The notes below the pieces were generated by a model, which worked only from the letters and a program-made list of their open reading frames with translations, was not told the origin of the DNA and did not search any database. A DNA stretch of 64,000 nt, taken from IMG/VR virus record IMGVR_UViG_3300017917_003822, positions 206,630 through 270,629 of that record; one strand, written 5' to 3'. This document shows positions 1 through 64,000 of this stretch, piece after piece. How positions within the stretch are numbered: the first letter of the stretch is position 1; each line of letters begins with the position of its first letter. The position numbers and the translations under genes were made by a program.

Positions 1-2
1 GA

Positions 3-692
3 TTTTCAGAAAAACTGAGACAGTATTTTGTAACTGAGGATTTTGTAAAAGATTCCGAGTATGCTAAAGTGATAGCATGGAGAAATAAAACGGTAGCAAC
101 TATGAACAACATCATCAGAAAAACAATCTATGGAGACGTTGCGGAGGGTACTAAAATTCTGGAAGGTGAAAAACTTATCGCCAACAACCCAGTCATCGAA
201 GACAAGATTATTATATTGAATACCAATGATGAGTTTACTGTTGAGCGTTACACTATAGAAAAGGACACAGCAAGATTTGTTATTGATGATCATCCCGATG
301 CGGAACCACTGTCAGTTGAATTAAACTATTATGACACGGAGGTAAGTTACCTGAATGATGCAGATGAGGTTGTTAAGGTCTGGATTAAGATACTACATGA
401 GAGTAGTGAGGTTGAATTTCAGAAGGTTGCTAACATTCTTAAACTTCGAGCAATACAGAAGAGAGGAAAGGATAAATCTTGGCTTCATTATTATAACTTT
501 CTAAGAAGATTTGCTGATGTAAATTACGCTTATGCAATCACCGCACACAAATCCCAAGGAAGTACATATAACACAACATTCGTTCTGGAGGATGATATTG
601 ATATGAATCTGGACATAGTGGAAAGAAACAGAATCAAATATACAGCCTATACAAGAGCGAGTAGAAAGCTCTATGTTCTAAAGAGATTCTAG
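3..692 (+). CDS. RecD/Dda-like SF1 helicase, C-terminal part (5' end outside window)
   Basis: YAYAITAHKSQGSTY and YTAYTRAS motifs; frame open from base 3. Confidence 0.9.
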   Translation, partial: FSEKLRQYFVTEDFVKDSEYAKVIAWRNKTVATMNNIIRKTIYGDVAEGTKILEGEKLIANNPVIEDKIIILNTNDEFTVERYTIEKDTARFVIDDHPDAEPLSVELNYYDTEVSYLNDADEVVKVWIKILHESSEVEFQKVANILKLRAIQKRGKDKSWLHYYNFLRRFADVNYAYAITAHKSQGSTYNTTFVLEDDIDMNLDIVERNRIKYTAYTRASRKLYVLKRF

Positions 693-695
693 TTA

Positions 696-727
696 TTTTT
701 TTTATCCGGGATTATTTGATAGATTTG
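696..727 (+). promoter_or_regulatory. Class A promoter (T-tract, CG, N11, TAnnTTTG)
   Basis: tttttttt-atccg-N11-TAGATTTG. Confidence 0.75.
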
Positions 728-749
728 TAATGTTTAAAAAAATAACAAG

Positions 750-998
750 ATGGCATCAAATCATTATGACGTGAATCACGAGGTTGAAATAAAAATTAAG
801 GTTAAAATTAAGGCCCTTCATAATTATCGTGATCTTGACGAGGAAGGAAAGAAGAAAGCTATAGATTCAGTTGTTGACGATCTACCATCCATAGTGGTGC
901 ACAGTCTGAATAATCATAATAGATTTGTCAGTTATGGAGATCATCTGGGGTACAAAGATTCTGCAGATAGCTACACATTGGAAGCTGAAGAAATATAA
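750..998 (+). CDS. hypothetical protein
   Basis: ORF after promoter; no family recognised. Confidence 0.7.
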   Translation: MASNHYDVNHEVEIKIKVKIKALHNYRDLDEEGKKKAIDSVVDDLPSIVVHSLNNHNRFVSYGDHLGYKDSADSYTLEAEEI

Positions 999-1011
999 AA
1001 AAAAATAAACT

Positions 1012-1470
1012 ATGTTATCGGATTTATCAAGAGGAGAAGAAAATGTATTAAAAAGCATCAGAAACTCCGAAAAGTATCAGGAAAAAAAATTCTCGGACAA
1101 CTATTTTAAGTTGTCAGGAGAAATGGGAAGGGTTGTGGAGGCTGCCAAAATATACATCCTGGACAACTTCCGAAAGGTTGATGACTATTCGGATCTTTCC
1201 ATGATGCTCAGATGTGCAAACCATAAGGGAACCATTTATATTGGTAAGAAGGAGAATAAAAAAAGAAGTAAATCCAACATCATCGATAAGATGTTGTCTG
1301 AATTGAATGAGATAACGATCGAGGTTTCGTCTTTTGATGATGCAGTTTACGATTGGAGCGACGGAGATTTTTCAATCGTTTTAAATGGGGTTGGATACAA
1401 TTGGATAGATCCACTTTCCATCATCAACATAGCGGACCACATAGAAAGCAAACTAGATGAAAACAATTAG
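1012..1470 (+). CDS. hypothetical protein
   Basis: ORF in tight operon; no family recognised. Confidence 0.7.
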   Translation: MLSDLSRGEENVLKSIRNSEKYQEKKFSDNYFKLSGEMGRVVEAAKIYILDNFRKVDDYSDLSMMLRCANHKGTIYIGKKENKKRSKSNIIDKMLSELNEITIEVSSFDDAVYDWSDGDFSIVLNGVGYNWIDPLSIINIADHIESKLDENN

Positions 1471-1798
1471 ATTCTATCGAAAAGATACCAGATGGTATGC
1501 TCATTTACCCGAGTACATTGATCAGGGCGGAACTGAGGAGGAATGTGAGATGGTCTCTGGTGCCGACGATTGGTTGGATCGCATTTCAAATTACTCAGAT
1601 TCTGTGGTTCTGAATTTATCGGACAAGGACCCTCTATCAGAAAAAATAGTTCTCTACGAGAAGGATGAATTTGGTGCAACATATGTGGCACATAGCTATA
1701 AAGAGGAGGATATCAACCAGATCATGTGGCTTTGTCCGGTGACTGTTTATGTTTTTGGTTGCTATCCTGAAGTTATTTATTACAGTATTAAAAGATGA
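1457..1798 (+). CDS. hypothetical protein
   Basis: ORF overlapping neighbours; no family confidently recognised. Confidence 0.7.
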   Translation: MKTIRFYRKDTRWYAHLPEYIDQGGTEEECEMVSGADDWLDRISNYSDSVVLNLSDKDPLSEKIVLYEKDEFGATYVAHSYKEEDINQIMWLCPVTVYVFGCYPEVIYYSIKR

Positions 1799-2043
1799 GA
1801 ATAAAAGCAATTTACAGAAAAAACCTGAAAATGAGCGAGGGGAAGCTCGCCGCACAGATAGCCCACGCAGTTAAGAACCTAGGAGAAACCCCGAGGGATT
1901 GCGATATAGTCGTTCTAAAGGTTTCAGATAAAAAGTTTGACGAGATGGTTTCGGAGCATGATTGTTACGTTCAGATAGACAAGGGTCTAACTGAGGTAGA
2001 ATCAGGAACTAGAACAGCGGCAGCCTGGATAGAAATAAAATAA
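1795..2043 (+). CDS. miniature PTH2-type peptidyl-tRNA hydrolase
   Basis: RKNLKMSEGKLAAQIAHA and DKGLTEVESGTRT match PTH2 motifs; only 82 aa. Confidence 0.8.
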   Translation: MRIKAIYRKNLKMSEGKLAAQIAHAVKNLGETPRDCDIVVLKVSDKKFDEMVSEHDCYVQIDKGLTEVESGTRTAAAWIEIK

Positions 2044-2055
2044 CCAACAAGAGAA

Positions 2056-2364
2056 ATGAGCATATTGTCAAAGATTTTTGGGACGAAAAAAGAGGCCGAA
2101 GGTGAAATTAAAATCGAGATACCAGAGGAGGTAATCTTCAAGAAAAAAGAAGTTTCCGAATGGGTAGAATTCAAGAAACAAAAACCTCCCCACGAAGTTG
2201 TTTTAGCTGCCTGTGATACGTATGATTGCGGATGGGTGATGGATACCGCTTGGTGGGATGTTAATAAAAAATGTTGGAGAACCACGGGAGCGATTAAATC
2301 AAAAAGAGCACATTTAGAATACACCCATTGGAGAAGACTTCCAGTTTCACCAGATGGAAATTAA
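2056..2364 (+). CDS. DUF551-like phage protein
   Basis: WVEFKKQKPP ... YTHWRRLP pattern. Confidence 0.55.
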   Translation: MSILSKIFGTKKEAEGEIKIEIPEEVIFKKKEVSEWVEFKKQKPPHEVVLAACDTYDCGWVMDTAWWDVNKKCWRTTGAIKSKRAHLEYTHWRRLPVSPDGN

Positions 2365-2388
2365 TAACATAATAAAGGAGACAAGATC

Positions 2389-2688
2389 ATGGATTTATCA
2401 ACTTACAAATTTCCGGAAGTAACCGGTGCAGACCTAGCATTTCCGACATTCGACACAACAAAGGAGCTAGTAGATGAAGCAAAAAGAAGGAACCCTGTGA
2501 AGGGTATGAAAAAGTTTTCCGAACTATTCTACAGCGGAGGAGAAATAAAACTAAAGGAAGACGTAAAGGGCACATGGAAAGAAAACGCCTATCTTTATGC
2601 AAGAGCACTGATGGGGAGCTGGGCACCTAAACACGAGAACAAGGAGTTGGTTGTAGGCATGATTTTCGAAGAATGTCTAGTTCTTTAG
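2389..2688 (+). CDS. hypothetical protein
   Basis: ORF with GGAG leader; no family recognised. Confidence 0.7.
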   Translation: MDLSTYKFPEVTGADLAFPTFDTTKELVDEAKRRNPVKGMKKFSELFYSGGEIKLKEDVKGTWKENAYLYARALMGSWAPKHENKELVVGMIFEECLVL

Positions 2689-2692
2689 TGGT

Positions 2693-3481
2693 ATGAGCGA
2701 GAGTAAATCTCTATTTAAGGCCTTTATCAGGGTGGTAAAATCCATCTCGGAAAGGGATAATTATTTCCTTGGTGGATTTGGTGCGGTTGAGGTTGTGAGA
2801 GAACCTCTAATAGAGGCCAAAGACAAATCTGAGGTTAAGAAGATATTACTGGAGAGATATCCCCAATTTTTTACCAACGGTAAAGTCCACGAAAGAGAAA
2901 CTAAGGATAATGCTCAATTTTTCTATGTTGTAATATACCCTCTATACGAATGGGAGAAAAAACAAATCGAAGAGGGAGAATGGATATGTGAAAGTTGTGG
3001 ACATATTCATGAAAATCAATATCTGTCAAAACCAAGAATTAACGAGAGGTTATTTGGAACAGATAAGCTCTTCTGTAGGAGTGACGAGGATCTTTGTCTG
3101 GAGAATTACAAGAAGGAATATTATAAGGATGTAGATCTTCCAGATGATCTAGCATACATCAAAAAAGATAGTCCAAATTACATCTATAAATGTACGGAGA
3201 AAGCAACAGGTAAAAGCTACATAGGTAAAACTAGAAATGCTCCATTCTTTAGATGGTGGAATCACCTAACGCACTCAAGCAGTCCCTTTGGAATTTATCT
3301 AAGACAAACCAAATTGAGTGATTGGACTTTCGAAGTTCTTGAGGAGCTGCCAGGAAATATTGATGAGAGCGAAGTTTTTAGAATAGAATCTGAGTACATA
3401 ATGAAATACGATAGCATTCAGAATGGCTATAATACGGTAATTAGTAATAAGAAGGTTCTGGCTGATAACAACGATAACTAA
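2693..3481 (+). CDS. GIY-YIG nuclease domain protein with upstream Cys cluster
   Basis: YIYKCTEKATGKSYIGKT ... RW..H ... E ... GYN; CESC and C..C motif. Confidence 0.8.
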   Translation: MSESKSLFKAFIRVVKSISERDNYFLGGFGAVEVVREPLIEAKDKSEVKKILLERYPQFFTNGKVHERETKDNAQFFYVVIYPLYEWEKKQIEEGEWICESCGHIHENQYLSKPRINERLFGTDKLFCRSDEDLCLENYKKEYYKDVDLPDDLAYIKKDSPNYIYKCTEKATGKSYIGKTRNAPFFRWWNHLTHSSSPFGIYLRQTKLSDWTFEVLEELPGNIDESEVFRIESEYIMKYDSIQNGYNTVISNKKVLADNNDN

Positions 3482-3532
3482 CTTTTTGTAGCTTGTTTCA
3501 GTTGCAAATTATTAGCTAAACATGTAAAAATT

Positions 3533-3724
3533 ATGGATAAGTGGAATTACGATAAAAGAGTTAGAGAATTATCTCAAAAAATTGAACAGTATAAAATACA
3601 CGCTAAACGTGAAATTGAAAACAATAAAGTTTGTCATCCAAGCAAAGTGAGAAATAATTCTCAACGATATTTGGAAATCTGTAAACAAAGGTATAAGGAT
3701 TTTACAGGTGAGGACTATGAATAA
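3533..3724 (+). CDS. hypothetical protein (possible first cassette ORF)
   Basis: Short AT-rich ORF ending just before attC-like site A. Confidence 0.6.
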   Translation: MDKWNYDKRVRELSQKIEQYKIHAKREIENNKVCHPSKVRNNSQRYLEICKQRYKDFTGEDYE

Positions 3725-3734
3725 TTTTTATTGC

Positions 3735-3853
3735 TTATAACGTTCCCACGCTTGGCGAAGTGGCGGATGTAAAGCACTAAATTTTTAATTAAACAAATTA
3801 TGAAAAAGAACAAAACTCGAAATATAGACAAACAACTTCAAAAATTGTTATAT
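3735..3853 (+). repeat. attC-like site A (degenerate right arm)
   Basis: TTATAAC...GTTATAT ends; left arm like sites B and C, but right arm pairs poorly. Confidence 0.45.
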
Positions 3854-4018
3854 GAACAATATGGTGAAGAATACACTCAATGGTATATGAAAACTTTTGA
3901 TGTTAAATTATATTTTGATGGAGCGGAAACATCAGATAGAGGTTATTTAACAGATAGAGAGTTTGACGAATGGAAAGAAGAAAAATGGAAACAATTTTTG
4001 TCCAAGTATGGTTATTAA
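3800..4018 (+). CDS. hypothetical cassette protein
   Basis: ORF between attC-like sites A and B. Confidence 0.65.
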   Translation: MKKNKTRNIDKQLQKLLYEQYGEEYTQWYMKTFDVKLYFDGAETSDRGYLTDREFDEWKEEKWKQFLSKYGY

Positions 4019-4029
4019 AAATTTATTAT

Positions 4030-4162
4030 ATATAACGTTTTCCGTGTATAATAAGTGGCGTACACGATAAACCAAGCCACTAAATTTAAAAATTAACTTT
4101 AAAATACAAAACAAATGAAAAATTTAAAACTTAGAAGCCATTTTTTATACACGTTGTTATGT
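4030..4162 (+). repeat. attC-like site B
   Basis: ATATAAC...GTTATGT ends; arms cgtgtataataagtggc / gccattttttatacacg form a 17-bp imperfect stem. Confidence 0.75.
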
Positions 4163-4399
4163 GTAGTTTTTTTAACATCTTGTAATTGTGATAAACAAAA
4201 AAAAGAAATTATTATTGAAGAAAATAATCATCAAGAAGATTATTACATTTACAATGATACATTACAAAATAATGCAATTCAAGAAAAAAATAATAGTAGC
4301 GGTGTAGGTATCACAACAAGTAGTAAATTAGGTGTAGAAGTAACAGAAGGTGTTTATATTAATTCAAGCGGTGAGTTAGAATTAGGATTTGGTTTGTAA
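4115..4399 (+). CDS. cassette-borne lipoprotein
   Basis: Hydrophobic N-terminus with LTSC lipobox; flanked by sites B and C. Confidence 0.7.
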   Translation: MKNLKLRSHFLYTLLCVVFLTSCNCDKQKKEIIIEENNHQEDYYIYNDTLQNNAIQEKNNSSGVGITTSSKLGVEVTEGVYINSSGELELGFGL

Positions 4400-4405
4400 A
4401 ATTAC

Positions 4406-4528
4406 ACATAACGGTTTGCGTATTGGCGTTGTTGCCAATACTGATGTTAAATTGAAAAACTAAATTTGAAATATATGGAAAATGACAATATGAAACAAGA
4501 AGGCAATAACGCTAATACGCTGTTATCG
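4406..4528 (+). repeat. attC-like site C
   Basis: ACATAAC...GTTATCG ends; arms cgtattggcgttgttgcc / ggcaataacgctaatacg pair over 18 bp with two G-U. Confidence 0.8.
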
Positions 4529-4723
4529 GCAGTTGTTGTTCATCCACATCCGATAATTGAAATGCAAATAAAGAACTTTAAAAAAGATGAAGTTGGCTAC
4601 ATCGCTGAATGTATTTTATACAACAAAGAATTTAAAGAAGTAGAAAGCTCATTCTTTATTGACGAATATAGAGCCAACGAAATCATTGATTTAATGCAGA
4701 CGTTTTTGAACAATTGCCGATAA
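4466..4723 (+). CDS. hypothetical cassette protein
   Basis: ORF starting inside site C; stop lies in tgccgataa, the inverse of its gttatcggca start. Confidence 0.65.
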
Positions 4724-4907
4724 AAAATATATTGATAATACTTCATCTATACACACTTTAAGACATTCATCATTTACAAATTTACTAGAATCTGGAACAG
4801 ATTTAAGGATAATTCAAAAAATTGCGGGACATTCAAGTTCCAAAACAACAGAAATCTACACCCATGTTTCGAATAATATCCTAAATAAAGTAAAACTTCC
4901 GATTTAA
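4722..4907 (+). pseudogene. 5'-truncated tyrosine recombinase (IntI/XerD-like C-terminus)
   Basis: Frame reads [50 protein letters not shown]...*; HxxR, GH and catalytic Y present; no start codon (in-frame TGA at 4707). Confidence 0.9.
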
Positions 4908-4939
4908 TTTTTTTATGTCGAGATAATTAATTACTTTTG
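4908..4939 (+). promoter_or_regulatory. Class A promoter
   Basis: T-tract-atgtcg-N11-TACTTTTG. Confidence 0.75.
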
Positions 4940-4971
4940 TTTTCTTAATAATCCACTATAAATCATAAAAA

Positions 4972-5541
4972 ATGGGACTAGATATCACGGTTTATAAACC
5001 AATTAAAGTAAAGGAGGAGGATTTTCAAAAGATTGAGGATTTTTTAAACATCGAAGACCACCCGGAACTTTCAGTGTTTTCTGATTTTATATTCGAGAAA
5101 GAAAACGAATACTATGATCTTGAAAACGAAGCCAGAGATCTGGGTTACAATCTTGAGGATTTAATCTGGACCGGAACATCTTTTGGACCGGAATCTGCTT
5201 ACACTTTCAAAGATAGTGATGGAAATGATGTTAAAATTATCATCACAAAAACAATCAAGAAAATTGATAAGTGTATTGCCATCGAGGAGGTTGGGTATCA
5301 GAGAAAAGGTGCGAATAAAAAATTCTATGAAGATAAGATATGGGACAGTCCATGTGTTATAGATCAGAAGACACTAAACAATCACTGGGAGACTTACTTT
5401 TCAAACCAAACCCCCGAGAGCAAAGGTGGATGGGGAAGCGGGGTTGAATATGAACAGGATGATGAGACCATGAGAAAAAACTTTAAGAAAAATATCATAG
5501 ATAAATTCATCGAGGGGGAAACTTTTGTCATATATCATTAG
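4972..5541 (+). CDS. hypothetical protein (MGLD-start phage family)
   Basis: ORF after promoter; no function recognised. Confidence 0.7.
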   Translation: MGLDITVYKPIKVKEEDFQKIEDFLNIEDHPELSVFSDFIFEKENEYYDLENEARDLGYNLEDLIWTGTSFGPESAYTFKDSDGNDVKIIITKTIKKIDKCIAIEEVGYQRKGANKKFYEDKIWDSPCVIDQKTLNNHWETYFSNQTPESKGGWGSGVEYEQDDETMRKNFKKNIIDKFIEGETFVIYH

Positions 5542-5550
5542 GAGAGCTTT

Positions 5551-5775
5551 ATGAAAAATGAAACTATTATAAAAAAGGTTTTTAAGGAATTTGGTGAGAA
5601 CTTTAATGACTTAACAGGTAGTCAATTATTAGCTATTGATGAGTGTATGTTATTAGCAAGACAAGACAAAGCCAATAGAGTAATTAAAGAAATTGAAAAT
5701 CGCACTAATAAAGTGGGTTGTTTTTGGGCTGATGAGGAAAGAACGAAAAAAATAATCCATGGATACGGGAATTAA
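5551..5775 (+). CDS. hypothetical protein
   Basis: ORF in operon. Confidence 0.65.
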   Translation: MKNETIIKKVFKEFGENFNDLTGSQLLAIDECMLLARQDKANRVIKEIENRTNKVGCFWADEERTKKIIHGYGN

Positions 5776-5783
5776 GTAATATT

Positions 5784-6053
5784 ATGAGAGTTGGAGATTT
5801 ATATGAAATGGGATTCTTTCATAGAGATGGCAATTATGCAACATCCAAATGGATAGTTAAAGATGATGGATGGGGTGAAAATAGTTCAGCAACCATACAA
5901 TATAGACCAGGAAATGGGATCGTTTTGAATAGCGGAGACGATGTAGATTTTAGCAGATTTTCCCTCTGTATTTATGGTAATTCATCATGTCCCAGTATAC
6001 CAGTAAAAATAAGATCCAAGGAGGACCTGATTCAGCTGGAGAGATTCTTCTAA
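5784..6053 (+). CDS. hypothetical protein
   Basis: ORF in operon. Confidence 0.65.
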   Translation: MRVGDLYEMGFFHRDGNYATSKWIVKDDGWGENSSATIQYRPGNGIVLNSGDDVDFSRFSLCIYGNSSCPSIPVKIRSKEDLIQLERFF

Positions 6054-6065
6054 AAAAAATATGCT

Positions 6066-6530
6066 ATGGAAAGAAAAACATCAAAAGAATGGTATGATTT
6101 AATACCGGATGAATATGGATTAAAAATACTAGATCCAGATGGATGGGATAGAGAAAATTTCCAGATTTCTTTTTATGAGGAACTGATAACAAGGGAGGAG
6201 TTCAAAAATAGAATATCACTTTCCACGATTCAATGTAAAAAAATTAATTTCCTCGATGATGTCACATATAAGGGGAGTTCTCTAAATGGGCACACCATAG
6301 AAGACATTAAGGCAGAAATTTCAAAGTCCACAGGTTACGATCCTTCAAATATTAGATTATTTGGTTCAAGAATAACGGGTGGTTGGAACGATCATTCGGA
6401 TCTTGATGTCGCTATAATGGACGAAAATAAAGTTCATTTGTGTTTATCCAGTGTAAACTATCTTGGATTAAACTGTGAGATCCGATTTGTTGAAGATTTT
6501 GAGGTCTCCTGGTTAAAGGATTCAGTTTAA
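6066..6530 (+). CDS. small phage domain fused to minimal nucleotidyltransferase (Pol-beta fold)
   Basis: C-half IRLFGSRITG...HSDLDVAI (GS + DxD). Confidence 0.7.
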   Translation: MERKTSKEWYDLIPDEYGLKILDPDGWDRENFQISFYEELITREEFKNRISLSTIQCKKINFLDDVTYKGSSLNGHTIEDIKAEISKSTGYDPSNIRLFGSRITGGWNDHSDLDVAIMDENKVHLCLSSVNYLGLNCEIRFVEDFEVSWLKDSV

Positions 6531-6553
6531 TTAACAATAAACCACAAATTTAA

Positions 6554-6585
6554 TTTTTTTATCCCGAAATAATTTACTATGTTTG
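6554..6585 (+). promoter_or_regulatory. Class A promoter
   Basis: T-tract-atcccg-N11-TATGTTTG. Confidence 0.75.
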
Positions 6586-6603
6586 CGTCTATAATCCTTA
6601 GAG

Positions 6604-7683
6604 ATGAAATACGACATAAACATATTAAATAGCTATATTGATAATGGGCTGCTGGAAAAAAACCCACATCCAACATTACCTCTCGATATCTACAACTACT
6701 CCCGGGAGTGCCAATTTTCACGTCATTGGGATGAGATAACCCTCAACATGAGGGGCACAGTCTTAGACAGAGATGGAAATGTAGTAGCAAGAACATTTTC
6801 AAAATTCTTCAATCTGGAAGAACATCAACCCGAAGAAATTCCAAATGAATCATTTGACGTTTTTGAAAAAATGGATGGTTCACTGGGTATTTTATTTAAT
6901 TACAACGATCAGTGGATATTTGCAACTAAGGGATCATTCTCGTCAGATCAATCAATCAGAGGTAAGGAAATTTTGGAGAAGTACGACTATCAAAGTCTAG
7001 CGAAAGATTGCACATATTTATTCGAGATCATATATCCAGAAAATAGAATTGTCGTCAGCTACGATTTCGAAGATCTAGTACTATTAGCAATCATCAATAA
7101 CGAGGATGGCTATGAATATGACATACACTCGGAGGAGGCGCTTTCTGATGTACTGGATATCAAGGGTTTTAGAATTGTTAAAAAATACCATGGAGTTCAG
7201 GACTATAAGGAGCTTAAGAAAATCATAGATAACAATGCAGAGGGATTCGTCATCAGATTCAAATCTGGTTTCAGAATGAAGATCAAAGGGGAAGAGTATG
7301 TTAGACTCCATCGGCTTCTAACAAACTTCTCGAACATTGACATCTGGGAACTTTTGAAGAATGGGGAGGATCTTGGTAATTTTCTGGACAGAGTTCCTGA
7401 TGAATTTGATCTCTGGGTCAAGAATATTATCTCAGATCTAAGAAGACAGTACCTGGTAATCGAGGAATCAGCACATGAGGTCCATTCATCATTCTTTGTT
7501 GCGAGACCAGATTTTTCGAGAGAAGCGGGAAAGAAAGAATATGCTCTGTGGGTTAAAGAACAAGAAAAGAATTTGCAAGGTATATTATTTTGTCTGTATG
7601 ACGAGAAAAGGTATTCGGATCACATTTGGAAAATGATAAGACCGAAATACCAAAAACCATTTTGGAACAAAATTGAGGATTGA
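6604..7683 (+). CDS. T4 Rnl1-type RNA ligase
   Basis: CRG-like MRGTVLD, FSKFFNLEE, motif I EKMDGSLG, FEIIYPENRIV, EGFV, KIK. Confidence 0.9.
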   Translation: MKYDINILNSYIDNGLLEKNPHPTLPLDIYNYSRECQFSRHWDEITLNMRGTVLDRDGNVVARTFSKFFNLEEHQPEEIPNESFDVFEKMDGSLGILFNYNDQWIFATKGSFSSDQSIRGKEILEKYDYQSLAKDCTYLFEIIYPENRIVVSYDFEDLVLLAIINNEDGYEYDIHSEEALSDVLDIKGFRIVKKYHGVQDYKELKKIIDNNAEGFVIRFKSGFRMKIKGEEYVRLHRLLTNFSNIDIWELLKNGEDLGNFLDRVPDEFDLWVKNIISDLRRQYLVIEESAHEVHSSFFVARPDFSREAGKKEYALWVKEQEKNLQGILFCLYDEKRYSDHIWKMIRPKYQKPFWNKIED

Positions 7684-7684
7684 T

Positions 7685-8326
7685 ATGAAAATTATATTAG
7701 AAAAAAACCAGAATTTATATTTCACGAGTGATACACACTATAATCACTCCAATATTTGCCGGGGAACGTCAAATTGGCCAGGCGGAAGAGGAACCCGAAA
7801 TTTCCATTCACTTGGAGAGATGAACGATGCCATAGTCTCTGGGATCAATTCTATTGTAGGTCCTGACGATTATCTTGTTCATATGGGAGATTGGAGCTTT
7901 GGTGGATTTGAATCTATCATAGAATTCAGAAAAAGAATAGCATGTAAGAACATTATTCTTTTCCTCGGGAATCACGATCATCATATCAGAAACAATAAGG
8001 AAGGTGTTCAAGGATACTTTAGAAAAGTTTCAAGCTACGATGTACTGGATATTAGAAGACCGGAAGGAAAGGAAACTGCTAAATATCAATTTGTATGTTG
8101 TCACTTTCCCATAGCAAGTTGGGACGGCATGAACAAGAAGGTTCCACATCTACATGGTCACGTTCACTTGCCTCCAAATTTAAAAATTCACGAGGGGAGA
8201 GCAATGGACGTTGGAGTAGATGGAAACAATCTACAACCCTACAGCTTAAATGAAATATTAAAGATCATGAAGGATCGTCCAATTAAACATTTGACTTTAC
8301 CAAAAGACCATCACACAGAGGAATAG
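7685..8326 (+). CDS. calcineurin-like metallophosphoesterase
   Basis: SDTH, HMGD, GNHD, HFP, HGHVH motifs; ATG at 7685 preferred. Confidence 0.9.
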   Translation: MKIILEKNQNLYFTSDTHYNHSNICRGTSNWPGGRGTRNFHSLGEMNDAIVSGINSIVGPDDYLVHMGDWSFGGFESIIEFRKRIACKNIILFLGNHDHHIRNNKEGVQGYFRKVSSYDVLDIRRPEGKETAKYQFVCCHFPIASWDGMNKKVPHLHGHVHLPPNLKIHEGRAMDVGVDGNNLQPYSLNEILKIMKDRPIKHLTLPKDHHTEE

Positions 8327-8643
8327 TATGGAAGTAAATGTGGCACAAAGGAGGTTTTGTATCTGGAGATTAGAATTGTGGTGGATCGCTTTTGATTTGC
8401 ACCAATTTCATCCGGAAGGTAGGGTTCATTTAAGAGGTAACTGGTTCTGGAGAATATAAAAACAAGAGAAATGATAACACAAGAAATTTTAAACACTTTT
8501 GTCTTCGATACAATCGGGGGAGAAAAATTTGGGGTCAATGATCCAATAGCTCATGATGAGATTATTGGATACTATCCATCGAGAGAGGAAGCAGAAAAAG
8601 CTTTCATTGAGTACGTAGAAAAAGAAGGTATAATATTCGAATA

Positions 8644-9090
8644 ATGGAAAATTCAAGAACTGGATACAGTATAATTAAACCAACCATGTTTCTCATAAGA
8701 GGAATCCCAGGATCTGGTAAATCGACATTTGCAAATCACATCTGGAACGAGTATGCAATCTGCGAAGCAGACAAATACTTCATAGACAAGGAAACTGGTG
8801 AATATAAATTTGATGCCTCTAAGCTGAAGGATGCGCATGAATGGTGCAGAAATGAAGTTGAGAACAGAATGAAAGAACATCATCTTAATCCACAGTACTA
8901 TCCTGAAATAGCAGTGTCCAATACATTCACCCAAGAATGGGAAATGCAAAATTATCTGGATCTTGCTGATAAGTATGGTTATCAGGTTGTTTCTTTGATA
9001 GTGGAGAACCGACACGGAGGATCGAACGTTCACAACGTTCCGGAAGAAACCTTGGATAGAATGAGACAAAGATTTGAAATTAAACTATAA
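8644..9090 (+). CDS. P-loop kinase (AAA_33 / polynucleotide-kinase-like)
   Basis: RGIPGSGKST, EADKYF, VSNTFT, HNVPEETL..M. Confidence 0.85.
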   Translation: MENSRTGYSIIKPTMFLIRGIPGSGKSTFANHIWNEYAICEADKYFIDKETGEYKFDASKLKDAHEWCRNEVENRMKEHHLNPQYYPEIAVSNTFTQEWEMQNYLDLADKYGYQVVSLIVENRHGGSNVHNVPEETLDRMRQRFEIKL

Positions 9091-9096
9091 CAACCA

Positions 9097-9843
9097 ATGG
9101 AGGAATTAACATTATCGGAAGCTAAAGAAAAATACAGAGTCAGAAAGGCTTTCGACATCTACATAGAGGACAAACTTCATACAGTTTATGATATAGATGG
9201 ATATGAACATAAAAATGGTGAATGGAACGGTACACCAACAACGTGGTGGTTGGATTACAGCAGGGATGTAGTTAGAGGCGAGGTTACTCCGGAGAGAAAT
9301 CTGATTCCATATGTTGATAAGGGAAATAATAGGATCTGCTGGGAAATTCGTTTCAAACAGAGAAATTATATGAAGCACAAATGGGACGAATGGAGCTTGA
9401 GGAACTCTGGAACCTGCGAGATATTTGCAAATGGCAAAAAGGTCTACAGCTTTGGTACATTTGATGTTTCATACGCTCTAAGTAAGGCACAATATCTGAT
9501 GGTTCAGTTAAGAGAACATCCGTATGATTTTCTCAATCCGGAGAATGAGCAAGATAGAAAGATATGGTACTATGGTCTACCGGCTAAGGTTAAGCCTAGC
9601 GATTATGCACCAGGAGAAATTAGTATACTCCCAGATTACACTGGAATTGAACCAGAAAGATGGTGGGATGAATACGAGAAAAGAAGAAAACCTGTGGATT
9701 TGAAATCGGATAGAGAACTCAGCGAGTGGGAAAAACAAGACATTGAATCTGACGAGCAGGATTTTAATGAGACTAGGAGCTACGGCAGAATAAATCACGG
9801 CGATGCACTCTGGGACGGAATGATAAATTGGTTTAGAAACTAA
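9097..9843 (+). CDS. hypothetical protein
   Basis: ORF in operon. Confidence 0.75.
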   Translation: MEELTLSEAKEKYRVRKAFDIYIEDKLHTVYDIDGYEHKNGEWNGTPTTWWLDYSRDVVRGEVTPERNLIPYVDKGNNRICWEIRFKQRNYMKHKWDEWSLRNSGTCEIFANGKKVYSFGTFDVSYALSKAQYLMVQLREHPYDFLNPENEQDRKIWYYGLPAKVKPSDYAPGEISILPDYTGIEPERWWDEYEKRRKPVDLKSDRELSEWEKQDIESDEQDFNETRSYGRINHGDALWDGMINWFRN

Positions 9844-9849
9844 TAAGGA

Positions 9850-10233
9850 ATGACAACATCTCTTATCATCAGAGGCGAAGTTTTGGGAGCATATGATCTT
9901 ACTTTTGAAGAATTTAAGACATCGGAGCTCAGAACAGTTTTTTTCGAGGAGATCGAAAGAACAATCAGCATGATATATCAGAGATACGCTTTTGAACCAA
10001 GAAGTCCAAAAGTTTTAGCAAAGATACTCGAGGATTCGAGGGAGATTCTATTTCCAGGTAAACCCAATGTTAGATTAACATTTAGCAAGGACGTAAATAA
10101 AGGAAGACTCGATTTGAATGTCATCATGAACTCGATGAAAATAGTAATCAGGAAGCAAGAGCTTTCCATAGTTGAATATCTGATCCACTTGGCAGCAATT
10201 AAGTGTGGCATCGCTTTTATAAAAATAAAATAA
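9850..10233 (+). CDS. hypothetical protein
   Basis: ORF in operon. Confidence 0.6.
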   Translation: MTTSLIIRGEVLGAYDLTFEEFKTSELRTVFFEEIERTISMIYQRYAFEPRSPKVLAKILEDSREILFPGKPNVRLTFSKDVNKGRLDLNVIMNSMKIVIRKQELSIVEYLIHLAAIKCGIAFIKIK

Positions 10234-10238
10234 TAAAC

Positions 10239-10649
10239 ATGGAATATAATTTATTTCTAGACGACTTCAGGCACCCATATGATTGTGTGCCATATATGCC
10301 GAATCGTGAAATTTACGCGAAATGGAAATGGGAGATAGTTAGAAACTATGACGAGTTTGTCGAGTATATTACGAAAAATGGTCTTCCTACTCACGTCTCA
10401 TTCGATCACGATCTTGCTGATGAGCATTATGACGATAGCATGTATGGAGGTCAGGCAGACTATGATAGGATGTATCAGGAATTCAAGGAAAAGACTGGAC
10501 TTGACTGTGCAAAATGGTTAGTTGATTACTGTATGGACAACAACCAGAAGCTTCCTGAATATTCTGTTCACTCGATGAATCCTGCTGGTGGAAAAAACAT
10601 TCTGGAGTACCTTAACAACTTTAAAAAATTTCAGGAAGATGGAAAATAA
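10239..10649 (+). CDS. cyclic-phosphate-processing receiver domain protein
   Basis: LFLDDFRHP, SFDHDL, TGLDCAKWL, HSMNPAG pattern. Confidence 0.8.
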   Translation: MEYNLFLDDFRHPYDCVPYMPNREIYAKWKWEIVRNYDEFVEYITKNGLPTHVSFDHDLADEHYDDSMYGGQADYDRMYQEFKEKTGLDCAKWLVDYCMDNNQKLPEYSVHSMNPAGGKNILEYLNNFKKFQEDGK

Positions 10650-11046
10650 GAAACCTCTCAGAACACTATCAAAAGAAGATCTCATTAATAGCTTCAACCA
10701 CGGTCTGACTGTTGGAGGACTTAAAAAATTCATCGAGGAGAACAACGTTCCGGATGATGCCAAAGTTATGGTTCAGAGAGTTCATGACCACTACTTTGAA
10801 AATAATAATTGGGGAGTTTATCTAAAGGAGGGCTATTGGTATTATTCGGCAGAAAAAACAAATGAAAATATGCTCGAGGAGATCGAGAGAAGAAACAAAG
10901 GGCTTGAACCTGAATATGATCTAGAAGATCCAAAATCTTTAATGGTAGAGCTCGGAGATGAACTTAAGGAACAATATTATCCAGCTTGGTCATGTGTTAG
11001 ATACAGAGATGACCAGGATTTATTATTTATAGACTCACATTATTAA
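10639..11046 (+). CDS. hypothetical protein
   Basis: ORF; ATG at 10639 overlaps the upstream gene end. Confidence 0.7.
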   Translation: MENKKPLRTLSKEDLINSFNHGLTVGGLKKFIEENNVPDDAKVMVQRVHDHYFENNNWGVYLKEGYWYYSAEKTNENMLEEIERRNKGLEPEYDLEDPKSLMVELGDELKEQYYPAWSCVRYRDDQDLLFIDSHY

Positions 11047-11060
11047 CAAAAAATAGAAAT

Positions 11061-11729
11061 ATGAACAACTCAGCAGAATTTAGAAAATACGCTTTAAGTC
11101 AGGGTATAAGCTCGCTAACACTGGACTATCACGATAAACAAATCCAGGCATCAATGACTCCGATGATCCTTGAGGAAAGGGAAATGAGAGTCACCCAGAT
11201 GACTGTTTTTGATAGATTGATGATGGATAGAATCCTTTGGGTAGCTGGTCCGGTTAACGATAGAATGTCAACCATAGTTCAGGCTCAACTTATGTTCCTT
11301 GATTCCGTTGATGATAGGGATATTACTATGCACATTGACTCCCCCGGTGGGTCTGTTAAATCTGGTCTGAGTATGGTTGATGTTATGTCGTATATTAAAT
11401 CGGATATCCGAACAGTTAACACAGGGATGGCAGCTTCGATGGGATCAATTTTACTTGGAGCAGGAACTAAAGGAAAAAGATCGTCGTTAAGATTTAGTAA
11501 AGTTATGTTGCACCAATCCAGCGGTGGATTTAGTGGAAACATCCAGGATGCAGAAATCGACATGATAGAATGGAAAAAATACAATGAGATCCTGTTTGAG
11601 TTATTGGGTGAATATTGTGACAAACCAGCAGAACAAGTAATGCAAGATGCGACTAGGGATTTTTGGTTGAGTGCAGATGATGCTGTTGCTTATGGCATTA
11701 TCGACGAGGTAATCAGATCTAAAAAATAA
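11061..11729 (+). CDS. clpP: ATP-dependent Clp protease proteolytic subunit
   Basis: DSPGGSV, GMAASMG (Ser), MLHQ (His), RDFWL (Asp). Confidence 0.95.
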   Translation: MNNSAEFRKYALSQGISSLTLDYHDKQIQASMTPMILEEREMRVTQMTVFDRLMMDRILWVAGPVNDRMSTIVQAQLMFLDSVDDRDITMHIDSPGGSVKSGLSMVDVMSYIKSDIRTVNTGMAASMGSILLGAGTKGKRSSLRFSKVMLHQSSGGFSGNIQDAEIDMIEWKKYNEILFELLGEYCDKPAEQVMQDATRDFWLSADDAVAYGIIDEVIRSKK

Positions 11730-11738
11730 TATCGGGAT

Positions 11739-11948
11739 ATGGCCAAGGGAAACTATATAATTCACGAGGAGCTCAACGACAAACAGCAGAAAATGTACGA
11801 AGAATGGATCGCTCACATTAAAGCGATCTATGGTGAGTATGGTACATTTACCTGGAAGGTTACTCCGACAGGTATTGGAAGCGGAATATCCGTTTATAGT
11901 CACAAAACAAAAACTGAATTGGATCTAACAGATGTCGATAGCTGGTAA
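11739..11948 (+). CDS. hypothetical protein
   Basis: ORF in operon. Confidence 0.7.
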   Translation: MAKGNYIIHEELNDKQQKMYEEWIAHIKAIYGEYGTFTWKVTPTGIGSGISVYSHKTKTELDLTDVDSW

Positions 11949-12267
11949 CAAGGAAAAAGAATTATGTGAATGCGGGAAGATGGCCGTTTGGTGCTACCTT
12001 CCAGGTTACAGAGATGGTAGCAGTCCATATTCCTGTGAAGATTGCGTAAATCGAGGTTGTGACTGTAATCACCGATATGTTGACCCTAACTCATATCATC
12101 CTCCACTCGATGAACCGGATCTTCCAGATGGTGAGGAGGGGGTTGATTGGACTTGGGTAGATGAAGATAAGAAAGCATGGACATATATCGACGAAAAGGG
12201 AAGACAGTATCCCTGCTGTGAATATCATCATGATCCCGAGGGGTTCGACGTTTACGAGGAAGACTAA
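11932..12267 (+). CDS. Cys-rich hypothetical protein
   Basis: Several CxC/CxxC pairs. Confidence 0.65.
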   Translation: MSIAGNKEKELCECGKMAVWCYLPGYRDGSSPYSCEDCVNRGCDCNHRYVDPNSYHPPLDEPDLPDGEEGVDWTWVDEDKKAWTYIDEKGRQYPCCEYHHDPEGFDVYEED

Positions 12268-12280
12268 AAAAAGATAATAT

Positions 12281-12571
12281 ATGGTAGAATTAAAAGAAAA
12301 GAAAGAAATTTTGATCTGTGATTGCCACTCGACAGAACACCAGGTCGTGATATATTACAGTGAGGATGAGTTTGAGGATGGTAGAAAATACCCCATGTGT
12401 TATTTTCATATTCACTTAAACAAATTACCATTTCTGGAGAGACTGAGGTATGCGATCAAATACATATTCGGACGGAAGTCGAGATATGGGGCATTCGATG
12501 AATTTATCATTAACCCATCCGATGCTGATAAGTTACAGGATCTGGTTAATTATTTAAAACAAAAAGAATGA
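12281..12571 (+). CDS. hypothetical protein
   Basis: CDC.STEH motif; no function recognised. Confidence 0.7.
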   Translation: MVELKEKKEILICDCHSTEHQVVIYYSEDEFEDGRKYPMCYFHIHLNKLPFLERLRYAIKYIFGRKSRYGAFDEFIINPSDADKLQDLVNYLKQKE

Positions 12572-12795
12572 TCTGGAAAAGTATCGAAGAAGAAACTCCG
12601 GTTGCCTATGAAAGTGGTAACTGGGACGGACTAAGAAGCGAAGAAGTTCTGGTGTCTGATAAAGAAGGTAAATTGAACATAGCCCGAATGTATAAGGGCA
12701 CAATGGACGGATCTCACTTTAGACAATTCTATGACCATCGAGATTTTGAGATACCTGAAGTAACTCACTGGTGTAAAATTCCCATGCTACTTTAG
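12568..12795 (+). CDS. DUF551-like phage protein
   Basis: WKSIEEETP ... VTHWCKIP. Confidence 0.65.
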   Translation: MIWKSIEEETPVAYESGNWDGLRSEEVLVSDKEGKLNIARMYKGTMDGSHFRQFYDHRDFEIPEVTHWCKIPMLL

Positions 12796-12814
12796 TGCAT
12801 GGGAATTTTTTTTT
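12781..12814 (+). terminator. intrinsic terminator
   Basis: cccatgc/gcatggg stem followed by T-tract. Confidence 0.7.
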
Positions 12815-12823
12815 GATATATAG
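12815..12823 (+). promoter_or_regulatory. Class B (putative late) promoter RATATATA
   Basis: gatatatag 4 nt before ATG. Confidence 0.6.
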
Positions 12824-12826
12824 TTC

Positions 12827-13564
12827 ATGCTAAAATACCTAAAGGAATATCACGAATTTGAATATTCACAAGAAACAGATCTTAATGAGGGGTTTCTCGG
12901 TGACATCAAGGACATATGGAACAGCTTCATGAGACTAGTCGAAAAAATACTCAAGGAGAAGAAGGCTGGTCAGAAAACAAAGACACCAACAGTAAAAAAA
13001 CCTTCACCCCTGGAGGGTCAACATATGTTATATCTTCCGCATCAACAGGGACCATCCGGTGCTGTTAAATTGGTAGATGTTTATAGAGGTAAAAAGAAAC
13101 TCGATCCAAACGACAGAACAAAGCTACTTAAGAATATGCCATCATCGGATCCAGGCTATCAAAAAGTTTTAAAAGGTAACGATAGGGAGGCGGTAACTGC
13201 TTTTCTGAATTACCAAAAAAATACATGGGATAATTATCAAAAGGAAGCTCTATCAAAAATAAAACTACCAGAAAATAAGGTAGTTAAAAAAGCGATAGAT
13301 AAGCTACCAAATCCAAATTTTCCTAAAGAATTTTTAACCACTGTGGCTTATAAGGAATCGAGATTTGTTCCAAATCCACCAACAAACAAAACATATAGAG
13401 GACTATTTCAAATAGGTCCTTCTGCGTGGGCACAATTAAAAAGAATAAACCCGGAAAAATATAAAGGATCTCTCCCACCAATAGATCCTATCAAAAACAC
13501 CCAAGCGGGTCACGATTATCTTAAGTGGACCTACGAACAATTTGAAAAGGACGTAAGGGTATAA
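12827..13564 (+). CDS. circularly permuted lytic transglycosylase (SLT/GH23-like) with CTS-like leader
   Basis: AYKESRF, RGLFQI, NTQAGHDYL at C-end; YLPHQQG N-terminal. Confidence 0.8.
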   Translation: MLKYLKEYHEFEYSQETDLNEGFLGDIKDIWNSFMRLVEKILKEKKAGQKTKTPTVKKPSPLEGQHMLYLPHQQGPSGAVKLVDVYRGKKKLDPNDRTKLLKNMPSSDPGYQKVLKGNDREAVTAFLNYQKNTWDNYQKEALSKIKLPENKVVKKAIDKLPNPNFPKEFLTTVAYKESRFVPNPPTNKTYRGLFQIGPSAWAQLKRINPEKYKGSLPPIDPIKNTQAGHDYLKWTYEQFEKDVRV

Positions 13565-14143
13565 TTATTTTTTATCTTTTAGATTTGCTTTTGCTTGCTT
13601 GTATAGCGCTTTATCACCGACTTCGGTTGTTCTTCCGCCAGTCACAAAAGAATTAACTCTTGCCATGGCCCATTGCTGAGGAGTAGTTCCGGGAACATGA
13701 CCAGTTTTCCAAGCCGCATAGCCTCTAGCCCAAACTTTCTTTAATATACCAAGAGGGAATCCGGTCTTATCCGATTTCTTTTTAAGAGCCTTGTATACCG
13801 GACTATTTTTACCCATTGACGATTCTTGTAAAATTTCCTCCGTCAAATCATCATTTTCTATAAGGATATCCTCAAAAAGATTGTCTGGCAAGCCGAATGA
13901 ATCGAAATCCACTATATTCTTAGGTTCGAAGTTGTCACTTTCACCAAACATCTCCTTATACTTTTTCGTGTATTTAGATGCTTTGGTTGGAACAGGTTTA
14001 CCCTTTCCAGCTTTTCTGCTTTTATAGTCAGCATCCCATGGACCGTATGCTGATGAGTCATCATCTGCTTTGTGTCCGTGTTTTTTAATTTCTCTCTTCA
14101 TCACTTCCGGATTTCTGGTGAGATATTTCTTAGGTAATTTCAT
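13565..14143 (-). CDS. conserved T4-like phage protein of unknown function
   Basis: LKKKSDKTG...LKKVWARGYAAWKTGH.PGTTPQQWAMARVNSF block recalled from T4-like phages. Confidence 0.7.
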   Translation of the reverse strand: MKLPKKYLTRNPEVMKREIKKHGHKADDDSSAYGPWDADYKSRKAGKGKPVPTKASKYTKKYKEMFGESDNFEPKNIVDFDSFGLPDNLFEDILIENDDLTEEILQESSMGKNSPVYKALKKKSDKTGFPLGILKKVWARGYAAWKTGHVPGTTPQQWAMARVNSFVTGGRTTEVGDKALYKQAKANLKDKK

Positions 14144-14146
14144 ATT

Positions 14147-14155
14147 CTATATATC
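14147..14155 (-). promoter_or_regulatory. Class B promoter
   Basis: gatatatag on minus strand 4 nt before ATG. Confidence 0.6.
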
Positions 14156-14174
14156 GTAAAATTTTTTGAATTAA

Positions 14175-14206
14175 TTTTTTTAATTCGAGAGAATGCCCTA
14201 TATTTG
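14175..14206 (+). promoter_or_regulatory. Class A promoter
   Basis: T-tract-aattcg-N11-TATATTTG. Confidence 0.75.
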
Positions 14207-14221
14207 AGAAAAAAATACAAC

Positions 14222-15076
14222 ATGAGTCATTTCACAGTAATGGTTATCGGGGAGAATCCAGAAGATCAACTTGCCCCGTTTCAAGAAAATAACATGAGCA
14301 ATTGTCCGGAGGAGTATCTGGAATTCAACGACGAAACTGAAATTCTACAGAAAGAATGGGAGAGCCTATCTGAGGATGAAAAAAACGAATATGATGACTT
14401 CGAATCTTTCGTTGGTGATCGTGGATATGATGAACATGAAGGTAAGTTTGGTTATTGGGAGAACCCAAACGCCAAATGGGACTGGTATGTTCTGGGAGGA
14501 AGATGGACCGGTTTCTTTAAAATGAAACCAGGTCACAAAGGAGAATCTGGCAGGGGTGGATTGTTTACACCACCACCAGCGTCAGGAACTGCGGATTCAG
14601 CTCTCAAGAAGGATATAGACTTCAGAGAGATGCGAAGAAGTGCTGGTGAGGAGGCTGGTAAAACTTGGGATAAAGTCATGAAAATCGTTGGTAATTTGAA
14701 AGATTATGCAACTTGGGAATATGTTAGGGATACCATATCATCAGGTGATATTGATGCTGCCAGAGAGTATTATGCCAATCAGAAAGCAGTTGTCAAGCTA
14801 AATGAATACAACAGAAAAAACAGCTACAAGATGGCATTTATTAATCTTGATGATTTTGTGGGTTCAAGAGAGGATTACTGTATCGATGCTGCCAATTCTT
14901 CATTCGTAACTTTCGCAGTAATTAAGGACGGAGTTTGGTATGAAAAAGGATCAATGGGATGGTGGGGAATGGTTAGCAACGAGAAAAATCAGGATGATTG
15001 GAATTCGGAGGTTTCTAAAATGATCGACGAACTACCGGAGGACACACTAATCTCAGTTTACGACTGTCATATTTAA
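14222..15076 (+). CDS. conserved phage hypothetical protein
   Basis: MSHFTVMV...NPNAKWDWYVLGGRW...VYDCHI family pattern. Confidence 0.75.
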   Translation: MSHFTVMVIGENPEDQLAPFQENNMSNCPEEYLEFNDETEILQKEWESLSEDEKNEYDDFESFVGDRGYDEHEGKFGYWENPNAKWDWYVLGGRWTGFFKMKPGHKGESGRGGLFTPPPASGTADSALKKDIDFREMRRSAGEEAGKTWDKVMKIVGNLKDYATWEYVRDTISSGDIDAAREYYANQKAVVKLNEYNRKNSYKMAFINLDDFVGSREDYCIDAANSSFVTFAVIKDGVWYEKGSMGWWGMVSNEKNQDDWNSEVSKMIDELPEDTLISVYDCHI

Positions 15077-15080
15077 TCCA

Positions 15081-15536
15081 ATGATTAAGAATAACGAAAA
15101 TAAATCCATCTGCTTCGGTTGCGGACAGTGCTGCAAATCTCTTCCTGGTATAGTCTCTCCAAGTGATCTGAAAGAGGTTACTGTGGAGTCACTAACAGAT
15201 CTTTTTGAGTCTGGCTATCAGTTTGATTACTGGGAAGGCAATCTAACGGGTAACCCGGAACATGATGACATAACTTTCTTCTACCTACGTCCGCAGACAA
15301 AGAGCTCGGTTAACAAGATAGTTGATGCCTCCTGGGGGGGAGAATGTGTTTTTCTAAATGATGACGGATGTTCAAAATCTTTCGAAGAAAGACCATCCCA
15401 ATGCAGAGCTTTGACACCATCGAAAGATGGTAACTGCTACCTTGATAAAAAATACGAGAAAAAGATCATGATAGAGGAATGGTTACCGTACAATGAAATA
15501 ATTATCGAAACGATTGATAAGATAAGTAAGGATTGA
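15081..15536 (+). CDS. YkgJ-like Fe-S/Zn cluster protein
   Basis: CFGCGQCC, C.FL...GC, RPSQCR. Confidence 0.75.
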   Translation: MIKNNENKSICFGCGQCCKSLPGIVSPSDLKEVTVESLTDLFESGYQFDYWEGNLTGNPEHDDITFFYLRPQTKSSVNKIVDASWGGECVFLNDDGCSKSFEERPSQCRALTPSKDGNCYLDKKYEKKIMIEEWLPYNEIIIETIDKISKD

Positions 15537-15625
15537 TAATATGTATTACATTTTAACATTTTTAGCTGGTTTTATCATCGGAGCAGCAAGGGAAAGAGTG
15601 CTAAATTATAAAAATAAAAAATAAT

Positions 15626-16240
15626 ATGCCAACAGGATACACAGCAGGAATTATAGAAGGTAAAATCACCACTTTTGAACAGTTTGCTAAAAAATGTATG
15701 AGAGCTTTCGGAGCAACAATTCATATGAGGGACGAGTCGCTAGATGCTGAATATGAACCTAGGACTCCATCAGATTATTATGTTGCTAGTCTGGAACGGG
15801 CAAAGAGAAAAATTAAGGAATTAGACGAATTACCAGATTCTCATTTTATTCAGGAGGAGATTTCACAAATCAAAAACGAAATAGTAAGAATAACCGATAA
15901 AATAGAGGAGATCAAAAAATCAAAAAAAAGATTGGAAACAATACTTTCTGATGTTGAAGCGTGGGTCCCCCCTGGGGAGGACCACATGAACTTCAAGGAT
16001 TTCATGATCCAACAGTTGACCGATACTATTGATAGAGATTGCGACACGGAATATTATGATGCCGAGTTGGACAAATATTACAAAAAACTCGAATCCCCTA
16101 TCGACGTGGAGTCAATAAAAGAGGAGTTAAGAAATTCTTTTGAATATGATATTGAGAGATGTCAAAAAAATCTAGACGAGGAAATAGCTAGATGTAAATC
16201 ATCAAACGATTGGGTTGAAACTTTATTAAAATCTATATAA
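15626..16240 (+). CDS. conserved phage coiled-coil hypothetical protein
   Basis: MPTGYTA...CMRAFGA start. Confidence 0.75.
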   Translation: MPTGYTAGIIEGKITTFEQFAKKCMRAFGATIHMRDESLDAEYEPRTPSDYYVASLERAKRKIKELDELPDSHFIQEEISQIKNEIVRITDKIEEIKKSKKRLETILSDVEAWVPPGEDHMNFKDFMIQQLTDTIDRDCDTEYYDAELDKYYKKLESPIDVESIKEELRNSFEYDIERCQKNLDEEIARCKSSNDWVETLLKSI

Positions 16241-16396
16241 ATGGAACAAATTGTCATTATAACTAGTAGTCAATCGACTATCAACGAGCATCTCCGCTCC
16301 GGATGGAGGGTTAAATCTGTGACAGCACAACATGTGGTAACAGGAAGTACCTCCCAAATGAGAGGTGATTTTTGTTTTGTTTTGGAAAAAAATAAC
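16241..16396 (+). CDS. small hypothetical protein (51 aa, not in track)
   Basis: MEQIVIITSSQSTINEHLRSGWRVKSVT... fills the gap exactly. Confidence 0.55.
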
Positions 16397-16417
16397 GAAC
16401 ACAAATAAACTATAACA

Positions 16418-17560
16418 ATGGAAAGAAAATTAGCAAGTATACAGAAAATAGGAAAAGTTCTGCCTATAGAGGGAGCAGATGCAATCGAGATGGTAATGGT
16501 TAACTCGTGGAAGGTCGTTTCTAAGAAGGATGAATTCAAGGAAGGTGACTATTGCGTTTATTTTGAAATTGATTCATTTCTTCCAATTAGAGAGGAATTT
16601 GAGTTCTTGAGAAAATCCTCCTATAGAAAGATGGGGGATCTTGAGGGATTCAGACTAAAAACCATAAAACTTAGAGGACAGGTTAGTCAGGGGCTTTGTT
16701 TACCAATCTCCATATTGGAGGGAGATGGTGAAATGAAAATTGGAATCAGCAAGCAACCTTGGGGAGATCAATTACAGCTTGGTCCTTATGACGATGCTCT
16801 TGTTATTCAAGAAGGAGTTGATGTCACAGAACATTTGGGAGTTGTTAAATTTGAACCACCTATACCGGCTGAACTTGCAGGAAAGGTTAAAGGAAATTTC
16901 CCTGGTTTCATCAGAAAAACAGACGAGGAAAGAATCCAGAATATGACGAAGCAATTTGAGGAGATGAAGTCACATCAATACTACATCACGGAAAAACTTG
17001 ACGGTAGTTCAGCAACTTACTATTTTAGAGACGGGGTTTTCGGTGTCTGTTCAAGAAACCTTGAGTTAGCGGATCCTGGAGAATTTGTACCTGGTACTAT
17101 CATTGGTGAAGATGGTGTCGAAAGACCCAAAAAAGAAAATACATTCTGGAAGGTTGCTAGAGAGCTAAAGATAGCAGAAAAACTAGGATCTCTTAATCAA
17201 AATTACGCAATCCAGGGGGAGCTTATTGGGGAAGGAGTGCAAGGAAATCCTTACAAGATCAAAGGACACACACTTAGAATATTTAATGTATTCAATATCG
17301 ATCAACAGGAGTATCTGGGACTTGATGAAATGAGGGATTTTCTTTCGAAGGTTAATGTTGACGATTCACCATTGGAATTGGTTCCTGTCATTGATGAAAA
17401 CTACAAGCTGCATGGAACCATCGAGGAAATTCTACAATATGCTGAGGGTAAATCAGTTCTTCATAATGAGGCCGAGAGAGAAGGAATTGTTATCAGAAAC
17501 AAAGACAAGAGCATCTCATTCAAGGCTATTTCTAATAAATTCTTGCTAAAGGAAAAATAG
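16418..17560 (+). CDS. RNA ligase, DRB0094 (Rnl2-like) family
   Basis: N-terminal MERKLASIQ..GADAIE module; EKLDGSS, CSRN, QGELIG, REGIV, KAIS. Confidence 0.9.
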   Translation: MERKLASIQKIGKVLPIEGADAIEMVMVNSWKVVSKKDEFKEGDYCVYFEIDSFLPIREEFEFLRKSSYRKMGDLEGFRLKTIKLRGQVSQGLCLPISILEGDGEMKIGISKQPWGDQLQLGPYDDALVIQEGVDVTEHLGVVKFEPPIPAELAGKVKGNFPGFIRKTDEERIQNMTKQFEEMKSHQYYITEKLDGSSATYYFRDGVFGVCSRNLELADPGEFVPGTIIGEDGVERPKKENTFWKVARELKIAEKLGSLNQNYAIQGELIGEGVQGNPYKIKGHTLRIFNVFNIDQQEYLGLDEMRDFLSKVNVDDSPLELVPVIDENYKLHGTIEEILQYAEGKSVLHNEAEREGIVIRNKDKSISFKAISNKFLLKEK

Positions 17561-17561
17561 T

Positions 17562-17885
17562 ATGCAGAAACATCAATTAGAATATTTCGATTGGTTCGAT
17601 ATCCAAAGAGAAATCTGTAAGGAGATGGGTATTGAAGAACAATACTTCAGAGATTATCACAAGTTAGTTGGTGGAGAATATAAGGATCTTTGGCATATTT
17701 GGCTGGAATACTTCCAGTCGGAGGTTACAAATGATACGATAGTTCGTAATGATTGCGATGAAAGAATGGAAATTAAAATTGAATGGATAACCGAAGAAGG
17801 TGACGAATGGGCAATACCCTTTGTTGAGGCGGTTTACAAGGTTTGGGATAAATTCGGAATCGAGTATGTAAGATACAGCTGGTAA
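17562..17885 (+). CDS. hypothetical protein
   Basis: ORF in operon. Confidence 0.7.
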   Translation: MQKHQLEYFDWFDIQREICKEMGIEEQYFRDYHKLVGGEYKDLWHIWLEYFQSEVTNDTIVRNDCDERMEIKIEWITEEGDEWAIPFVEAVYKVWDKFGIEYVRYSW

Positions 17886-17901
17886 ATACAAAATACTATA
17901 A

Positions 17902-18936
17902 ATGAAAATAATTATCACAGGAGGTGCGGGTTATATTGGATCCCACACTGCAGTAGAAGCACTAAGAGCAGGTCATGAAGTTATCATTATAGATTCCTTC
18001 ATCAATTCATCGAGAGATGTACTTAAAAACATAGAAAAAGCATCAGGCAAGCCTTTTGTAGCTATCGATGTATGTATGACTCAGAATACGCTAGATATTG
18101 CGGAGAAGCTTTTTGGTTTTGCACATAACACCGATGCAATTATTCACTTTGCTGCATTAAAGGATTCCCCAGGATCAACAGAAAACCCGCTGGGATATTA
18201 TAGAAACAATATAGACTCATTGCTTAGTGCGCTGGGGGTTTCTAAATTACTTAAAATCAAGAACTTCATATTCTCCAGTTCTGCGACGGTTTATGGTTAT
18301 CCCGAGTATCTACCGATCAAAGAAACACACCCAATTCTAAGAGGAACTACACCATACGGGACTTCAAAAATAATGGGAGAATGGATTCTAGAGGATGTAA
18401 CCAGAGGTAACGATATGAGGTCCGTTGCACTGAGGTATTTTAATCCGGCTGGTGCAGATCACACTGGACTTATTGGGGAAATGCCAATAGGTAGAGCAAC
18501 AAACCTTGTACCTATTATAACACAATCAGCCGCTGGAATATATGGTCCGTTAAAAATAACTGGTACTGATTATTCAACTCCAGATGGCTCTGCGATTAGA
18601 GACTACATCCACGTGACGGACTTAGCAAAGGCGCACTTAGCGGCTCTAGATTGGATGGTTGACCACGAAATGAAGTTCTTTGAGACTTTTAATCTGGGTA
18701 CGGGTAGAGGAACATCGGTAATTGAAATGGCTGAATTGTTCGACAAGGAGATTGCCCCGGGCTTATTAAAAACAGAGTTTGCTGATAGAAGACCAGGAGA
18801 TCCGGCCGAAGTTTGGTGTGATTCATCAAAGGCACAAAGAATTCTTGGATGGAGATCTGAATTAGACAACTTGGATATTTTGAGAAGTGCCTGGGAGTGG
18901 CAGAAGAACATTGCAACTGAGAATTCGGATATATAA
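17902..18936 (+). CDS. galE: UDP-glucose 4-epimerase
   Basis: GGAGYIG, SSSATVYG, YGTSK, LRYFNPAG, RDYIHV.DLA. Confidence 0.93.
   Translation: MKIIITGGAGYIGSHTAVEALRAGHEVIIIDSFINSSRDVLKNIEKASGKPFVAIDVCMTQNTLDIAEKLFGFAHNTDAIIHFAALKDSPGSTENPLGYYRNNIDSLLSALGVSKLLKIKNFIFSSSATVYGYPEYLPIKETHPILRGTTPYGTSKIMGEWILEDVTRGNDMRSVALRYFNPAGADHTGLIGEMPIGRATNLVPIITQSAAGIYGPLKITGTDYSTPDGSAIRDYIHVTDLAKAHLAALDWMVDHEMKFFETFNLGTGRGTSVIEMAELFDKEIAPGLLKTEFADRRPGDPAEVWCDSSKAQRILGWRSELDNLDILRSAWEWQKNIATENSDI
18928..18936 (+). promoter_or_regulatory. Class B promoter
   Basis: gatatataa before ATG 18940. Confidence 0.55.
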
Positions 18937-18939
18937 TGG

Positions 18940-19584
18940 ATGAAAAACATTAAACTATTCGAAGATTTTAGTAACATACCGGATTTCAATGATATTATTG
19001 ATCAGGTCGTAAAATTCCTTGAGAAGGATAAGAAGGACCTGATTTCAGTTAACAAGATGCATATAATCATAAAAAAAGCTTTTGATTCGGTCACGTTGGC
19101 CGAATTATTTAGCTTTCTGAATAATCTGGGATATAAAATGACAATATATCCCGACATTTCACCCTCCTCAATGAATTCGAGATTTACTGTAAGTAAAATA
19201 AACTACAAGGATCCCATAGGTGATCTAAAATACGGTCTTAGTTTATTAATAGATTCAAAGTTAGGAGAAAAGCAGACTAAAACCTGCATTAACATATTGG
19301 GAAACAACATTGGAATAACCAGTCTGGGTAATTTCATGCAGGATATTTTAATCAAAAAAATCAACGACAATGAAATTGATTTGCTTTTCTGGAACGGGAA
19401 ATATTTAGTTACAGGCGAATTTGAACAGACGTCCATCCACCGGGAGGATGATATGGTTGCATTAGACTTTGAAAGCTACGAGACTTCAGATAAAAGAGAC
19501 TATATTCTTTCCGCTACTGCATCAGGATCTTGGGCGGCAGGATATGATATTGAACAAATCGAATATATAGATTTTTTAAATTAA
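18940..19584 (+). CDS. hypothetical protein with CTS-like leader
   Basis: MKNIKLFEDF start. Confidence 0.7.
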   Translation: MKNIKLFEDFSNIPDFNDIIDQVVKFLEKDKKDLISVNKMHIIIKKAFDSVTLAELFSFLNNLGYKMTIYPDISPSSMNSRFTVSKINYKDPIGDLKYGLSLLIDSKLGEKQTKTCINILGNNIGITSLGNFMQDILIKKINDNEIDLLFWNGKYLVTGEFEQTSIHREDDMVALDFESYETSDKRDYILSATASGSWAAGYDIEQIEYIDFLN

Positions 19585-20051
19585 TTCCCTATAGACATCC
19601 TTCTGTGTATTTGTTTTTTTGCATGATTTATCAGGTAGTCTCCAACTCCAGGAACTTTAAGAAGGTATGCTAATTCGGCTCTGTAACACACCAATTCTTC
19701 CTCATTTTCCGACATTTTTTGGTTACTCATCCTAATCATTAGGTGAAAGGATTCATGTACTAAAACCGCACATATGTTGTCTATATCATCATACTGAATG
19801 TCTCTTCGGGAGATGATGATAGTTCCTTTGGTGTCTATACCCCCGCCACTGTTGGTTGAAAAAGAACCATTCCAAAAGGAAATATTATTGCACGAGTTAA
19901 CTATAATGTCATAGTAGGCAGGATCAACGGATTTAATTTTATCCAAAGCCATCTGTGCCTTAACTTCCCAAAAATCACCAGCACGGTCTATTTTAATTTG
20001 GGCAGTTGAAAAAATGGGAAGGATAAATATTATCAATAGGTTTTTTAGCAT
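19581..20051 (-). CDS. secreted HExxH metallopeptidase-like protein
   Basis: Signal peptide; VHESFH and downstream EE..CY. Confidence 0.55.
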   Translation of the reverse strand: MLKNLLIIFILPIFSTAQIKIDRAGDFWEVKAQMALDKIKSVDPAYYDIIVNSCNNISFWNGSFSTNSGGGIDTKGTIIISRRDIQYDDIDNICAVLVHESFHLMIRMSNQKMSENEEELVCYRAELAYLLKVPGVGDYLINHAKKQIHRRMSIGN

Positions 20052-20054
20052 AAC

Positions 20055-20063
20055 CTATATATT
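20055..20063 (-). promoter_or_regulatory. Class B promoter
   Basis: aatatatag 4 nt before ATG. Confidence 0.55.
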
Positions 20064-20078
20064 TTTAAAAAAGAGAGA

Positions 20079-20522
20079 ATGATGACTAGATCAAAAACAA
20101 AAAAGCAACCGGAAAAAAGAAGTGACGAGATTACCGATCTGGAGGTTGCTAGAAAAATGTTAAAAATATACCAGAGCGCACAGGACAGAAAGCTTGACTT
20201 TGATCTTGGCTTTGAGTCGGTTAAAAAATTATTGTCATACCCAACTTGTTACTATACTGGAAGAAGATTTGAAGAGGAAGGTTCGTTTTCCAGAAGTTTC
20301 GATAGAGTTGATTCATCCAAGGGATACGTCGAGGGAAATGTTGTTGCATGCACTGTTGACATTAACGGGAAAAAGAGCAATTTATCGGTGGAGGAAATAG
20401 AATGTCTGTACATTAAATTGGTTAAGCCTCAATCGTTTAAAATGGAGGAGTCCAAAAAAATAGAAATGGAGGTAAATTTCCAGGAAATAAATAATCTGGA
20501 GGGGAACCAGGAGGATATATAA
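20079..20522 (+). CDS. His-Me-finger/HNH-like phage protein (possibly degenerate)
   Basis: TCYYTG...SFDRVDSSKGYVEGNVVAC...N..K. Confidence 0.6.
   Translation: MMTRSKTKKQPEKRSDEITDLEVARKMLKIYQSAQDRKLDFDLGFESVKKLLSYPTCYYTGRRFEEEGSFSRSFDRVDSSKGYVEGNVVACTVDINGKKSNLSVEEIECLYIKLVKPQSFKMEESKKIEMEVNFQEINNLEGNQEDI
20514..20522 (+). promoter_or_regulatory. Class B promoter
   Basis: gatatataa before ATG. Confidence 0.55.
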
Positions 20523-20525
20523 TGA

Positions 20526-21329
20526 ATGGAGATAAAAAATTTTAATACCTGGATAACTGAATCTGAAGACCCGGATAATGGTATAGTAAACAAGGACCAC
20601 ATAGATAAATTAATCAACGATGTGGATTTTTTAAAAAGAGTACCCAAGGGAGATCTACGTTTTGAGGTTCTTAAAAACGGTCAGCAACCACCATTAAAGT
20701 TTTATCTAATTAGGATAATGACGCATGGAAGCCTCTATAGACAAATAAACAGGCTGCTGGATGAAACCGGATTTGATGTTGTACCCGATATGGTTGGTAA
20801 TTATATTACAATTACAATTTTAATTGATGATAGCCTTCCCGGAGGCGATTTTAAAATCAAACAGCTATATGACTGGAGTGAAAGACATAATATGACTGTT
20901 TTATCAAACCCGAAGAACTATGATCAATTAAAAAACGTTGTAGAGAAATCAATTGAACATATTTTCGAGAAAATAAAACAGGTTAGATTGATTGTCCCAT
21001 CAAACATAAGAAAGATTGAAGGATTCTCGGATAAGATTAAGGAGAGCGTAAAGTCCCTTTACGATGGTATAATTGATAATTTTATTGAGAATGGAAGTAT
21101 ACCAAACGAACTAATTGATGATGATATTCTGACTGAAATTTTCACTAAAACTCTTCATGAAAATCCACAGTACATTGAGAAAATAAACAATCTACCTCCA
21201 TCTGCTAAGAAGAGGATTTTTAAAAGCTCGTTGGATCTTTTCAAGGACGATAATATTGAAATAAATCAAAAAACTCTGAACGGCATAGTGGCGTTCTTCA
21301 AAGTTAAAAAAACATGGGGGATGATATGA
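20526..21329 (+). CDS. hypothetical protein with CTS-like leader
   Basis: MEIKNFNTWITE-S start. Confidence 0.7.
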   Translation: MEIKNFNTWITESEDPDNGIVNKDHIDKLINDVDFLKRVPKGDLRFEVLKNGQQPPLKFYLIRIMTHGSLYRQINRLLDETGFDVVPDMVGNYITITILIDDSLPGGDFKIKQLYDWSERHNMTVLSNPKNYDQLKNVVEKSIEHIFEKIKQVRLIVPSNIRKIEGFSDKIKESVKSLYDGIIDNFIENGSIPNELIDDDILTEIFTKTLHENPQYIEKINNLPPSAKKRIFKSSLDLFKDDNIEINQKTLNGIVAFFKVKKTWGMI

Positions 21330-21724
21330 CAAAAAATCTAAAAACCTTTGAAAGCTGGAATAGTAAGGACGACGAAATAGAGAATCTTCAGGAGTTGCTT
21401 AATTATAACATGGATTATATTAGAGAACTCTTCGATGAGAGAACCATGGAATCGGATTTCTTGGAAATTTCGGAACCGGAAGAATTTGTGGTTGAATATT
21501 GGCCTAAATCTTTGGATGGAGCCATTCCAAAGAGAATCTCATATTATATAGACGAGATCGCGGAGAAAATATCGGAGCGAATGAAAAATAAAATCGATTG
21601 GAGATTCTCACCTAACGGCAACGTGCAGAGAATAATTTTCGAACTCGATAGTCCTGTAAATACGGAACATTTGGAACTCGTCAGAAAATTTAATAAAACA
21701 AAAGAAAAACTAAGATACACATAA
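21314..21724 (+). CDS. hypothetical protein with CTS-like leader
   Basis: MTKNLKTFESW (start probably 21326). Confidence 0.7.
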   Translation: MGDDMTKNLKTFESWNSKDDEIENLQELLNYNMDYIRELFDERTMESDFLEISEPEEFVVEYWPKSLDGAIPKRISYYIDEIAEKISERMKNKIDWRFSPNGNVQRIIFELDSPVNTEHLELVRKFNKTKEKLRYT

Positions 21725-21754
21725 ATCCGGATTTAACCCCGGATTTATTTTTTT
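21722..21754 (+). terminator. intrinsic terminator overlapping next promoter
   Basis: aaatccgg/ccggattt stem plus T-tract. Confidence 0.7.
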
Positions 21755-21779
21755 GTAACGGATTCATTTATTACATTTG
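21748..21779 (+). promoter_or_regulatory. Class A promoter
   Basis: T-tract-gtaacg-N11-TACATTTG. Confidence 0.75.
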
Positions 21780-22085
21780 CCAGATAATATAGAAAAAATG
21801 GATCATCTTTCAAAATACTTATCTTCGCCAAAACCGGAGGAAATAGTAGTCCAGTCCAGATATTCATATGTTGATCAATTACATTTGGAGAATAGTAATG
21901 TGGATATCGAGAGTGCACTTAAGAACGATATAGCTAGAAAAATGGTTGATATTTTAATCGAGAGGAATCTGATTGAATTTAAAATGATTAACACAACAAA
22001 TCCATACGAAGCTTCAGTTACGATTTCAGGTAAAATAAAAGTCCAACCTCCGTATTTAGAATTTAAACTTTCAGGAATGATATGA
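21777..22085 (+). CDS. hypothetical protein (start probably 21798)
   Basis: ORF after promoter. Confidence 0.6.
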   Translation: MPDNIEKMDHLSKYLSSPKPEEIVVQSRYSYVDQLHLENSNVDIESALKNDIARKMVDILIERNLIEFKMINTTNPYEASVTISGKIKVQPPYLEFKLSGMI

Positions 22086-22525
22086 TCAAGAAATCTGTAA
22101 ATATAGTTAATAAAAAGGCAAAATTTGAGTTCGAGTTCATCAGGGTTTTAGATGCTGGAATTCAGCTAACCGGATCCGAGGTCAAATCAATTAGGGATTC
22201 AAAAGTGGATTTTACAGATTCATATTGCTATTTTGTAAATAATGAGTTATTCATTAAGAATTTACACATTTCGTCCAATGACTATCGTTATTCACACGAT
22301 CCCAAAAGAGAAAGAAAACTACTTCTTAAAAGGAGAGAACTAGATAAGCTACAGAAGGATCTCGTTAAAAATATGAGCATAGTTCCATATAGAATTCACG
22401 AAAACGGAAAATCTCTACTAAAAATAGAAATAGCTTTGGGTAGAGGAAAAAAACTTTATGATAAAAGAGAAACTATCAAAAGTAGGGACATCGAAAGAGA
22501 AACACAAAAACAACTTAAGGGATAA
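22082..22525 (+). CDS. smpB: SsrA-binding protein SmpB
   Basis: NKKAKFEF...AGIQLTGSEVKSIR, RKLLL, GRGKKLYDKRETIK. Confidence 0.93.
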   Translation: MIKKSVNIVNKKAKFEFEFIRVLDAGIQLTGSEVKSIRDSKVDFTDSYCYFVNNELFIKNLHISSNDYRYSHDPKRERKLLLKRRELDKLQKDLVKNMSIVPYRIHENGKSLLKIEIALGRGKKLYDKRETIKSRDIERETQKQLKG

Positions 22526-22541
22526 TCAAAATTTATTTATC

Positions 22542-23093
22542 ATGGAAAAGAAAATCAACTTCGTCATCAGCAAAGAAGATAAGATTCGTTGGATCATAGA
22601 AAAACACGTTCAGACAAATCACCAATATTCAGAATATTTACCGTACGAGTTTCATTTAAGAATGGTAGCTCAGGTTGCTAAAGACTTCGACTACCTTATA
22701 CCATCCGAAGAAATGAGGGAGTCGATATTGATAGCTGCATACGGTCACGATCTTATCGAGGATACCAGAGTTTCCTATAATGATGTTAAATCTATCCTCG
22801 GCGTAACTGTGGCTGATATTATCTATGCATTAACCAATGAGAAGGGTAAAAATAGAAAGGAGAGAGCAAATTCTAAATATTATGAGGGCATCTTAGAAAC
22901 TCCAGGTGCAGTTTTTGTTAAACTCTGCGATCGTATTGCCAATGTTCAGTATTCTAAAATGACCAAAAGCAGAATGTTCGAAATGTACAAGAAGGAGAAT
23001 CCAGAATTTCTAACCAGTCTGGGATTTCCTAAGGGACAAAGTCACCCATTGGAGCCAATGAGTAAATATTTGTTAAATTTATTTGAGGATTAA
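22542..23093 (+). CDS. HD-domain hydrolase, SpoT/Mesh1-like
   Basis: PYEFHL, GHDLIEDT, VKLCDRIAN. Confidence 0.85.
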   Translation: MEKKINFVISKEDKIRWIIEKHVQTNHQYSEYLPYEFHLRMVAQVAKDFDYLIPSEEMRESILIAAYGHDLIEDTRVSYNDVKSILGVTVADIIYALTNEKGKNRKERANSKYYEGILETPGAVFVKLCDRIANVQYSKMTKSRMFEMYKKENPEFLTSLGFPKGQSHPLEPMSKYLLNLFED

Positions 23094-23096
23094 ATT

Positions 23097-23375
23097 ATGA
23101 AACATAAGGCCATCAGAGGTAACAGGGGTAACGGAAAACCAGCTAATCCCTACGCATATCCGGTTTCAAGTAACAGTACCACATATTATGGAATGACCCT
23201 GAGGGACCATTTTGCTGGGATAGCAATGCAGGGTCTGATCAGTAATTTTAAAGGTGATGTTTCCGCTAATTATGAAATTGTATCTATTGCTTCCTACAAG
23301 ATGGCCGATGCCATGCTAAAGGAAAGATGCATAGAGAGATCATTAGATACTGATGACGACCAATCAAAATTTTAA
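23097..23375 (+). CDS. conserved phage protein (GMTLRD.FA family)
   Basis: GMTLRDHFAGIAMQG...ADAML.ER. Confidence 0.7.
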   Translation: MKHKAIRGNRGNGKPANPYAYPVSSNSTTYYGMTLRDHFAGIAMQGLISNFKGDVSANYEIVSIASYKMADAMLKERCIERSLDTDDDQSKF

Positions 23376-23384
23376 CGTTTATAA

Positions 23385-23417
23385 TTTTTTAATCCCGAAT
23401 GATATTCATATATTTAG
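23385..23417 (+). promoter_or_regulatory. Class A promoter (variant)
   Basis: T-tract-aatcccg-N11-TATATTTA. Confidence 0.6.
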
Positions 23418-23435
23418 GAAACTAAAATTAAAAGG

Positions 23436-23843
23436 ATGAAAAGATTAGAAAATTTTTTAGATACTGCCTCGACATGGAAGGTTTTTATTTTTGGATGGGT
23501 ATTTTCTGGAGTATTGGCCTTTCTATTATTTCAGTTCCTTCCAGACGGTACAGAATTGGAGAGAGACGCATTTATTAATTTTAAGATTGGTGCCACGATG
23601 GGGATTATATTAGGATTAGTTTTCGCTCTTCTGAACTCAATGGCCAAAAAATCTCAAAAATTTTGGGATTACTCAAAAGAAGTTAAATCGTTAATAGATA
23701 AGGCGGAAACTAAGGAGGAATTAAGTTCCATTTATAAAAATGAATTTAATACTTTGAGAAATTTATCGATGGGCAACCCACACTCAATGGAACTAACAAG
23801 ATTGTTCGCAATCTTGCAAACAAAACATAAATATGGAAAATAA
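23436..23843 (+). CDS. two-TM membrane protein
   Basis: Two hydrophobic segments. Confidence 0.7.
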   Translation: MKRLENFLDTASTWKVFIFGWVFSGVLAFLLFQFLPDGTELERDAFINFKIGATMGIILGLVFALLNSMAKKSQKFWDYSKEVKSLIDKAETKEELSSIYKNEFNTLRNLSMGNPHSMELTRLFAILQTKHKYGK

Positions 23844-24501
23844 AAAGAAACATTTGGATGTGGAAAATCCAATGGCAATTCTTGCTGCTTTTACTCAAAT
23901 GATTTCTGATCCAGGTATCGGAAATTACTTTGGTGGTCTCATCAAAGAAATGGATCCAGAATCAAAGTACCCACACGACAAATTAGGTGGCGGCTATGAA
24001 TTACGTGAAATTGAAATTCTTGCAGAGGGTGGTCAATTCATCGTAAATAATCGAGAAAAATACTCACATTTATACCATAACGGATTAAAAGTTTCTGATG
24101 AAGTCTTTCGTAGAGGTGGAACCGGTGGTAAATTCAAGGATGGTTATTGTAAACTAATTCATTACATTCAAAAGGAGCCTCATACTGAAAAACGTCACGG
24201 ATTTGATTTTGGTACTCATGTTATCATTAATCACTTAGGTGATATTAAGCTGAAAGGAGAAGGTATATCCTCATACCCGGACCATATAGGAGGACACTTG
24301 GGATCTCTTGGTAATTATGTATATGACTTAAGAACAGGTGAAGCGATTGCGGTGAAAAGCTCAACCTCCATTACTGGCTCTAATTGTATCATAATCGATC
24401 ACCGTTACGAATGGTACAATAAGGATATCTCAATGCCTCTAGGCATTTACCAAATAGATTTCTGGACAGCAGAAATCAAAAAAATTGACGACGTAAAATA
24501 A
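23833..24501 (+). CDS. hypothetical protein
   Basis: ORF in operon. Confidence 0.7.
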   Translation: MENKKKHLDVENPMAILAAFTQMISDPGIGNYFGGLIKEMDPESKYPHDKLGGGYELREIEILAEGGQFIVNNREKYSHLYHNGLKVSDEVFRRGGTGGKFKDGYCKLIHYIQKEPHTEKRHGFDFGTHVIINHLGDIKLKGEGISSYPDHIGGHLGSLGNYVYDLRTGEAIAVKSSTSITGSNCIIIDHRYEWYNKDISMPLGIYQIDFWTAEIKKIDDVK

Positions 24502-24508
24502 ATCTACT

Positions 24509-25009
24509 ATGAAATTTAACTATATAGAAGGGGATTTAATCAAGTTAGCTAAAGAGGGTAAATTTGATGTCATCACACACGGATGCAACTGTTTATCCAC
24601 AATGGGAGCCGGAATTGCACCACAAATGGCAAAAGCTTTCGGGTGCGACAAATTTGAGATGGAGTTAATCGGACCAGATATCAATAAACTGGGAAACATC
24701 GACTACCAAACCATGGTTTTAGGTGAGAATGCAGTTTGGTCACTGGAGGATTTTAAAAATAATAGAAATGAACCTGAATTGATTGTTATTAATTCATACA
24801 CTCAATATCACTACGGAGGTCAAAAACCTCTAGATTATGAGGCATTGACATTGTGTCTCCGTAAAATCAATCATCAATTCAAAGGAAAGCATATCGGATT
24901 ACCAAAGATTGGAGCTGGATTGGCAGGAGGAAACTGGAATCGAATAGAGCACATCATACAAACGGAATTAAAAGACATGGAGGTGTCAGTGGTAATCTAT
25001 AAAGGATAA
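24509..25009 (+). CDS. macro domain (ADP-ribose processing) protein
   Basis: EGDL, HGCNC..TMGAGIA, PKIGAGLAGG.W. Confidence 0.9.
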   Translation: MKFNYIEGDLIKLAKEGKFDVITHGCNCLSTMGAGIAPQMAKAFGCDKFEMELIGPDINKLGNIDYQTMVLGENAVWSLEDFKNNRNEPELIVINSYTQYHYGGQKPLDYEALTLCLRKINHQFKGKHIGLPKIGAGLAGGNWNRIEHIIQTELKDMEVSVVIYKG

Positions 25010-25181
25010 GAAACAAAGAAAAATATTAAAATGAAAAGATTAAAAGACTTACTGGCTCCAGCCTACTTAGGATTTGCACTTTCTTTTTTTGCAAATCTGA
25101 GCTTTACAAACCCAAAATTTTGGGCAATATTAATTCCATTCCTGGTTATTGTAAAAGTAACAGGATTTAACACAAAAGAGA

Positions 25182-25763
25182 ATGAGTAGAACAGAATTTC
25201 ACACAGGAAAATTATACCCGGTTAGATTCTCAGGATCTTTAGAAGAGGCCTGCAGGGATATTGCTAGAAGACACAATTTTGATCTTGGAGAAAACTGGAA
25301 GGAAGAATTCAGAGATAAATTTGACGAATATTCAAATAAAAAGGATCATGCCTCAGAGGAGTACTTTATTCATGGTGAAAATTTATATCGGGTAATAGAT
25401 CACGAGGAGAGTGACTCAGAGGAATATTTCATGAAGCTTATTAGAAATTCGGACGGTAGCATCTCATTTATAGGTCAATTTTATAACGGGGGTACATGTT
25501 TCTCGGAAATGCTGGAAGATGCACTTAGTGAACTAAAGCCGACCTACGTTGAACTTATAAGAAATGAGATTGATGAAATTGTTAAAGAACACAACCAACC
25601 TCAACCTAAGACTGTTCCAAGTGCAGGATCTCTGATTATGAAATATAGAGGTCTTGATAGAGCAAGGAAGCTTTTTGAGGGTGCAGCAGAGGAAACGAAA
25701 TCAGACGTATTTAAAAGTTCGGCTTACGAAGCAACCCTGAAAACAATTCTTAAATCTAATTAA
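25182..25763 (+). CDS. hypothetical protein
   Basis: ORF in operon. Confidence 0.7.
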   Translation: MSRTEFHTGKLYPVRFSGSLEEACRDIARRHNFDLGENWKEEFRDKFDEYSNKKDHASEEYFIHGENLYRVIDHEESDSEEYFMKLIRNSDGSISFIGQFYNGGTCFSEMLEDALSELKPTYVELIRNEIDEIVKEHNQPQPKTVPSAGSLIMKYRGLDRARKLFEGAAEETKSDVFKSSAYEATLKTILKSN

Positions 25764-26285
25764 ATGAAAACAATAGAGATAGAGGATTCGGTATACGAAA
25801 AGCTAATTGAGCTTGCAACCGAGATGACGACTCAAGATCCTAGATGTACGAGGATGCCTCACATGTTCCAGATCAGAGACTGGGAAAGAGATTATGATTG
25901 GAACCTAAATGGTGATACTAAGTGCTGGATCGATCGAGATGACGACTTTACTGTTATTGAGACGCTCGAAGAGTTCAAAGATCATCTGGCGTACTTGGGA
26001 ATTGATGCACCTGAAAATATTAATGAGCTTTGGGAGGACGATTGGGATTTAAAGGATTGGATCTCCGATAACTGCGATCGATTAGAAGAATGCTCGTATT
26101 CAATGAGAGCAATCTATAAGAACTGCTTCTTAACCGCAAAGGCTGCTGAAGAACATTTAAAGTCGAATTATTATCACTATCATCCAAACGCGGATGTTTA
26201 TTTAAATCATGCTTGGAGAAATCCGGAGGCAGATCTTGTATCGGAGTTTCTGTGCAGTTTGGTAGGAAAATCACTACATACATAG
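25764..26285 (+). CDS. conserved phage hypothetical protein
   Basis: TQDPRCTRMP...FLT.KAAEEH...N.YHY...Y..HAWRNPE. Confidence 0.7.
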   Translation: MKTIEIEDSVYEKLIELATEMTTQDPRCTRMPHMFQIRDWERDYDWNLNGDTKCWIDRDDDFTVIETLEEFKDHLAYLGIDAPENINELWEDDWDLKDWISDNCDRLEECSYSMRAIYKNCFLTAKAAEEHLKSNYYHYHPNADVYLNHAWRNPEADLVSEFLCSLVGKSLHT

Positions 26286-26364
26286 AACTTTTTCGGAGTA
26301 CTGATCTATAATAACAATTAACCAGCATCCAACCCAACGGAAGGTTGCACAATACCATATAATT

Positions 26365-27138
26365 ATGAAAGACGCACTAGGCGACAGAATGAAAGAGTTC
26401 TATGAGGATAGAACTAGAATCAAACTCCCAAGGAGAACCTACACAATTATCCGCATCGACGGAAAAGCATTTCACACTTACACAAAAGGATTAGAAAGAC
26501 CGTTTGACGAAGGTCTAATTGAAGACATGAACGGCACGACTGCATACCTGTGCAAGAATATACAGGGTGCTAAATTCGGTTACGTCCAATCCGATGAGAT
26601 CTCACTAGTATTAACAGATTTTGATGATCTAAGTACACACGCATGGTTTGATAACAATCTTCAAAAGATGGCTTCTGTTGCAGCATCGATGGCCACATCT
26701 GAATTTAATCGATTGAGATTGATGAGAGATTCAAAGAACGGAGCACTTGATATTCGAGAGCTAAACCTTTTTAAAATGGCACAGTTTGATGCTAGAGTGT
26801 TTCAAATTCCATTTATCGATGAAGTTGAAAACTACTTCATCTGGAGACAACAGGATGCAGTAAGGAATAGTATATCATCAGTTGCACAAAGCCTATACAG
26901 TCCAAAGCAACTACACGGGGTTAAGACTGATCAGATGCAGGAGATGATCTTTCAAAAAGGAATTAATTGGAACGACTATGATTTCCGTCTGAAAAGAGGT
27001 GCAGTTATCGGGAAGGTCCCAGTTGAGCTAACCAGCGGGGACGTAACTTACACAAGGAATAGATGGATGGTAATAGACACTCCAACATTTACTCAGGATA
27101 GAGAATTCATTAAAAATCTTTTAAAAATAGAAAAATGA
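26365..27138 (+). CDS. thg1: tRNA(His) guanylyltransferase (Thg1/TLP)
   Basis: IRIDGKAFHTYT, YVQSDEISL, FDARVF, YF.WRQQDA.RNS. Confidence 0.92.
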   Translation: MKDALGDRMKEFYEDRTRIKLPRRTYTIIRIDGKAFHTYTKGLERPFDEGLIEDMNGTTAYLCKNIQGAKFGYVQSDEISLVLTDFDDLSTHAWFDNNLQKMASVAASMATSEFNRLRLMRDSKNGALDIRELNLFKMAQFDARVFQIPFIDEVENYFIWRQQDAVRNSISSVAQSLYSPKQLHGVKTDQMQEMIFQKGINWNDYDFRLKRGAVIGKVPVELTSGDVTYTRNRWMVIDTPTFTQDREFIKNLLKIEK

Positions 27139-27527
27139 AAAGTAAATTTTACTTTCAAGCAGGAAAGGTCCATTCAATTACATTAACTCCAGAAAGGGAA
27201 TCCGGTTACGAATGGTTTGAAGCAATTCCAGAACAATCCAAAAAGTTCCTAGGATTTACAATCGGTACCATACCATCAGTTCCAGCTGGATGGTCTGATT
27301 ATGAAGATGGCAGATTACGAAAAGAATCATCATATTTCGAACAGTACTCCTGGTATCGTGTTGACGAGGTAAATAAAAAAGTCTTTAATAAAGCAAACAT
27401 TAGCATTCGCTTTAATTATAAGGAGAGTTATGGAATGAATTTTAATTCTAATGAGGAGGCTCAACAGTGGATTGACGATTTAATCAAAGAAACCGGATTG
27501 GAATTTTCAGTAATCGTTAACAAATAA
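27135..27527 (+). CDS. hypothetical protein
   Basis: ORF in operon. Confidence 0.7.
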   Translation: MKSKFYFQAGKVHSITLTPERESGYEWFEAIPEQSKKFLGFTIGTIPSVPAGWSDYEDGRLRKESSYFEQYSWYRVDEVNKKVFNKANISIRFNYKESYGMNFNSNEEAQQWIDDLIKETGLEFSVIVNK

Positions 27528-27533
27528 GCATAA

Positions 27534-27565
27534 TTTTTTTATGCCGAGGATATTTTATATCTTTG
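27534..27565 (+). promoter_or_regulatory. Class A promoter
   Basis: T-tract-atgccg-N11-TATCTTTG. Confidence 0.75.
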
Positions 27566-27582
27566 TTAAAAAATAAAAAATA

Positions 27583-28341
27583 ATGGAAGAAAATGTTTTC
27601 GATAGGGGTTTACCTAAATGGCCAGCTCTAGTAGTAAAAGGGAAACCCGTTACGAAAGATCAGGCTAAGGAGATCATAGTTCGAACCTCTGGATTTTATT
27701 TTGGATGTAACGACAGGGAGTGGGAATCAATTATAAACGAGCTCATCTTCGGAATTCGAGCAACTAGTAACGAATTCGATAAGTTGCTGAAAGAAAAACA
27801 TGGAATAGACGAAAAGGATTTCAATAAATTCTGGGAAGTCAAGGAGAGTTATTACGAAAAATATAGCCCTGTAGAGAATCTTGACTATCTAACAAATAGT
27901 AGGATTTCGTCAGCCTGGATTGGTGGACCACATGGATGGTGCTCGTGGAACGGTAAGATTGGTTGTTCTAATTACAACATCGGAAAATACCCATCAGTTA
28001 CGGATGTCTATAACGAATGGGTAGAAATAGCCAAAGCATTTCCATTTCTAGATCTTAAATGTCAACTTATGAATGGAGAGGCTGGAGAGGACGAAGTTCC
28101 AGTTCCAGTTGTTGAATTCGAAGTTAAAGATGGGGAGGTTAAGGCATACGCTCCGAAAGAAATTCTAGATTACCCTTGCTTCGGATCTGATGATATTGCA
28201 CTTAGATTTTCAAATCCGTATGCGGAGAGAGGCTGTGACAGAGAAACCCTTAAAGATGCGCTTGAATACGTTTCAGCGGAATTTGTAACAAGAGAAAAAA
28301 TCAAGAAAAATGAATTTTGGGTGGATTTACCCGAAATCTAA
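27583..28341 (+). CDS. conserved phage hypothetical protein
   Basis: LPKWP...GGPHGWC.W.G.IG...NIGKYPS. Confidence 0.75.
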   Translation: MEENVFDRGLPKWPALVVKGKPVTKDQAKEIIVRTSGFYFGCNDREWESIINELIFGIRATSNEFDKLLKEKHGIDEKDFNKFWEVKESYYEKYSPVENLDYLTNSRISSAWIGGPHGWCSWNGKIGCSNYNIGKYPSVTDVYNEWVEIAKAFPFLDLKCQLMNGEAGEDEVPVPVVEFEVKDGEVKAYAPKEILDYPCFGSDDIALRFSNPYAERGCDRETLKDALEYVSAEFVTREKIKKNEFWVDLPEI

Positions 28342-28361
28342 TTAACTAAATTATAGAAAAA

Positions 28362-28904
28362 ATGAAATTAAATTTAAATTCAACATCAGCAAGATTATAT
28401 CGATGGGTATTTGCAACTAGTAGAATGCCAGATTCTCTTTGTCCATATTTTTGGAAACTCGTACTTATGTGGATCGTCTTGATTCCATACACGATACTTT
28501 CCTTGCCGTATATGACGATTCAAAAATTGTCAGAAGGCGATTTTTTCGAAAGAGGAAGTTCTTTCGGTGAAAAGCCTGGTTCAGGTTTGGTGATTTGGGG
28601 AGCTATTTATTTAGCTGGAGTTATGCTCTTCTCAATCTCAGTTTTTTGGGTCGATTTTCCAAAAGAATCGTTCGCTGAACACATGCAGATTTTAGGAATT
28701 TTCCTGTGGATCATCACATTAGGTGTTGGCGGATGGAACGGTACTAAATGGTTGATTGAGAAGTATAAGGACTCTAAAATAAAGTACGATGAAAATGGTT
28801 ACCGAATCTGGGAACCGGTTAAGGAAAAATCTGACTCAATCATAGTATCATTCGTTAAATCGACGTACCATAAGTACTGTCCTAAAATTGAATGGTTTAA
28901 ATAA
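28362..28904 (+). CDS. membrane protein
   Basis: SLCPYFW followed by three hydrophobic segments. Confidence 0.7.
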   Translation: MKLNLNSTSARLYRWVFATSRMPDSLCPYFWKLVLMWIVLIPYTILSLPYMTIQKLSEGDFFERGSSFGEKPGSGLVIWGAIYLAGVMLFSISVFWVDFPKESFAEHMQILGIFLWIITLGVGGWNGTKWLIEKYKDSKIKYDENGYRIWEPVKEKSDSIIVSFVKSTYHKYCPKIEWFK

Positions 28905-28912
28905 TAGAAATC

Positions 28913-29350
28913 GTGGAAGAGAAAGATTTAAGGAGTTTGTCTCAGAGAATGAAGGATTGGTTTGATAGTCCGGAGGGAAGGAAGTCAGCCGAGGACTACT
29001 TCGAAAAGCTTAAAAAGAAAGAAGAGGTTTTAGAAAAAAGATGCGAGAGATTAAAAACTCATTTTAGTGACAATCAATCTTTCGATTCTCTAATGTCAAG
29101 GATCTTAGAGAAACAAGAAAAATACGACAAGAGACACTATTACACGTATACCGAGAGGCCTCTGCATGTAACCGATCTGGTCTGGGAATTGGCTTCAAGC
29201 GAGGGAACCCCAATCGAACCAGTTGATGGTTTAACGGAAAACTTTCCCTCCTCTATCTATGAATATTTTGGATATCAATTTGCTATCACACACGGACAAG
29301 GTTCGGTGTTAAGCATCTACAAAAACAAGGAATGCTTGTATAGAAGTTAA
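28913..29350 (+). CDS. hypothetical protein
   Basis: ORF in operon. Confidence 0.7.
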   Translation: MEEKDLRSLSQRMKDWFDSPEGRKSAEDYFEKLKKKEEVLEKRCERLKTHFSDNQSFDSLMSRILEKQEKYDKRHYYTYTERPLHVTDLVWELASSEGTPIEPVDGLTENFPSSIYEYFGYQFAITHGQGSVLSIYKNKECLYRS

Positions 29351-29360
29351 TCTGGTAATT

Positions 29361-29738
29361 ATGAGAATAAGAATCAATAACATAGAGTGCAGAAAGTACA
29401 CATCAACAAAAACTGATGATGTTCATTATGAGATCATAAAATGGGAACCTAATGAATACTTCGGTCAGGAGGAGAAACTGAGAAAAGAGGGTTATGAGGA
29501 TAGCTTTGGTGGCGATTTTCTAGTGAAGAATGGACATAATATACAAAAAACATTTTTCTCTAGTCCTGAATATTGCTTTACTATAGCATCATTATATCTC
29601 AATAGAAGAGAACCTTGCGTGTATTTAGAAAGCGTAGCTTCAAGACTTCTTGACTTGAACGAAGACGAGATCAAAGATTTTTTTGAGGTCTACAGATCAG
29701 CTGTTCCTAGGATAGAGAAAAAACATTTTAGAGATTAG
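29361..29738 (+). CDS. hypothetical protein
   Basis: ORF in operon. Confidence 0.7.
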   Translation: MRIRINNIECRKYTSTKTDDVHYEIIKWEPNEYFGQEEKLRKEGYEDSFGGDFLVKNGHNIQKTFFSSPEYCFTIASLYLNRREPCVYLESVASRLLDLNEDEIKDFFEVYRSAVPRIEKKHFRD

Positions 29739-29895
29739 AACATGGACAGAGAAACTGAAAAAATCTGGATTGGAATTCTCATCTTTCTTTTCGGATTTGC
29801 TGCAGGATATTTGCTTGCAAGTTCTATTCTAGATAAGAGGGAAGTTACTGAGGAGGATATGATAGAATTAAATAAAACACAATACTACGAATAAT

Positions 29896-30228
29896 ATGAA
29901 AACAAAAATTGTTATTTTGATTGGGCTTCTACTTGCTCTTATCATTGCGTGCGAGGAAGCTGGGATCACCAGAACTAAAATACAGGGCACGGAGGGAAAC
30001 CTACCTCCAGAATTGAAGGGATTAAAGATCTATGACGTTTCTACCGGAGGTGGATCTTATGTTAAGGTTGGTATTTTAAACGGAGAGGTCAATGGACTAA
30101 CATACCCGAAGGGAAAACTTCAGGAATCTTTAATAATGGTCCAGAACGGTAAAAATAGAGTAATAGAAATTGAATCAATCATTTCGGAAAATGATTCCAT
30201 CATCGTTGTTAAAAAATCAACCAAGTAA
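29896..30228 (+). CDS. putative lipoprotein
   Basis: Hydrophobic N-terminus ending IIAC. Confidence 0.65.
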   Translation: MKTKIVILIGLLLALIIACEEAGITRTKIQGTEGNLPPELKGLKIYDVSTGGGSYVKVGILNGEVNGLTYPKGKLQESLIMVQNGKNRVIEIESIISENDSIIVVKKSTK

Positions 30229-30437
30229 TGGTATCTGCTGATTTTAAAAGAATGATGTCCGAGAGTGACGGTAGTCAAAGATCAAAAGAATATATCGAAC
30301 AACTTGCAAGACAACACGGCTACATTCTTGAATGGGATAAAGGGATTGCTTATGCCGAGACCAGATGTGGCTGGAGGGAAGAGATGCAAAGAGATAGGGA
30401 AGCAGTAAGAAGAGCCAAAGCTAGAGGTTGCTTTTAA
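30228..30437 (+). CDS. hypothetical protein
   Basis: Overlapping stop/start (TAATG). Confidence 0.6.
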   Translation: MVSADFKRMMSESDGSQRSKEYIEQLARQHGYILEWDKGIAYAETRCGWREEMQRDREAVRRAKARGCF

Positions 30438-30449
30438 AAATATAATATT

Positions 30450-30650
30450 ATGAACGAAAAAGACGAAAAAATGAATGATGATTTATGGTGTCACTACAGC
30501 AATCTTCCCTCGCCGATGGCTTACGCCGAATGTGCAGATTATGACAGCATGGGAAATCACGGGAGATTTCCGGAAACAAAGAAAAAGAATCCTAAATCAA
30601 TTCTTAAAAGGATGAAGAAGCTAAAATTAATCTCAACAATACTTCATTAA
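30450..30650 (+). CDS. hypothetical protein
   Basis: DLWCHYS.LPSP.AY motif. Confidence 0.6.
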   Translation: MNEKDEKMNDDLWCHYSNLPSPMAYAECADYDSMGNHGRFPETKKKNPKSILKRMKKLKLISTILH

Positions 30651-30667
30651 TTATCAAGACTAGAAAA

Positions 30668-31153
30668 ATGAATAAAGAAAATCAACCATGGCTAAGAGCC
30701 AGCATTAAAATAACAAAACCAATAGTTCTAATTGATATGGACGGGGTTATTTGTGATTTTGATAAGAGAGCTAAAGAACTGGAGGCACAAGGTATTAAAG
30801 GTCACAGTCTTTTCAAACATCCGAGTGCATACAGAGCTTTAGAACCCATAGAAGGAGCGGTTGATGCATGGCACGATTTACAGGATAAGTACGAGACCTA
30901 TATTTTAAGTACTCCACCTTGGAGTAATCCTGATGCTTGGTCAGAAAAAAGAATCTGGGTTCAGCAGTATCTAGGTGACAGTGCTAAGAAAAAACTGATC
31001 CTATGTCACAACAAAGGTCTAGTTATCGGTGATTATCTTATCGATGATCGAATTGCCAACGGTGTAGCTGATTTCAAGGGGGAACACATTCACTTTGGAA
31101 CAGATAAGTTTCCTGGATGGGAAAGTGTACTTGAGTATCTTAAATCTAAATAA
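30668..31153 (+). CDS. 5'(3')-deoxyribonucleotidase (NT5C-type HAD)
   Basis: IDMDGVICDF, LSTPPW, EKRIWV, GDYLIDDR. Confidence 0.9.
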   Translation: MNKENQPWLRASIKITKPIVLIDMDGVICDFDKRAKELEAQGIKGHSLFKHPSAYRALEPIEGAVDAWHDLQDKYETYILSTPPWSNPDAWSEKRIWVQQYLGDSAKKKLILCHNKGLVIGDYLIDDRIANGVADFKGEHIHFGTDKFPGWESVLEYLKSK

Positions 31154-31170
31154 TATGAATTTTGATATAG

Positions 31171-31404
31171 ATGAGAGGTGGCTTTAAATCTCTAAGAGAT
31201 CAGTATTATGACATTATATTAGGAAAGGTCATGATACCCAAGGAAGATCTCAATGAGGTAGAAATGGAAATAATCGATGCTGGTTTCGAACTGATGAAGG
31301 AAAAACTTGAGGATATAAAAATTCTCAATGATGAGATAAAGAGACTATCGATAGAGAACGCAAATCTAAAAGCATATAACGACGATAAAGAATACGGTGA
31401 ATAA
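31171..31404 (+). CDS. hypothetical coiled-coil protein
   Basis: ORF in operon. Confidence 0.6.
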   Translation: MRGGFKSLRDQYYDIILGKVMIPKEDLNEVEMEIIDAGFELMKEKLEDIKILNDEIKRLSIENANLKAYNDDKEYGE

Positions 31405-31425
31405 TTTTTATTCACCGTATTCTTT
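31387..31425. repeat. perfect 18-bp inverted repeat overlapping a variant class A promoter
   Basis: aaagaatacggtgaataa-ttt-ttattcaccgtattcttt; CG at 31416, N11, TAATCTTG at 31429. Confidence 0.8.
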
Positions 31426-31452
31426 TATTAATCTTGCTAAAAAATAAAAAGG

Positions 31453-32196
31453 ATGTTTAAATTTTACGAAGTAGGTGGAAAAGTTAGAGATGAGATTTTA
31501 GGTCTAGAATCTAAGGACGTTGATTATGTTGCAGTTCCGAACGATGGGCTATTGGAAAAGAATCATGACGCTTATGAGATGTTTGTCATTCTCGAAACCT
31601 ATCTGCACAATCAGAATTTTGAAATTTTTCTAACAACACCAGAATGCTTTACGATCAGAGCAAAATTCCCGAAGGATCATAAATATCAAGGGGTTGCTGA
31701 TTTCGTGATGGCAAGGAAAGAGGTTGGATACATTCAGGGTACAAGAACTCCGATCATTAAACCTGGAACACTATATGATGATCTTGAAAGAAGAGACTTT
31801 ACTCTTAATGCACTAGCAAGAGATGAAGACGGTCAAATTATTGATTATTTCAATGGTTTAAACGATCTAAATGAGAAAAAGCTTGTAACCCCTCTGGAAG
31901 CAAAAACAACGATGCTAGACGATCCCTTAAGGCTTCTAAGAGCTTTCAGATTTTCAATCACCAAGGGATTTGAGATATCACCGGACATTATGAATACCTG
32001 CACGAGCAACGAGGTTATAGATAAGTTGGAGACTGTTGTTTCTCAGGAAAGAATCCGGGAGGAGATTTTTAAAATGACGAAGCATGACACATTAGGTACG
32101 TTGGAACTATTCGAGAGAATAAGAGTTCTAAACCCAAGAATTTTGAAAATTATATTCAGTAACGGTATGTGGCTAAAACCAACAAACGAGAAATAA
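31453..32196 (+). CDS. cca: CCA-adding tRNA nucleotidyltransferase (class II, short)
   Basis: VGGKVRD..LG...KDVDY, DLERRDFTLNALA, DDPLRLLRAFRF. Confidence 0.88.
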   Translation: MFKFYEVGGKVRDEILGLESKDVDYVAVPNDGLLEKNHDAYEMFVILETYLHNQNFEIFLTTPECFTIRAKFPKDHKYQGVADFVMARKEVGYIQGTRTPIIKPGTLYDDLERRDFTLNALARDEDGQIIDYFNGLNDLNEKKLVTPLEAKTTMLDDPLRLLRAFRFSITKGFEISPDIMNTCTSNEVIDKLETVVSQERIREEIFKMTKHDTLGTLELFERIRVLNPRILKIIFSNGMWLKPTNEK

Positions 32197-32198
32197 TT

Positions 32199-32420
32199 AT
32201 GGACAAGAAAAACGAGTTTAAAAACGTAATCCCAGGCAAAATCTATAGACACTATAAGGGAGGTCTGTATGAGGTTTTACATTTAGCAACGCACACTGAT
32301 GACGATTCGATAATGGTCATCTATCGCTCAGTTCACTTCGGAACATATTATGCTAGACCATTGTCTGATTGGAACACACCAGTAAACAACAACCCAAGAT
32401 TTTATGAATACAACGGATAG
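32199..32420 (+). CDS. DUF1653-like protein
   Basis: GKIYRHYKGGLYEV...MVIY.S...YARPL..W. Confidence 0.8.
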   Translation: MDKKNEFKNVIPGKIYRHYKGGLYEVLHLATHTDDDSIMVIYRSVHFGTYYARPLSDWNTPVNNNPRFYEYNG

Positions 32421-32715
32421 GAACAAATTTTTAGAAATGGATGGACTTTATTGGGAATCTGAGACCCATGAATGGTTCAATGACAAGATATCTACGGATT
32501 ATGCCAGAAAAAAATCCGTTCTATGGGGAAGCGGAGAACAGAACGATGCACTGGACGTAGTTTGCTTTGTGGTTAGAAACAAAGAGACCGGAGAGTATGA
32601 TCGGGTTATGGTTGACGCTAAAACTAGTCAGCCAATCTACGATACAAAATCACTGGAGGATCTTTCATACAAGATAGATCAAATGAAAGTAACAAAAAGA
32701 TTCAACAATGCCTGA
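32404..32715 (+). CDS. hypothetical protein
   Basis: ORF in operon. Confidence 0.7.
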   Translation: MNTTDRNKFLEMDGLYWESETHEWFNDKISTDYARKKSVLWGSGEQNDALDVVCFVVRNKETGEYDRVMVDAKTSQPIYDTKSLEDLSYKIDQMKVTKRFNNA

Positions 32716-33445
32716 ATTTAAACTACTTTGTCCCGTCTGTAGATCTGAACTGGAGATTACACACACCGGTCGATATCAGGATATGTGCGAGCATGTATCA
32801 AATCCAAATTCCGAACCTAGCCTGAAGGATGGCTACCAATGCACAAACGTTGATTGGTGCGAAGCTGCACTGATGAATTTCACTTGGATAGCTGACGGTG
32901 ATGTTTTTCTATCTGATCCTCCACCAGGAGTAACAAGAAGTGGTGCGTTTGATAAACTAGAGAAGTTAAGCACCAGTGGCATGACATATGCGATAAACTC
33001 ATGGAATCATTTTTACCGTAGAGGCAAAGCTGAAATAGCTAAACGTTCTAGAAAAATTCATATCGGGAAATATACACTCAAGATCGAACCTAAAGAACTT
33101 GGATATAAGTACCCAACGTATAAACAATATATGCCAAGTACATTCAGCTGGAGATATGAGATATGGAAAAAAAATGAAAATCACACTTCAACACATATTA
33201 TACCAATCCATGAAATGGTCCTTTATACAGTCGGTAGCTTTAAAAGAACCTATGGATTAATTCAGAGGGGAAGTGAACACAAGTCTAATGTAAGAGAATG
33301 TATGGAATATATGACAGGGAGAAGGTATGGTCAGGATGACGATAGACTCTATGTCAGAATTTCGGCATTTCTGATTAAATTTTTATATCCGCTAAAATGC
33401 AGAAAGATACGAAGATTAACTAAAGAATTGAATATAACATGGTGA
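32708..33445 (+). CDS. Zn-ribbon-containing hypothetical protein
   Basis: CPVC and C....C. Confidence 0.65.
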   Translation: MPEFKLLCPVCRSELEITHTGRYQDMCEHVSNPNSEPSLKDGYQCTNVDWCEAALMNFTWIADGDVFLSDPPPGVTRSGAFDKLEKLSTSGMTYAINSWNHFYRRGKAEIAKRSRKIHIGKYTLKIEPKELGYKYPTYKQYMPSTFSWRYEIWKKNENHTSTHIIPIHEMVLYTVGSFKRTYGLIQRGSEHKSNVRECMEYMTGRRYGQDDDRLYVRISAFLIKFLYPLKCRKIRRLTKELNITW

Positions 33446-33786
33446 GAATGAGCAGACAAAGTGGGAGGACATCAAAAATAGCTCTTTTTGCAGCTACCCA
33501 GCTATTCGAGGTTGGACAGGTGGTCGTTACAGATCACACCTCATTTGAATATAAGTCAGCTAGAAATGATACTCAGATGTATCTTGTTGATAAGATCAAA
33601 AGAATATATCATGCCATTAATTCGAGGGACACTGATGAGTATGAAATTCATCATAACATAATCCCAGCTGGACAGAGAGGGCGTAATGATTTTATGGTTG
33701 TTCATCTATGGGTGGAATTTAAAAAGAAGAGAAAAAATACTGAAGATGAGGAAGTTGAATGGATAAAACTAAAAGATTATGAATAA
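33439..33786 (+). CDS. hypothetical protein
   Basis: RQSGRTS (degenerate P-loop-like). Confidence 0.6.
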   Translation: MVRMSRQSGRTSKIALFAATQLFEVGQVVVTDHTSFEYKSARNDTQMYLVDKIKRIYHAINSRDTDEYEIHHNIIPAGQRGRNDFMVVHLWVEFKKKRKNTEDEEVEWIKLKDYE

Positions 33787-34033
33787 AGCAAAATATGTAA
33801 TAGTAGAAGGAAGTGCCATCGTTTTCTCTGCAGCTATCCAACATAAAGATATGGTTGGATTTAACCAAAAATGCGAGGGTGCTGGGTTTGTAACTTTTTA
33901 CACACAATTGGATACCTACGGTGATACCATTATCAAAGCCGATTGTTATGGTGAATCAATTTCACTTGGGATTAAATCAAGAGGGGCTGAAGATAGCGCC
34001 ATTGTAACCAGACAAATTTCAAACATCTTCTGA
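33779..34033 (+). CDS. conserved phage hypothetical protein
   Basis: IVFS..I.H, AGFV, CYGESISL...SR pattern. Confidence 0.7.
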   Translation: MNKAKYVIVEGSAIVFSAAIQHKDMVGFNQKCEGAGFVTFYTQLDTYGDTIIKADCYGESISLGIKSRGAEDSAIVTRQISNIF

Positions 34034-34037
34034 TAAC

Positions 34038-34457
34038 ATGTACAGAGAATATTCACTTCTTGAAATTGGTAAACCAAATTCTATTGGCAACATCTATGAC
34101 AGAGAAGGTGTTGAAAAGATATTAGAGATATTTCACGATAAGGGCTCTCTATCGGGCGAATTTGTTGAAACACGTACGGGGGAAAGGGATTCGATTTTAT
34201 CTAAAACTCATGACATACATCACATGTATGTCGAGGACGATTTCTTGGTGATAGTGGTGAAATTTATGGACACTAAAAACGGGAGGATAGCAGAGAGAGC
34301 GTTTAGTGAGGGTGAGGCCGTATTTAGACCAACGATCAGAGGAAAAATCAACTACGATACTCAAATAATCAAAGTGATTGATGTTATAAGCATAGATCTG
34401 ATCTCAATAAACGATAGAATAACATCCCCCGATATATCATGGAAAAAATTAAAATAA
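34038..34457 (+). CDS. degenerate T4 gp21-type prohead-protease homolog
   Basis: PNSIGNIYDRE, SGEF, KTH.I, MDTKNG.IA, FRPTIRG, IDL collinear with gp21-like motifs; catalytic Ser apparently lost. Confidence 0.5.
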   Translation: MYREYSLLEIGKPNSIGNIYDREGVEKILEIFHDKGSLSGEFVETRTGERDSILSKTHDIHHMYVEDDFLVIVVKFMDTKNGRIAERAFSEGEAVFRPTIRGKINYDTQIIKVIDVISIDLISINDRITSPDISWKKLK

Positions 34458-34468
34458 CCTTCAAATAA

Positions 34469-34500
34469 TTTTTTATTACCGAATAACTTATCTACATTTG
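34469..34500 (+). promoter_or_regulatory. Class A promoter
   Basis: T-tract-attaccg-N11-TACATTTG. Confidence 0.75.
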
Positions 34501-34944
34501 TCAAACAATCTTAAAAAAAAAGAAGTCATGGCGGTAATATCAATCAATTACGACGGAGGCGGTAAAGAATATGACGATAACGATAACGTTATTGGGGAAA
34601 TACCAATAGTATACGAATCAGTTGAACTGAGTATCTCAGGTTCAGACAGAATTATTTTTTCTAGTGGTAATTTTATTAAAGATTGGTATGATGCTAAGAA
34701 GAAATATCTGGAGAATGATGAGGATCCAGTTTTTTGTCACTCGTCATCAGTCGATCATTTCTTCATGGACGGTGCAAAATACGACAGCGCATATCTACAT
34801 GTTGTTGACGGGTCACCAGTTCTTAAGTATTTAGATCGAACCAAGGAAGATTGGTATCTAGATCCAATTGGTGAAGGATGGGAATTCTTTGTTAACGAGG
34901 GAGAAACCCCAACATTTGAAGAACTTAAAGAGTTTTGTAAATAA
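34498..34944 (+). CDS. hypothetical protein (true start probably the downstream ATG, MAVISI)
   Basis: ORF after promoter. Confidence 0.7.
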   Translation: MSNNLKKKEVMAVISINYDGGGKEYDDNDNVIGEIPIVYESVELSISGSDRIIFSSGNFIKDWYDAKKKYLENDEDPVFCHSSSVDHFFMDGAKYDSAYLHVVDGSPVLKYLDRTKEDWYLDPIGEGWEFFVNEGETPTFEELKEFCK

Positions 34945-35564
34945 TGAAAGCCACTGTAAAATATGATGTTCTTTTCTACAATGGTGAAAGGGGAACGGTA
35001 AGAGAAACGTACGATTGTCCAGACTTTGAGGATATGGGTCCACAACAGGTAGTAATAAACGGAGAAAAAATCTCGGACGAGTACAACAACACAATAGAGA
35101 ACCAGATCGATGAATGGGTCTCGGATCTTGATAAGAGAGACTTAATGAATTCCAGAGACATTGCCATCATATTTAATTGGGAGATTATATCGGCTAAAAA
35201 GGAGACAACCAAAAATTTAATCGTCAAAGAAAGAAAGCTTACCCAGTCTGAGTTGGTTGGTTTATTTGTTAAGATGTCTCCAATGTCAGACGAATTAAAA
35301 ACTGAATTCGTTGCAGTTTACAAGGAACTAAAACCATCAATCAAGAATCTTAAGTTCGACAAGCAAATTGATATAACATTCAAGGGATTAAATATTGGAA
35401 TGAAAGCTGCGAGTCAGGCATATAAGTACATTAACGAATTTTCAAAGACCATGAGCGATATGAAAACTGAGGACTATAAATCTGTTTCATGGGGAGAAAC
35501 GGTTTTTAATAAAAAGAAGATGTTGGAGGATGCTAAGGAAAAAACAACTAAGAAATTAGAATAG
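34944..35564 (+). CDS. hypothetical protein
   Basis: ORF in operon. Confidence 0.65.
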   Translation: MKATVKYDVLFYNGERGTVRETYDCPDFEDMGPQQVVINGEKISDEYNNTIENQIDEWVSDLDKRDLMNSRDIAIIFNWEIISAKKETTKNLIVKERKLTQSELVGLFVKMSPMSDELKTEFVAVYKELKPSIKNLKFDKQIDITFKGLNIGMKAASQAYKYINEFSKTMSDMKTEDYKSVSWGETVFNKKKMLEDAKEKTTKKLE

Positions 35565-35796
35565 ACATATGGAAACTATTTATATTATCTCAATTTTACT
35601 ATTTTTTAATCTGTTGTTATTCTTAATTATCTACATGGACAAAAAGATCTCAGAACTACCAGACAACCACCGCTTTAAGAAATGGTGGGAGAGAAATATA
35701 ATAGGTCCGGAGGAATAATATTTATCAACAACTAAAATTTTTATAATAAGGAATGACTAAATTTGTAATTTTTAACTTTAATTTTAATTTATATTT

Positions 35797-37239
35797 ATGA
35801 CAACTATTTTATCTTTGGTATCTTACATAGTACCTGCAATTATCGGAATCTTTATTTTAATTTATATTCTCTCATTAAGGAGAATTGTACCAACCAATGT
35901 GGTTCACATCGTTCAAAGAGGAAACCAAACTGTTTCATACGGAACAAATAAACAATCAAATGTTTATTATGAATGGCCAAGCTGGCTACCTAAATTAGGG
36001 GTAACTGTTCGTGTTCTTCCTGTATCTAACTTCGATATTGATTTGAAACGTTATGAAGCTTATGATAAAGATCGTGTACCATTTGTCGTCGACGTTAAAG
36101 CTTTCTTCCATATTTCGAATACAAACATTGCAGCTGAAAAGGTTGAATCTTTCGAAGAACTTAGAGGCCAATTAGAAAATGTAGTTCAAGGTGCGGTTCG
36201 TTCAATCTTAGCTAAATCTAAATTGGAAGAGATCATGGAGGAACGTTCAGTCTTTGGTAAACAATTTACCGACGCAGTCAACACAGATTTACAAAACTGG
36301 GGTGTTGAAGCAATAAAAAGTATTGAATTAATGGACGTAAGAGACGCTGACGGATCTCACGTAATCCAACAGATCATGGCAAAACGTATGTCAGCAATCG
36401 ACATGGAATCAAGAACTGAAGTTGCTAAAAACCAGAAACTTGCGAAACAGGCAGAGCTTGAAGCCAAAAAAGAGATTGATGTAACTACGGCGGAGACTGA
36501 GAGAATTGCCGGAGAAGCACAAGCACAATCTCAACAAGCAATCGGTATCGCCAAAGCAGAATCGATGAAGAAAACTGGTATTGCCGAACAAGAGTCAATT
36601 TCAGAAATTGCCAGAGCCGAAAGAGCCACTGCAGAACAGCAAATGGAGGTTGTTAAGGTCAACCAGGTAAAACAAGCAGAGATCGACAGAGAGCGTGAAA
36701 TTATTACTGCCGAACAGGAAAAACAAAAAATGGAAATCCAGGCACAGGCTGATAAATTTAGAATTGAAACCGAAGCTGCTGCTCAATTAGAAGCAAAAAG
36801 AAAAGAGGCTGAGGCTGTTAAAACCGTCGGATCCGCAGAAGCAGAGGTTATTAAGGCTAAGGGTATTTCAGAGGCTGAATCTAAAAAGGCAATGGAATTG
36901 GCAGGGGTAACTGCACAAACAACACTGGCGAAAGAAATTGGTGAGAACAAGCCTTATCAAGAGTACTTAATTAAAGTTAAGGAAGTTGAAGTTAGTCAAG
37001 TTGTTGGAGTTGCTCAGTATGAGTCTATGGCAAAAGCATTATCAGCAGCTGACTTAAAGCTATTAGTTAACAGTGGAGATGTTCATTCTGGAATTGGTAA
37101 GTTATCTGACTTATTTACATCAAAGGGTGCATCTCAGATTAACGGGTTACTTGAAGGTCTAAAACAAACCGACGAGGGCAAGAATTTATTAGAGATGCTG
37201 AACGGCTTAACTTCGTCTAAGGTTACTAAATCTGAATAA
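35797..37239 (+). CDS. flotillin/SPFH-domain membrane protein
   Basis: N-terminal TM, SPFH domain, long AEA/EKE coiled-coil repeats. Confidence 0.9.
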   Translation: MTTILSLVSYIVPAIIGIFILIYILSLRRIVPTNVVHIVQRGNQTVSYGTNKQSNVYYEWPSWLPKLGVTVRVLPVSNFDIDLKRYEAYDKDRVPFVVDVKAFFHISNTNIAAEKVESFEELRGQLENVVQGAVRSILAKSKLEEIMEERSVFGKQFTDAVNTDLQNWGVEAIKSIELMDVRDADGSHVIQQIMAKRMSAIDMESRTEVAKNQKLAKQAELEAKKEIDVTTAETERIAGEAQAQSQQAIGIAKAESMKKTGIAEQESISEIARAERATAEQQMEVVKVNQVKQAEIDREREIITAEQEKQKMEIQAQADKFRIETEAAAQLEAKRKEAEAVKTVGSAEAEVIKAKGISEAESKKAMELAGVTAQTTLAKEIGENKPYQEYLIKVKEVEVSQVVGVAQYESMAKALSAADLKLLVNSGDVHSGIGKLSDLFTSKGASQINGLLEGLKQTDEGKNLLEMLNGLTSSKVTKSE

Positions 37240-37243
37240 CAGG

Positions 37244-37591
37244 ATGAAGGTTATTATAGCAGGAAGCAGAGAATTCTCAAATTTCCAACTCATGTTTGCC
37301 AAATGCGAGGAGATACTCGGGGACGCTGAACAGGTAGAAATTGTCAGCGGAACAGCAAGAGGAGCGGATAAAATGGGAGAGCACTATGCTAGTCTAAAAG
37401 GGTTCAAAGTTAAACAATTTCCCGCTGACTGGAATAAATTCGGCAAGGCTGCTGGTCACATTAGAAATAAAGAGATGGCAGAATACGCAGATATGCTGAT
37501 AGCTTTCTGGGATGGAATAAGTTCAGGAACCAGTAGCATGATTAATCTCGCTAAGGAGAATGGACTTGAAGTTCACGTCATTAGATATTAA
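37244..37591 (+). CDS. DUF2493/YspA-like SLOG protein
   Basis: IIAGSREF, VSGTARGAD, ADW.K.GKAAG.IRN..M, FWDG.S.GT. Confidence 0.88.
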   Translation: MKVIIAGSREFSNFQLMFAKCEEILGDAEQVEIVSGTARGADKMGEHYASLKGFKVKQFPADWNKFGKAAGHIRNKEMAEYADMLIAFWDGISSGTSSMINLAKENGLEVHVIRY

Positions 37592-37612
37592 ATAATCTCG
37601 AAACACACTAAC

Positions 37613-37642
37613 AAAAAACCCAATCATCAGATTGGGTTTTTT
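37613..37642. terminator. bidirectional terminator
   Basis: aaaaaacccaatc-atca-gattgggtttttt between convergent genes. Confidence 0.8.
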
Positions 37643-37654
37643 ATTGTTTTTTTA

Positions 37655-37924
37655 TTATGAGTAGGGTTTATCCATCGTTGGGTAACCTGTTCTGTCCATA
37701 CATTTTTTAAGATACCCCATGGCCTCATTAATATATCCCTCATATGTGTGTGCCTCCTCCATATCATCGTGATAATCTTTAGCTTCCTTTGTCAGATACT
37801 CCTCACAAAGTTTTTCCATCTGCATTTTAGCAGATTCACTCATACAAGAACTTCCCTCCTGCATTCCGTAATTTTCCTGAATTTCGGAAATCCCGTAATT
37901 TTCATAAGATTGTAAATTTTTCAT
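37655..37924 (-). CDS. hypothetical protein with CTS-like leader
   Basis: MKNLQSYENY start. Confidence 0.7.
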   Translation of the reverse strand: MKNLQSYENYGISEIQENYGMQEGSSCMSESAKMQMEKLCEEYLTKEAKDYHDDMEEAHTYEGYINEAMGYLKKCMDRTGYPTMDKPYS

Positions 37925-37942
37925 AGTATTTTATTTAATTTT

Positions 37943-38191
37943 TTATTGTTCGTCTCCAGTTTTTTTGGAATTTTTAGCTGAAAATATTTTTTCGATTACA
38001 GTTAAACCTAAACCACCACCTGCTATTAAAACAAGGGCATCAAACATAAACTCCGGAGTAACGAAATCCTTAGAATTTATTGTTGCAACCCAGGTTAAGA
38101 TTATCACATTAAATAATGCAAAAAGTGCGGCGAACCTCTTGCTAGAAGTATCACTTTGCCCCGAAAGTAGGTCGTTAAAAAACTTTTTCAT
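37943..38191 (-). CDS. two-TM holin-like membrane protein
   Basis: SSKRF followed by two TM helices; function inferred. Confidence 0.55.
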   Translation of the reverse strand: MKKFFNDLLSGQSDTSSKRFAALFALFNVIILTWVATINSKDFVTPEFMFDALVLIAGGGLGLTVIEKIFSAKNSKKTGDEQ

Positions 38192-38212
38192 GTCTATTTT
38201 GGTTATTTTAAT

Positions 38213-38243
38213 CTATATATCTGAAAATGACTTAAATATATAG
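38213..38243. promoter_or_regulatory. back-to-back class B promoters
   Basis: gatatatag (minus, 38213-38221) and aatatatag (plus, 38235-38243). Confidence 0.6.
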
Positions 38244-38246
38244 TAC

Positions 38247-38684
38247 ATGAAGAATCTACTTGAATATAATCACTGGAACAATAACAGCATAAAATGGAAC
38301 CAAGGAGGCTGGTTGTTGATTAAAGGTAAACCTAATAAAGAGGGTAAATCTCACATTTTCGCAGCACAGGTTAGAAACGTGAGCCAGCTTGCTAGATATA
38401 AGACTAGTGGCAAGGAAGGTATACCCGTTAATATGGCGAATCTATATCCAGATTTTTATGGGATTGTTACCGATAGTTCGGGTGAAATAAAGGCTATGAA
38501 ACTTATTTCAGATACAGCTTATATAGATAAGTGGATTGGTTTAAAAAATCTTAGTGTTGGTCTAAATAAAAACAAGACTCTAAATTGGAGAGAAACCATT
38601 GCAGAAACATCACTGAGCAAGGTACTAAAATCAAATGAAGGTTTACTAAAAAATTCAGATGAATTTATAATACCTCAGAAATAA
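38247..38684 (+). CDS. hypothetical protein with CTS-like leader
   Basis: MKNLLEYNHW start. Confidence 0.7.
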   Translation: MKNLLEYNHWNNNSIKWNQGGWLLIKGKPNKEGKSHIFAAQVRNVSQLARYKTSGKEGIPVNMANLYPDFYGIVTDSSGEIKAMKLISDTAYIDKWIGLKNLSVGLNKNKTLNWRETIAETSLSKVLKSNEGLLKNSDEFIIPQK

Positions 38685-38716
38685 ACCGGCAGTTTATATT
38701 TTAAATATAAAATAAA

Positions 38717-39292
38717 CTATTTCTTATTTTTTAATAGATCATTAATAACCCATTGATCTCTCTCATCAATATGGATATCACTTAGATCCGTGTATGGTAT
38801 TTTTTCTAGTTCCAAATAATTTTTAATTATGGAGTCTATTTTGACGATTTCCTCCTTATCGTGGAATCTTATCCCGTCTGAAGTCTCCTCGTCATCCAAA
38901 AATGGAGGAACGTAATATATCTTGTGCCATCTCCCTATTGATTTTAATATCTCTTTCTGAATGTGATTGATGGTTGCAATATCCTTCAGACTGAGATTTG
39001 TACTAAATAGAGATCTGAAATAAAAATAATTAAGAACAGAGCTGGAGTCACAAACTATCCACTCCTTACTTCCCATGTACATGCTCTCCCTTGCAAGCTG
39101 CTTATAGAATATAACAATCTGATCCGTCGGGGTATCAGGTATTCCCCACTCGGCTATGTAATCAGTAGCAGCCTCACCTACAAAGACTGAATTTTTCTTT
39201 CTAATCTTTAAACCATGATGTACCGAAGTTGCCAATGTGCTTTTTCCTGAACTTGGTGCACCTATAACTGAAACTAATTTAGATGTGCTCAT
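38717..39292 (-). CDS. NadR/AAA_28-like P-loop kinase
   Basis: IGAPSSGKSTL, EAA..Y, VCDSS.L..Y.Y, DGIR. Confidence 0.8.
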   Translation of the reverse strand: MSTSKLVSVIGAPSSGKSTLATSVHHGLKIRKKNSVFVGEAATDYIAEWGIPDTPTDQIVIFYKQLARESMYMGSKEWIVCDSSSVLNYFYFRSLFSTNLSLKDIATINHIQKEILKSIGRWHKIYYVPPFLDDEETSDGIRFHDKEEIVKIDSIIKNYLELEKIPYTDLSDIHIDERDQWVINDLLKNKK

Positions 39293-39344
39293 TATTTTCT
39301 ATTTTAATTTTATATCAAAGGTGTTTAAAATAATTTCACATTTA

Positions 39345-39376
39345 TTTTTTATTACCGTGAATCTTTTTTACATTTG
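39345..39376 (+). promoter_or_regulatory. Class A promoter
   Basis: T-tract-attaccg-N11-TACATTTG. Confidence 0.75.
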
Positions 39377-39411
39377 TCATCTATAAAAACAAAAAACAAA
39401 ATTATTAAAAA

Positions 39412-39969
39412 ATGGAAACATCAAAAATTATTAAGTACTCAATTATTGCATTAGTTGCATTTTTATTCATTGGGATATTCTCCAGTGTGATCTCAGTTTC
39501 TAACCAGGAGGTTGATTTAAGAAACAGATTCAAACAAAAGATGGATCAGAGAACTGCATTTTACGACAAAATGTGGAAGACTATTTCTCAGAAATCTCAA
39601 GTTGCGATCAAGAATGATAGCTCATTCGCAAAGAATGTTAATGTCATCATGGAGGGAAGAAAGGATGCACCTCAAGTCTTTATGAAGTGGGTCCAAGAAA
39701 GTAATCCGAACGCAAATTATGAATCAGTTGCAGCTTTATATGGAGACCTTAGCAGAGCTATCGAGGGACAAAGAAACGATTTCTTCATGGAGGAAAAAAT
39801 GATCCAGGGAATAGTTTTAGAGCACGATAATATAATGTCAAAATTCCCATCTGGATTTATCCTATCAACATTTATGGGCAGAACAAAACTTGTCTATAAG
39901 CCTATCACATCGGACAGAACCGACGAGGTCATTAAAACCGGCAAGGATAACGACGTGGACGTATTCTAA
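39412..39969 (+). CDS. LemA-like membrane-anchored protein
   Basis: N-terminal TM followed by helical bundle ending KFPS..I. Confidence 0.6.
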   Translation: METSKIIKYSIIALVAFLFIGIFSSVISVSNQEVDLRNRFKQKMDQRTAFYDKMWKTISQKSQVAIKNDSSFAKNVNVIMEGRKDAPQVFMKWVQESNPNANYESVAALYGDLSRAIEGQRNDFFMEEKMIQGIVLEHDNIMSKFPSGFILSTFMGRTKLVYKPITSDRTDEVIKTGKDNDVDVF

Positions 39970-40033
39970 TATTCAATAAAAAACTAAAGCCAGTCTTAGG
40001 ACTGGCTTCTTATAATTTTTAAATCGTATCAAT

Positions 40034-41242
40034 ATGTCAATCTGGTTTTGTTTACTTATACCCGTAGTGGGTGCTTTAGTTATGCTAAAGTGGTTCAGAA
40101 AAAATCTTGCCTGGTGGGAGGTTATTGTTCCCGCTGTTGTTTGTTTTTTATTCATACTAATCTTTAAACTGACGGTTGAAAGAATCCAGGTTAATGATAC
40201 TGAATATCACGGAGCAATCATAACGGAGGCAAGATATTATGAGTATTGGGAAACTTATGTTCATAAAACATGCACAAGGACAGTTAGCTGTGGTAAGAAT
40301 TGCACGACCACGGTTAGCTACGATTGTTCATATTGTGACGAGACACCGAAACGTTGGACCGTTGTTAATTCATTGGGTGAGGAATTTAGAGTATCGGAAG
40401 AATATTATAAATATCTGACTAAAAAATGGAAAGCAACACCAAAATTTGTTGAACTTAATAGAGATATTGATTATACTGGTGGTTGTGGACAGGACGGAGA
40501 TATGTACGTCATTAAATGGAATGTTGATCCGATGACTGCTGAATCAACCACAACTGATCACTGGTACGAAAATAGAATACAGGCAGCACACACCGCATTC
40601 GATTTCGTTGATGTTACTGAAGAAGATGTCAAAAAATACTCTCTCTACGATTATCCCGACGTAAATGGATTCCACCAGGAAACTGTTCTTGGAATGGATA
40701 AAGCCAAATGGATCACCAAGATCCAAACTAACCGAATGAAACAATGGGGTAAATTTCTAAATGGTCATCTGGGAGTAAAGAAACATGCCCGCATCTATTT
40801 TCTTTTCTTTGTTGATAAATCAATGTTAGCTGCAAATATGCAGGAGGCTTATTGGGACGGAGGAAATGATAACGAGCTAGTTGTTTGCATTGGACTTAGC
40901 AGTAAATCCAAGGAGATTCAATGGGTTAAACCTTTCTCATGGTCACCAACGGGAAGAATAGTTCCTGATGTTCGTGAGGGTATAATGAAAAATCCAGATT
41001 TTAATGTTGATCAAATAGCAAAAACCGTTTGGAGTACTGTCGATAAAGAATATGTTAGAAGAGACTTCGAGGAATTTTCATATGTAACGGTTGAACCTCC
41101 TACATGGGCTATTTGGGTAACATTCTTTATAACTTTGGCAATAACAATTGGAATTTGTTATTGGGCAGTTGTTAATGATATAGATGGGGGCAACGATCCG
41201 ATATTCGGAAAAACAAATCGCTATGGAGGATATAGATATTAA
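40034..41242 (+). CDS. multi-TM protein with large soluble domain (TPM-like segment)
   Basis: TMs at both ends; WDGGNDNELVVCIG. Confidence 0.65.
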   Translation: MSIWFCLLIPVVGALVMLKWFRKNLAWWEVIVPAVVCFLFILIFKLTVERIQVNDTEYHGAIITEARYYEYWETYVHKTCTRTVSCGKNCTTTVSYDCSYCDETPKRWTVVNSLGEEFRVSEEYYKYLTKKWKATPKFVELNRDIDYTGGCGQDGDMYVIKWNVDPMTAESTTTDHWYENRIQAAHTAFDFVDVTEEDVKKYSLYDYPDVNGFHQETVLGMDKAKWITKIQTNRMKQWGKFLNGHLGVKKHARIYFLFFVDKSMLAANMQEAYWDGGNDNELVVCIGLSSKSKEIQWVKPFSWSPTGRIVPDVREGIMKNPDFNVDQIAKTVWSTVDKEYVRRDFEEFSYVTVEPPTWAIWVTFFITLAITIGICYWAVVNDIDGGNDPIFGKTNRYGGYRY

Positions 41243-41564
41243 AAAAACGGTGTCTTTTAAAAATAGACACGGAAAGGAGATCCTAATTTCAAGAACTGGA
41301 CTAAATGAATTTAGAATGAGAGGGATTGACACCTTCTTTATGAGAACTTCAACAACCGATGATGGAAAACTTATTATGTTTGATCCTTCAGGTGGTCCTT
41401 ATATGACAGCAGAGCACAATGATAGTCCAGGAATAGATATGGGATTTTTTGATATCGAGTGGGAAGGACTTAGAGTTGAATCTATGACCTGGGGTGAAAT
41501 TAGTGGAGAAGTTATTCTAAAGTGCTATTCAGAAAAACCAGTAGATTGGGTTGAAGTTAAATAA
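41223..41564 (+). CDS. hypothetical protein
   Basis: DPSGGPY motif. Confidence 0.65.
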   Translation: MEDIDIKKTVSFKNRHGKEILISRTGLNEFRMRGIDTFFMRTSTTDDGKLIMFDPSGGPYMTAEHNDSPGIDMGFFDIEWEGLRVESMTWGEISGEVILKCYSEKPVDWVEVK

Positions 41565-42141
41565 AAGCTCTCTTCTTAATCTCCAGATACTTATTTATAT
41601 TCTTTTCGAACTCTTCCTTGGTCTGGTTTATTTTTCCGAGGAAGATTTCTCTTTCCCTTTCTGTTAATCTATTGTAAACCTTGATAAAGGAACCCGGATC
41701 TGATTTATAGACGTCAACAATCACATTTCCAAAGTTGGCATCTTGTCCCGTTGTTGCGTAGTCTATCGCTCTGCCCTTTCTGCTTTTATATCTCTTTCTT
41801 GCCCATTCCAGAACGTAGAAAAATCTAAGATTCCAATCATCAAGAGTTCTTATCTCGGTAAATCTCTTAAGAATATGAACATGGAATGAATTTTGATATC
41901 CCGGGGTCGATTTTCTTATCGGCCCATTTCCATAAATTGTGATGCAATTACCGGGCCTATCCATATCAAGTTCATCATTATAAAGTCTCATATTTCCATT
42001 ATCCCAGATCCTGTCGGTTGTGGAATCATAAAACCCAACAGATTCTAAAACTGAAAAAATAGGCAGGGCCTTTACCTCATCCAGGGTATAGTTATAACCA
42101 TTAGATTCGAAAAGAGCAAAGGACTTTAAATTGATCATCAT
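41557..42141 (-). CDS. hypothetical protein with CTS-like leader
   Basis: MMINLKSFALFE-S start. Confidence 0.7.
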   Translation of the reverse strand: MMINLKSFALFESNGYNYTLDEVKALPIFSVLESVGFYDSTTDRIWDNGNMRLYNDELDMDRPGNCITIYGNGPIRKSTPGYQNSFHVHILKRFTEIRTLDDWNLRFFYVLEWARKRYKSRKGRAIDYATTGQDANFGNVIVDVYKSDPGSFIKVYNRLTEREREIFLGKINQTKEEFEKNINKYLEIKKRAFI

Positions 42142-42163
42142 ACGTGTGGTTTAAATTTATCCC

Positions 42164-42202
42164 ATATATATTTTTTTTATTCCGATGCTTTTTTATACAT
42201 TT
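42164..42202. promoter_or_regulatory. divergent overlapping class B (minus) and class A (plus) promoters
   Basis: aatatatat on minus 42164-42172; T-tract-attccg-N10-TACATTTG on plus. Confidence 0.65.
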
Positions 42203-42214
42203 GTAAAAAAAATA

Positions 42215-42973
42215 ATGGATATGAACCCTATATTGGAATCAGTAAAAGATTTTTGTCAGGTTAGAAACACCGGAAGAGCGTATGAGAATGGACCAGAACC
42301 AACTCCAAGGGTTAATTTCATAATCAGCCTATTAGAAAAGTTTGAGATACCGTACGAGATCGATGTGTTCGATGATTTTGATACGAATCTATATAATATC
42401 GTCATGAGAGGAACGAGTAAAAGAATGGTGATAGCACATCATGATATAGTCAATCCCAACTCAGAAAATGCCAATGATAACTCAGCATCAGTTATTAATG
42501 CGATCTATTTAAAGTCGCTGGTACCTGAACTTAACGTGGTTATTACCGACGGTGAGGAAGTTGGTTTCCGCGGTGCTAGAAGATTGGCCAAGAGAATAGT
42601 TAGCGGCGATTTTGGTGAGATTGAGTGGGTTCTCAATATAGAACTATCGGGAAGAGGGGGTAAACATTTCATGATAGGTAAACATGACGGCAAACTAACC
42701 GAACATATCGTGGACATGTTCGATCCACCGATTGTGCAGACCCCAGGAAGCGATTGTTATGCGCTTGCTTCATATGGGATAGATACTAATGTAATCAATC
42801 CACTTCCACTTCTGAGCGAAGGTCAGATTTCAGAAATAGCTAGCAACAATGGGTATTTGGATAATTCGTCATGGTGGTTATGTCACAGCGACGAGGACAC
42901 TCTAGACAAGATATCAACGAAAGACATGGAAGAGTTCGTAACTGAGGTTCTTGTTCCGATTGTAACAAAATAA
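42215..42973 (+). CDS. M28-family zinc peptidase
   Basis: AHHD, ANDNSAS, DGEE.G..G, C-terminal H..ED. Confidence 0.85.
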   Translation: MDMNPILESVKDFCQVRNTGRAYENGPEPTPRVNFIISLLEKFEIPYEIDVFDDFDTNLYNIVMRGTSKRMVIAHHDIVNPNSENANDNSASVINAIYLKSLVPELNVVITDGEEVGFRGARRLAKRIVSGDFGEIEWVLNIELSGRGGKHFMIGKHDGKLTEHIVDMFDPPIVQTPGSDCYALASYGIDTNVINPLPLLSEGQISEIASNNGYLDNSSWWLCHSDEDTLDKISTKDMEEFVTEVLVPIVTK

Positions 42974-42981
42974 AAATATAA

Positions 42982-43182
42982 ATGATAGGAGCAGTTGTAA
43001 TTAAAGCGGAGTACATCTCGGAGGCCAAAGAGAAATACGGTAATGAAATGGTGGATAAGATCTTCACTCTAATGAAAGGACAACATCCGGATACCATTTT
43101 ATGGGAACTAGAAAATGAGGAAAAAGAATGTTTTTTGTTACTGATGAAAAATAGATATCAAAAAGATGAAACAAAAAACTAA
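42982..43182 (+). CDS. hypothetical protein
   Basis: ORF in operon. Confidence 0.6.
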   Translation: MIGAVVIKAEYISEAKEKYGNEMVDKIFTLMKGQHPDTILWELENEEKECFLLLMKNRYQKDETKN

Positions 43183-43253
43183 ATGGCGGATATAGTAAAA
43201 GACAACTCTAGAAGGCTTGGTTTAAACCACTCATAGATGTTTGTTTTGGTTCA

Positions 43254-43281
43254 CCAGGGTCCAATTGGACTCTGGTTTTTT
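43254..43281 (+). terminator. intrinsic terminator
   Basis: ccagggtcc-aatt-ggactctgg plus T-tract. Confidence 0.75.
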
Positions 43282-43291
43282 GTTTCCCGTG

Positions 43292-43300
43292 AATATATAA
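43292..43300 (+). promoter_or_regulatory. Class B promoter
   Basis: aatatataa upstream of 43317. Confidence 0.5.
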
Positions 43301-43316
43301 AAAAAATCTTGTTGTT

Positions 43317-43502
43317 ATGGGTCTAACTAGTTCAGAAATAGTTGAAGAAATTCTTCATGAATGCCACAAATTGGGTATACACAAATCCGTTATGAGCTTA
43401 GCAAAAACTTACATCATAAAGGGTAAACCCGTTGCAGACTCCTACGAGAAAGCATTCAGCGAAGTTACCAGATCTTCAAAAACAGAAAAAGTCAATCCGT
43501 AG
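43317..43502 (+). CDS. hypothetical protein
   Basis: Short ORF after class B motif. Confidence 0.6.
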   Translation: MGLTSSEIVEEILHECHKLGIHKSVMSLAKTYIIKGKPVADSYEKAFSEVTRSSKTEKVNP

Positions 43503-43728
43503 GATCAACTTTCTCTTTCTTTGGGCCGAATATCAATAGCATCGGTGATTTACCCGAGAGCCAAAAATACAACCCAAAAAACAAGGCTGAGAGGCAATAG
43601 AAGATTCCGTCCGTAATCCAATATGACCCTGTCCACTTCATGACAAGAGCAAAGAGTGCATCGAACCCCAGGGGGTTGAAGAATGTCGCCAGTATCAGCA
43701 CAGCCGTCTGAAGTTTTTTCTTTTGCAT
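43492..43728 (-). CDS. small membrane protein
   Basis: MQKKKL followed by hydrophobic helices; class B motif at 43820-43828. Confidence 0.6.
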   Translation of the reverse strand: MQKKKLQTAVLILATFFNPLGFDALFALVMKWTGSYWITDGIFYCLSALFFGLYFWLSGKSPMLLIFGPKKEKVDPTD

Positions 43729-43833
43729 TTCGTTTATTACTATCGGTGTCCATAATGGAAATATTTTGCACTTTTTTGATCCATGGTGGAAAAAAATAGC
43801 GGGATTCGAGTTATCCAATCTATATATTGGAAA

Positions 43834-43868
43834 TTTTTTTTATTTTTCGAGTATAATTATTATGTTTG
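43834..43868 (+). promoter_or_regulatory. Class A promoter
   Basis: T-tract-tcg-N11-TATGTTTG. Confidence 0.7.
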
Positions 43869-43936
43869 CAGAAAGATACGTAAAACACACTAGAAGTCAC
43901 TAAAAAAATAGATGAATAAAAACACCATGGTACAAG

Positions 43937-44260
43937 ATGAGTAAAGCCAAATTTAAAAAAATTGTAAAGGAGTATAAGGACGCAAGTTTCGCTGAGATAT
44001 TCGAGGGTATAAGAGATAATTTCACCTTCGGGTTACTTGGTGCCATCTTGGTGGTCTTTATCTCAGCCAGAGTTGATTTAGCTGTTCTCATTGGCTATAT
44101 TGTCTACTACTTCTATATGGGAAGAATTGTTAACAGACCCAAGTACGTGACATCATTAGGCAGACTTATAGTCTTTCCTATCCCATCGGCACTTGGGGCT
44201 TTCACAGGTTACAAGTTAGCTTCCATCTTAGCAGCAGCAATAGAAACATTCCCTAAATAA
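43937..44260 (+). CDS. membrane protein
   Basis: Three hydrophobic segments. Confidence 0.7.
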   Translation: MSKAKFKKIVKEYKDASFAEIFEGIRDNFTFGLLGAILVVFISARVDLAVLIGYIVYYFYMGRIVNRPKYVTSLGRLIVFPIPSALGAFTGYKLASILAAAIETFPK

Positions 44261-44280
44261 ATCTTAAAAAAATATAAATT

Positions 44281-44592
44281 ATGCCAGAATTTGAAGCATC
44301 AGTCGAAATCGAAACTTATGAATTTATCGAAGCTTGTTCAAGAAGAGAAAAAATCTCACTAGTTAATAATGTCATCGAGGAATGTGTAGTTGACAACGAC
44401 ATGGAGAAGGCACTTAGAAGTTCCCTTCGTGAACATTTTCCAGGAACTGATATTGAAACAGGGGAAGGTCTTAGCTACGATCATGAGTTCTTTATAAGCT
44501 CGCTAAGAGCCCTAGCAAGCTCGTATTATCAACTTTCTAACGAGGTAATAGAAAACATCAATTCGGTAGCAAACCCCTTTAGATATCGCTAA
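44281..44592 (+). CDS. hypothetical protein
   Basis: ORF in operon. Confidence 0.65.
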   Translation: MPEFEASVEIETYEFIEACSRREKISLVNNVIEECVVDNDMEKALRSSLREHFPGTDIETGEGLSYDHEFFISSLRALASSYYQLSNEVIENINSVANPFRYR

Positions 44593-44615
44593 AACAAGCT
44601 AAAAACAAAAGTATA

Positions 44616-44876
44616 ATGGGAGAACATAAATGCAAATGTGGGGATCAGGCAAAACTGAGGATCTACACAGATTCAGAAATGGGCAATTTTGTTGATTGTT
44701 GTCAAAAATGTGCAGATAAGTTTAAGAAAGATCTCGAAGACTGGAAAGAAGACGAAATGTACAGACAAGGGAGAAGCTTGAGCCATTATAACAGAAACAT
44801 CAGATTGGTTGAGATAGTGGTTGTTGCGTTTCTGGTGATTTTAGCTACAATCGTCATATCTAAAATAATAACATAA
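44616..44876 (+). CDS. Zn-finger plus C-terminal TM protein
   Basis: CKC...CCQKC; terminal hydrophobic helix. Confidence 0.6.
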   Translation: MGEHKCKCGDQAKLRIYTDSEMGNFVDCCQKCADKFKKDLEDWKEDEMYRQGRSLSHYNRNIRLVEIVVVAFLVILATIVISKIIT

Positions 44877-44893
44877 TTCTAAAAATAAACAAA

Positions 44894-45136
44894 ATGAAAA
44901 AAAGCAGAGTTATTCAAGCTTTAAAGGCTCAAGCTGTAGCTGATAGAGAAAAAGCATTATTGGCGTTACATCTTATGAGGGATCAAGCAGTCGCTATTGG
45001 TGACCACACGGCAAATGATTTTTTAAAGGATGCAACTGAATCCCTACAGCTTCTAGTAGATGCCGAAGATAAATTGGAAGTAATCGAAAAGTATTTCGGC
45101 GAGGATGAATCAGCATTATCAACAGGAGCCAGATAA
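44894..45136 (+). CDS. conserved phage hypothetical protein
   Basis: AL.A...A..EKA...L......VAIGDH pattern. Confidence 0.7.
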   Translation: MKKSRVIQALKAQAVADREKALLALHLMRDQAVAIGDHTANDFLKDATESLQLLVDAEDKLEVIEKYFGEDESALSTGAR

Positions 45137-45172
45137 TATCGAAACAAAATCATAATTTAAAAAAAATATATC

Positions 45173-45442
45173 ATGGCAAAAATTAAATTACTTGAGGACG
45201 TTCAAGTTGTGTGGTGGGTTGAAACAATTCAAGGGAAAGCAGAAGTTGATGGTGAAGTTGTTGAATTTAGATATTCAGAAAATCCCAAAGGAGTAGATTG
45301 TTATATCTGGGATGAAGAGTCCGGTAGATGGACCGATGAATATGATGAAAAATACGACTCCATTTTTAATGTGTGCGGAAGTCTTGAGATTAACAAGGAT
45401 TCGGAGGCTGGTGAGGAATTTGATTCGGAGGATTACGAATAA
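45173..45442 (+). CDS. acidic hypothetical protein
   Basis: ORF in operon. Confidence 0.65.
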   Translation: MAKIKLLEDVQVVWWVETIQGKAEVDGEVVEFRYSENPKGVDCYIWDEESGRWTDEYDEKYDSIFNVCGSLEINKDSEAGEEFDSEDYE

Positions 45443-45466
45443 GAGTCTAACAAAAACATATTTTCA

Positions 45467-45507
45467 AGCCCGGAATTTTTTTATTCCGGGCTTTTTAGTT
45501 ATCTTTG
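45467..45507 (+). promoter_or_regulatory. Class A promoter embedded in an 11-bp hairpin
   Basis: aagcccggaat/attccgggctt; CG-N11-TATCTTTG. Confidence 0.75.
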
Positions 45508-45533
45508 CTTTTGTAATTTAATTAGAAACGCTG

Positions 45534-46241
45534 ATGAAAAATATTTTTAAAGTTGCGAAGTATAAAAAAACCGAGGAGGGTTTCTCACATCTGGGTTATG
45601 ATGAATATGTCATCGAATACCTCAAAGGTAAAAAGGTACATCAACTAAGAATTGTTGTTAACGGGATTTTAACAAATAGCGTTATTAATCTGGTTGATCC
45701 AGGTAAGGGTTACAGAAACAGTATATTGATGGGCATTAGCGACTATGTAAACGGTAGGATAAGCCACAATAATACCATCTCAGAAAAGAAGAAAATCACA
45801 ATTTCTAACATCTCAAATTTTTACAGCAAACATATTGTTAGTAATGTTAAGAATTATCTTATCGGAATCAATAAGGAAGAAAGCAGAGACAGATTGACAA
45901 AATATGGGTTAATTCCAAAAGAAGAGTCTCAAAATCTGGAAAACTTTAGAAAATTGGTCAGTGATGAGGTTTCTCCTGCTATGTCAAATTTCATAGAGGA
46001 GAAGAAGACAGATGAAAGAATTAAGAAGATAGCCGAAAGATTTTTTGAAGAGCAAGAAAAATTAAACTACAGCTACGATTCCATTGAATCTTTTATTGAG
46101 GGTTATAAATTAGCACAACAACAAATGTATAACGAAGATGATATGGAAGAATGCTGGAATGCTTGCTTAGCTTTTAATAGACCCGCTGGTTTTGACAGTG
46201 GTATCAATTTCAAGGATTTTATTAAATCAAAAAGAAAATAA
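45534..46241 (+). CDS. chimeric hypothetical protein
   Basis: N-domain joined at IPKEE to modules shared with the 46520-48591 family. Confidence 0.65.
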   Translation: MKNIFKVAKYKKTEEGFSHLGYDEYVIEYLKGKKVHQLRIVVNGILTNSVINLVDPGKGYRNSILMGISDYVNGRISHNNTISEKKKITISNISNFYSKHIVSNVKNYLIGINKEESRDRLTKYGLIPKEESQNLENFRKLVSDEVSPAMSNFIEEKKTDERIKKIAERFFEEQEKLNYSYDSIESFIEGYKLAQQQMYNEDDMEECWNACLAFNRPAGFDSGINFKDFIKSKRK

Positions 46242-46245
46242 TATT

Positions 46246-46530
46246 ATGAAAAAATTAATTTTTTTAATCTGCTTTATGTTTCTATTTTCTTGTCAGGAAA
46301 AAAAATACGAGCATATAGGTCAGGAGGTAATCGACGGTAAGGTCTCTGCTACTAAGGAGGGAAAGACAGCCTCATATGGGAGTCCAGCATATTCTCCAAA
46401 AATATGGGTACAAACACCAACAGAAACTAAAGAAGTGGAAATTCCATTTCGATACGAGGGGAGATGGAAAGTCGGTGACAGCTGCTTATTAATTATTGAA
46501 AAATATAAAGAAGTAACGGATGGAAAATAA
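46246..46530 (+). CDS. putative lipoprotein
   Basis: MKKLIFLICFMFLFSC. Confidence 0.7.
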   Translation: MKKLIFLICFMFLFSCQEKKYEHIGQEVIDGKVSATKEGKTASYGSPAYSPKIWVQTPTETKEVEIPFRYEGRWKVGDSCLLIIEKYKEVTDGK

Positions 46531-47110
46531 GAATATATTCATATTACCCACAGACAGACCGACCTGGTTACATAAATCATTATTGAGTGGAATTTTAAGA
46601 AAATCATCAGCCTGTATTGGTGATATGAAACAAGCACAAGGGATGAATATCTATATTACTTCCAACGAAGAAATTAAAGAGGGTGATTGGTGTTTGGATG
46701 AAGATGGGTTAAAGAAATGTACTGCTCACGCAGGTGCTATGAATCATTATTTTGAAAAAATCATCCTAACAACAGACCAAGACTTAATCAACGATGGTGT
46801 ACAAGCTATTGATGATGAGTTTTTAGAATGGTTTGTTAAGAATCCAAGTTGTGATGAGGTTGAAGTTGGATATGGGCGGATTAGGCTCACCGAAACTGAC
46901 AATAAAGGATATTGGGTTGCTATTCCTAATGCAGAATTTAATATGCAAGAAGAAAAACCTAAACAAGAAAAATCTGAAGATAAATTCCAATCTTGGGATG
47001 AATTAATAAAAGAAGTAGGTGGTGAAAAAGAATTATTAAGAATACTAAAACTTCCACATATAGCACCTTTAGTCAGAGAAGCAATGAGGAGTAATTGTAA
47101 AAACAAATAA
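46520..47110 (+). CDS. paralog family X, copy 1
   Basis: NIFILPT, NIYITSNEEIKEGDW, KIILTTDQDLI.DGVQAIDDEFLEWFVKNPSC. Confidence 0.8.
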   Translation: MENKNIFILPTDRPTWLHKSLLSGILRKSSACIGDMKQAQGMNIYITSNEEIKEGDWCLDEDGLKKCTAHAGAMNHYFEKIILTTDQDLINDGVQAIDDEFLEWFVKNPSCDEVEVGYGRIRLTETDNKGYWVAIPNAEFNMQEEKPKQEKSEDKFQSWDELIKEVGGEKELLRILKLPHIAPLVREAMRSNCKNK

Positions 47111-47597
47111 GACTATGATGGAAGACTTTTTACTTATTTTCGCAATAATCTATACCTTAATGTATGGATTAAAAATTTGGGAGGAAAACAAATAATGATA
47201 TGAAAAACATACACGTATTACCAACAGAAAAAGCAAGCAATGGATATGTTCTTGGAAAATGTATCAAAGAATTATCAGATGTAAAAATAGGTCAATTTAC
47301 TAAAACCTATTATTTAATGTTTGATGAAAAATATTTTCAACCACATAACATCTACATTACTTCCGATGAAAAAATTAAAGAAGGAGATTGGTTCTTACCG
47401 CAAGGACATATAAATCCTCATAAACTAAAAGGATATAATAAAATCAATGGGGATTTAGAAAGTTATAATGGGTTATGTTATGATATTTCAAAATGTAAAA
47501 AAATCATCCTAACAACAGACCAAGATTTAATCAAGGATGGTGTACAAGCTATTGATAATGAGTTTTTAGAATGGTTTGTTAAGAATCCAAGTTGTGA
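46755..47597 (+). repeat. 100-bp direct repeat pair (46755-46854 and 47498-47597)
   Basis: 3 mismatches by manual alignment. Confidence 0.85.
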
Positions 47598-47913
47598 GTG
47601 GGTTGAGGTTGAAATAGAATCAAAGTTTGACAGAGTTGATGGTCATTATCATGATGTGTGGGAAATAATCATTCCAAAAGAAGAAGCTAAACAAGAAACA
47701 CTTGAAGAAGCTGCAGAGAGATGGGTATTTGAAACAAATGGGCATAAATGGTCCAATAACGACGATAGCGCAGGGGACAATTTCGGATCTTTCGTTGCAG
47801 GTTCAAGGTGGAGATCTGATAATTCATACACTCTGGATGAATTAAAGGAGGCTTATTCTATGGGGAGATTAGGAAAATCGATCTCAGAATTCAACGAAAG
47901 ATTCAAAAATTAA
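47200..47913 (+). CDS. paralog family X, copy 2
   Basis: Same conserved blocks, different spacers. Confidence 0.8.
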   Translation: MKNIHVLPTEKASNGYVLGKCIKELSDVKIGQFTKTYYLMFDEKYFQPHNIYITSDEKIKEGDWFLPQGHINPHKLKGYNKINGDLESYNGLCYDISKCKKIILTTDQDLIKDGVQAIDNEFLEWFVKNPSCEWVEVEIESKFDRVDGHYHDVWEIIIPKEEAKQETLEEAAERWVFETNGHKWSNNDDSAGDNFGSFVAGSRWRSDNSYTLDELKEAYSMGRLGKSISEFNERFKN

Positions 47914-47916
47914 TCT

Positions 47917-48591
47917 ATGAAAAATTTACATATATTACCGACATCCAAACCAAGTAGATTATATGAATTTGGTGGTGCATATTATATTCAAGACAAGCCA
48001 CAAGAAAATTTTAGAAGTTATAATATCTACATCACTGGGGAGGAAAAAATTAGGATAGGGGATTGGGTAATTGATGATGATTATGACGAACCAGTATTAT
48101 ATAAAGCAGACAAATATTTTTTTGATATTGGTAAGGAAGCTAGAAAAATCATATTAACAACCGACACAGAATTAATTGACGGAGGGGTACAGAACATCCA
48201 AGATGTATTTTTAAGTTGGCTGATCCAGAATCCAACTTGTGAGAAGGTCGAGGTTAGAAAAAATCCAAAAGTGAGTGGAATAGTAAAAGGTTTGGGTATT
48301 AAAAGTTTCGACAACGGTTATAAAATAATAATACCCAAGAATAAGAATAAAGAAGAGAAAGTTAACGAACCTCAAAACTTAAAAAACTTTAAAAAATTAG
48401 ACAGTGCAGCCATGGACGATTCCATAAAGAAAAAAGAAGCAATTGACGGGATTATTGGGGGATTATTTAAGAAATATTCAAACAATACTTCACTAGCTGA
48501 GGGTGATTATGAACACCTAATGGATAGCGAAGATTTTAGAGAAGCTTCTATTGAATTGATTGAATGGTTAGAAAAATTTAAAAAGGAATAG
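47917..48591 (+). CDS. paralog family X, copy 3 (more diverged)
   Basis: NLHILPT, NIYIT, KIILTTD.ELI.GGVQ.I...NPTCEKVEV. Confidence 0.8.
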   Translation: MKNLHILPTSKPSRLYEFGGAYYIQDKPQENFRSYNIYITGEEKIRIGDWVIDDDYDEPVLYKADKYFFDIGKEARKIILTTDTELIDGGVQNIQDVFLSWLIQNPTCEKVEVRKNPKVSGIVKGLGIKSFDNGYKIIIPKNKNKEEKVNEPQNLKNFKKLDSAAMDDSIKKKEAIDGIIGGLFKKYSNNTSLAEGDYEHLMDSEDFREASIELIEWLEKFKKE

Positions 48592-48594
48592 TTC

Positions 48595-48864
48595 ATGAGC
48601 ATTTTTTGTAAATTGGGATTTCATTCATATATCGAAAAAACCATCCATATTAATTGGCTAATGTCAACGGATCCATCAATCGAATGGGCAAAAAAACATT
48701 CAGGATGGCATGAATTTAGAGAGTGTGAAAGATGCGGTAACATTCAACAAAAAAGGATCTCTGTCTTCTATGGAAGGGTTTCTTATATAAGCAAATGGTC
48801 CGAGATGAATAAGGAATCGGAGATGGTTTTTAGAATGTATCTGGGTTTTAATAAAAAAAATTAA
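48595..48864 (+). CDS. hypothetical protein
   Basis: CKLGFH ... RECERCG. Confidence 0.65.
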   Translation: MSIFCKLGFHSYIEKTIHINWLMSTDPSIEWAKKHSGWHEFRECERCGNIQQKRISVFYGRVSYISKWSEMNKESEMVFRMYLGFNKKN

Positions 48865-48865
48865 T

Positions 48866-49234
48866 ATGGAGGGGGTACTGAAAATACGAAACATAGATTC
48901 ATTAAGAAAGCTTAGCTTAAAAAGGGCTATGGGTAAAAGAAAACACGTTTCTGAGATGTATAAATCAATTGACGTGACTCTAAAAACTCTTGAGGAAATT
49001 CAAGAACTCACACCGGAATTACTATGTAGATTAATCAGGAAAAAGGGATTGGTTGGAAAGGAGATTTATAAATTGGATCATGTTATATTTTGCAGACAGC
49101 GAGAGATCCCGGTGAGAGAAGAGGATGTTAATGCACACCTAAACAGACAATCAAATTTAAAAATACCGGTGTTGTTGGTTCCTTATGAATTTAGAGATAA
49201 GTATTCAAGATACATTTACGAGCATTTCAAATAG
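48866..49234 (+). CDS. hypothetical protein
   Basis: ORF in operon. Confidence 0.65.
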   Translation: MEGVLKIRNIDSLRKLSLKRAMGKRKHVSEMYKSIDVTLKTLEEIQELTPELLCRLIRKKGLVGKEIYKLDHVIFCRQREIPVREEDVNAHLNRQSNLKIPVLLVPYEFRDKYSRYIYEHFK

Positions 49235-49255
49235 TCACTACAATTCATTAAAATA

Positions 49256-49287
49256 TTTTTTTGAACCGGGATTCTGTTCTATATTAG
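49256..49287 (+). promoter_or_regulatory. Class A promoter (variant)
   Basis: T-tract-gaaccg-N11-TATATTAG. Confidence 0.6.
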
Positions 49288-49310
49288 CACTATCATTAAA
49301 AAAAAAGCAC

Positions 49311-49484
49311 ATGGCAAAACCTAGAGTTATTCTACAAGAAAAATACAAAAAAGGTGTGGTTGTAGATAAAAATGAAATAAAGAGGATGGTTGATGAAAAC
49401 ATCGAAAAAATAGTTGTTGAAATCAGAGAGACTCTTAAATACAGCGACGGAACTGAGGGTATAGTTATCGAAATCAGATTCTAA
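49311..49484 (+). CDS. small hypothetical protein
   Basis: MAKPRV after promoter. Confidence 0.6.
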   Translation: MAKPRVILQEKYKKGVVVDKNEIKRMVDENIEKIVVEIRETLKYSDGTEGIVIEIRF

Positions 49485-49495
49485 ATCTAGTCTAT

Positions 49496-49864
49496 ATGGA
49501 AAAAGAATTTATACCTTATGAACAGGCATTAGCTTTAAAAGAATTAGGATTTGATGAACCATGTTTTTGGTTATATGATGGAAAAATACTTAAAACTCAA
49601 ATTATACCAAGTAGTAATTCTGATTTTAAATATATTGATATAGTTCAAGCACCACTTAAACAACAAGCATTTAGATGGTTTAGAGAAAAGTATAAATTAT
49701 GTGGTTTAATTGAGATTGGAACACAAGAGTTTTCTTATCAAGTTTTTAATAATAAAGGGAATAGACAACTTGGAACTGAACCTATAAGCTATAATGGAAC
49801 CTACGAAGAAGCAGAACTTGAATGTTTAAAGAAACTAATTGAAATTGTTAAAGATAAGAAATAA
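49496..49864 (+). CDS. paralog family Y, copy 1
   Basis: MEKEFIPYEQAL.LKELGFDEPC ... AFRWFREKY ... YEEAELECLKKLIEIVK. Confidence 0.8.
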   Translation: MEKEFIPYEQALALKELGFDEPCFWLYDGKILKTQIIPSSNSDFKYIDIVQAPLKQQAFRWFREKYKLCGLIEIGTQEFSYQVFNNKGNRQLGTEPISYNGTYEEAELECLKKLIEIVKDKK

Positions 49865-50285
49865 TGGAAAAAGAATTTGTGCCTTATGAACAAGCACTAA
49901 CTTTAAAAGAACTTGGTTTTGATGAACCTTGTTTAGGTTACTACTTAACTAATTTGTTAACAAACGAAGTAAAACTATTTATTGATAATAGAACAGGACT
50001 TTCATCATTTGAAAAAACTACACCTGCTCCAACATTCTCTCAAGTATTTAGATGGTTTAGAGAGAAGTATAACTTGAGAGGATTTATTGGATTTAGACCA
50101 AATGTAAAAAAATTTGATTGTCATGTTTATGATATGTCTCTGTCTGGCAAAGAATATGTTGAACAAAGAACTATGGAAGAGTTTAACAAAGACCCTAAAG
50201 TTGGAACCTACGAAGAAGCAGAACTTGAATGTTTAAAGAAACTAATTGAAATTGTTAAAGATAAGAAATAATGGAAAAAGAATTT
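49795..50285 (+). repeat. 84-bp perfect direct repeats (49795-49878 and 50202-50285)
   Basis: Identical by manual comparison; each spans a stop/start junction. Confidence 0.9.
49864..50271 (+). CDS. paralog family Y, copy 2
   Basis: Same three blocks. Confidence 0.8.
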   Translation: MEKEFVPYEQALTLKELGFDEPCLGYYLTNLLTNEVKLFIDNRTGLSSFEKTTPAPTFSQVFRWFREKYNLRGFIGFRPNVKKFDCHVYDMSLSGKEYVEQRTMEEFNKDPKVGTYEEAELECLKKLIEIVKDKK

Positions 50286-50777
50286 ATTCCTTACGAACAA
50301 GCATTAGTTTTAAAAGAATTAGGATTTGATGAACCTTGTTTTAAATATGTTTATATTGGAGATACTGGAAATAACTTTGATCATTATCTTGAAGTAGAAC
50401 CATCAAAGGCAAAAAATTATAATGAGGATGATTTATGTATATCACAGCCAACTTACTCAGCAGCATTTAGATGGTTTAGAGAGAAGTATAATATTCATCA
50501 TTCAATGAGACCCGTGGTTGGATCTAAAAATGGATACGACTCATATCCAATTTTGGGGTGGGAATCAGATATTTTTGCTACAAATCAAGGAACTCAAAAT
50601 TCATATTACATGGGATATCCGGTCTGTGAGTGGTTCACAGCAACACTAGATAATTTTGACGAGGGTGACACATTGAAGGATTTGAATTTAGATCCACTTA
50701 AATATGAAGAGGCAGAGCTTAAATGTTTAAAAAATATTATAAAATACGTCAAAAAAGAAAAGCTGAATGGAAGATAA
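50271..50777 (+). CDS. paralog family Y, copy 3
   Basis: Same blocks, diverged 3' end. Confidence 0.8.
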   Translation: MEKEFIPYEQALVLKELGFDEPCFKYVYIGDTGNNFDHYLEVEPSKAKNYNEDDLCISQPTYSAAFRWFREKYNIHHSMRPVVGSKNGYDSYPILGWESDIFATNQGTQNSYYMGYPVCEWFTATLDNFDEGDTLKDLNLDPLKYEEAELKCLKNIIKYVKKEKLNGR

Positions 50778-50894
50778 CTCATTAGGTACCGGTATAGGTA
50801 TGATCCTAGTTTTTATTGTTATTCCATTATTCTCAGAAATTATTTCCATTATCCTTAGTTGGAACAAAAGGAATAGGAAATAGTAAAATGAAGG

Positions 50895-50982
50895 AGTCAG
50901 GTGACTGGTGTCTGCACAGTAAGCTGTGTGTTGGTTCGATCCCAACGAGGTGTAAATTCAGGTTCGAATCCTGTCCTGACTA
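50895..50982 (+). ncRNA. tRNA-like element 1 (two T-arms)
   Basis: agtcagg/cctgact acceptor; gttgg-TTCGATC-ccaac and cagg-TTCGAAT-cctg. Confidence 0.65.
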
Positions 50983-51076
50983 CTAAGGTTAAACATTGAA
51001 TACCTTTGTAAATGTTAGAAGTGAGGAAGAGTACCTCAATAAAAAATAAGTTCAATTAAGAACAAATAATTTACAT

Positions 51077-51260
51077 AAAGATACTATCAGTAATGGTAGA
51101 TGTGTTGTTCCCTTGAGAAAGGAATGGGCAAAGGTGGCTAATTAAAGTTAACAACAACTCCACACAACACAAATGAGTTCTCAGCAAGTAGTTCGAAAAG
51201 CTATGCAGTTTTAAAACTCTTATGGAGCCTTACAAACTAGAACTACGTGACCCTACTCCA
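51077..51260 (+). ncRNA. candidate structured RNA A
   Basis: No ORF; stems tgtgttgt/acaacaca, gtagttc/gaactac, gagtt/aactc. Confidence 0.4.
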
Positions 51261-51263
51261 CTT

Positions 51264-51314
51264 GGGCGATTCACAGATGAGTTGTTAAGACAGGTTTGAA
51301 TCCTGTATTGTCCT
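51264..51314 (+). ncRNA. mini acceptor plus T-arm element
   Basis: gggcgat/attgtcc with acagg-TTTGAAT-cctgt; 19-nt linker. Confidence 0.4.
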
Positions 51315-51335
51315 ACCGAAAGAGGGTGCTAAAAA

Positions 51336-51457
51336 AGTCAGGTGGCAGAATGGTAAACGCATGCTCCATCGGTGATACATCTCCTCGATGGACATGGTAT
51401 TTATTAAGTTCGCTTAATAATGTAAAACTGGTGCAGGTTCGAATCCTGCCCTGACTT
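51336..51457 (+). ncRNA. tRNA-like element 2
   Basis: agtcagg/cctgact; D-arm gcagaatggtaaacgc; 7-bp arm with 14-nt loop; 8-bp UUCG hairpin; gcagg-TTCGAAT-cctgc. Confidence 0.75.
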
Positions 51458-51474
51458 CTATTAACTACAAAGAA

Positions 51475-51696
51475 ATGAAAAATCCAAAAATCAAAACGAA
51501 GGTTGTGCATTCAGAATCAAAACCTGCATGGAATATAATAGGAACAACATTGGGAGGAAAGTACAAAATAGCAAGAGTCCCTTATTTAGTGGAAACTGGA
51601 AATGATATTATAGACGCCAGGGAAAAAGCTGAAGCACTTGAACATGCAAATTTCATATCCTTCTGTTTTAACAATTCAGATTCAATCTGCAAGTAA
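51475..51696 (+). CDS. conserved phage hypothetical protein
   Basis: VVHS.SK.AWNIIG..LG.KYKIAR.PY. Confidence 0.7.
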   Translation: MKNPKIKTKVVHSESKPAWNIIGTTLGGKYKIARVPYLVETGNDIIDAREKAEALEHANFISFCFNNSDSICK

Positions 51697-51717
51697 CTAA
51701 AAAAATCTCAAGAATTA

Positions 51718-51749
51718 TTTTTTTATTCCGATCTGATATCTTACATTAG
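51718..51749 (+). promoter_or_regulatory. Class A promoter (variant)
   Basis: T-tract-attccg-N11-TACATTAG. Confidence 0.65.
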
Positions 51750-51781
51750 CAAAGTAAAAATAAACAAAAAGTTAAATCTAG

Positions 51782-51913
51782 ATGTTGGTAGAAATTTGTA
51801 ATTATTGCAACAAGTTGCTGGGAATATTAATCTTTAACGGTAAACCCTGCTGTCAATTTTGTGAGGAGGAACAGAAAAAGAAATCAAAAAATACCAAAGA
51901 AAATGAAAAGTAG
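51782..51913 (+). CDS. small Zn-finger protein (43 aa, not in track)
   Basis: MLVEICNYCNKLLGILIFNGKPCCQFCEEE. Confidence 0.6.
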   Translation: MLVEICNYCNKLLGILIFNGKPCCQFCEEEQKKKSKNTKENEK

Positions 51914-52151
51914 AGGATGCAACGATTGCAAGAACTACAAATCAGAATTCGATTTCTGGGGAGAGAAACCAACACAAAGAATATGTTTATCTGGTAATGA
52001 TCTCGAGGTAAATGCATGGTGGAGGGATAATGGCAGAAAAAATATCAATGATGAGGTGGATTCAATGGATTGTTTCGAGGAGACAGAGTCTTCGAAAATG
52101 CTGAATAAAATGTCATCTTTATTGGATAAGATGAACGAAGTTCTAAAATAA
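51903..52151 (+). CDS. Cys-containing hypothetical protein
   Basis: MKSRGCNDC; ATG at 51903. Confidence 0.65.
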   Translation: MKSRGCNDCKNYKSEFDFWGEKPTQRICLSGNDLEVNAWWRDNGRKNINDEVDSMDCFEETESSKMLNKMSSLLDKMNEVLK

Positions 52152-52155
52152 AAAA

Positions 52156-52325
52156 GGTCGGGTGGCGGAATTTAATCGATTGCTGAAATTGGCCAATCTA
52201 CGAATCGATTATCGGTAGACGTTATGAGAAAACCCAAATACTGAGGGCGTCCATCTAGGGAGTGATAAAGGCAATACTAGTTTACCAATCAGGCTCCCGT
52301 CCAGGTTCGAATCCTGTACCGACTA
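52156..52325 (+). ncRNA. tRNA-like element 3 (hairpin inserted in D-loop)
   Basis: ggtcggg/accgact; gcggaat[insert]cggtagacgt; cagg-TTCGAAT-cctg. Confidence 0.65.
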
Positions 52326-52331
52326 CAATGA

Positions 52332-52473
52332 GTTGATTACTCAGATGGATTCATCTATCCTGAAAGATGCCGACATACTCTTGGGCGTAAGGCAAGAGCG
52401 GGTTTTGAAATTCAGTAGCGCCGTTACGGAAACTGAGCTCGGAGGGCAATAAACTTCGTGAGGTCTAATCAAC
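52332..52473 (+). ncRNA. candidate multibranch RNA B
   Basis: Closed by gttgatta/taatcaac; internal ctcttg/caagag and ttcagt/actgag. Confidence 0.5.
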
Positions 52474-52486
52474 CGTAATTGCAAAT

Positions 52487-52564
52487 AGTCAGGTGGCGGA
52501 ATTGGTAGCGCATTTCTCTATACCAACGAGAATCGGAGTGCAGGTTCGAATCCTGTCCTGACTA
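52487..52564 (+). ncRNA. tRNA-like element 4 (9-nt anticodon loop)
   Basis: agtcagg/cctgact; gcggaattggtagcgc; ttctc-tataccaac-gagaa; gcagg-TTCGAAT-cctgt. Confidence 0.75.
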
Positions 52565-52579
52565 CTAAAAATTGGAAGT

Positions 52580-53194
52580 ATGATAGTAAATAAAATTGAA
52601 TTTCCTAAGTTCACTGGAGTAAAATGTAATATGATGCCATTCATCCAGGGGGACAGTTCATCATTACCAGATGAATATAAATCCTACTCAAAAATAGTCG
52701 AGGAGAATTATATTGAGAAGGGAGAGGTTGGCTATCTAACTATTGACGAATCCTTTGTTAGTTCGGGTGAATCCCAAAGAGGGTACAATTCCAAAGGGAT
52801 TAACAGAAACGTTCATATAGAAGTTGGACGATGTGGTGATAAAAACAGATGGGGAGGAAGTGGAGGAGGATCGTCTTGGGGAGGTAGAAATCAAACTTTT
52901 CTTTCCGACGACACAATGGTTCTAATTGCCAATAACATTTCTGACACTTGCAGGGTGTGGGACACAAAGGAGTTATCATACACAGATGACGGGGATTTGA
53001 GTGAGTACATAGACAAATATCCTGAGAATACCGGGATTATGTTAAAATCGGGTGAGGTTGCAAAGATAAGTATTTTTACTCCGCATGAATGCGTTACACA
53101 AAAAGAATCAGGTCTTAGACAATTCTTCAGGATTGTCGGTAAAGGTGTCACTGGGAGAGAAGAATATTTTACAATTAATCCATTGTTGAATTAG
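52580..53194 (+). CDS. putative 2OG-Fe(II)/DSBH-fold dioxygenase
   Basis: YLTIDE..V..G..QR, HIE, TPHE, RQFFR. Confidence 0.6.
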   Translation: MIVNKIEFPKFTGVKCNMMPFIQGDSSSLPDEYKSYSKIVEENYIEKGEVGYLTIDESFVSSGESQRGYNSKGINRNVHIEVGRCGDKNRWGGSGGGSSWGGRNQTFLSDDTMVLIANNISDTCRVWDTKELSYTDDGDLSEYIDKYPENTGIMLKSGEVAKISIFTPHECVTQKESGLRQFFRIVGKGVTGREEYFTINPLLN

Positions 53195-53203
53195 TTACAA
53201 AAG

Positions 53204-53316
53204 CCCTAAGGCCAAGGGATCGTAGAACAGAAGCTGCCTCTTAACAATGCACACTGACTTCTCTGAATCGTAAGTCAGCACAGTTTCGGATGTTCTGGTG
53301 GTATTATAAAAACATC
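53204..53316 (+). ncRNA. candidate structured RNA C
   Basis: gaagctg/cagtttc enclosing ctgactt/aagtcag; ccct/aggg; gatgtt/aacatc. Confidence 0.4.
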
Positions 53317-53321
53317 TAAAA

Positions 53322-53431
53322 GGTCAGGTGGCGGAATTGGCTATCGCACTCCACTTAAATATGGAGAGTATTGTTTCAACACAGTTAATCAGGTGAAAGG
53401 CACCATACAGGTTCGAGTCCTGTCCTGACCA
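53322..53431 (+). tRNA. atypical tRNA-Leu(UAA)-like element 5 (8-nt loop, enlarged variable arm)
   Basis: ggtcagg/cctgacc-A73; gcggaattggctatcgc; ctcca-cttaaata-tggag; acagg-TTCGAGT-cctgt; no encoded CCA. Confidence 0.65.
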
Positions 53432-53444
53432 CAAAAATAAAGTT

Positions 53445-53627
53445 ATGATTGTAGAAATTTATCAATCCGAAATTGAAAATAGTATAACTGTGATATCCGA
53501 TGAATCTCAGAAGAAATTATTAGAACCCGATGCGGTACTATTAAGAACCATTGAGGGTGATGATTGGAATGATTGTATGACTCAACATCATAAATTAATG
53601 GGATGGGAACCTTATAAACCATTTTAA
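53445..53627 (+). CDS. hypothetical protein
   Basis: Short ORF, GWEPY.P ending. Confidence 0.65.
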   Translation: MIVEIYQSEIENSITVISDESQKKLLEPDAVLLRTIEGDDWNDCMTQHHKLMGWEPYKPF

Positions 53628-53633
53628 AAAACT

Positions 53634-54245
53634 ATGGAATTTGTAAAAAAACCGGCATTTAATTATACACATCTCAAAGGATTGAGAAAATACATTAAGA
53701 ATACTAAAGGATTTATAGCCGGAGGGTGTTTTAAAGATATTTTTTCAGGAAAGAAACTTAGAGACGTCGATATTTTCTTCCCAACTGAGGAGGACTATAA
53801 CAAGGCACTTGAGATCTACACAAAAAAATGCAAGGGTAAAAAAGGGGGATTGAGTGAGATATACTCTAATGATAATTGCACAGGATACAGAGATTCCAAA
53901 AGAGGTATAAATATTGAGCTTATAAAATCTATATTTGGAAATCCGGAGGATGTTATTAATCAATTTGATTTTACTGTGGTTCAAGCGGCATATTTCAATC
54001 CGGAGGGGGACGAACCAATACAGTTCATATATCACCCGCAGTTTTTTGAACACCTAACCCTAAAAAGGTTGGTTGTTAACTCCGATAATATAGTAAAACC
54101 TGTCTCAACTCTAAACAGGGCATTTAAATATGCCGGGTATGGGTTTGGTTTATGTCGGGAGAGTAAGGTAACTTTGACTAAAGCTGTTATCGAGAGAGGA
54201 GTTGTTGACGATATTAACGGCGATCTTTATTTTGGATTCGATTAA
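53634..54245 (+). CDS. phage nucleotidyltransferase (poly(A) pol/CCA-like head)
   Basis: FIAGGCFKDIF....RDVDIFF, FDFTV.Q. Confidence 0.8.
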   Translation: MEFVKKPAFNYTHLKGLRKYIKNTKGFIAGGCFKDIFSGKKLRDVDIFFPTEEDYNKALEIYTKKCKGKKGGLSEIYSNDNCTGYRDSKRGINIELIKSIFGNPEDVINQFDFTVVQAAYFNPEGDEPIQFIYHPQFFEHLTLKRLVVNSDNIVKPVSTLNRAFKYAGYGFGLCRESKVTLTKAVIERGVVDDINGDLYFGFD

Positions 54246-54259
54246 TTAAATACTAAAAT

Positions 54260-54466
54260 ATGAGAAATTTGTTTATATTTCTGATCTTTTTAACTTTAAC
54301 ATCATGCTCAGTTGAGAAGAGAATCAAGGATCACAGCTACACTGAAGAGTGGCACTTCGAGAACGGAACAAGATACCAAGTCTATAAAACAAAGACTGGT
54401 AGAAAATACATCATAGTTTTTACACGAAACAACTACAATTTAAAAAGGAAATACATTAGAACCTAA
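54260..54466 (+). CDS. putative lipoprotein
   Basis: LTLTSC lipobox. Confidence 0.65.
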   Translation: MRNLFIFLIFLTLTSCSVEKRIKDHSYTEEWHFENGTRYQVYKTKTGRKYIIVFTRNNYNLKRKYIRT

Positions 54467-54518
54467 AAAGAGAAACTAATACATTTTAGCAGCATAGAAT
54501 AATAAAAAGATAAACAAA

Positions 54519-54953
54519 ATGAGTAAAGTAAAGATTTCAACAGATAAGGGAGATATGATCGCGGAATTATATGATAAGGAAACTCCGATCACAGTAAACA
54601 ACTTTTTAAAGTTGATCAACGAGGGATTTTATAACGGATTGAATTTTCATCGAGTTATTCCAAATTTCGTTATCCAAGGAGGATGTCCAAATGGGACAGG
54701 TGCAGGTGGTCCTGGTTACACTATTCCGTGTGAGGTAACCGCACCTAATCAATACCATGACAGAGGAGTTTTATCCATGGCGCATGCAGGGCGTAATACC
54801 GGAGGATCTCAGTTCTTCATCTGTCACAGCAGACAAAACACTGCACACCTTGACGGAAACCACACATGCTTCGGTAAAGTTGTGGAGGGATTGGATATTA
54901 TAGATTCGATCCAAATGGGAGATAAAATTAATTCAATCACAGTAACAGAGTAA
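54519..54953 (+). CDS. cyclophilin-type peptidyl-prolyl isomerase
   Basis: [37 protein letters not shown]. Confidence 0.93.
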
Positions 54954-54955
54954 TT

Positions 54956-55189
54956 ATGGCAAAGATCAATAAAACAAACACGATGGTGAGCTACTCTATT
55001 GAGAAGGATAATGTCGAGTATGCAGTAAGAATCAACACTAATCACGAGACAGGTAAAGATGAGTGGACTATTCTGGATTCGGATGGCAACGATGTTGCTG
55101 ATGTCGATCTTGTTGAGGAAATGGTATTTTTGGTTGAAGCTTACATTAATTACGAAATCATAAATAAGCATGACTTCCATAACAACTAA
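54956..55189 (+). CDS. hypothetical protein
   Basis: ORF in operon. Confidence 0.6.
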   Translation: MAKINKTNTMVSYSIEKDNVEYAVRINTNHETGKDEWTILDSDGNDVADVDLVEEMVFLVEAYINYEIINKHDFHNN

Positions 55190-55403
55190 CAAGATGCGTC
55201 ATATGGTTGAGTTAACCAAGATCGACGTTCTTGGTGATAGAAAAATAGCAATCAACACCCAGCTAATAGAGGCATTTTGGGAAAGACAAGGAGGAGAGGG
55301 GACAATCATTAGATTGGCGGCCAGCTCATATGAGTATCACATTAAAGAAAACTACGACGAGGTTAAAAAAGCAGTTAAAACAGCTAAAGATTTCGTCTTT
55401 TAA
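55170..55403 (+). CDS. small FlbD-like hypothetical protein
   Basis: IN..LIE......T.I.L......IKE..DEV pattern; weak. Confidence 0.45.
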   Translation: MTSITTNKMRHMVELTKIDVLGDRKIAINTQLIEAFWERQGGEGTIIRLAASSYEYHIKENYDEVKKAVKTAKDFVF

Positions 55404-55415
55404 ATTGAATAAGAG

Positions 55416-55673
55416 ATGAAAAGAGAAAATTGGTTAGATTATGGAGATTTTTTAGATCTTGGATCGAATGTAGCTCAAAATTCTAATCTATTGGCAAATC
55501 TATGGGGTGAAGATGGGACAATAACTTCACAGAAACTCAGCGCAGAGAGGGAAATCGAGGAACTTCATAAGCTGTTCGATGAATTGGCTCCGGATACCTC
55601 AGGAATGAAAAGTATTGCCGATAAGCTTAGATCGATATTAACTGAGCCTAGATTTGAATCAGTTAGAAAATAG
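55416..55673 (+). CDS. hypothetical protein
   Basis: ORF before terminator. Confidence 0.6.
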   Translation: MKRENWLDYGDFLDLGSNVAQNSNLLANLWGEDGTITSQKLSAEREIEELHKLFDELAPDTSGMKSIADKLRSILTEPRFESVRK

Positions 55674-55681
55674 AACTAATT

Positions 55682-55715
55682 AAAAAAAGGAATCTGTGAT
55701 AGATTCCTTTTTTTT
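55682..55715. terminator. bidirectional terminator
   Basis: aaaaaaaggaatct-gtgat-agattcctttttttt. Confidence 0.8.
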
Positions 55716-55718
55716 GTT

Positions 55719-56387
55719 TTATACTGAGTATTTCTTAGCGAGATTTGCAAGACCCTGAAATAATCCCTTCCAGTTTGGATCGAGTTTAATCAACTGATCC
55801 ATCGTAAAGTATGATGCGTTCTCCATCTGAAAATCCTCACCATTTCTTTTATAGACAGCAACAAATCCATTATATGCTCCTGGAGCAACTTTGAGATCCT
55901 GCTTTTTAACTTTATCAAAGGGAGAATGCCATTCAAAATTTAAAGCTTTCTGATCATACCCAACTGCAACATCAATAAAAACTGTTGGATAATATCGGTC
56001 ATCATATTTAGACTCCTGGGTTCTCGTAGCATACATCCAAACTCCAGCACCTTTTCTAGGTCCTGATGCTGACCAAGAAGCATCAGCCCATTTTTCAATC
56101 TTGAAAGTTGCAGGTTTTATTTGTCCCCATTCCGGTATTTTGAAATCCTTTCCACCATAAGCAGCAACTAAATTTTTGGTGTCCTGATAATATGCCTTGG
56201 ATTTATTCTTATCGGTGTAATACGGATCCTCATTAACTTTAGCCTGATCACCGCTTGCAAGCATATTCTCAACCTGAGATTTATAATCCGCAATGTCTGA
56301 AGTTTTTCCTTTTAATTCAGGAGCCTCCATTGCTTCCATTGATGCTGACTCGTTTAAAAAGTCATCAAATCTTAATAATTTATTCAT
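55719..56387 (-). CDS. hypothetical protein with CTS-like leader
   Basis: MNKLLRFDDFLNE-S. Confidence 0.75.
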   Translation of the reverse strand: MNKLLRFDDFLNESASMEAMEAPELKGKTSDIADYKSQVENMLASGDQAKVNEDPYYTDKNKSKAYYQDTKNLVAAYGGKDFKIPEWGQIKPATFKIEKWADASWSASGPRKGAGVWMYATRTQESKYDDRYYPTVFIDVAVGYDQKALNFEWHSPFDKVKKQDLKVAPGAYNGFVAVYKRNGEDFQMENASYFTMDQLIKLDPNWKGLFQGLANLAKKYSV

Positions 56388-56391
56388 TTTA

Positions 56392-56748
56392 TTATTTATT
56401 TTGTCTAATTAATAATTCCCCTAAGACCTCGATTTTACCAACAATCTCCTGGAAATCAACCTGTGATATGTTCATATCATTTTTTGTTGATGAGTAAAGA
56501 ACATCAAGAAGATCTTTATACTCCTTCTCTGCCTCTGCTCTGTCAAATTTCCCCTCCTTTGCTTTCTTATAAGTCGATAGTTTAACCTTAAAGTGGTGAT
56601 ATGTTAACATCGCATCGCCGCCTTTTTCTTTAGCTGAGTCAGCTATTTTGGTAGCTCCTGCCAATCTAGTAGCAGAAAATTCTTCGAACGTCTCCTTAGT
56701 TTTGGATTCGTTTAAAAATTGGTTGTATTTTTTAATTTGTTCGCTCAT
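56392..56748 (-). CDS. hypothetical protein with CTS-like leader
   Basis: MSEQIKKYNQFLNE-S; class B motif at 56753-56761. Confidence 0.75.
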   Translation of the reverse strand: MSEQIKKYNQFLNESKTKETFEEFSATRLAGATKIADSAKEKGGDAMLTYHHFKVKLSTYKKAKEGKFDRAEAEKEYKDLLDVLYSSTKNDMNISQVDFQEIVGKIEVLGELLIRQNK

Positions 56749-56781
56749 ACATCTATATATCAATAAAAAAAACCAGTTTTA

Positions 56782-56813
56782 TTTTTTTATTCCGAGATAA
56801 TATCTTATATTTG
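56782..56813 (+). promoter_or_regulatory. Class A promoter
   Basis: T-tract-attccg-N11-TATATTTG. Confidence 0.75.
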
Positions 56814-56838
56814 TATAACAAATTTAAAATATTTTAAA

Positions 56839-57258
56839 ATGTACGTAAAAAAACCAGTAAACAGCGCAGCACCATCTAATAACAAGATCTGGACAGCTGA
56901 AGAAGATGCTATTTTAAGAAAAATGGCTGAAGAAAAATCAACAACAGCAAAAATTGCTAAAGCTCTAGGAAGAACTAAAGCTTCAATTTGGGGCAGAAAA
57001 AGCATTCTAGGAATCAAAACTCGTTTGCTATCTTCTAAAGGACACAACATTTCGGTTCCAACAACTCTTTCTACAAAAAACAGAGGAGCAAAATCGAAAG
57101 TGAACAGCTCACCGAAAAACGTGGTTAAGGTCTCTACTCAATCAAACAAATCACAGGCTGCAGTTGAAAAATCTTATCAGGGTATGTGTTACGAGTTTGA
57201 TATGCTATCTAAATTAGCTAAACAAACTGGTGCTAAAATCGTTGTTACCTTCGAATAA
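56839..57258 (+). CDS. Myb/GcrA-like HTH DNA-binding protein
   Basis: WTAEEDAILRKM......IAKALGRTKASI..R; basic S/T/K tail. Confidence 0.7.
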   Translation: MYVKKPVNSAAPSNNKIWTAEEDAILRKMAEEKSTTAKIAKALGRTKASIWGRKSILGIKTRLLSSKGHNISVPTTLSTKNRGAKSKVNSSPKNVVKVSTQSNKSQAAVEKSYQGMCYEFDMLSKLAKQTGAKIVVTFE

Positions 57259-57279
57259 GAAGGAACGAATAATCTTATT

Positions 57280-57324
57280 AAAAAGCCTGATGAGTCATCA
57301 GGCTTTTTTTATGTAGATATATAA
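57280..57324 (+). terminator. terminator followed by class B promoter
   Basis: aagcctgatg-agt-catcaggctt plus T-tract; gatatataa at 57316-57324. Confidence 0.75.
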
Positions 57325-57327
57325 AGC

Positions 57328-57789
57328 ATGTTTAAATTTATTAGAACCTTCGACGATTACGACACGCCAATTTTACCATCCGGATTAAGTATAACTAAAG
57401 ACGGAATAGAAAATTTGGCAAATAGTTTTTTGGAAGAGATAGAGAAGAATTATAATATAGGGAGAAATAAGCCATTCGACAAAAAGATTGGGAACTGTGC
57501 TTGGTTCACCGAATCATTTTACGAGTGGAGCGAGATTAATAATGTACCAGCTAGAATCATATATTTTCCAGAAACTCAAAAGGCCAAGGATGCACACATA
57601 GCAATTCTGATTGGCGGATATGTTCTGGACTTCACACATAAACAATTTAGTAAGGATCCCAAAGATAATTTCTCAATCAACAAAGTTGACCACTATAAAA
57701 AATTCGGATATGATGTTGATGATGCGGAGGTGGTCGACGAATTTCCTTCCTGGATTGATGACATTCACCCGCCAAAAGAAAAAAAATAA
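57328..57789 (+). CDS. papain/transglutaminase-fold protein with CTS-like leader
   Basis: GNCAWF ... HIAI ... LDFT..QF (Cys-His-Asp). Confidence 0.6.
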   Translation: MFKFIRTFDDYDTPILPSGLSITKDGIENLANSFLEEIEKNYNIGRNKPFDKKIGNCAWFTESFYEWSEINNVPARIIYFPETQKAKDAHIAILIGGYVLDFTHKQFSKDPKDNFSINKVDHYKKFGYDVDDAEVVDEFPSWIDDIHPPKEKK

Positions 57790-57794
57790 GACAC

Positions 57795-58610
57795 ATGAAA
57801 CACATTCAACTATTCGAATGGTTTTTGAAAACAAGAGAACCGGAGGAAATTCTTAGATGGGACAAACCAATCAACAACCCATTGAAGCAGGGAAGATTTA
57901 AAGACGTTATTGTCAATTCAAAGAGAGTTTCTCCGAGAACAACCAAGGGGGTAAGAACCCTAGCAAGAGAAATGTATGAATTTCCAAACGATAAAGAATT
58001 ACTTAGAGATGTTAAATACATGACTAATTTATCAGACCGAGAAATTTCCACTCTGGTTGACTATGGACTTTCTCATATGCCCGCTAAAATAGACCTTATG
58101 GATTATGATACAATCCTTATACCCCAAACTGGATCTAAGATAGTTTATAAAATTCTAGATTCACTTTATAACGTTGAGACTGAATTTGGATCAAATAAGA
58201 AAACTCAGTGGAACCCTAAAGTTTATGATAACGCCTTCATAAAAAGAAAATGGAAAGACGTTGAGTGGAACATGGATTTAATTAACAAGACCGGTGAGAA
58301 AACTAAAAACGATGTTCTTAATATGATCGAGAGGCTAAAAACACAAAAAGGCAACGAGGATGCTAAATTAGGGGGAAATGTGATACCAATCTATAGAAAA
58401 TTTCTTGATAAGTTCATGGATATTAATCCAGAAATAGCTAAGGATCTGGCTGGAAAAAGGGTAATTATTCTGGACGATTTTGTAACAGATGGTGCGACTA
58501 GAAAACAGATGAGAAATTTAACGATTCCATATGGACCAAAGTCAATTCTAAATTTAGCTTTATTCCACATAAGAGGTCAAAAGAGAGAATCAGACCCTGA
58601 CTACGAATAA
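57795..58610 (+). CDS. type I phosphoribosyltransferase with CTS-like leader
   Basis: GKRVIILDDFVTDGAT PRPP loop; MKHIQLFEWF start. Confidence 0.75.
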   Translation: MKHIQLFEWFLKTREPEEILRWDKPINNPLKQGRFKDVIVNSKRVSPRTTKGVRTLAREMYEFPNDKELLRDVKYMTNLSDREISTLVDYGLSHMPAKIDLMDYDTILIPQTGSKIVYKILDSLYNVETEFGSNKKTQWNPKVYDNAFIKRKWKDVEWNMDLINKTGEKTKNDVLNMIERLKTQKGNEDAKLGGNVIPIYRKFLDKFMDINPEIAKDLAGKRVIILDDFVTDGATRKQMRNLTIPYGPKSILNLALFHIRGQKRESDPDYE

Positions 58611-58639
58611 TCGATATATACAATAAATAAAAACTCAAT

Positions 58640-58930
58640 ATGTTACAAGGAAATAATTGCTATCGTTTAGTTGCAAGTACGAATTATCAACCAGGTGCTA
58701 CTGGTGCCACTGCGGGACCAACCTTAATGGAAGGACCAATTACATTAGTTTATGTTGCTCCTGGAGCAGCGGTCTTGGATTTTTATGATGCCAAGAATAA
58801 TAGGAATACGATTAATATAGGATCTACCAATACAGGTGTGCTTTTACCAATTACTGTTACCGCAACAGGATCAAGTTTATCTGGTACCATCTTTGGATTC
58901 TCACAAGGTGGAATCTATGCTAATAGATAA
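58640..58930 (+). CDS. small beta-rich putative virion protein
   Basis: G/T-rich, LPITV; class B motif at 58613-58621. Confidence 0.5.
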   Translation: MLQGNNCYRLVASTNYQPGATGATAGPTLMEGPITLVYVAPGAAVLDFYDAKNNRNTINIGSTNTGVLLPITVTATGSSLSGTIFGFSQGGIYANR

Positions 58931-59749
58931 TTAGGCTAGATTTTTAGCCCAAGATGCTATATTTAAGGAGGCAAGAGTTCTAGGTCCTAGAGTTTTCTTA
59001 AACTCCTTGATATTATCTTTTAGTGTTTGTATTCCAGCACTTGCATTATCATCTGCACTAAATATATTACCGCCAGGGACGTATTTGTTAAATCCAGGTT
59101 GACTTAGAGCATACAGACCTTTATATTTATTATTACCTGCCTTAGGATTAAATCCTGATTCTATCTTAGCTACAGTTGTTGCAAAATCAAAGGGAACACC
59201 GAACTTGGAGCTGTATTTCTGTATGGTTTGTTTAACTGCGGAGTTTTGTGGTTTATTGATATCGATTTTAGCCTGTTCTCCCTGTTTTTTCCATTTTTCT
59301 TTCCACATATTTAAGAAGAGAGCAGCAGCTGTTTTTTGATCTCCAGCATCAAGAGCTTTGATGATTGATGTCTTAACTTGAGGTTTATCGCTAGGAATAT
59401 TCTTTACTAGATTTGCGTATTTAACACCTCCCTTAGTTTTAATTGTGTCAGGTGCAAGTTTACCTGTACCCAAAGAAGCCTCTATTAAACCCTTAGCACC
59501 AGCTATTCCCTGTTGGTGCTGCATATAAAGTGTGAAATCATCGTTACCTGGGATTGGATTGAAGTCGGCAGGTAAAAAGGCTCCTTGTGAAGTATCGGAT
59601 ACCCCGGTGTCATCCGCCTTTTGTTTCTTAAGCTCTTCCGCTTTTTTCTGTGCTTCTATTTCCATATTACCCAGCATCGGAGCTATAGCTGACAAGAAAC
59701 TTCCAGTTCCTTCATTGATAAATTCTTCAAAAGATGATATTTTCTTCAT
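58931..59749 (-). CDS. second circularly permuted lytic transglycosylase with CTS-like leader
   Basis: YMQHQQG N-terminal; AKIESGF, KGLY, NASAGI C-terminal; class B motif at 59769-59777. Confidence 0.78.
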   Translation of the reverse strand: MKKISSFEEFINEGTGSFLSAIAPMLGNMEIEAQKKAEELKKQKADDTGVSDTSQGAFLPADFNPIPGNDDFTLYMQHQQGIAGAKGLIEASLGTGKLAPDTIKTKGGVKYANLVKNIPSDKPQVKTSIIKALDAGDQKTAAALFLNMWKEKWKKQGEQAKIDINKPQNSAVKQTIQKYSSKFGVPFDFATTVAKIESGFNPKAGNNKYKGLYALSQPGFNKYVPGGNIFSADDNASAGIQTLKDNIKEFKKTLGPRTLASLNIASWAKNLA

Positions 59750-59778
59750 ATGATGTTTATTGATTGTACTATATATCC

Positions 59779-59810
59779 AAAAAAAGACGGAAGTAGCGAA
59801 TTTCCGTCTT
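59779..59810 (-). terminator. intrinsic terminator (minus strand)
   Basis: aagacggaa/ttccgtctt 9-bp stem plus T-tract on minus. Confidence 0.8.
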
Positions 59811-59881
59811 ATATGTAGTCGTAACTACTCCGGTCCTAAAATGGGGCACTGAGCCCGCCGGATATGTTTTAATGTGATAGT

Positions 59882-60334
59882 TTATTCTTCGTGAGCCAAA
59901 ACTCTTTTTAATCTACCCAATTCTCTAACCATGTCCTTATTTGTGTTATCCTCCAATACTATTTTGGGTGATTGTGATTCTTTATTTCCGACGGTATCCA
60001 GAACGATAGCATTTCTTTTTCTTGTTATACCCATATTCATGATCTTTTGGATCTGAATTGCAATCTCTTCCTCTCTTTCTATGATTTTGTTCGTACATTC
60101 TCTCTGTCCTCTGATTAATTCAAGATTAAGACGGGAAGTTTCGTTTTGTAATACACGTATTTGTGCTGATTGCTTCTCCAATGTGACATTAACATCATCA
60201 GGTGTACCTTTGATTGCTTTAATCAAATCGCTACCATTAGTCATTAGCACGATTGAAAATAGCAATAACAATAATGCAATCACTCTTTGTTGAGGTGTAA
60301 ATTTACCTAATATTTCTGATACGTAACTTAGCAT
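59882..60334 (-). CDS. TM plus coiled-coil protein
   Basis: N-terminal hydrophobic helix, heptad region. Confidence 0.65.
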   Translation of the reverse strand: MLSYVSEILGKFTPQQRVIALLLLLFSIVLMTNGSDLIKAIKGTPDDVNVTLEKQSAQIRVLQNETSRLNLELIRGQRECTNKIIEREEEIAIQIQKIMNMGITRKRNAIVLDTVGNKESQSPKIVLEDNTNKDMVRELGRLKRVLAHEE

Positions 60335-60474
60335 AATTATTTCTTATTTATATTAAAATCCCTCGGACCTCATTTTTTATTCTTAAATTTGTCAACAATG
60401 AAAAATAATAAAATTACAAAAAATGGTGAGAGTATAATAAGAACAGACTCGGAGTGATACATTTCTGTGAATTA

Positions 60475-60828
60475 TTAACGTCTTAGAAATGCAAGATCTC
60501 TACCGCCTCTTTCACCTCCGTGCATCTTAGCCATTACAAGACCAAATAAAAACGCGTTAAACGCTTCGTAATGATCCGTAGCGTAAATTACATTGTTATC
60601 TATTGCTACACCTGATTGTCCGTCTGTGGTGTGTCTAATTGATAAATTTGGATATAATCTCTTAACATCCGATTCCAATTTAGCTCTCATTGCTTCTTGT
60701 TCTCTGTTTGCAACCGTATGATCCGCTGGAGAAGCAACATCGGTAGTTCCAGTAGATGTAGTCTGTGGTAGATTAGACATCTCAGGGGATTCGTTTACGA
60801 AGTTCTCGTATACTTTTAAATTTTCCAT
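60475..60828 (-). CDS. hypothetical protein with CTS-like leader
   Basis: MENLKVYENFVNE-S. Confidence 0.7.
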   Translation of the reverse strand: MENLKVYENFVNESPEMSNLPQTTSTGTTDVASPADHTVANREQEAMRAKLESDVKRLYPNLSIRHTTDGQSGVAIDNNVIYATDHYEAFNAFLFGLVMAKMHGGERGGRDLAFLRR

Positions 60829-60847
60829 CTCAAAAATCTGATATTTT

Positions 60848-61153
60848 TTATAAGTTCCAAGCAGGATTTGCAATTATGAGGATATCTCCCTCTATTCTAG
60901 GTAACTCCTTTGTTGAGTGATAATCATCATACTTTATCTGGTCAGGATAAAATTTCTTCCCATTAAAAACTATATAGTTATCCTCGGATCTTTCACCCTC
61001 ACCTCTAAGACTAAAATCATTTGTTTTTAGGACATCATGAGTTGCAGATTTAATGGTGGGTTTACCGAAGATGCTGTCCCAGAAGCTCTCGTTTACATCA
61101 GCATTTTCTGTAACTACTCCTCTGAAATCTTCGTATTTTTTAATGTTTTCCAT
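60848..61153 (-). CDS. hypothetical protein with CTS-like leader
   Basis: MENIKKYEDF; class B motif at 61168-61176. Confidence 0.7.
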   Translation of the reverse strand: MENIKKYEDFRGVVTENADVNESFWDSIFGKPTIKSATHDVLKTNDFSLRGEGERSEDNYIVFNGKKFYPDQIKYDDYHSTKELPRIEGDILIIANPAWNL

Positions 61154-61200
61154 GTGATATTTTTTCTTTATATATCACATAACAAATAGAGAAAGATTGA

Positions 61201-62190
61201 TTAGATGAGATCCTTGAGATTGTTATATCTTCTAAGGTTGGAGTATTTTTTAATCTCATCCTCCGAGAGATATGGGTTATCCTGAAACATATGAATCTGG
61301 TCCTCAATCGGTATTTTCTTCCAGACCTTAGAAAGGCCCATCCCGTAATCACCCTTCTCCTTTTTCATCGAGTTAAAGACCACTTTCAAGGTCTTCTCAC
61401 TTACTACGTTTCCTTTAAAGTTGAGTTGTCTTAGTGTTAAATTGATAGGTGCACCTTTTACAGATATTAACTGATTGAACGAAACATCTAGCCAATCAGT
61501 GATTTCCGGACATCCAATTAAATCCGTGAGTTGATTATAGGAGCATTTGAGAGATTCCATTTTTTTAACTCTTAGCCCAGAAAGTGATGTGATTGCATTT
61601 TTATTGCAGCTCATTGATTCAACCTTTATTGGTGCTCCTTCTAGACTTTTGAGTTCATTATATGAGCAATCGTAGTTATCAAGGACTTTAACCGGTCCAC
61701 CCTTAAGGGACTTAAGCTTATTATGTGACCCATCAAATCTTCTACATTTTTTTGGAAAATTCGGCCAGAATTTTGAAACCTTGCAAGATCTGATTGATAT
61801 CGAGGAAATGAATGAAAATTTGATACCCCTAGCTATCTTGGCATCTTTCTCTCTTTGTTTTTTCTCCTTAGCGCTTTCTTTATTCCATGTCCTGGAAGAT
61901 AAACCCCAGTCATCGGAGTACATGTGATCGATTACCACACCTCCATTTTCAGAATCAATATACCAGTTATTACTGGAACCATCAAGCAATCTGATCCCGT
62001 CCTCGGTTAGGCTATCACTTTTTCTGTATTTGTCGAATAAAAAATCCGATGCTGCAATGATCTGTGCATGTTGTTCAGGATGGTCCTTACTCATGCCAGA
62101 TATGAGATTCTCCAGTGCGGTTTTTTGTGAAGAGGTCCACTTAAATCTTCTCTCAATCATATCTACAATTCTAATAATGAATATCATCAT
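61201..62190 (-). CDS. leucine-rich-repeat protein (phage SLEGAP type)
   Basis: Repeats such as CSYNELKSLEGAP and CSYNQLTDLIGCP. Confidence 0.8.
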   Translation of the reverse strand: MMIFIIRIVDMIERRFKWTSSQKTALENLISGMSKDHPEQHAQIIAASDFLFDKYRKSDSLTEDGIRLLDGSSNNWYIDSENGGVVIDHMYSDDWGLSSRTWNKESAKEKKQREKDAKIARGIKFSFISSISIRSCKVSKFWPNFPKKCRRFDGSHNKLKSLKGGPVKVLDNYDCSYNELKSLEGAPIKVESMSCNKNAITSLSGLRVKKMESLKCSYNQLTDLIGCPEITDWLDVSFNQLISVKGAPINLTLRQLNFKGNVVSEKTLKVVFNSMKKEKGDYGMGLSKVWKKIPIEDQIHMFQDNPYLSEDEIKKYSNLRRYNNLKDLI

Positions 62191-62234
62191 TATAGATAAT
62201 TGGGATGCGTGGGTTTCGGTAAAAAAATAGTGAT

Positions 62235-62741
62235 TTATTCTAGTGCGTGATTCTCCCAGTGGCCTTCAGGATAACTTGGATTCACGTAACAGATGTAATC
62301 TGTCCAGCCATTTCCTTTATCATCTTTCCAGTGGTTATAGACTGCATCCTCGTCCATGAATGGCACGTAACCAGACTTCTTAAGCAACTCAACGAACCAT
62401 TTTAGTAGATCCCGTTTGAATTCCTCAGGTTTCTCTCCTTCCAACGAGATCTGACATGCGATCCAAGGTGTTCTCATGGCTTTACCTGGTGAGTCCGGAT
62501 CGCCATAAGCAAGTAACTCTGGATAAAACACCATTGTGGTTTTATTAACCCAGTCCCTGTTCTTAGCATCAGGATTGATCTCAAATGGAGTCTTAACTTC
62601 CAAAACACCCTCATCAACAACCTCACATTCTGGATTTTGTAACATTTTATCGACCAATTCCTTGATCTCAGCATCAAGTTCAGCCGATACGTTGATCAAC
62701 GACTCGTTGATGAAGCTATTGAAATTTAATATTCTGATCAT
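62235..62741 (-). CDS. hypothetical protein with CTS-like leader
   Basis: MIRILNFNSFINE-S. Confidence 0.7.
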   Translation of the reverse strand: MIRILNFNSFINESLINVSAELDAEIKELVDKMLQNPECEVVDEGVLEVKTPFEINPDAKNRDWVNKTTMVFYPELLAYGDPDSPGKAMRTPWIACQISLEGEKPEEFKRDLLKWFVELLKKSGYVPFMDEDAVYNHWKDDKGNGWTDYICYVNPSYPEGHWENHALE

Positions 62742-62742
62742 C

Positions 62743-63030
62743 TTATTTCTTTTTATCAGTTTTAAACTTTTTGATGAATCTTTCTCTTCTACCCTTGTCC
62801 TCGCCTAAACCTGTGCCTGATATCATGTCCCTAACATCATATTTTTCTTTATGATCCTTATTAGCTTTCACGTATGCTGCTAGTTTTTCGGCATCTATGT
62901 CGTTGTCGTCGATGAAATTCTGAATTGAATTCTGTCCGGATCCAGTGATCTGATGAATATAAACAGCCTCCATTGAAACTTTCTCATTCAGAAAGTTCTC
63001 GTATAGTTCAATGTGTTTCATGTTTTTCAA
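62743..63030 (-). CDS. hypothetical protein with CTS-like leader
   Basis: MKHIELYENFLNE-K. Confidence 0.7.
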   Translation of the reverse strand: MKNMKHIELYENFLNEKVSMEAVYIHQITGSGQNSIQNFIDDNDIDAEKLAAYVKANKDHKEKYDVRDMISGTGLGEDKGRRERFIKKFKTDKKK

Positions 63031-63044
63031 TTTTATATTTATGT

Positions 63045-63290
63045 TTATTCTATTACTCCATCGGTTCCATCCAGACTATCATGAACTGAATTAAGGCCAT
63101 TCACTGCTGAGGTTAATTTGGAATACATCCATGGGGACAGCTGTTGTCCTTTATTTACTCTATCCAGAATCATGTTGGCGTAATCTGAGATTCGTTCCAA
63201 ATCTCCTTTTGCCATCCTATTTAACCCATCGACAACCTCCTGTGGGGTTCTTTCAGCTGAAAATTCCTCTAGTAGTTTAATATTTTTCAT
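63045..63290 (-). CDS. hypothetical protein with CTS-like leader
   Basis: MKNIKLLEEFSAE; MAK..L.....A...L...W..SK.T.A pattern. Confidence 0.7.
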   Translation of the reverse strand: MKNIKLLEEFSAERTPQEVVDGLNRMAKGDLERISDYANMILDRVNKGQQLSPWMYSKLTSAVNGLNSVHDSLDGTDGVIE

Positions 63291-63292
63291 GA

Positions 63293-63757
63293 TTATGATT
63301 TGTGATTTAATGTTTCAAAAACAACCTTCTGTTCCTGTAGATAAACGTCAGTGTCAACATAAACCATACCCAGATGATTCTCTTTGTCACGATCACTGAT
63401 GTCGGTGATGGAAAGCAAGGTTACATTCACTTTCTCACCTTTTCTACCCTGCATCATTAGCTGGTAGTCATTCAACCAATACTGGCTGTTGTGAATTCTA
63501 TATGTTGGACGATCTGGTGAATTTCCATTCGGTCTCACATCGAAATACTGATAGTGAACAAACATCGTACTTCCATAGAATGAAAAAACTCTTCTCTCTG
63601 CTTCATCTACAGTTGCTGCAGTTTTGGGCATGAGAGATGCAAAGAAAGCAGGATCTATCTCATTCTCAACATCAAGCTCCTTCGGATCAAATCTGTCGAT
63701 TGTCATCTCATTTAGAACGCTACCTGAGAAGTCCTCGTATAGTGCAATGTGTTTCAT
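63293..63757 (-). CDS. hypothetical protein with CTS-like leader
   Basis: MKHIALYEDFSGSVLNE; class B motif at 63766-63774. Confidence 0.7.
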   Translation of the reverse strand: MKHIALYEDFSGSVLNEMTIDRFDPKELDVENEIDPAFFASLMPKTAATVDEAERRVFSFYGSTMFVHYQYFDVRPNGNSPDRPTYRIHNSQYWLNDYQLMMQGRKGEKVNVTLLSITDISDRDKENHLGMVYVDTDVYLQEQKVVFETLNHKS

Positions 63758-63765
63758 GTTATTAG

Positions 63766-63999
63766 TTATATATTATTTTGATCGGCATCTGAAATATCAT
63801 CTTCAAAAAATTCAAAATTTTCAATGACTTCTTCATTAATTACCGGTTCCTTATACTCCACATTAAAAAATAAAAGCCTTTCAATTAATGAATCCAAATC
63901 ATTAAAAAATTCTAAATTGGGTTGGGTTGTATTAACCACTTGTTCCTCCGTGATTTCACTATAGTGAAAAATGTCTACTGAATTATGTGCTAAAAAATA
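63766..63999 (-). CDS. hypothetical protein, 3' part (start outside window)
   Basis: Open frame YFLAHNSVDIFHYSEITEEQVVNTTQPNLEFF...NNI*. Confidence 0.6.
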   Translation of the reverse strand, partial: YFLAHNSVDIFHYSEITEEQVVNTTQPNLEFFNDLDSLIERLLFFNVEYKEPVINEEVIENFEFFEDDISDADQNNI

Positions 64000-64000
64000 T

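What the first reader, a model, noticed from the sequence alone, without database searches (positions are those of the whole stretch)
12827..13564. Circularly permuted lytic transglycosylase, copy 1
Seen: the order is YLPHQQG-SGA ... AYKES ... GLFQI ... NTQAGHDYL, then stop. Established: SLT/GH23 enzymes run ES, GLxQ, A/GxxYL, then the AYNxG / YLAHxxG motif. Inference: motif IV and its helices have moved to the N-terminus. With the CTS-like leader, this may be a head-packaged muralytic enzyme that is activated or released on ejection.
Basis: partly seen in the sequence, partly recalled or inferred. Interest (0 to 1): 0.62.

Follow-up and report, generated by a model that had tools for sequence, protein, structure and literature searches.

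The report
Circularly permuted phage lytic transglycosylase
A 245-residue protein of an uncultivated T4-like jumbo phage is a cell-wall-cutting enzyme (lytic transglycosylase) whose last third has moved to the front of the chain, and it carries a T4-style head-targeting leader, so it is probably packed into the phage head and delivered on infection.

Summary
ORF 12827..13564 (+) has Y-L-P-H-Q-Q-G at residues 69-75, then E177-S178, G-L-F-Q (192-195), A-G-H-D-Y-L (227-232), and stops 13 residues later. Pfam SLT covers only residues 162-242, which is profile positions 9-86 of 117.

The missing C-terminal lobe is residues 64-146. That segment matches, at profile level, the part that follows the catalytic core in normally ordered relatives: phi12 P5, phiR1-37 g083 and 61 metagenomic clusters. 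Those relatives in turn align with phiKZ gp144 (Y-L-A-H-F-F-G) and MltC (A-Y-N-G-G), which is motif IV.

AlphaFold gives one confident body for residues 64-245. A split-chain prediction packs Y69 against the catalytic helix (score 0.79; best control 0.00). No permutation-aware 3D superposition could be run.

The permuted form is a family: 96 close homologues and 31 clusters at 50% identity, including copy 2 at 58931..59749 (-).

A leader like the T4 capsid-targeting sequence, ending in [LIV]-N-E, is on 25 of 31 permuted clusters and 0 of 61 canonical ones. It also starts 17 to 26 other ORFs of this 270-kb phage, which encodes gp21-type protease and gp23-type capsid genes. Head packaging is inferred, not shown.

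Verdict: a new variant of a known kind.

The parts
12778..12814 (+). Terminator-like hairpin (10-bp stem, 12778-12787 pairing with 12797-12806) followed by a T run. It overlaps the stop codon of the upstream ORF (12568..12795).
   Evidence: Read directly from the sequence. The simple scan did not list it because its loop is 9 nt. A similar hairpin plus T run precedes copy 2.
12815..12823 (+). G-A-T-A-T-A-T-A-G motif, 3 nt before the start codon. Candidate phage (late?) promoter or regulatory element.
   Evidence: The same 9-mer or its 8-mer core lies upstream of copy 2, the tail sheath gene and several leader-bearing ORFs. Its function is not tested.
12827..13564 (+). Complete gene: permuted SLT/GH23 lytic transglycosylase precursor, 245 aa.
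12827..12889 (+). Residues 1-21: acidic CTS-like leader ending in L19-N20-E21, the predicted prohead-protease cleavage site.
   Evidence: E21 is invariant and N20 is at least 90% conserved in the family. The leader HMM and a regex find the same N-terminus on 17-26 other ORFs, against 0.5 expected. T4 CTS sequence from PMC8442874. Leader pI 4.6.
12890..13015 (+). Residues 22-63: Lys-rich basic linker with one amphipathic helix (residues 30-48). Low model confidence.
   Evidence: pLDDT 35-66 except for the helix. Linker pI 9.9.
13016..13264 (+). Residues 64-146: the relocated C-terminal lobe of the SLT fold (the 'N-module'), five helices.
   Evidence: Profile matches to the post-core segment of canonical relatives. 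pLDDT above 95. Packs on the core.
13031..13051 (+). Y69-L-P-H-Q-Q-G75: the motif IV equivalent (A-Y-N-x-G / Y-L-A-H-x-x-G).
   Evidence: Y69, H72, Q73, Q74 and G75 are invariant. Aligned by transitivity to gp144 Y-L-A-H-F-F-G and MltC A-Y-N-G-G.
13265..13306 (+). Residues 147-160: short turn plus the helix that corresponds to the first helix of a canonical SLT domain. This is where the old N- and C-termini are joined.
   Evidence: VIA-align starts at model residues 144-151, matching Slt70 451 and P. aeruginosa Slt 475. Canonical relatives such as phi12 P5 end at the equivalent of about residue 144.
13307..13561 (+). Residues 161-245: SLT catalytic core (motifs I-III). The chain ends 13 residues after motif III.
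13355..13360 (+). E177-S178: motif I, with the predicted catalytic glutamate.
   Evidence: Aligned with E478-S479 of Slt70. Invariant in the family.
13400..13411 (+). G192-L-F-Q195: motif II.
   Evidence: G192, L193 and Q195 invariant. Aligned with G-L-M-Q of Slt70.
13505..13522 (+). A227-G-H-D-Y-L232: motif III helix.
58931..59749 (-). Copy 2: paralogue of 272 aa with the same permuted order and a 13-residue leader ending in I-N-E. Motif II is divergent (G-L-Y-A-L).
   Evidence: tblastn and BLASTP 3e-19. N-module HMM at residues 73-165, E 2e-14. Pfam SLT 175-252 = profile 2-85.

Best explanation
The gene encodes a family-1-type (GH23, SLT) lytic transglycosylase whose catalytic domain is circularly permuted. 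The C-terminal lobe of the lysozyme-like fold (motif IV, here Y-L-P-H-Q-Q-G, and the helices after it) is encoded first, as residues 64-146. A 3-residue turn joins what were the old C- and N-termini. The catalytic core follows: the E177-S178 helix, G-L-F-Q and the A-G-H-D-Y-L helix. The chain then ends where a canonical enzyme would enter motif IV. The folded domain should be an ordinary SLT cleft, with E177 as the single acid/base that cleaves MurNAc-GlcNAc bonds to 1,6-anhydro products.

The protein is made as a precursor. It has a 21-residue acidic leader like the T4 capsid-targeting sequence, then a basic linker. The most likely life history is:
- late synthesis;
- incorporation into the prohead core through the leader;
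- removal of the leader after L-N-E21 by the phage's gp21-type (S77/S80) protease;
- storage of the basic 25.8-kDa mature enzyme with the DNA;
- release through the tail at infection, where it opens the peptidoglycan locally.

How far each step is established:
- Shown here: the motif order, the homology of the two halves to canonical enzymes, family-wide conservation, and the co-occurrence of leader and permutation.
- Predicted by models: a single compact domain with the H-Q-Q-G helix packed on the catalytic helix.
- Inferred: enzyme activity, packaging, cleavage, and action at entry.

My separate odds: permutation 0.9; active transglycosylase 0.7; leader-mediated head packaging with cleavage 0.6; action on the wall at entry 0.4.
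For: Motif order and truncation of the SLT profile.

Homology of residues 58-160 to the segment after the core in canonical proteins:
- phi12 P5: Y-L-V-H-Q-Q-G at residue 178, after T-E-S at 93 and G-L-F-Q at 111.
- phiR1-37 g083.
- BLASTP 1e-7 and 3e-7; HMM 1.3e-7 and 5.7e-11; hhalign 96.2%, E 2.1e-9.

Putting the two halves back in canonical order gives one colinear alignment across the junction. Scores are 115 and 148, against 78 and 91 in native order; shuffles give about 30 +/- 5.

The canonical H-Q-Q-G profile hits phiKZ gp144 (3bkh) at 1.5e-13 and MltC, aligned through motif IV. Pfam SLT itself covers the H-Q-Q-G motif in g083, at profile positions up to 103.

Exhaustive search with the N-module profile found 105 clusters: 61 canonical order, 31 permuted, 12 N-module only, mostly short fragments, and 1 that the local re-scan could not classify.

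Structure:
- AF2 pLDDT above 95 for residues 64-245, pTM 0.81.
- Only its own family gives a full-length match in the Atlas, TM 0.84; canonical SLTs stay below 0.4.
- Split-chain complex: ipSAE 0.79 against a best control of 0.00. This mark was reached by 58 of 80 solved complexes and 2 of 110 mismatched pairs. The runs share at least 86% of contacts and partner pLDDT is at least 89. Contacts include Y69/L68 with F169/V173, and A79/V80 with F239.

Leader:
- 17 ORFs match a strict pattern and 26 a relaxed one, out of 348 ORFs. Internal windows give 2 of 1389 and shuffled N-termini 0.5.
- The T4 CTS is M-K-T-Y-Q-E-F-I-A-E, and gp21 cleaves after Glu (PMC8442874, PMC5694885).
- The genome has an S77/S80 protease and a gp23 capsid gene.
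- L-N-E followed by S occurs at residues 41-43 of the capsid protein, and the protease-scaffold ORF has seven [LIVM]-N-E sites.
- The leader is on 25 of 31 permuted clusters and 0 of 61 canonical ones.
- The mature protein has pI 9.8.

A separate canonical SLT with a membrane anchor is available as the endolysin.
Against: - The split-chain job had residues 147-160 in both chains, and its alignments were my own, so its calibration holds only roughly.
- Classifying clusters as 'canonical' relies on a locally iterated core HMM. Pfam SLT recognised only 1 of the 7 canonical representatives I checked; the rest were verified by eye through E-S and G-x-x-Q motifs.
- The gene lies among non-structural genes (ClpP-like, RNA ligases), not in the head module.
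- The T4 late promoter T-A-T-A-A-A-T-A is absent upstream.
- A 25.8-kDa folded enzyme leaving through a tail tube and acting in the periplasm has no precedent that I know of among T4-like phages.
- The link between leader and permutation may only reflect one common ancestor.
- There is no cultured relative: no hit in 50,697 phage records.
Confidence: 0.6

Rival explanations
1. A permuted, active transglycosylase that is not a head-internal ejection protein. It would act in lysis, beside the canonical SLT, or sit on the tail or baseplate. The shared N-terminal motif would then be a general propeptide or assembly tag, or a translation-related signal of this phage group.
For: The gene is not in the head module and is flanked by ClpP-like, DUF5824 and RNA-ligase genes; this synteny is kept in a 434-kb relative. 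PHROG matches of the core include endolysin, tail and tail-fibre families. T4-like phages normally breach the wall with a baseplate lysozyme (general knowledge). Neither copy has a signal peptide, but that is also true of many endolysins.
Against: The leader closely resembles the T4 CTS and ends in the same [LIV]-N-E tripeptide that punctuates the capsid propeptide and the protease-scaffold protein. Leader-bearing ORFs flank the protease and capsid genes. A canonical SLT with a membrane anchor already fits the endolysin role. The mature protein is basic, like the T4 internal proteins (PMC8442874).
Confidence: 0.25
2. The protein is no longer an enzyme. It would be a peptidoglycan-binding or purely structural core or scaffold component that kept an SLT-like shape.
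For: Copy 2 has lost the Gln of motif II (G-L-Y-A-L). Permutation can accompany a change of function. No activity data exist.
Against: In copy 1 and its family, E177, S178, G192, L193, Q195 and the motif IV residues are invariant over sequences down to 42% identity. All 31 permuted cluster representatives keep E-S. That pattern is typical of selection on catalysis.
Confidence: 0.1
3. Not a true permutation. Residues 64-146 would be an unrelated helical domain that shares a short motif by convergence, attached to a C-terminally truncated SLT core.
For: The fragment folded alone matched no lysozyme lobe. Pairwise BLASTP alignments cover only about 40 residues.
Against: Profile matches to canonical proteins extend over profile positions 9-80 (about 70 residues). 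Library-wide E-values reach 1e-11, and the match always sits directly after the core, with a median gap of 12 residues. Re-ordered halves align colinearly across the junction. The segment is predicted to pack on the catalytic helix.
Confidence: 0.05

Closest known systems
H-Q-Q-G / Y-L-A-H-x-x-G type SLT enzymes in canonical order: cystovirus phi12 P5 muramidase, the SLT domain of Yersinia phage phiR1-37 g083, and phiKZ gp144 (PDB 3BKH)
   Same: The catalytic motifs are the same (E-S, G-L-[FY]-Q, the D-P...N...A helix). The motif IV variant is the same: Y-L-x-H-Q-Q-G followed by G-x-x-x-[LI], then N-M..P, then F-L-x-x-W. Both halves are detectably homologous.
   Different: In those proteins the H-Q-Q-G lobe follows the core. 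Here it precedes the core, and the chain ends after motif III. They lack the CTS-like leader (0 of 61 canonical clusters carry it). gp144 and phi12 P5 have an N-terminal peptidoglycan-binding domain instead.
E. coli Slt70, MltC and MltE (family 1 lytic transglycosylases, GH23)
   Different: Motif IV is A-Y-N-x-G and lies C-terminal to the core. They are periplasmic or lipoprotein housekeeping enzymes with accessory domains. Sequence identity is only 15-22%.
T4 internal proteins IPI, IPII, IPIII and Alt (CTS-bearing head cargo)
   Same: A short N-terminal leader of the type aromatic-x-acidic-F-I-x-E, removed after Glu by the prohead protease. The cargo is basic. There are many unrelated cargo proteins behind one conserved leader (PMC3012670, PMC8442874, PMC5694885).
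   Different: As far as I know (my own knowledge, not tested here), no T4 internal protein is a muralytic enzyme. The leader here is longer (13-21 residues) and ends in [LIV]-N-E. Packaging is not demonstrated.
T7 gp16 N-terminal transglycosylase domain (ejected internal core protein)
   Different: gp16 is a protein of about 1,300 residues from a podovirus ejectosome, with a canonical-order SLT domain. This protein has 245 residues, is permuted, and belongs to a T4-like myovirus.

Membership tests
GH23 / family 1 lytic transglycosylase (Pfam SLT, PF01464) | Catalytic Glu in an E-S motif at the end of a helix (motif I) | tested here: met
   E177-S178 are invariant and align to E478-S479 of Slt70. 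Pfam SLT scores 39.8 bits against a cut-off of 21.3.
GH23 / family 1 lytic transglycosylase (Pfam SLT, PF01464) | Motif II G-L-x-Q and the motif III helix (A/G-x-x-Y-L) | tested here: met
   G192-L-F-Q195 and A227-G-H-D-Y-L232 are conserved and align to Slt70.
GH23 / family 1 lytic transglycosylase (Pfam SLT, PF01464) | Motif IV (A-Y-N-x-G or Y-L-A-H-x-x-G) located C-terminal to motif III | tested here: not met
   The chain stops 13 residues after motif III, and only profile positions 9-86 of 117 are matched. The motif IV equivalent lies at residues 69-75, N-terminal to motif I.
GH23 / family 1 lytic transglycosylase (Pfam SLT, PF01464) | Complete lysozyme-like alpha fold with both lobes around the cleft | tested here: inconclusive
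GH23 / family 1 lytic transglycosylase (Pfam SLT, PF01464) | Cleaves peptidoglycan to 1,6-anhydroMurNAc products | not testable with these tools
   Needs an enzyme assay.
H-Q-Q-G-type SLT subfamily (phi12 P5, phiR1-37 g083, metagenomic relatives) | Y-L-x-H-Q-Q-G followed by the G-x-x-x-[LI] helix, then N-M..P and the F-L-x-x-W helix | tested here: met
   BLASTP 1e-7 and 3e-7; hhalign 96.2%; hmmsearch down to 1e-11 library-wide; H-Q-Q-G in 59 of 61 canonical and 25 of 31 permuted clusters.
H-Q-Q-G-type SLT subfamily (phi12 P5, phiR1-37 g083, metagenomic relatives) | Domain order: core, then the H-Q-Q-G lobe | tested here: not met
   The order is reversed in this protein, in copy 2 and in 31 clusters.
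T4-type CTS-bearing internal head proteins | N-terminal leader resembling M-K-T-Y-Q-E-F-I-A-E | tested here: met
   The leader pattern is shared by 17 (strict) to 26 (relaxed) ORFs of the genome, against 0.5 expected. One ORF (genome 118764) begins M-N-I-K-S-F-D-D-F-I-A-E. T4 sequence from PMC8442874.
T4-type CTS-bearing internal head proteins | Leader ends at an (L/I)-x-E site for a gp21-type prohead protease that the phage encodes | tested here: met
   L19-N20-E21, with E21 invariant. PF03420 scores 29-30 bits, above its cut-off, and phrog_207 gives 4e-37. [LIVM]-N-E sites occur in the capsid propeptide and the protease-scaffold ORF. Cleavage after Glu in T4: PMC5694885.
T4-type CTS-bearing internal head proteins | Physically present in the mature head, with the leader removed | not testable with these tools
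   The phage is uncultivated. This needs virion proteomics or a heterologous packaging test.
T7 gp16-type internal core transglycosylase | SLT domain at the N-terminus of a core protein of more than 1,000 residues | tested here: not met
   The protein has 245 residues. phrog_342 matches only weakly (E 0.013), and over the core only.

The most novel reading that the evidence does not exclude
The permutation may be functionally coupled to head packaging. Moving motif IV to the front places the active-site cleft directly behind the leader and the basic linker. The enzyme would then be a tethered or occluded zymogen until the prohead protease trims it, or a domain able to unfold and refold from its N-terminus as it threads through the tail. 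On this reading the 17-26 leader-tagged ORFs are an expanded arsenal of injected cargo in a T4-like jumbo phage lineage, and two wall-cutting enzymes belong to it.
Probability: 0.15. Interest if true: 0.8.

Novelty: new variant of a known kind. Interest (0 to 1): 0.66.

Why it matters
Natural circular permutations are documented for several enzyme folds. One example is the NlpC/P60 peptidases (PMC6403190). Three full-text searches found no report of one for the SLT/GH23 or lysozyme-like transglycosylase fold.

This one is a conserved family, and its canonical-order sister sequences are in hand. That gives a clean natural system for asking how a lysozyme-like cleft tolerates re-threading.

It also shows why domain models under-call these proteins. 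Pfam sees about two thirds of the domain and nothing in the N-terminal 160 residues.

For phage biology, the near-perfect association of the permuted form with a T4-type capsid-targeting leader predicts a head-packaged wall-degrading enzyme in a T4-like phage. The genome-wide leader also gives a directly testable list of candidate ejected proteins for an uncultivated 270-kb phage.

Tried and rejected
- tblastn of the whole protein against 50,697 phage records found no match at 1e-3, so there is no cultured relative.
- Foldseek of the full model against PDB and BFVD gave only weak rows (E at least 0.05). Transglycosylases headed both lists, but nothing reached significance. That is as expected if only half the fold is colinear.
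- The N-module profile against PDB sequences found nothing meaningful. phi12 P5 alone against PDB also found nothing.
- Pfam, NCBIfam and PHROGs on residues 1-160 gave no family, except a 20-residue hit to phrog_22520. That hit turned out to be the first clue to the canonical order.
- The T4 late promoter T-A-T-A-A-A-T-A lies upstream of none of the 17 leader ORFs, so I rejected it as this phage's late signal.
- Gp5_OB (PF06714) found nothing in the genome, but nothing in the control genomes either, so it is uninformative. Phage_lysozyme (PF00959) found no match in the genome.
- My narrow core HMM left 54 of the 105 hits unclassified, so I replaced it with an iterated one. Pfam SLT confirmed only 1 of the 7 canonical representatives I checked; the others were checked by eye.
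- The careful maximum-likelihood tree did not finish in time, so only the quick tree is reported.
- The reads tools were not used. No alternative genetic code was needed.
Full report
**What is there**

The ORF at 12827..13564 (+) encodes 245 residues.
- Y69-L-P-H-Q-Q-G75;
- E177-S178;
- G192-L-F-Q195;
- A227-G-H-D-Y-L232;
- the stop, 13 residues later.

Pfam SLT (PF01464) matches residues 162-242 to profile positions 9-86 of 117 (E 3.7e-10). The last quarter of the profile has nothing to match, and Pfam finds nothing in residues 1-160. A family profile aligns residues 159-238 with Slt70 463-543, which places E177-S178 on the catalytic E478-S479.

A word search found 96 full-length homologues of about 240 aa, at 42-94% identity, on contigs of up to 434 kb. 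In a 57-sequence alignment H66, Y69, H72, Q73, Q74, G75, E177, S178, G192, L193 and Q195 are invariant.

A paralogue with the same order, copy 2, lies at 58931..59749 (-). It has 272 aa and is 35% identical to copy 1.

**Is the N-terminal segment the missing C-terminal lobe? Sequence evidence**

The first clue came from PHROG 22520. Copy 2's core hits profile positions 7-92, while copy 1's H-Q-Q-G stretch hits positions 97-116. In that family, therefore, the core comes first.

A tblastn search then found two annotated phage proteins in the canonical order:
- Cystovirus phi12 P5 muramidase has T-E-S at residue 93, G-L-F-Q at 111 and Y-L-V-H-Q-Q-G at 178.
- The SLT domain of Yersinia phage phiR1-37 g083 has Y-L-A-H-Q-Q-G directly after the core.

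The match of residues 58-160 to these two proteins:

| Test | phi12 P5 | phiR1-37 g083 |
|---|---|---|
| BLASTP | 1e-7 | 3e-7 |
| HMM of the N-module, hit downstream of the core | 1.3e-7 | 5.7e-11 |
| Alignment score, halves re-ordered as 147-245 + 58-146 | 115 | 148 |
| Alignment score, native order | 78 | 91 |
| Alignment score, shuffled sequence | 30 +/- 5 | 33 +/- 6 |

The re-ordering was done for analysis only. It gives one colinear alignment across the junction in both proteins.

hhalign of the N-module alignment against five canonical H-Q-Q-G proteins gives 96.2% probability and E 2.1e-9. The profile of those canonical proteins hits phiKZ gp144 (3bkh) at 1.5e-13 and MltC at about 1e-6. 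These alignments run through the motif: Y-L-A-H-Q-Q-G lies on gp144's Y-L-A-H-F-F-G and on MltC's A-Y-N-G-G. Pfam SLT itself extends over the H-Q-Q-G motif in g083, covering residues 126-231 as profile positions 2-103. H-Q-Q-G is therefore a variant of motif IV.

**How wide is the permuted family?**

The novelty claim depends on where relatives are and are not found, so I used the one exhaustive search. The N-module profile went against 1.84 billion cluster representatives and returned 105 proteins at E <= 1e-3. I classified them locally with an iterated core HMM:

| Class | Clusters | Detail |
|---|---|---|
| Canonical order (core, then lobe) | 61 | median gap 12 residues; median tail 36 |
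| Permuted order (lobe, then core) | 31 | median gap 7 residues; median tail 19 |
| N-module only | 12 | mostly short fragments |
| Not classified | 1 | the local re-scan found neither module |

In the canonical proteins the match spans profile positions 9-80. That is the whole lobe, not just the motif. Some of their lobes are strikingly close to ours; the helix F-L-N-Y-W-Q-N-K-W is one example.

One caveat applies. Pfam SLT recognised only 1 of the 7 canonical representatives I tested. In the others I confirmed E-S and G-x-x-Q upstream by eye.

The permuted clusters comprise the copy 1 type (about 245 aa), the copy 2 type (about 290-300 aa), and proteins of 509-570 aa. The long ones carry extra N-terminal domains (PG_binding_1; a weak GDSL-like match) with the permuted module at their C-terminus.

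In a quick maximum-likelihood tree, 27 of 28 permuted rows fall in one group nested among canonical ones (SH-aLRT 80; midpoint root only; the careful search did not finish). The exception, P0206, has a signal peptide and membrane segments instead of the leader, and may be a second origin.

**Structure**

AlphaFold2 with the family alignment gives mean pLDDT 86 and pTM 0.81, with residues 64-245 above 95.

- Foldseek finds only weak rows.
- In the ESM Atlas only the protein's own viral cluster matches end to end (TM 0.84). Canonical SLT clusters reach TM below 0.4, over residues about 143-240.

This is what a permutation looks like to sequential aligners, but it is not a direct proof.

A split-chain prediction used residues 147-245 as one chain and 58-160 as the other, each with my own alignment. 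It scored ipSAE 0.79 against a best control of 0.00.
- This mark was reached by 58 of 80 solved complexes and 2 of 110 mismatched pairs.
- The runs share at least 86% of contacts, and the partner's pLDDT is at least 89.
- The confident contacts put L68/Y69 against F169/V173 of the catalytic helix, and A79/V80 against F239 of the motif III helix.
- Two cautions apply. Residues 147-160 were present in both chains, and the calibration holds only roughly with my alignments.

**The leader**

The window is the last 64 kb of a 270,629-bp virus record that is 99% complete by CheckV.

The genome encodes:
- a gp23-type capsid protein;
- a gp21-type protease (PF03420 above its cut-off, a PF20034 hit just below its cut-off, and phrog_207 at 4e-37), fused to a repeat-rich scaffold-like tail;
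- a tail sheath.

It is therefore a T4-superfamily jumbo phage.

Copy 1 starts with a 21-residue acidic leader that ends in L-N-E. E21 is invariant in the family.

The same kind of N-terminus is aromatic-x-x-aromatic followed, within 14 residues, by [LIVM]-N-E. It starts 17 of 348 gene-like ORFs by a strict pattern and 26 by a relaxed one. By comparison it occurs in 2 of 1389 internal windows and in 0.5 shuffled N-termini on average.

Several of these ORFs flank the protease and capsid genes. Eight lie at window 55.7-63.8 kb on the minus strand, and copy 2 is one of them.

The T4 capsid-targeting sequence is M-K-T-Y-Q-E-F-I-A-E and is cut once by the prohead protease (PMC8442874). T4 internal proteins share only this sequence (PMC3012670). 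gp21 cleaves after Glu, for example at I-T-E and L-T-E in Alt (PMC5694885). One ORF here begins M-N-I-K-S-F-D-D-F-I-A-E.

The capsid protein has L-N-E followed by S at residues 41-43, and the protease-scaffold ORF has seven [LIVM]-N-E sites.

Among the cluster representatives the leader is on 25 of 31 permuted proteins and 0 of 61 canonical ones. Three of the six exceptions are N-terminally truncated fragments, and one has a leader that the regex missed.

The predicted mature proteins are basic and lack cysteine: 25.8 kDa and pI 9.8 for copy 1, pI 9.5 for copy 2.

A third SLT gene lies outside the window at genome 155379-155900. It is canonical, with A-Y-N-T-G and an N-terminal membrane anchor, and it fits the endolysin role.

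**Interpretation**

The permutation is well supported by sequence. The models are consistent with it, and it is conserved across a family; I put it at 0.9.

The conserved catalytic residues argue for an active transglycosylase (0.7).

Head packaging through the leader, with cleavage after E21, is a reasoned inference from the T4 paradigm and the genome-wide pattern (0.6).

Action on the wall at entry is the natural job for such cargo, by analogy with T7 gp16, but it is speculative for a myovirus (0.4).

Points against:
- the gene sits among non-structural genes, a synteny conserved in a 434-kb relative;
- the classic T4 late promoter is absent;
- the link between leader and permutation may simply reflect one ancestor.

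**Novelty**

Three full-text searches found no report of a circularly permuted SLT/GH23 or lysozyme-like transglycosylase. The hits concerned permuted genomes, NlpC/P60 peptidases or unrelated folds. I rate this a new variant of a known kind.

Noticed in passing
window 55719..63757 (- strand) and genome-wide (e.g. G000:C1 42507, 49805, 50949, 56767, 59044, 118764, 119291, 141305): 17 (strict pattern) to 26 (relaxed pattern) ORFs start with a T4-CTS-like leader of the type M-K-x-I-K-x-[FY]-E-x-F...[LIV]-N-E. Eight lie in a row at the right end of the window: 55719..56387, 56392..56763, 58931..59749, 60475..60873, 60848..61153, 62235..62741, 62743..63030 and 63293..63757. None of those tested has a Pfam family. 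Together they are a predicted set of head-packaged cargo proteins.
   Followed up: partly
window 12815..12823; upstream of copy 2, starting at about window 59776 (- strand); 31 sites in the genome: The 8-mer A-T-A-T-A-T-A-G, often preceded by G, lies just upstream of the tail sheath gene, both permuted SLT genes and at least six other leader-bearing ORFs, often directly after a terminator hairpin. It is a candidate late promoter or regulatory motif, and it appears in place of the T4 late promoter T-A-T-A-A-A-T-A, which is rare in this genome. In copy 1 it ends only 3 nt before the ATG, which is odd for a promoter.
   Followed up: partly
G000:C1:46011-47960 (outside the window; L007:3612-5558): The prohead protease (S77/S80-like, residues about 19-182) is fused to a tail of about 450 residues. 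The tail carries about a dozen tandem Y-S-E-Y-L-A-E-N-L-D-like repeats and seven [LIVM]-N-E sites. It looks like a protease-scaffold fusion.
   Followed up: partly
G000:C1:155379-155900 (outside the window): A third SLT gene of 173 aa in canonical order (E-T, G-P-M-Q, A-Y-N-T-G) with an N-terminal hydrophobic anchor. It is the likely (SAR-type?) endolysin of the phage.
   Followed up: partly
protein P0206 (573 aa) from the exhaustive search: A permuted SLT module without the CTS-like leader. It has a signal peptide and membrane segments, then the H-Q-Q-G lobe, then the core. It groups with canonical sequences in the quick tree, so it may be an independent second permutation.
   Followed up: partly
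proteins P0131, P0134, P0138, P0146, P0168 and about 30 related clusters: A large canonical-order subgroup has a Cys-rich insert and C-G-H-H-Q-L in place of G-L-x-Q. Pfam SLT does not detect it at E <= 0.01. Its C-terminal lobe is the closest canonical match to the N-module studied here.
   Followed up: no
window 52487..52565 (+): ARAGORN calls a tRNA-Tyr with anticodon ATA, which is unusual because tRNA-Tyr normally has GTA. It was not examined further.
   Followed up: no
window 11061..11729 (+), 13565..14143 (-), 6604..7683 (+), 16418..17560 (+): Neighbouring genes are a ClpP-like protease, a DUF5824 protein and two RNA ligases (Rnl1/gp63-like and Rnl2-like). The order ClpP ... SLT ... DUF5824 is conserved in a 434-kb metagenomic relative.
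   Followed up: partly
window 61201..62190 (-): A 329-aa ORF with leucine-rich-repeat-like periodicity (repeated ...N-x-L-x-S-L-x-G-x-P...) lies inside the cluster of leader-bearing genes. It has only weak PHROG matches of unknown function.
   Followed up: no

Follow-up and report, generated by a model that had tools for sequence, protein, structure and literature searches.

Organisation of the Leader Genes

The window analysed here comprises the final 64 kb of a 270,629-bp IMG/VR contig from an uncultured huge phage and contains 125 called genes. Eighteen genes, or ~15% of the window, encode proteins with a common N-terminal leader of the form M-K-x-(I/L)-x-x-(F/Y)-(E/D/N)-x-(F/Y/W). RATATATA is present in 17 copies in the window, and all 18 leader genes were confirmed to lie in RATATATA units, with the motif 4-23 nt upstream of the gene or heading the same-strand run in which the gene is located.

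The first unit (12815..13564, + strand) starts with GATATATA at 12815-12822, followed after 4 nt by the gene for a 245-aa protein with a C-terminal SLT transglycosylase domain, the leader of which reads MLKYLKEYHEF and then DLNE↓G (arrow, cleavage-like site). The same motif and 4-nt spacing are seen in the unit at 18928..19584 (+), whose 214-aa protein (MKNIKLFEDF) has no canonical (L/I/V)xE nearby, and in the unit at 20514..21724 (+), which carries two leader genes, 20526-21329 (MEIKNFNTWITE↓S, 267 aa) and 21326-21724 (MTKNLKTFESW, 132 aa). In the unit at 37655..38221 (- strand), GATATATA at 38221-38214 precedes a gene for a small hydrophobic protein without the leader (37943-38191) and a leader gene at 37655-37924 (MKNLQSYENYGISE↓I, 89 aa). 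The unit at 38235..38684 (+) has AATATATA 4 nt before the gene for a 145-aa leader protein (MKNLLEYNHW) without a cleavage-like motif. The unit at 41557..42172 (-) has AATATATA at 42172-42165 and encodes a leader protein of 193-194 aa (M(M)INLKSFALFE↓S).

The unit at 55719..56761 (-) begins with a T-run and GATATATA (56761-56754) and contains the genes at 56392-56748 (MSEQIKKYNQFLNE↓S, 118 aa) and 55719-56387 (MNKLLRFDDFLNE↓S, 222 aa). Beside it, at 55682-55714, is a bidirectional terminator. A hairpin with a T-run, GATATATA and a 4-nt spacer open the unit at 57316..58610 (+), which encodes leader proteins at 57328-57789 (MFKFIRTFDDY, 153 aa) and 57795-58610 (MKHIQLFEWFLK, 271 aa, predicted type I PRTase fold). 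A hairpin with a T-run and GATATATA (59777-59770) likewise precede the single gene of the unit at 58931..59777 (-), encoding a 272-aa leader protein (MKKISSFEEFINE↓G) with an SLT domain. The unit at 60475..61176 (-) has GATATATA at 61176-61169 and genes at 60848-61153 (MENIKKYEDF...VNE↓S, 101 aa) and 60475-60828 (MENLKVYENFVNE↓S, 117 aa). The unit at 62235..63774 (-) has AATATATA at 63774-63767 and four consecutive leader genes: 63293-63757 (MKHIALYEDF..VLNE↓M), 63045-63290 (MKNIKLLEEF), 62743-63021 (MKHIELYENFLNE↓K) and 62235-62741 (MIRILNFNSFINE↓S). These are followed in the same run by the gene for an LRR protein without the leader (61201-62190, -).

The initial annotation had listed 18 positions as sharing the N-terminal motif. 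All correspond to ORFs of 81-272 aa with the described N-terminus, and small corrections were required for three starts: the ATG at 21326 (MTKNLKTFESW) is a better start than 21314, 42141 perhaps begins at 42138, and 63030 is a TTG, with the ATG at 63021 yielding MKHIELYENFLNEK.

Form and Statistics of the Leader

All 18 leaders have two hydrophobic or aromatic residues three apart, position -3 being F/Y(/L) and position 0 being F/Y/W. The tag is ~14 residues long within a leader span of 10-25 residues, is rich in E, D and N, and has L/I/V at P3. The strict core [ILV]xx[FY][EDN]x[FYW] was present within the first 22 residues of 16 of the 125 called genes, compared to 0.65 predicted from the body rate; two of the 16 (15626 and 17562) lie outside the listed 18. 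A start-codon-anchored regular expression gave 15 matches, compared to a mean of 0.62 (maximum of 3) over 200 shuffles of the first 15 residues. The motif had been described as often followed by (L/I/V)NE, and this was borne out: (L/I/V)NE was present within 21 residues in 9 of the 20 regex-matching genes, two of which are probable chance matches, and in none of the 105 other genes. By eye, (L/I/V)-x-E was identified within 25 residues in 13 of the 18 leaders, and the other five have no canonical one nearby. A six-frame rescan of the whole window identified no additional convincing leaders; 17562 (MQKHQLEYFDWF) is a doubtful leader in an early-type run, and 6604 (RNA ligase) is a probable chance match. 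In the predicted structures, the leader was modelled as a detached, short amphipathic helix with a pLDDT below 50.

ATATATA was present within 45 nt upstream in 10 of the 20 leader genes and in 7 of the 105 others (p = 1e-5); enrichment of the motif before leader genes was found at p = 1e-5 and 1e-12. It also precedes two peptidoglycan-hydrolase genes in the source contig.

Encoded Proteins

The protein bodies had been described as unrelated, and this holds for 16 of the 18 by BLASTP; the proteins at 12827 and 59749 are related to each other as SLT paralogues. Pfam analysis identified SLT in these two proteins and a weak PRTase match in 57795. A PRTase had also been named among the bodies in the initial annotation, and for 57795 a type I PRTase fold is confirmed by the predicted structure. 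No recognisable function was assigned to 15-16 of the 18 bodies. No membrane segment was found in any of the 18 proteins, all of which are soluble by this measure: the highest 19-residue Kyte-Doolittle mean was ≤1.26 in each, and it lay within the leader only in 62741 (0.69). A Sec, Tat or lipoprotein signal peptide was rejected, as there is no hydrophobic h-region (~10-20 residues after a basic N-terminus).

Leader Genes in Related Phages

Five genes are strongly conserved (51-72% identity) between the window and the huge phage LR745206 (635 kb), which also has the leader and the promoter motif. Homologues in LR745206 were found for only 14 of the 125 window proteins, and the relatedness thus rests on a few well-conserved genes together with the common leader and promoter. 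The leader genes are hypervariable, in that LR745206 has no homologue of any of the 18 in the window; it encodes ~77 leader proteins of its own in 74 families (~9% of its genes). The initial annotation had suggested scanning relatives with a leader profile. With a matrix of the window leaders, 37 of the 48 best matches in LR745206 fell in the first 30 residues of the protein.

Orthologues retained the leader down to 44-50% identity, with variation in the adjoining segment. The leader was retained in the orthologues of the 59749 SLT protein in L002 and L003, and a conserved 464-aa protein had the leader end (L/I/M)-x-E↓A-S-L-x-G-N in eight of eight orthologues. The phages akin to LR745206 and LR756504 (Mahaphage group) are predicted to infect Bacteroidetes. 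No close cultured relative of this phage group was found. The closest cultured phage by capsid protein was PTm1 (29% identity), and no leader was seen in its first 50 kb, the part scanned.

Head Module and Cleavage-Like Sites

LR745206 and 80 related contigs have a T4-type head module with a gp21-like protease. In this group, the promoter that heads the leader genes is also found before the genes for a portal of the T4 type, a scaffold-fused protease resembling gp21, and a gp23-type capsid protein; in LR745206 itself, ATATATA lies ahead of the portal, protease, capsid and gp15-like genes. The common promoter motif suggests that the leader genes are expressed together with the head genes. Pfam matches in LR745206 were clear for the portal (Portal_T4, 2.7e-57) and capsid protein (Gp23, 1.8e-26), and weak for the protease (E 0.005, under the cut-off). 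The protease domain aligned with T4 gp21 at GEFDHP/VSSRAAG against GELNHP/VSSRGLG (hhalign E 3e-5). In a profile search of PDB sequences, gp21 was missed.

The capsid propeptide ends in EYAE(F/Y)H(S/Q)INE↓NAY in ~55 distinct full-length sequences listed, among which I-N-E↓N is invariant; the variants IHE↓N and LNE↓D were seen in LR756504 and Lak-B1, respectively. This maturation-type site matches the L-N-E↓S of the leaders. The scaffold contains 9-12 tandem 14-aa repeats, Y-S-E-Y-(I/L/V)-A-E-(N/H), in 62 distinct proteins, and the repeat Y-S-E-Y-(I/L/V)-A-E-N has the form of the T4 capsid-targeting sequence (CTS) Y-Q-E-F-I-A-E↓A. A scaffold-repeat profile was enriched 2-2.7 fold at N-termini in LR745206 and was not enriched in the window, and mimicry of the scaffold by the leader is therefore suggestive at most. 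Downstream of the capsid gene, the head module has two conserved genes whose products start with a leader-like sequence. One, directly after the capsid gene, encodes an NFACT-R protein; the other encodes an acidic protein whose likeness to T4 gp67 is limited to an acidic stretch.

Sequence searches and a 45-kb walk did not find the main capsid, protease and scaffold genes of the source contig, in which a 298-aa Gp23-like paralogue was the sole head-gene match. The tie to a T4-type protease thus rests on the relatives. The earlier proposal is partly supported: a portable T4-like tag fits every comparative test run (form, relatives' head module, capsid site, promoter, orthologues and models), and delivery of the proteins at infection and roles against host defence are putative.

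Comparison with Known Systems

Like the T4 CTS, which is carried by IPI, IPII, IPIII and Alt and removed by gp21, the leader is a short N-terminal propeptide-like segment on unrelated proteins, with aromatics three apart and then (L/I)-x-E. The N-terminus is MKTYQEFIAE↓A in T4 ipII and ipIII, and MKTFKEF...ITE↓A in ipI. Residues 4 and 7 of the T4 CTS serve targeting, and residues 8 and 10 serve processing (PMC9026906). The relatives' T4-type portal, gp23-type capsid and gp21-like protease, and the capsid propeptide ending in the same kind of site, extend the likeness. Unlike the T4 CTS, the window leader is ~3 residues longer N-terminally (MKx-I-x-x before the first aromatic) and favours Asn before Glu. 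There are 18 such genes in 64 kb and ~77 in the 635-kb relative, compared to three Ips and Alt in T4. Many of the window cargoes are acidic, whereas the T4 internal proteins are basic, and the relatives' protease is fused to a repeat scaffold.

The polymorphic internal-protein loci of T-even phages similarly contain hypervariable genes recognised by a common leader alone, with bodies without homology (PMC3012670; PMC12373910). Each of the T4 proteins Ip1-3 blocks a different GmrSD restriction enzyme. The T-even phages have few such genes, in two loci and with at least 10 kinds across the group, whereas each genome here has dozens of them, spread over many cassettes. In the phiKZ-like giants 201phi2-1 and SPN3US, a gp21-related protease cleaves many of the head proteins on the C-terminal side of Glu, and the ejected protein mass is large (PMC5694885; PMC9026906). 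Their propeptides are mostly >100 residues, with no common leader, the motif (S/A/G)-x-E and ~8-19 proteins processed. A long propeptide of the phiKZ type was rejected for the window by comparison with PMC5694885, as its leader is common to the proteins, spans 10-25 residues and has L/I/V at P3.

The window leaders may also be set beside encapsulin cargo-loading peptides, as a functional analogy only. These are short portable peptides that load unrelated cargo into an HK97-fold shell. Unlike the leader, they are usually C-terminal and are not removed by a protease, and with encapsulins neither DNA nor transfer to a second cell is involved.

Interpretation

The leader is probably a T4-CTS-like head-targeting tag on late proteins, and this is the best explanation of the data as a whole: its form and placement are like those of the T4 sequence, and it thus probably marks cargo for the phage head. 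The T4-like reading is well supported by comparison, from the relatives' head genes, the capsid I-N-E↓N site and the scaffold repeats. The leader system would be a greatly expanded variant of a known mechanism.

We infer docking, cleavage, virion presence and ejection of the leader proteins as follows. The leader genes would be transcribed late from the RATATATA promoters, and many of the mRNAs would be almost leaderless. Through its first 10-14 residues, with hydrophobics at approximately 4, 7 and 10, each protein would dock onto the scaffolding core while the prohead assembles. A prohead protease of the gp21 type would then cut after the Glu in (L/I/V)-x-E, a site of the kind that ends the capsid propeptide and recurs in each scaffold repeat. 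The mature body, too large to exit the shell, would stay with the DNA and be ejected with it at the next infection.

The tag could instead direct the late proteins elsewhere or to a partner, as a degron or recognition tag for the phage ClpP or a chaperone, or as an amphipathic membrane anchor for a flotillin (SPFH) microdomain. The window does encode ClpP (11061-11729, Pfam 4e-55) and flotillin (35797-37239), both conserved with LR745206 (64% and 72% identity, respectively), and the amphipathic helix of the models would suit an anchor. However, the ClpP and flotillin genes are in runs without the late motif, and no known N-terminal signal of the leader's form was recognised. The resemblance to the capsid maturation site and scaffold repeats, the presence of the leader on conserved head-module genes, and the frequent Glu-specific cleavage-type motif after it, which a degron or anchor would not need, also make this explanation unlikely.

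It is still less probable that the conserved start serves the translation or stability of almost leaderless late mRNAs, as an RNA signal or nascent-peptide effect, and not protein sorting. The most common distance from the end of the motif to the ATG is indeed 4-5 nt (window, 6 of 10 cases; LR745206, 30 of 52), and many late mRNAs would thus start at or beside the start codon. However, where F, Y and E are conserved, the choice among synonymous codons follows the genome usage, and selection therefore acts on the amino acids; the permitted substitutions (F/Y/W and I/L/V) are conservative for protein, not for RNA. Genes in the second to fourth position of a unit, with long upstream RNA, equally have the leader (57795, 56387, 60828, 63290, 63021 and 62741), whereas the genes at 14143 (-) and 20051 (-) have the same 4-nt spacing without it.

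Least probable is that mobile terminator-promoter cassettes carry the leader along as a passenger, the conserved 5' end being a recombination site that shuffles accessory genes in a PeSL-like manner with no protein function: at least three compact units do have a hairpin with a T-run, RATATATA and an ORF (12827, 57328 and 59749), with a T-run in a fourth (56748), and the hypervariability of the leader genes would fit, but nucleotide identity past the 8-nt promoter is low because the synonymous codons vary, the leader outlasts divergence among orthologues, and it is also on syntenic head-module genes. For T4-type phages, mobile regulatory cassettes have been described, the PeSL cassettes, which are similarly compact and flank hypervariable accessory genes (PMC2839356). 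The PeSLs are early promoters with conservation at the nucleotide level, whereas the window has a late-type RATATATA after a terminator and an ORF conserved at the protein level.

With the head-targeting tag as the preferred explanation, a further and more tentative possibility is that relatives of LR745206 and LR756504 use one unit of their own scaffold repeat (aromatic-x-x-aromatic-(L/I/V)-x-E) as a universal loading peptide. Each phage might then pack ~80 unrelated proteins, approximately one-tenth of its proteome, in the head and deliver them with the DNA. If true, this would be the largest injected proteome by far proposed for any phage, readable straight from sequence. The genes of huge phages are mostly of no known function, and a virion tag would place about one in ten in a single class, acting at the first moments of infection, the stage at which T4's three tagged proteins each block a restriction enzyme. 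It would also show that the T4-type head is adaptable to a very large and fast-changing cargo set, and a short peptide of natural origin would become available for loading a capsid far larger than that of T4. Some of the proteins inside the virions of other phages have an SLT domain (phrog_342), as do 12827 and 59749.

The leader in the window

The shared N-terminal leader is real. The start described in the initial annotation, M-K-x-(I/L)-x-x-(F/Y)-(E/D/N)-x-(F/Y/W), was present at all 18 sites, each of them an open reading frame, with three start codons slightly shifted (21326, 42138/42141 and 63021). The leader core was found within the first 22 residues of 16 of the 125 called genes, compared with 0.65 expected from its within-protein frequency; two of these 16 were absent from the original list of 18. 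A start-anchored regular expression gave 15 matches, versus a shuffle mean of 0.62 and a maximum of 3. The continuation (L/I/V)-N-E was present in nine of 20 regex-matching genes and in none of the 105 others. The canonical cleavage motif was absent from five of the 18 leaders.

The late, promoter-like motif RATATATA occurs 17 times in the window, and all 18 leader genes lie directly after a copy or downstream of one within the same same-strand run. All the listed leaders are confined to late units; one possible exception lies outside the list of 18. A 107-amino acid protein at 17562-17885, in an early-type run and with no late motif upstream, starts MQKHQLEYFDWF; the core fits, but the MK-x-I start does not, so this protein represents a chance match or, if not, the sole exception to the rule.

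The modal distance from the end of RATATATA to the ATG was 4–5 nt (six of the ten directly preceded window genes and, for LR745206, a 635-kb huge phage relative, 30 of 52). Close-spaced motifs, with their spacers, are at 12815-12826, 18928-18939, 20514-20525, 38235-38246, 57316-57327 and, on the minus strand, 56749-56761. At this spacing, many late mRNAs would be almost leaderless. The sequence upstream of the window genes is A-rich, rather than of Shine-Dalgarno type. A hairpin and T-run lie just 5' of RATATATA in at least three units (those of 12827, 57328 and 59749), and 56748 has a T-run; the hairpins upstream of 57328 and 59749 were missed by a simple terminator scan and were plain on inspection of the sequence. 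These arrangements are compact terminator-promoter-ORF cassettes. As RATATATA also precedes six leader-free genes, the leader is not simply required by that promoter.

The proteins carrying the leader

The bodies of the leader proteins had been described as unrelated, which BLASTP bore out for 16 of the 18; the two SLT proteins are related to each other. The earlier SLT and PRTase assignments stood, with two leader proteins being SLT transglycosylases, for which there is a precedent among internal virion proteins (phrog_342), and one having a type I PRTase fold. No match to PHROGs or Pfam was found for 15 of the 18 bodies, and a fold search with the 222-aa leader protein gave no match. None of the 18 had a membrane-type hydrophobic segment. 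In the AlphaFold models of two families, the leader was a short helix with a pLDDT <50, detached from a confident body. By analogy only, the bodies may be injected anti-defence effectors.

Relatives of the source contig

The window, with a G+C content of 36%, forms the final 64 kb of the 270,629-bp contig IMGVR_UViG_3300017917_003822. ClpP relatives at 75–88% identity are on contigs of 250–435 kb; the source contig may be a complete genome, since four of these are also ~271 kb. Among complete public genomes, the closest to the window is LR745206.1 (634,780 bp), with which five window genes share 51–72% identity: flotillin (72%), a PTH2-like protein (68%), ClpP (64%), an AAA protein (58%) and the protein at 42185-42973 (51%). 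Only 14 of the 125 window proteins have homologues in LR745206, which makes the window largely accessory DNA. The study that reported LR745206 placed genomes >634 kb in the 'Mahaphage' clade, with Bacteroidetes as the predicted hosts (PMC7162821). A megablast search of GenBank phages with 24 kb of the window returned no match.

Five more leader-type genes were present in the 45 kb of the source contig upstream of the window. In LR745206, 70 leaders were found at called starts, compared with 5.5 in shuffles (maximum 12); with alternative starts included there were 77, in 74 BLAST families scattered around the genome. The commonest form was MKYLKxYK(L/I)FE↓S (the arrow marks the predicted cut), and the window form ..Y-N-Q-F-I-N-E-S was found too. 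When a matrix of the window leaders was compared with LR745206, the first 30 residues held 37 of the 48 best matches. Nine leaders, for example MKHILQFNDFLNE↓G, lie in 50 kb of accessory sequence of LR756504, a genome with 53% identity in the capsid protein. Leaders were absent from the capsid regions of Lak-B1 and LR756504, which says little because structural regions are leader-poor everywhere. The cultured Tenacibaculum phage PTm1 had no leader in its first 50 kb, the stretch scanned.

The leader was retained by orthologues of the SLT protein (three sequences, 52–100% identity), the PRTase-fold protein (eight sequences, 49–99% identity) and the 222-aa protein (nine sequences). In the eight PRTase-fold sequences, M1, K2, L6, F7, E8, F10, L11 and K12 were invariant. 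A 464-aa leader protein is shared with LR745206 (E = 1e-99); in all eight of its orthologues the leader closes with (L/I/M)-x-E, and the residues that come next, A-S-L-x-G-N, are invariant.

The tag itself appears to be portable between proteins, judging from homologous bodies that occur both with it and without it. The nucleotidyltransferase-like protein at 31453-32196 (247 aa) has no leader, and its LR745206 homologue (516201-517373, 390 aa) has a leader-type N-terminus. Similarly, the window LRR protein at 61201-62190 has no leader, and LRR-type neighbours on related contigs (L002:2104, L002:4626 and L003:20394), related to it by eye, appear to be leader-bearing.

A cluster of large leader proteins, with members of 464/504 aa (E = 1e-99) and 525/641 aa, is kept in the source contig (locus L232:8286-12870) and in LR745206 (249113-253988). 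In some contigs, a 681-aa homologue lies ~8 kb from the capsid gene. The cluster looks like a core tagged set, in contrast to the variable leader proteins.

The head module of the relatives

The head module of LR745206 is of the T4 type, and ATATATA precedes each of the genes encoding the portal (Portal_T4, E 2.7e-57), a protease-scaffold fusion and the capsid protein (Gp23, E 1.8e-26). The fusion is 707 aa long (198546-200669; L231:12546-14669 in the head-module locus), and the gp21-like protease is likewise fused to a scaffold on 62 related contigs. Pfam gave only a weak S77 match to its protease domain (E 0.005). With hhalign, the domain matched T4 gp21 (E 3e-5), and GEFDHP and VSSRAAG aligned with T4 GELNHP and VSSRGLG. 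When PDB sequences were searched with a profile of this domain, T4 gp21 was missed; the catalytic motifs aligned only in the hhalign comparison with T4 gp21 itself.

Among the ~55 distinct full-length capsid proteins listed for 80 related contigs, the N-terminal propeptide ends in EYAE(F/Y)H(S/Q)INE↓NAY, to which FLTE↓AEIGG corresponds in T4 gp23. The predicted site reads IHE↓N in LR756504 and LNE↓D in Lak-B1. Because these propeptides end in INE↓N, IHE↓N or LNE↓D, the leader's L-N-E↓S matches in kind the maturation site predicted for the capsid protein itself.

Each of the 62 distinct fusion proteins examined has, in its scaffold half, 9–12 tandem 14-residue repeats containing Y-S-E-Y-(I/L/V)-A-E-(N/H), with an acidic tail after them. 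Each repeat unit, N-I-A-Y-S-E-Y-I/L-A-E-N-L-D-K, contains a cleavage-type site, and the T4 capsid-targeting sequence (CTS) Y-Q-E-F-I-A-E↓A has the same form. The pattern aromatic-x-x-aromatic-(L/I/V/M)-x-E was found 93 times in the LR745206 proteome, compared with 42 expected; 30 of these matches were N-terminal, 11 were in the scaffold and three were in an 83-aa mini-repeat protein. The latter (460435-460686, minus strand), far from the head module, is made up of three units of the scaffold type, spaced at 14 residues (YEDYIAE, YSEYISE and YCDYLCE). A scaffold-repeat profile was enriched 2–2.7 fold at the N-termini of LR745206 (p about 5e-4), and not in the window. The idea that the leaders are sequence copies of the scaffold repeat was dropped because the 14-residue repeat matrix found no leaders; the short form alone is shared. 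The link between leader and scaffold is suggestive and modestly supported: the leader may dock by mimicking one scaffold unit, and the cuts that take the scaffold apart would also remove the leader.

In many contigs, leader-like starts are also found on two conserved genes that lie downstream of that for the capsid protein. The first of them, L231:16508-16897, immediately follows the capsid gene and encodes an NFACT-R domain protein of ~130 aa that starts MRNLKKFNNFLKE↓G, and the same protein has a leader-like start at about position 11800 of many MCP loci on related contigs (e.g., L053 and L076). NFACT-R (RNA-binding, RqcH-type) is an unexpected domain in a head-module gene. The second gene, ~2 kb further on, encodes an acidic protein starting MKLKKYNNYLKE↓D, whose likeness to T4 gp67 is confined to the acidic stretch.

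Head genes of the source contig

The main capsid, protease and scaffold genes of the source contig were not found when related loci were scanned with three separate capsid queries, nor in a downward walk along the contig that covered 211 to 162 kb. A related-locus scan queried with the conserved 464-aa leader protein also found no source-contig head genes, and no capsid gene of this contig was among the matches listed for a degenerate nucleotide pattern encoding INENAY. The searches and the walk gave only early-type genes, two peptidoglycan-hydrolase genes with the late motif upstream, the five additional leader genes and a Gp23-family paralogue. The paralogue (298 aa; L359:6620-7516, at about 178.3-179.2 kb of the contig) shares 27% identity with the C-terminal portion of the capsid protein of LR745206 and lies among early-type genes, adjoining those for thymidylate synthase and an M42 peptidase. 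On the same locus, two adjacent leader-free genes (L359:1827-3208, about 173.5-174.9 kb) have precomputed Pfam matches to SduA_C (weak) and Tad6, names tied to defence and anti-defence.

Interpretation of the leader

In T4, ipII and ipIII start MKTYQEFIAE↓A, and ipI starts MKTFKEF...ITE↓A. Targeting by the T4 CTS depends on residues 4 and 7, and processing on residues 8 and 10 (PMC9026906). The leader is all that T-even internal proteins have in common (PMC3012670; PMC12373910). This layout recurs in the window leaders as F-E-D-F-L-N-E↓S, set three residues deeper into the protein. The leader is best read as a head-targeting propeptide, in which case the proteins would be packaged, cleaved and ejected. 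Most probably, uncultured huge phages use here a much enlarged version of T4 capsid targeting. Literature searches found no earlier description of a leader of this kind in huge phages.

That the leader is instead a ClpP or membrane tag is improbable, as this would leave its likeness to the capsid and scaffold sites unexplained. Codon usage contradicts the reading of the leader as a signal for translating leaderless mRNA. Phe, Tyr and Glu at the conserved leader positions use their two synonymous codons each in genomic proportions, and the substitutions (I/L/V and F/Y/W) are conservative for protein and not for RNA, so selection on the leader acts at the peptide level. Furthermore, leader genes also occur deep inside units, and there are leaderless late genes without the leader motif. 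Carriage of the leader as a passenger of recombination cassettes is contradicted by its conservation at the protein level in distant orthologues.

Other features of the window

Two sets of three tandem paralogues lie on the plus strand outside the late units (46520-48591 and 49496-50777). The starts are MKN(I/L)H(V/I)LPT..., with variants, in one set and MEKEF(I/V)PYEQAL..LKELGFDEPC in the other. ARAGORN identified a tRNA-Tyr with the unusual anticodon ATA at 52487-52565. A short motif, (G)TCCTGAC, is present just upstream of three nearby genes (51475, 52580 and 53445).
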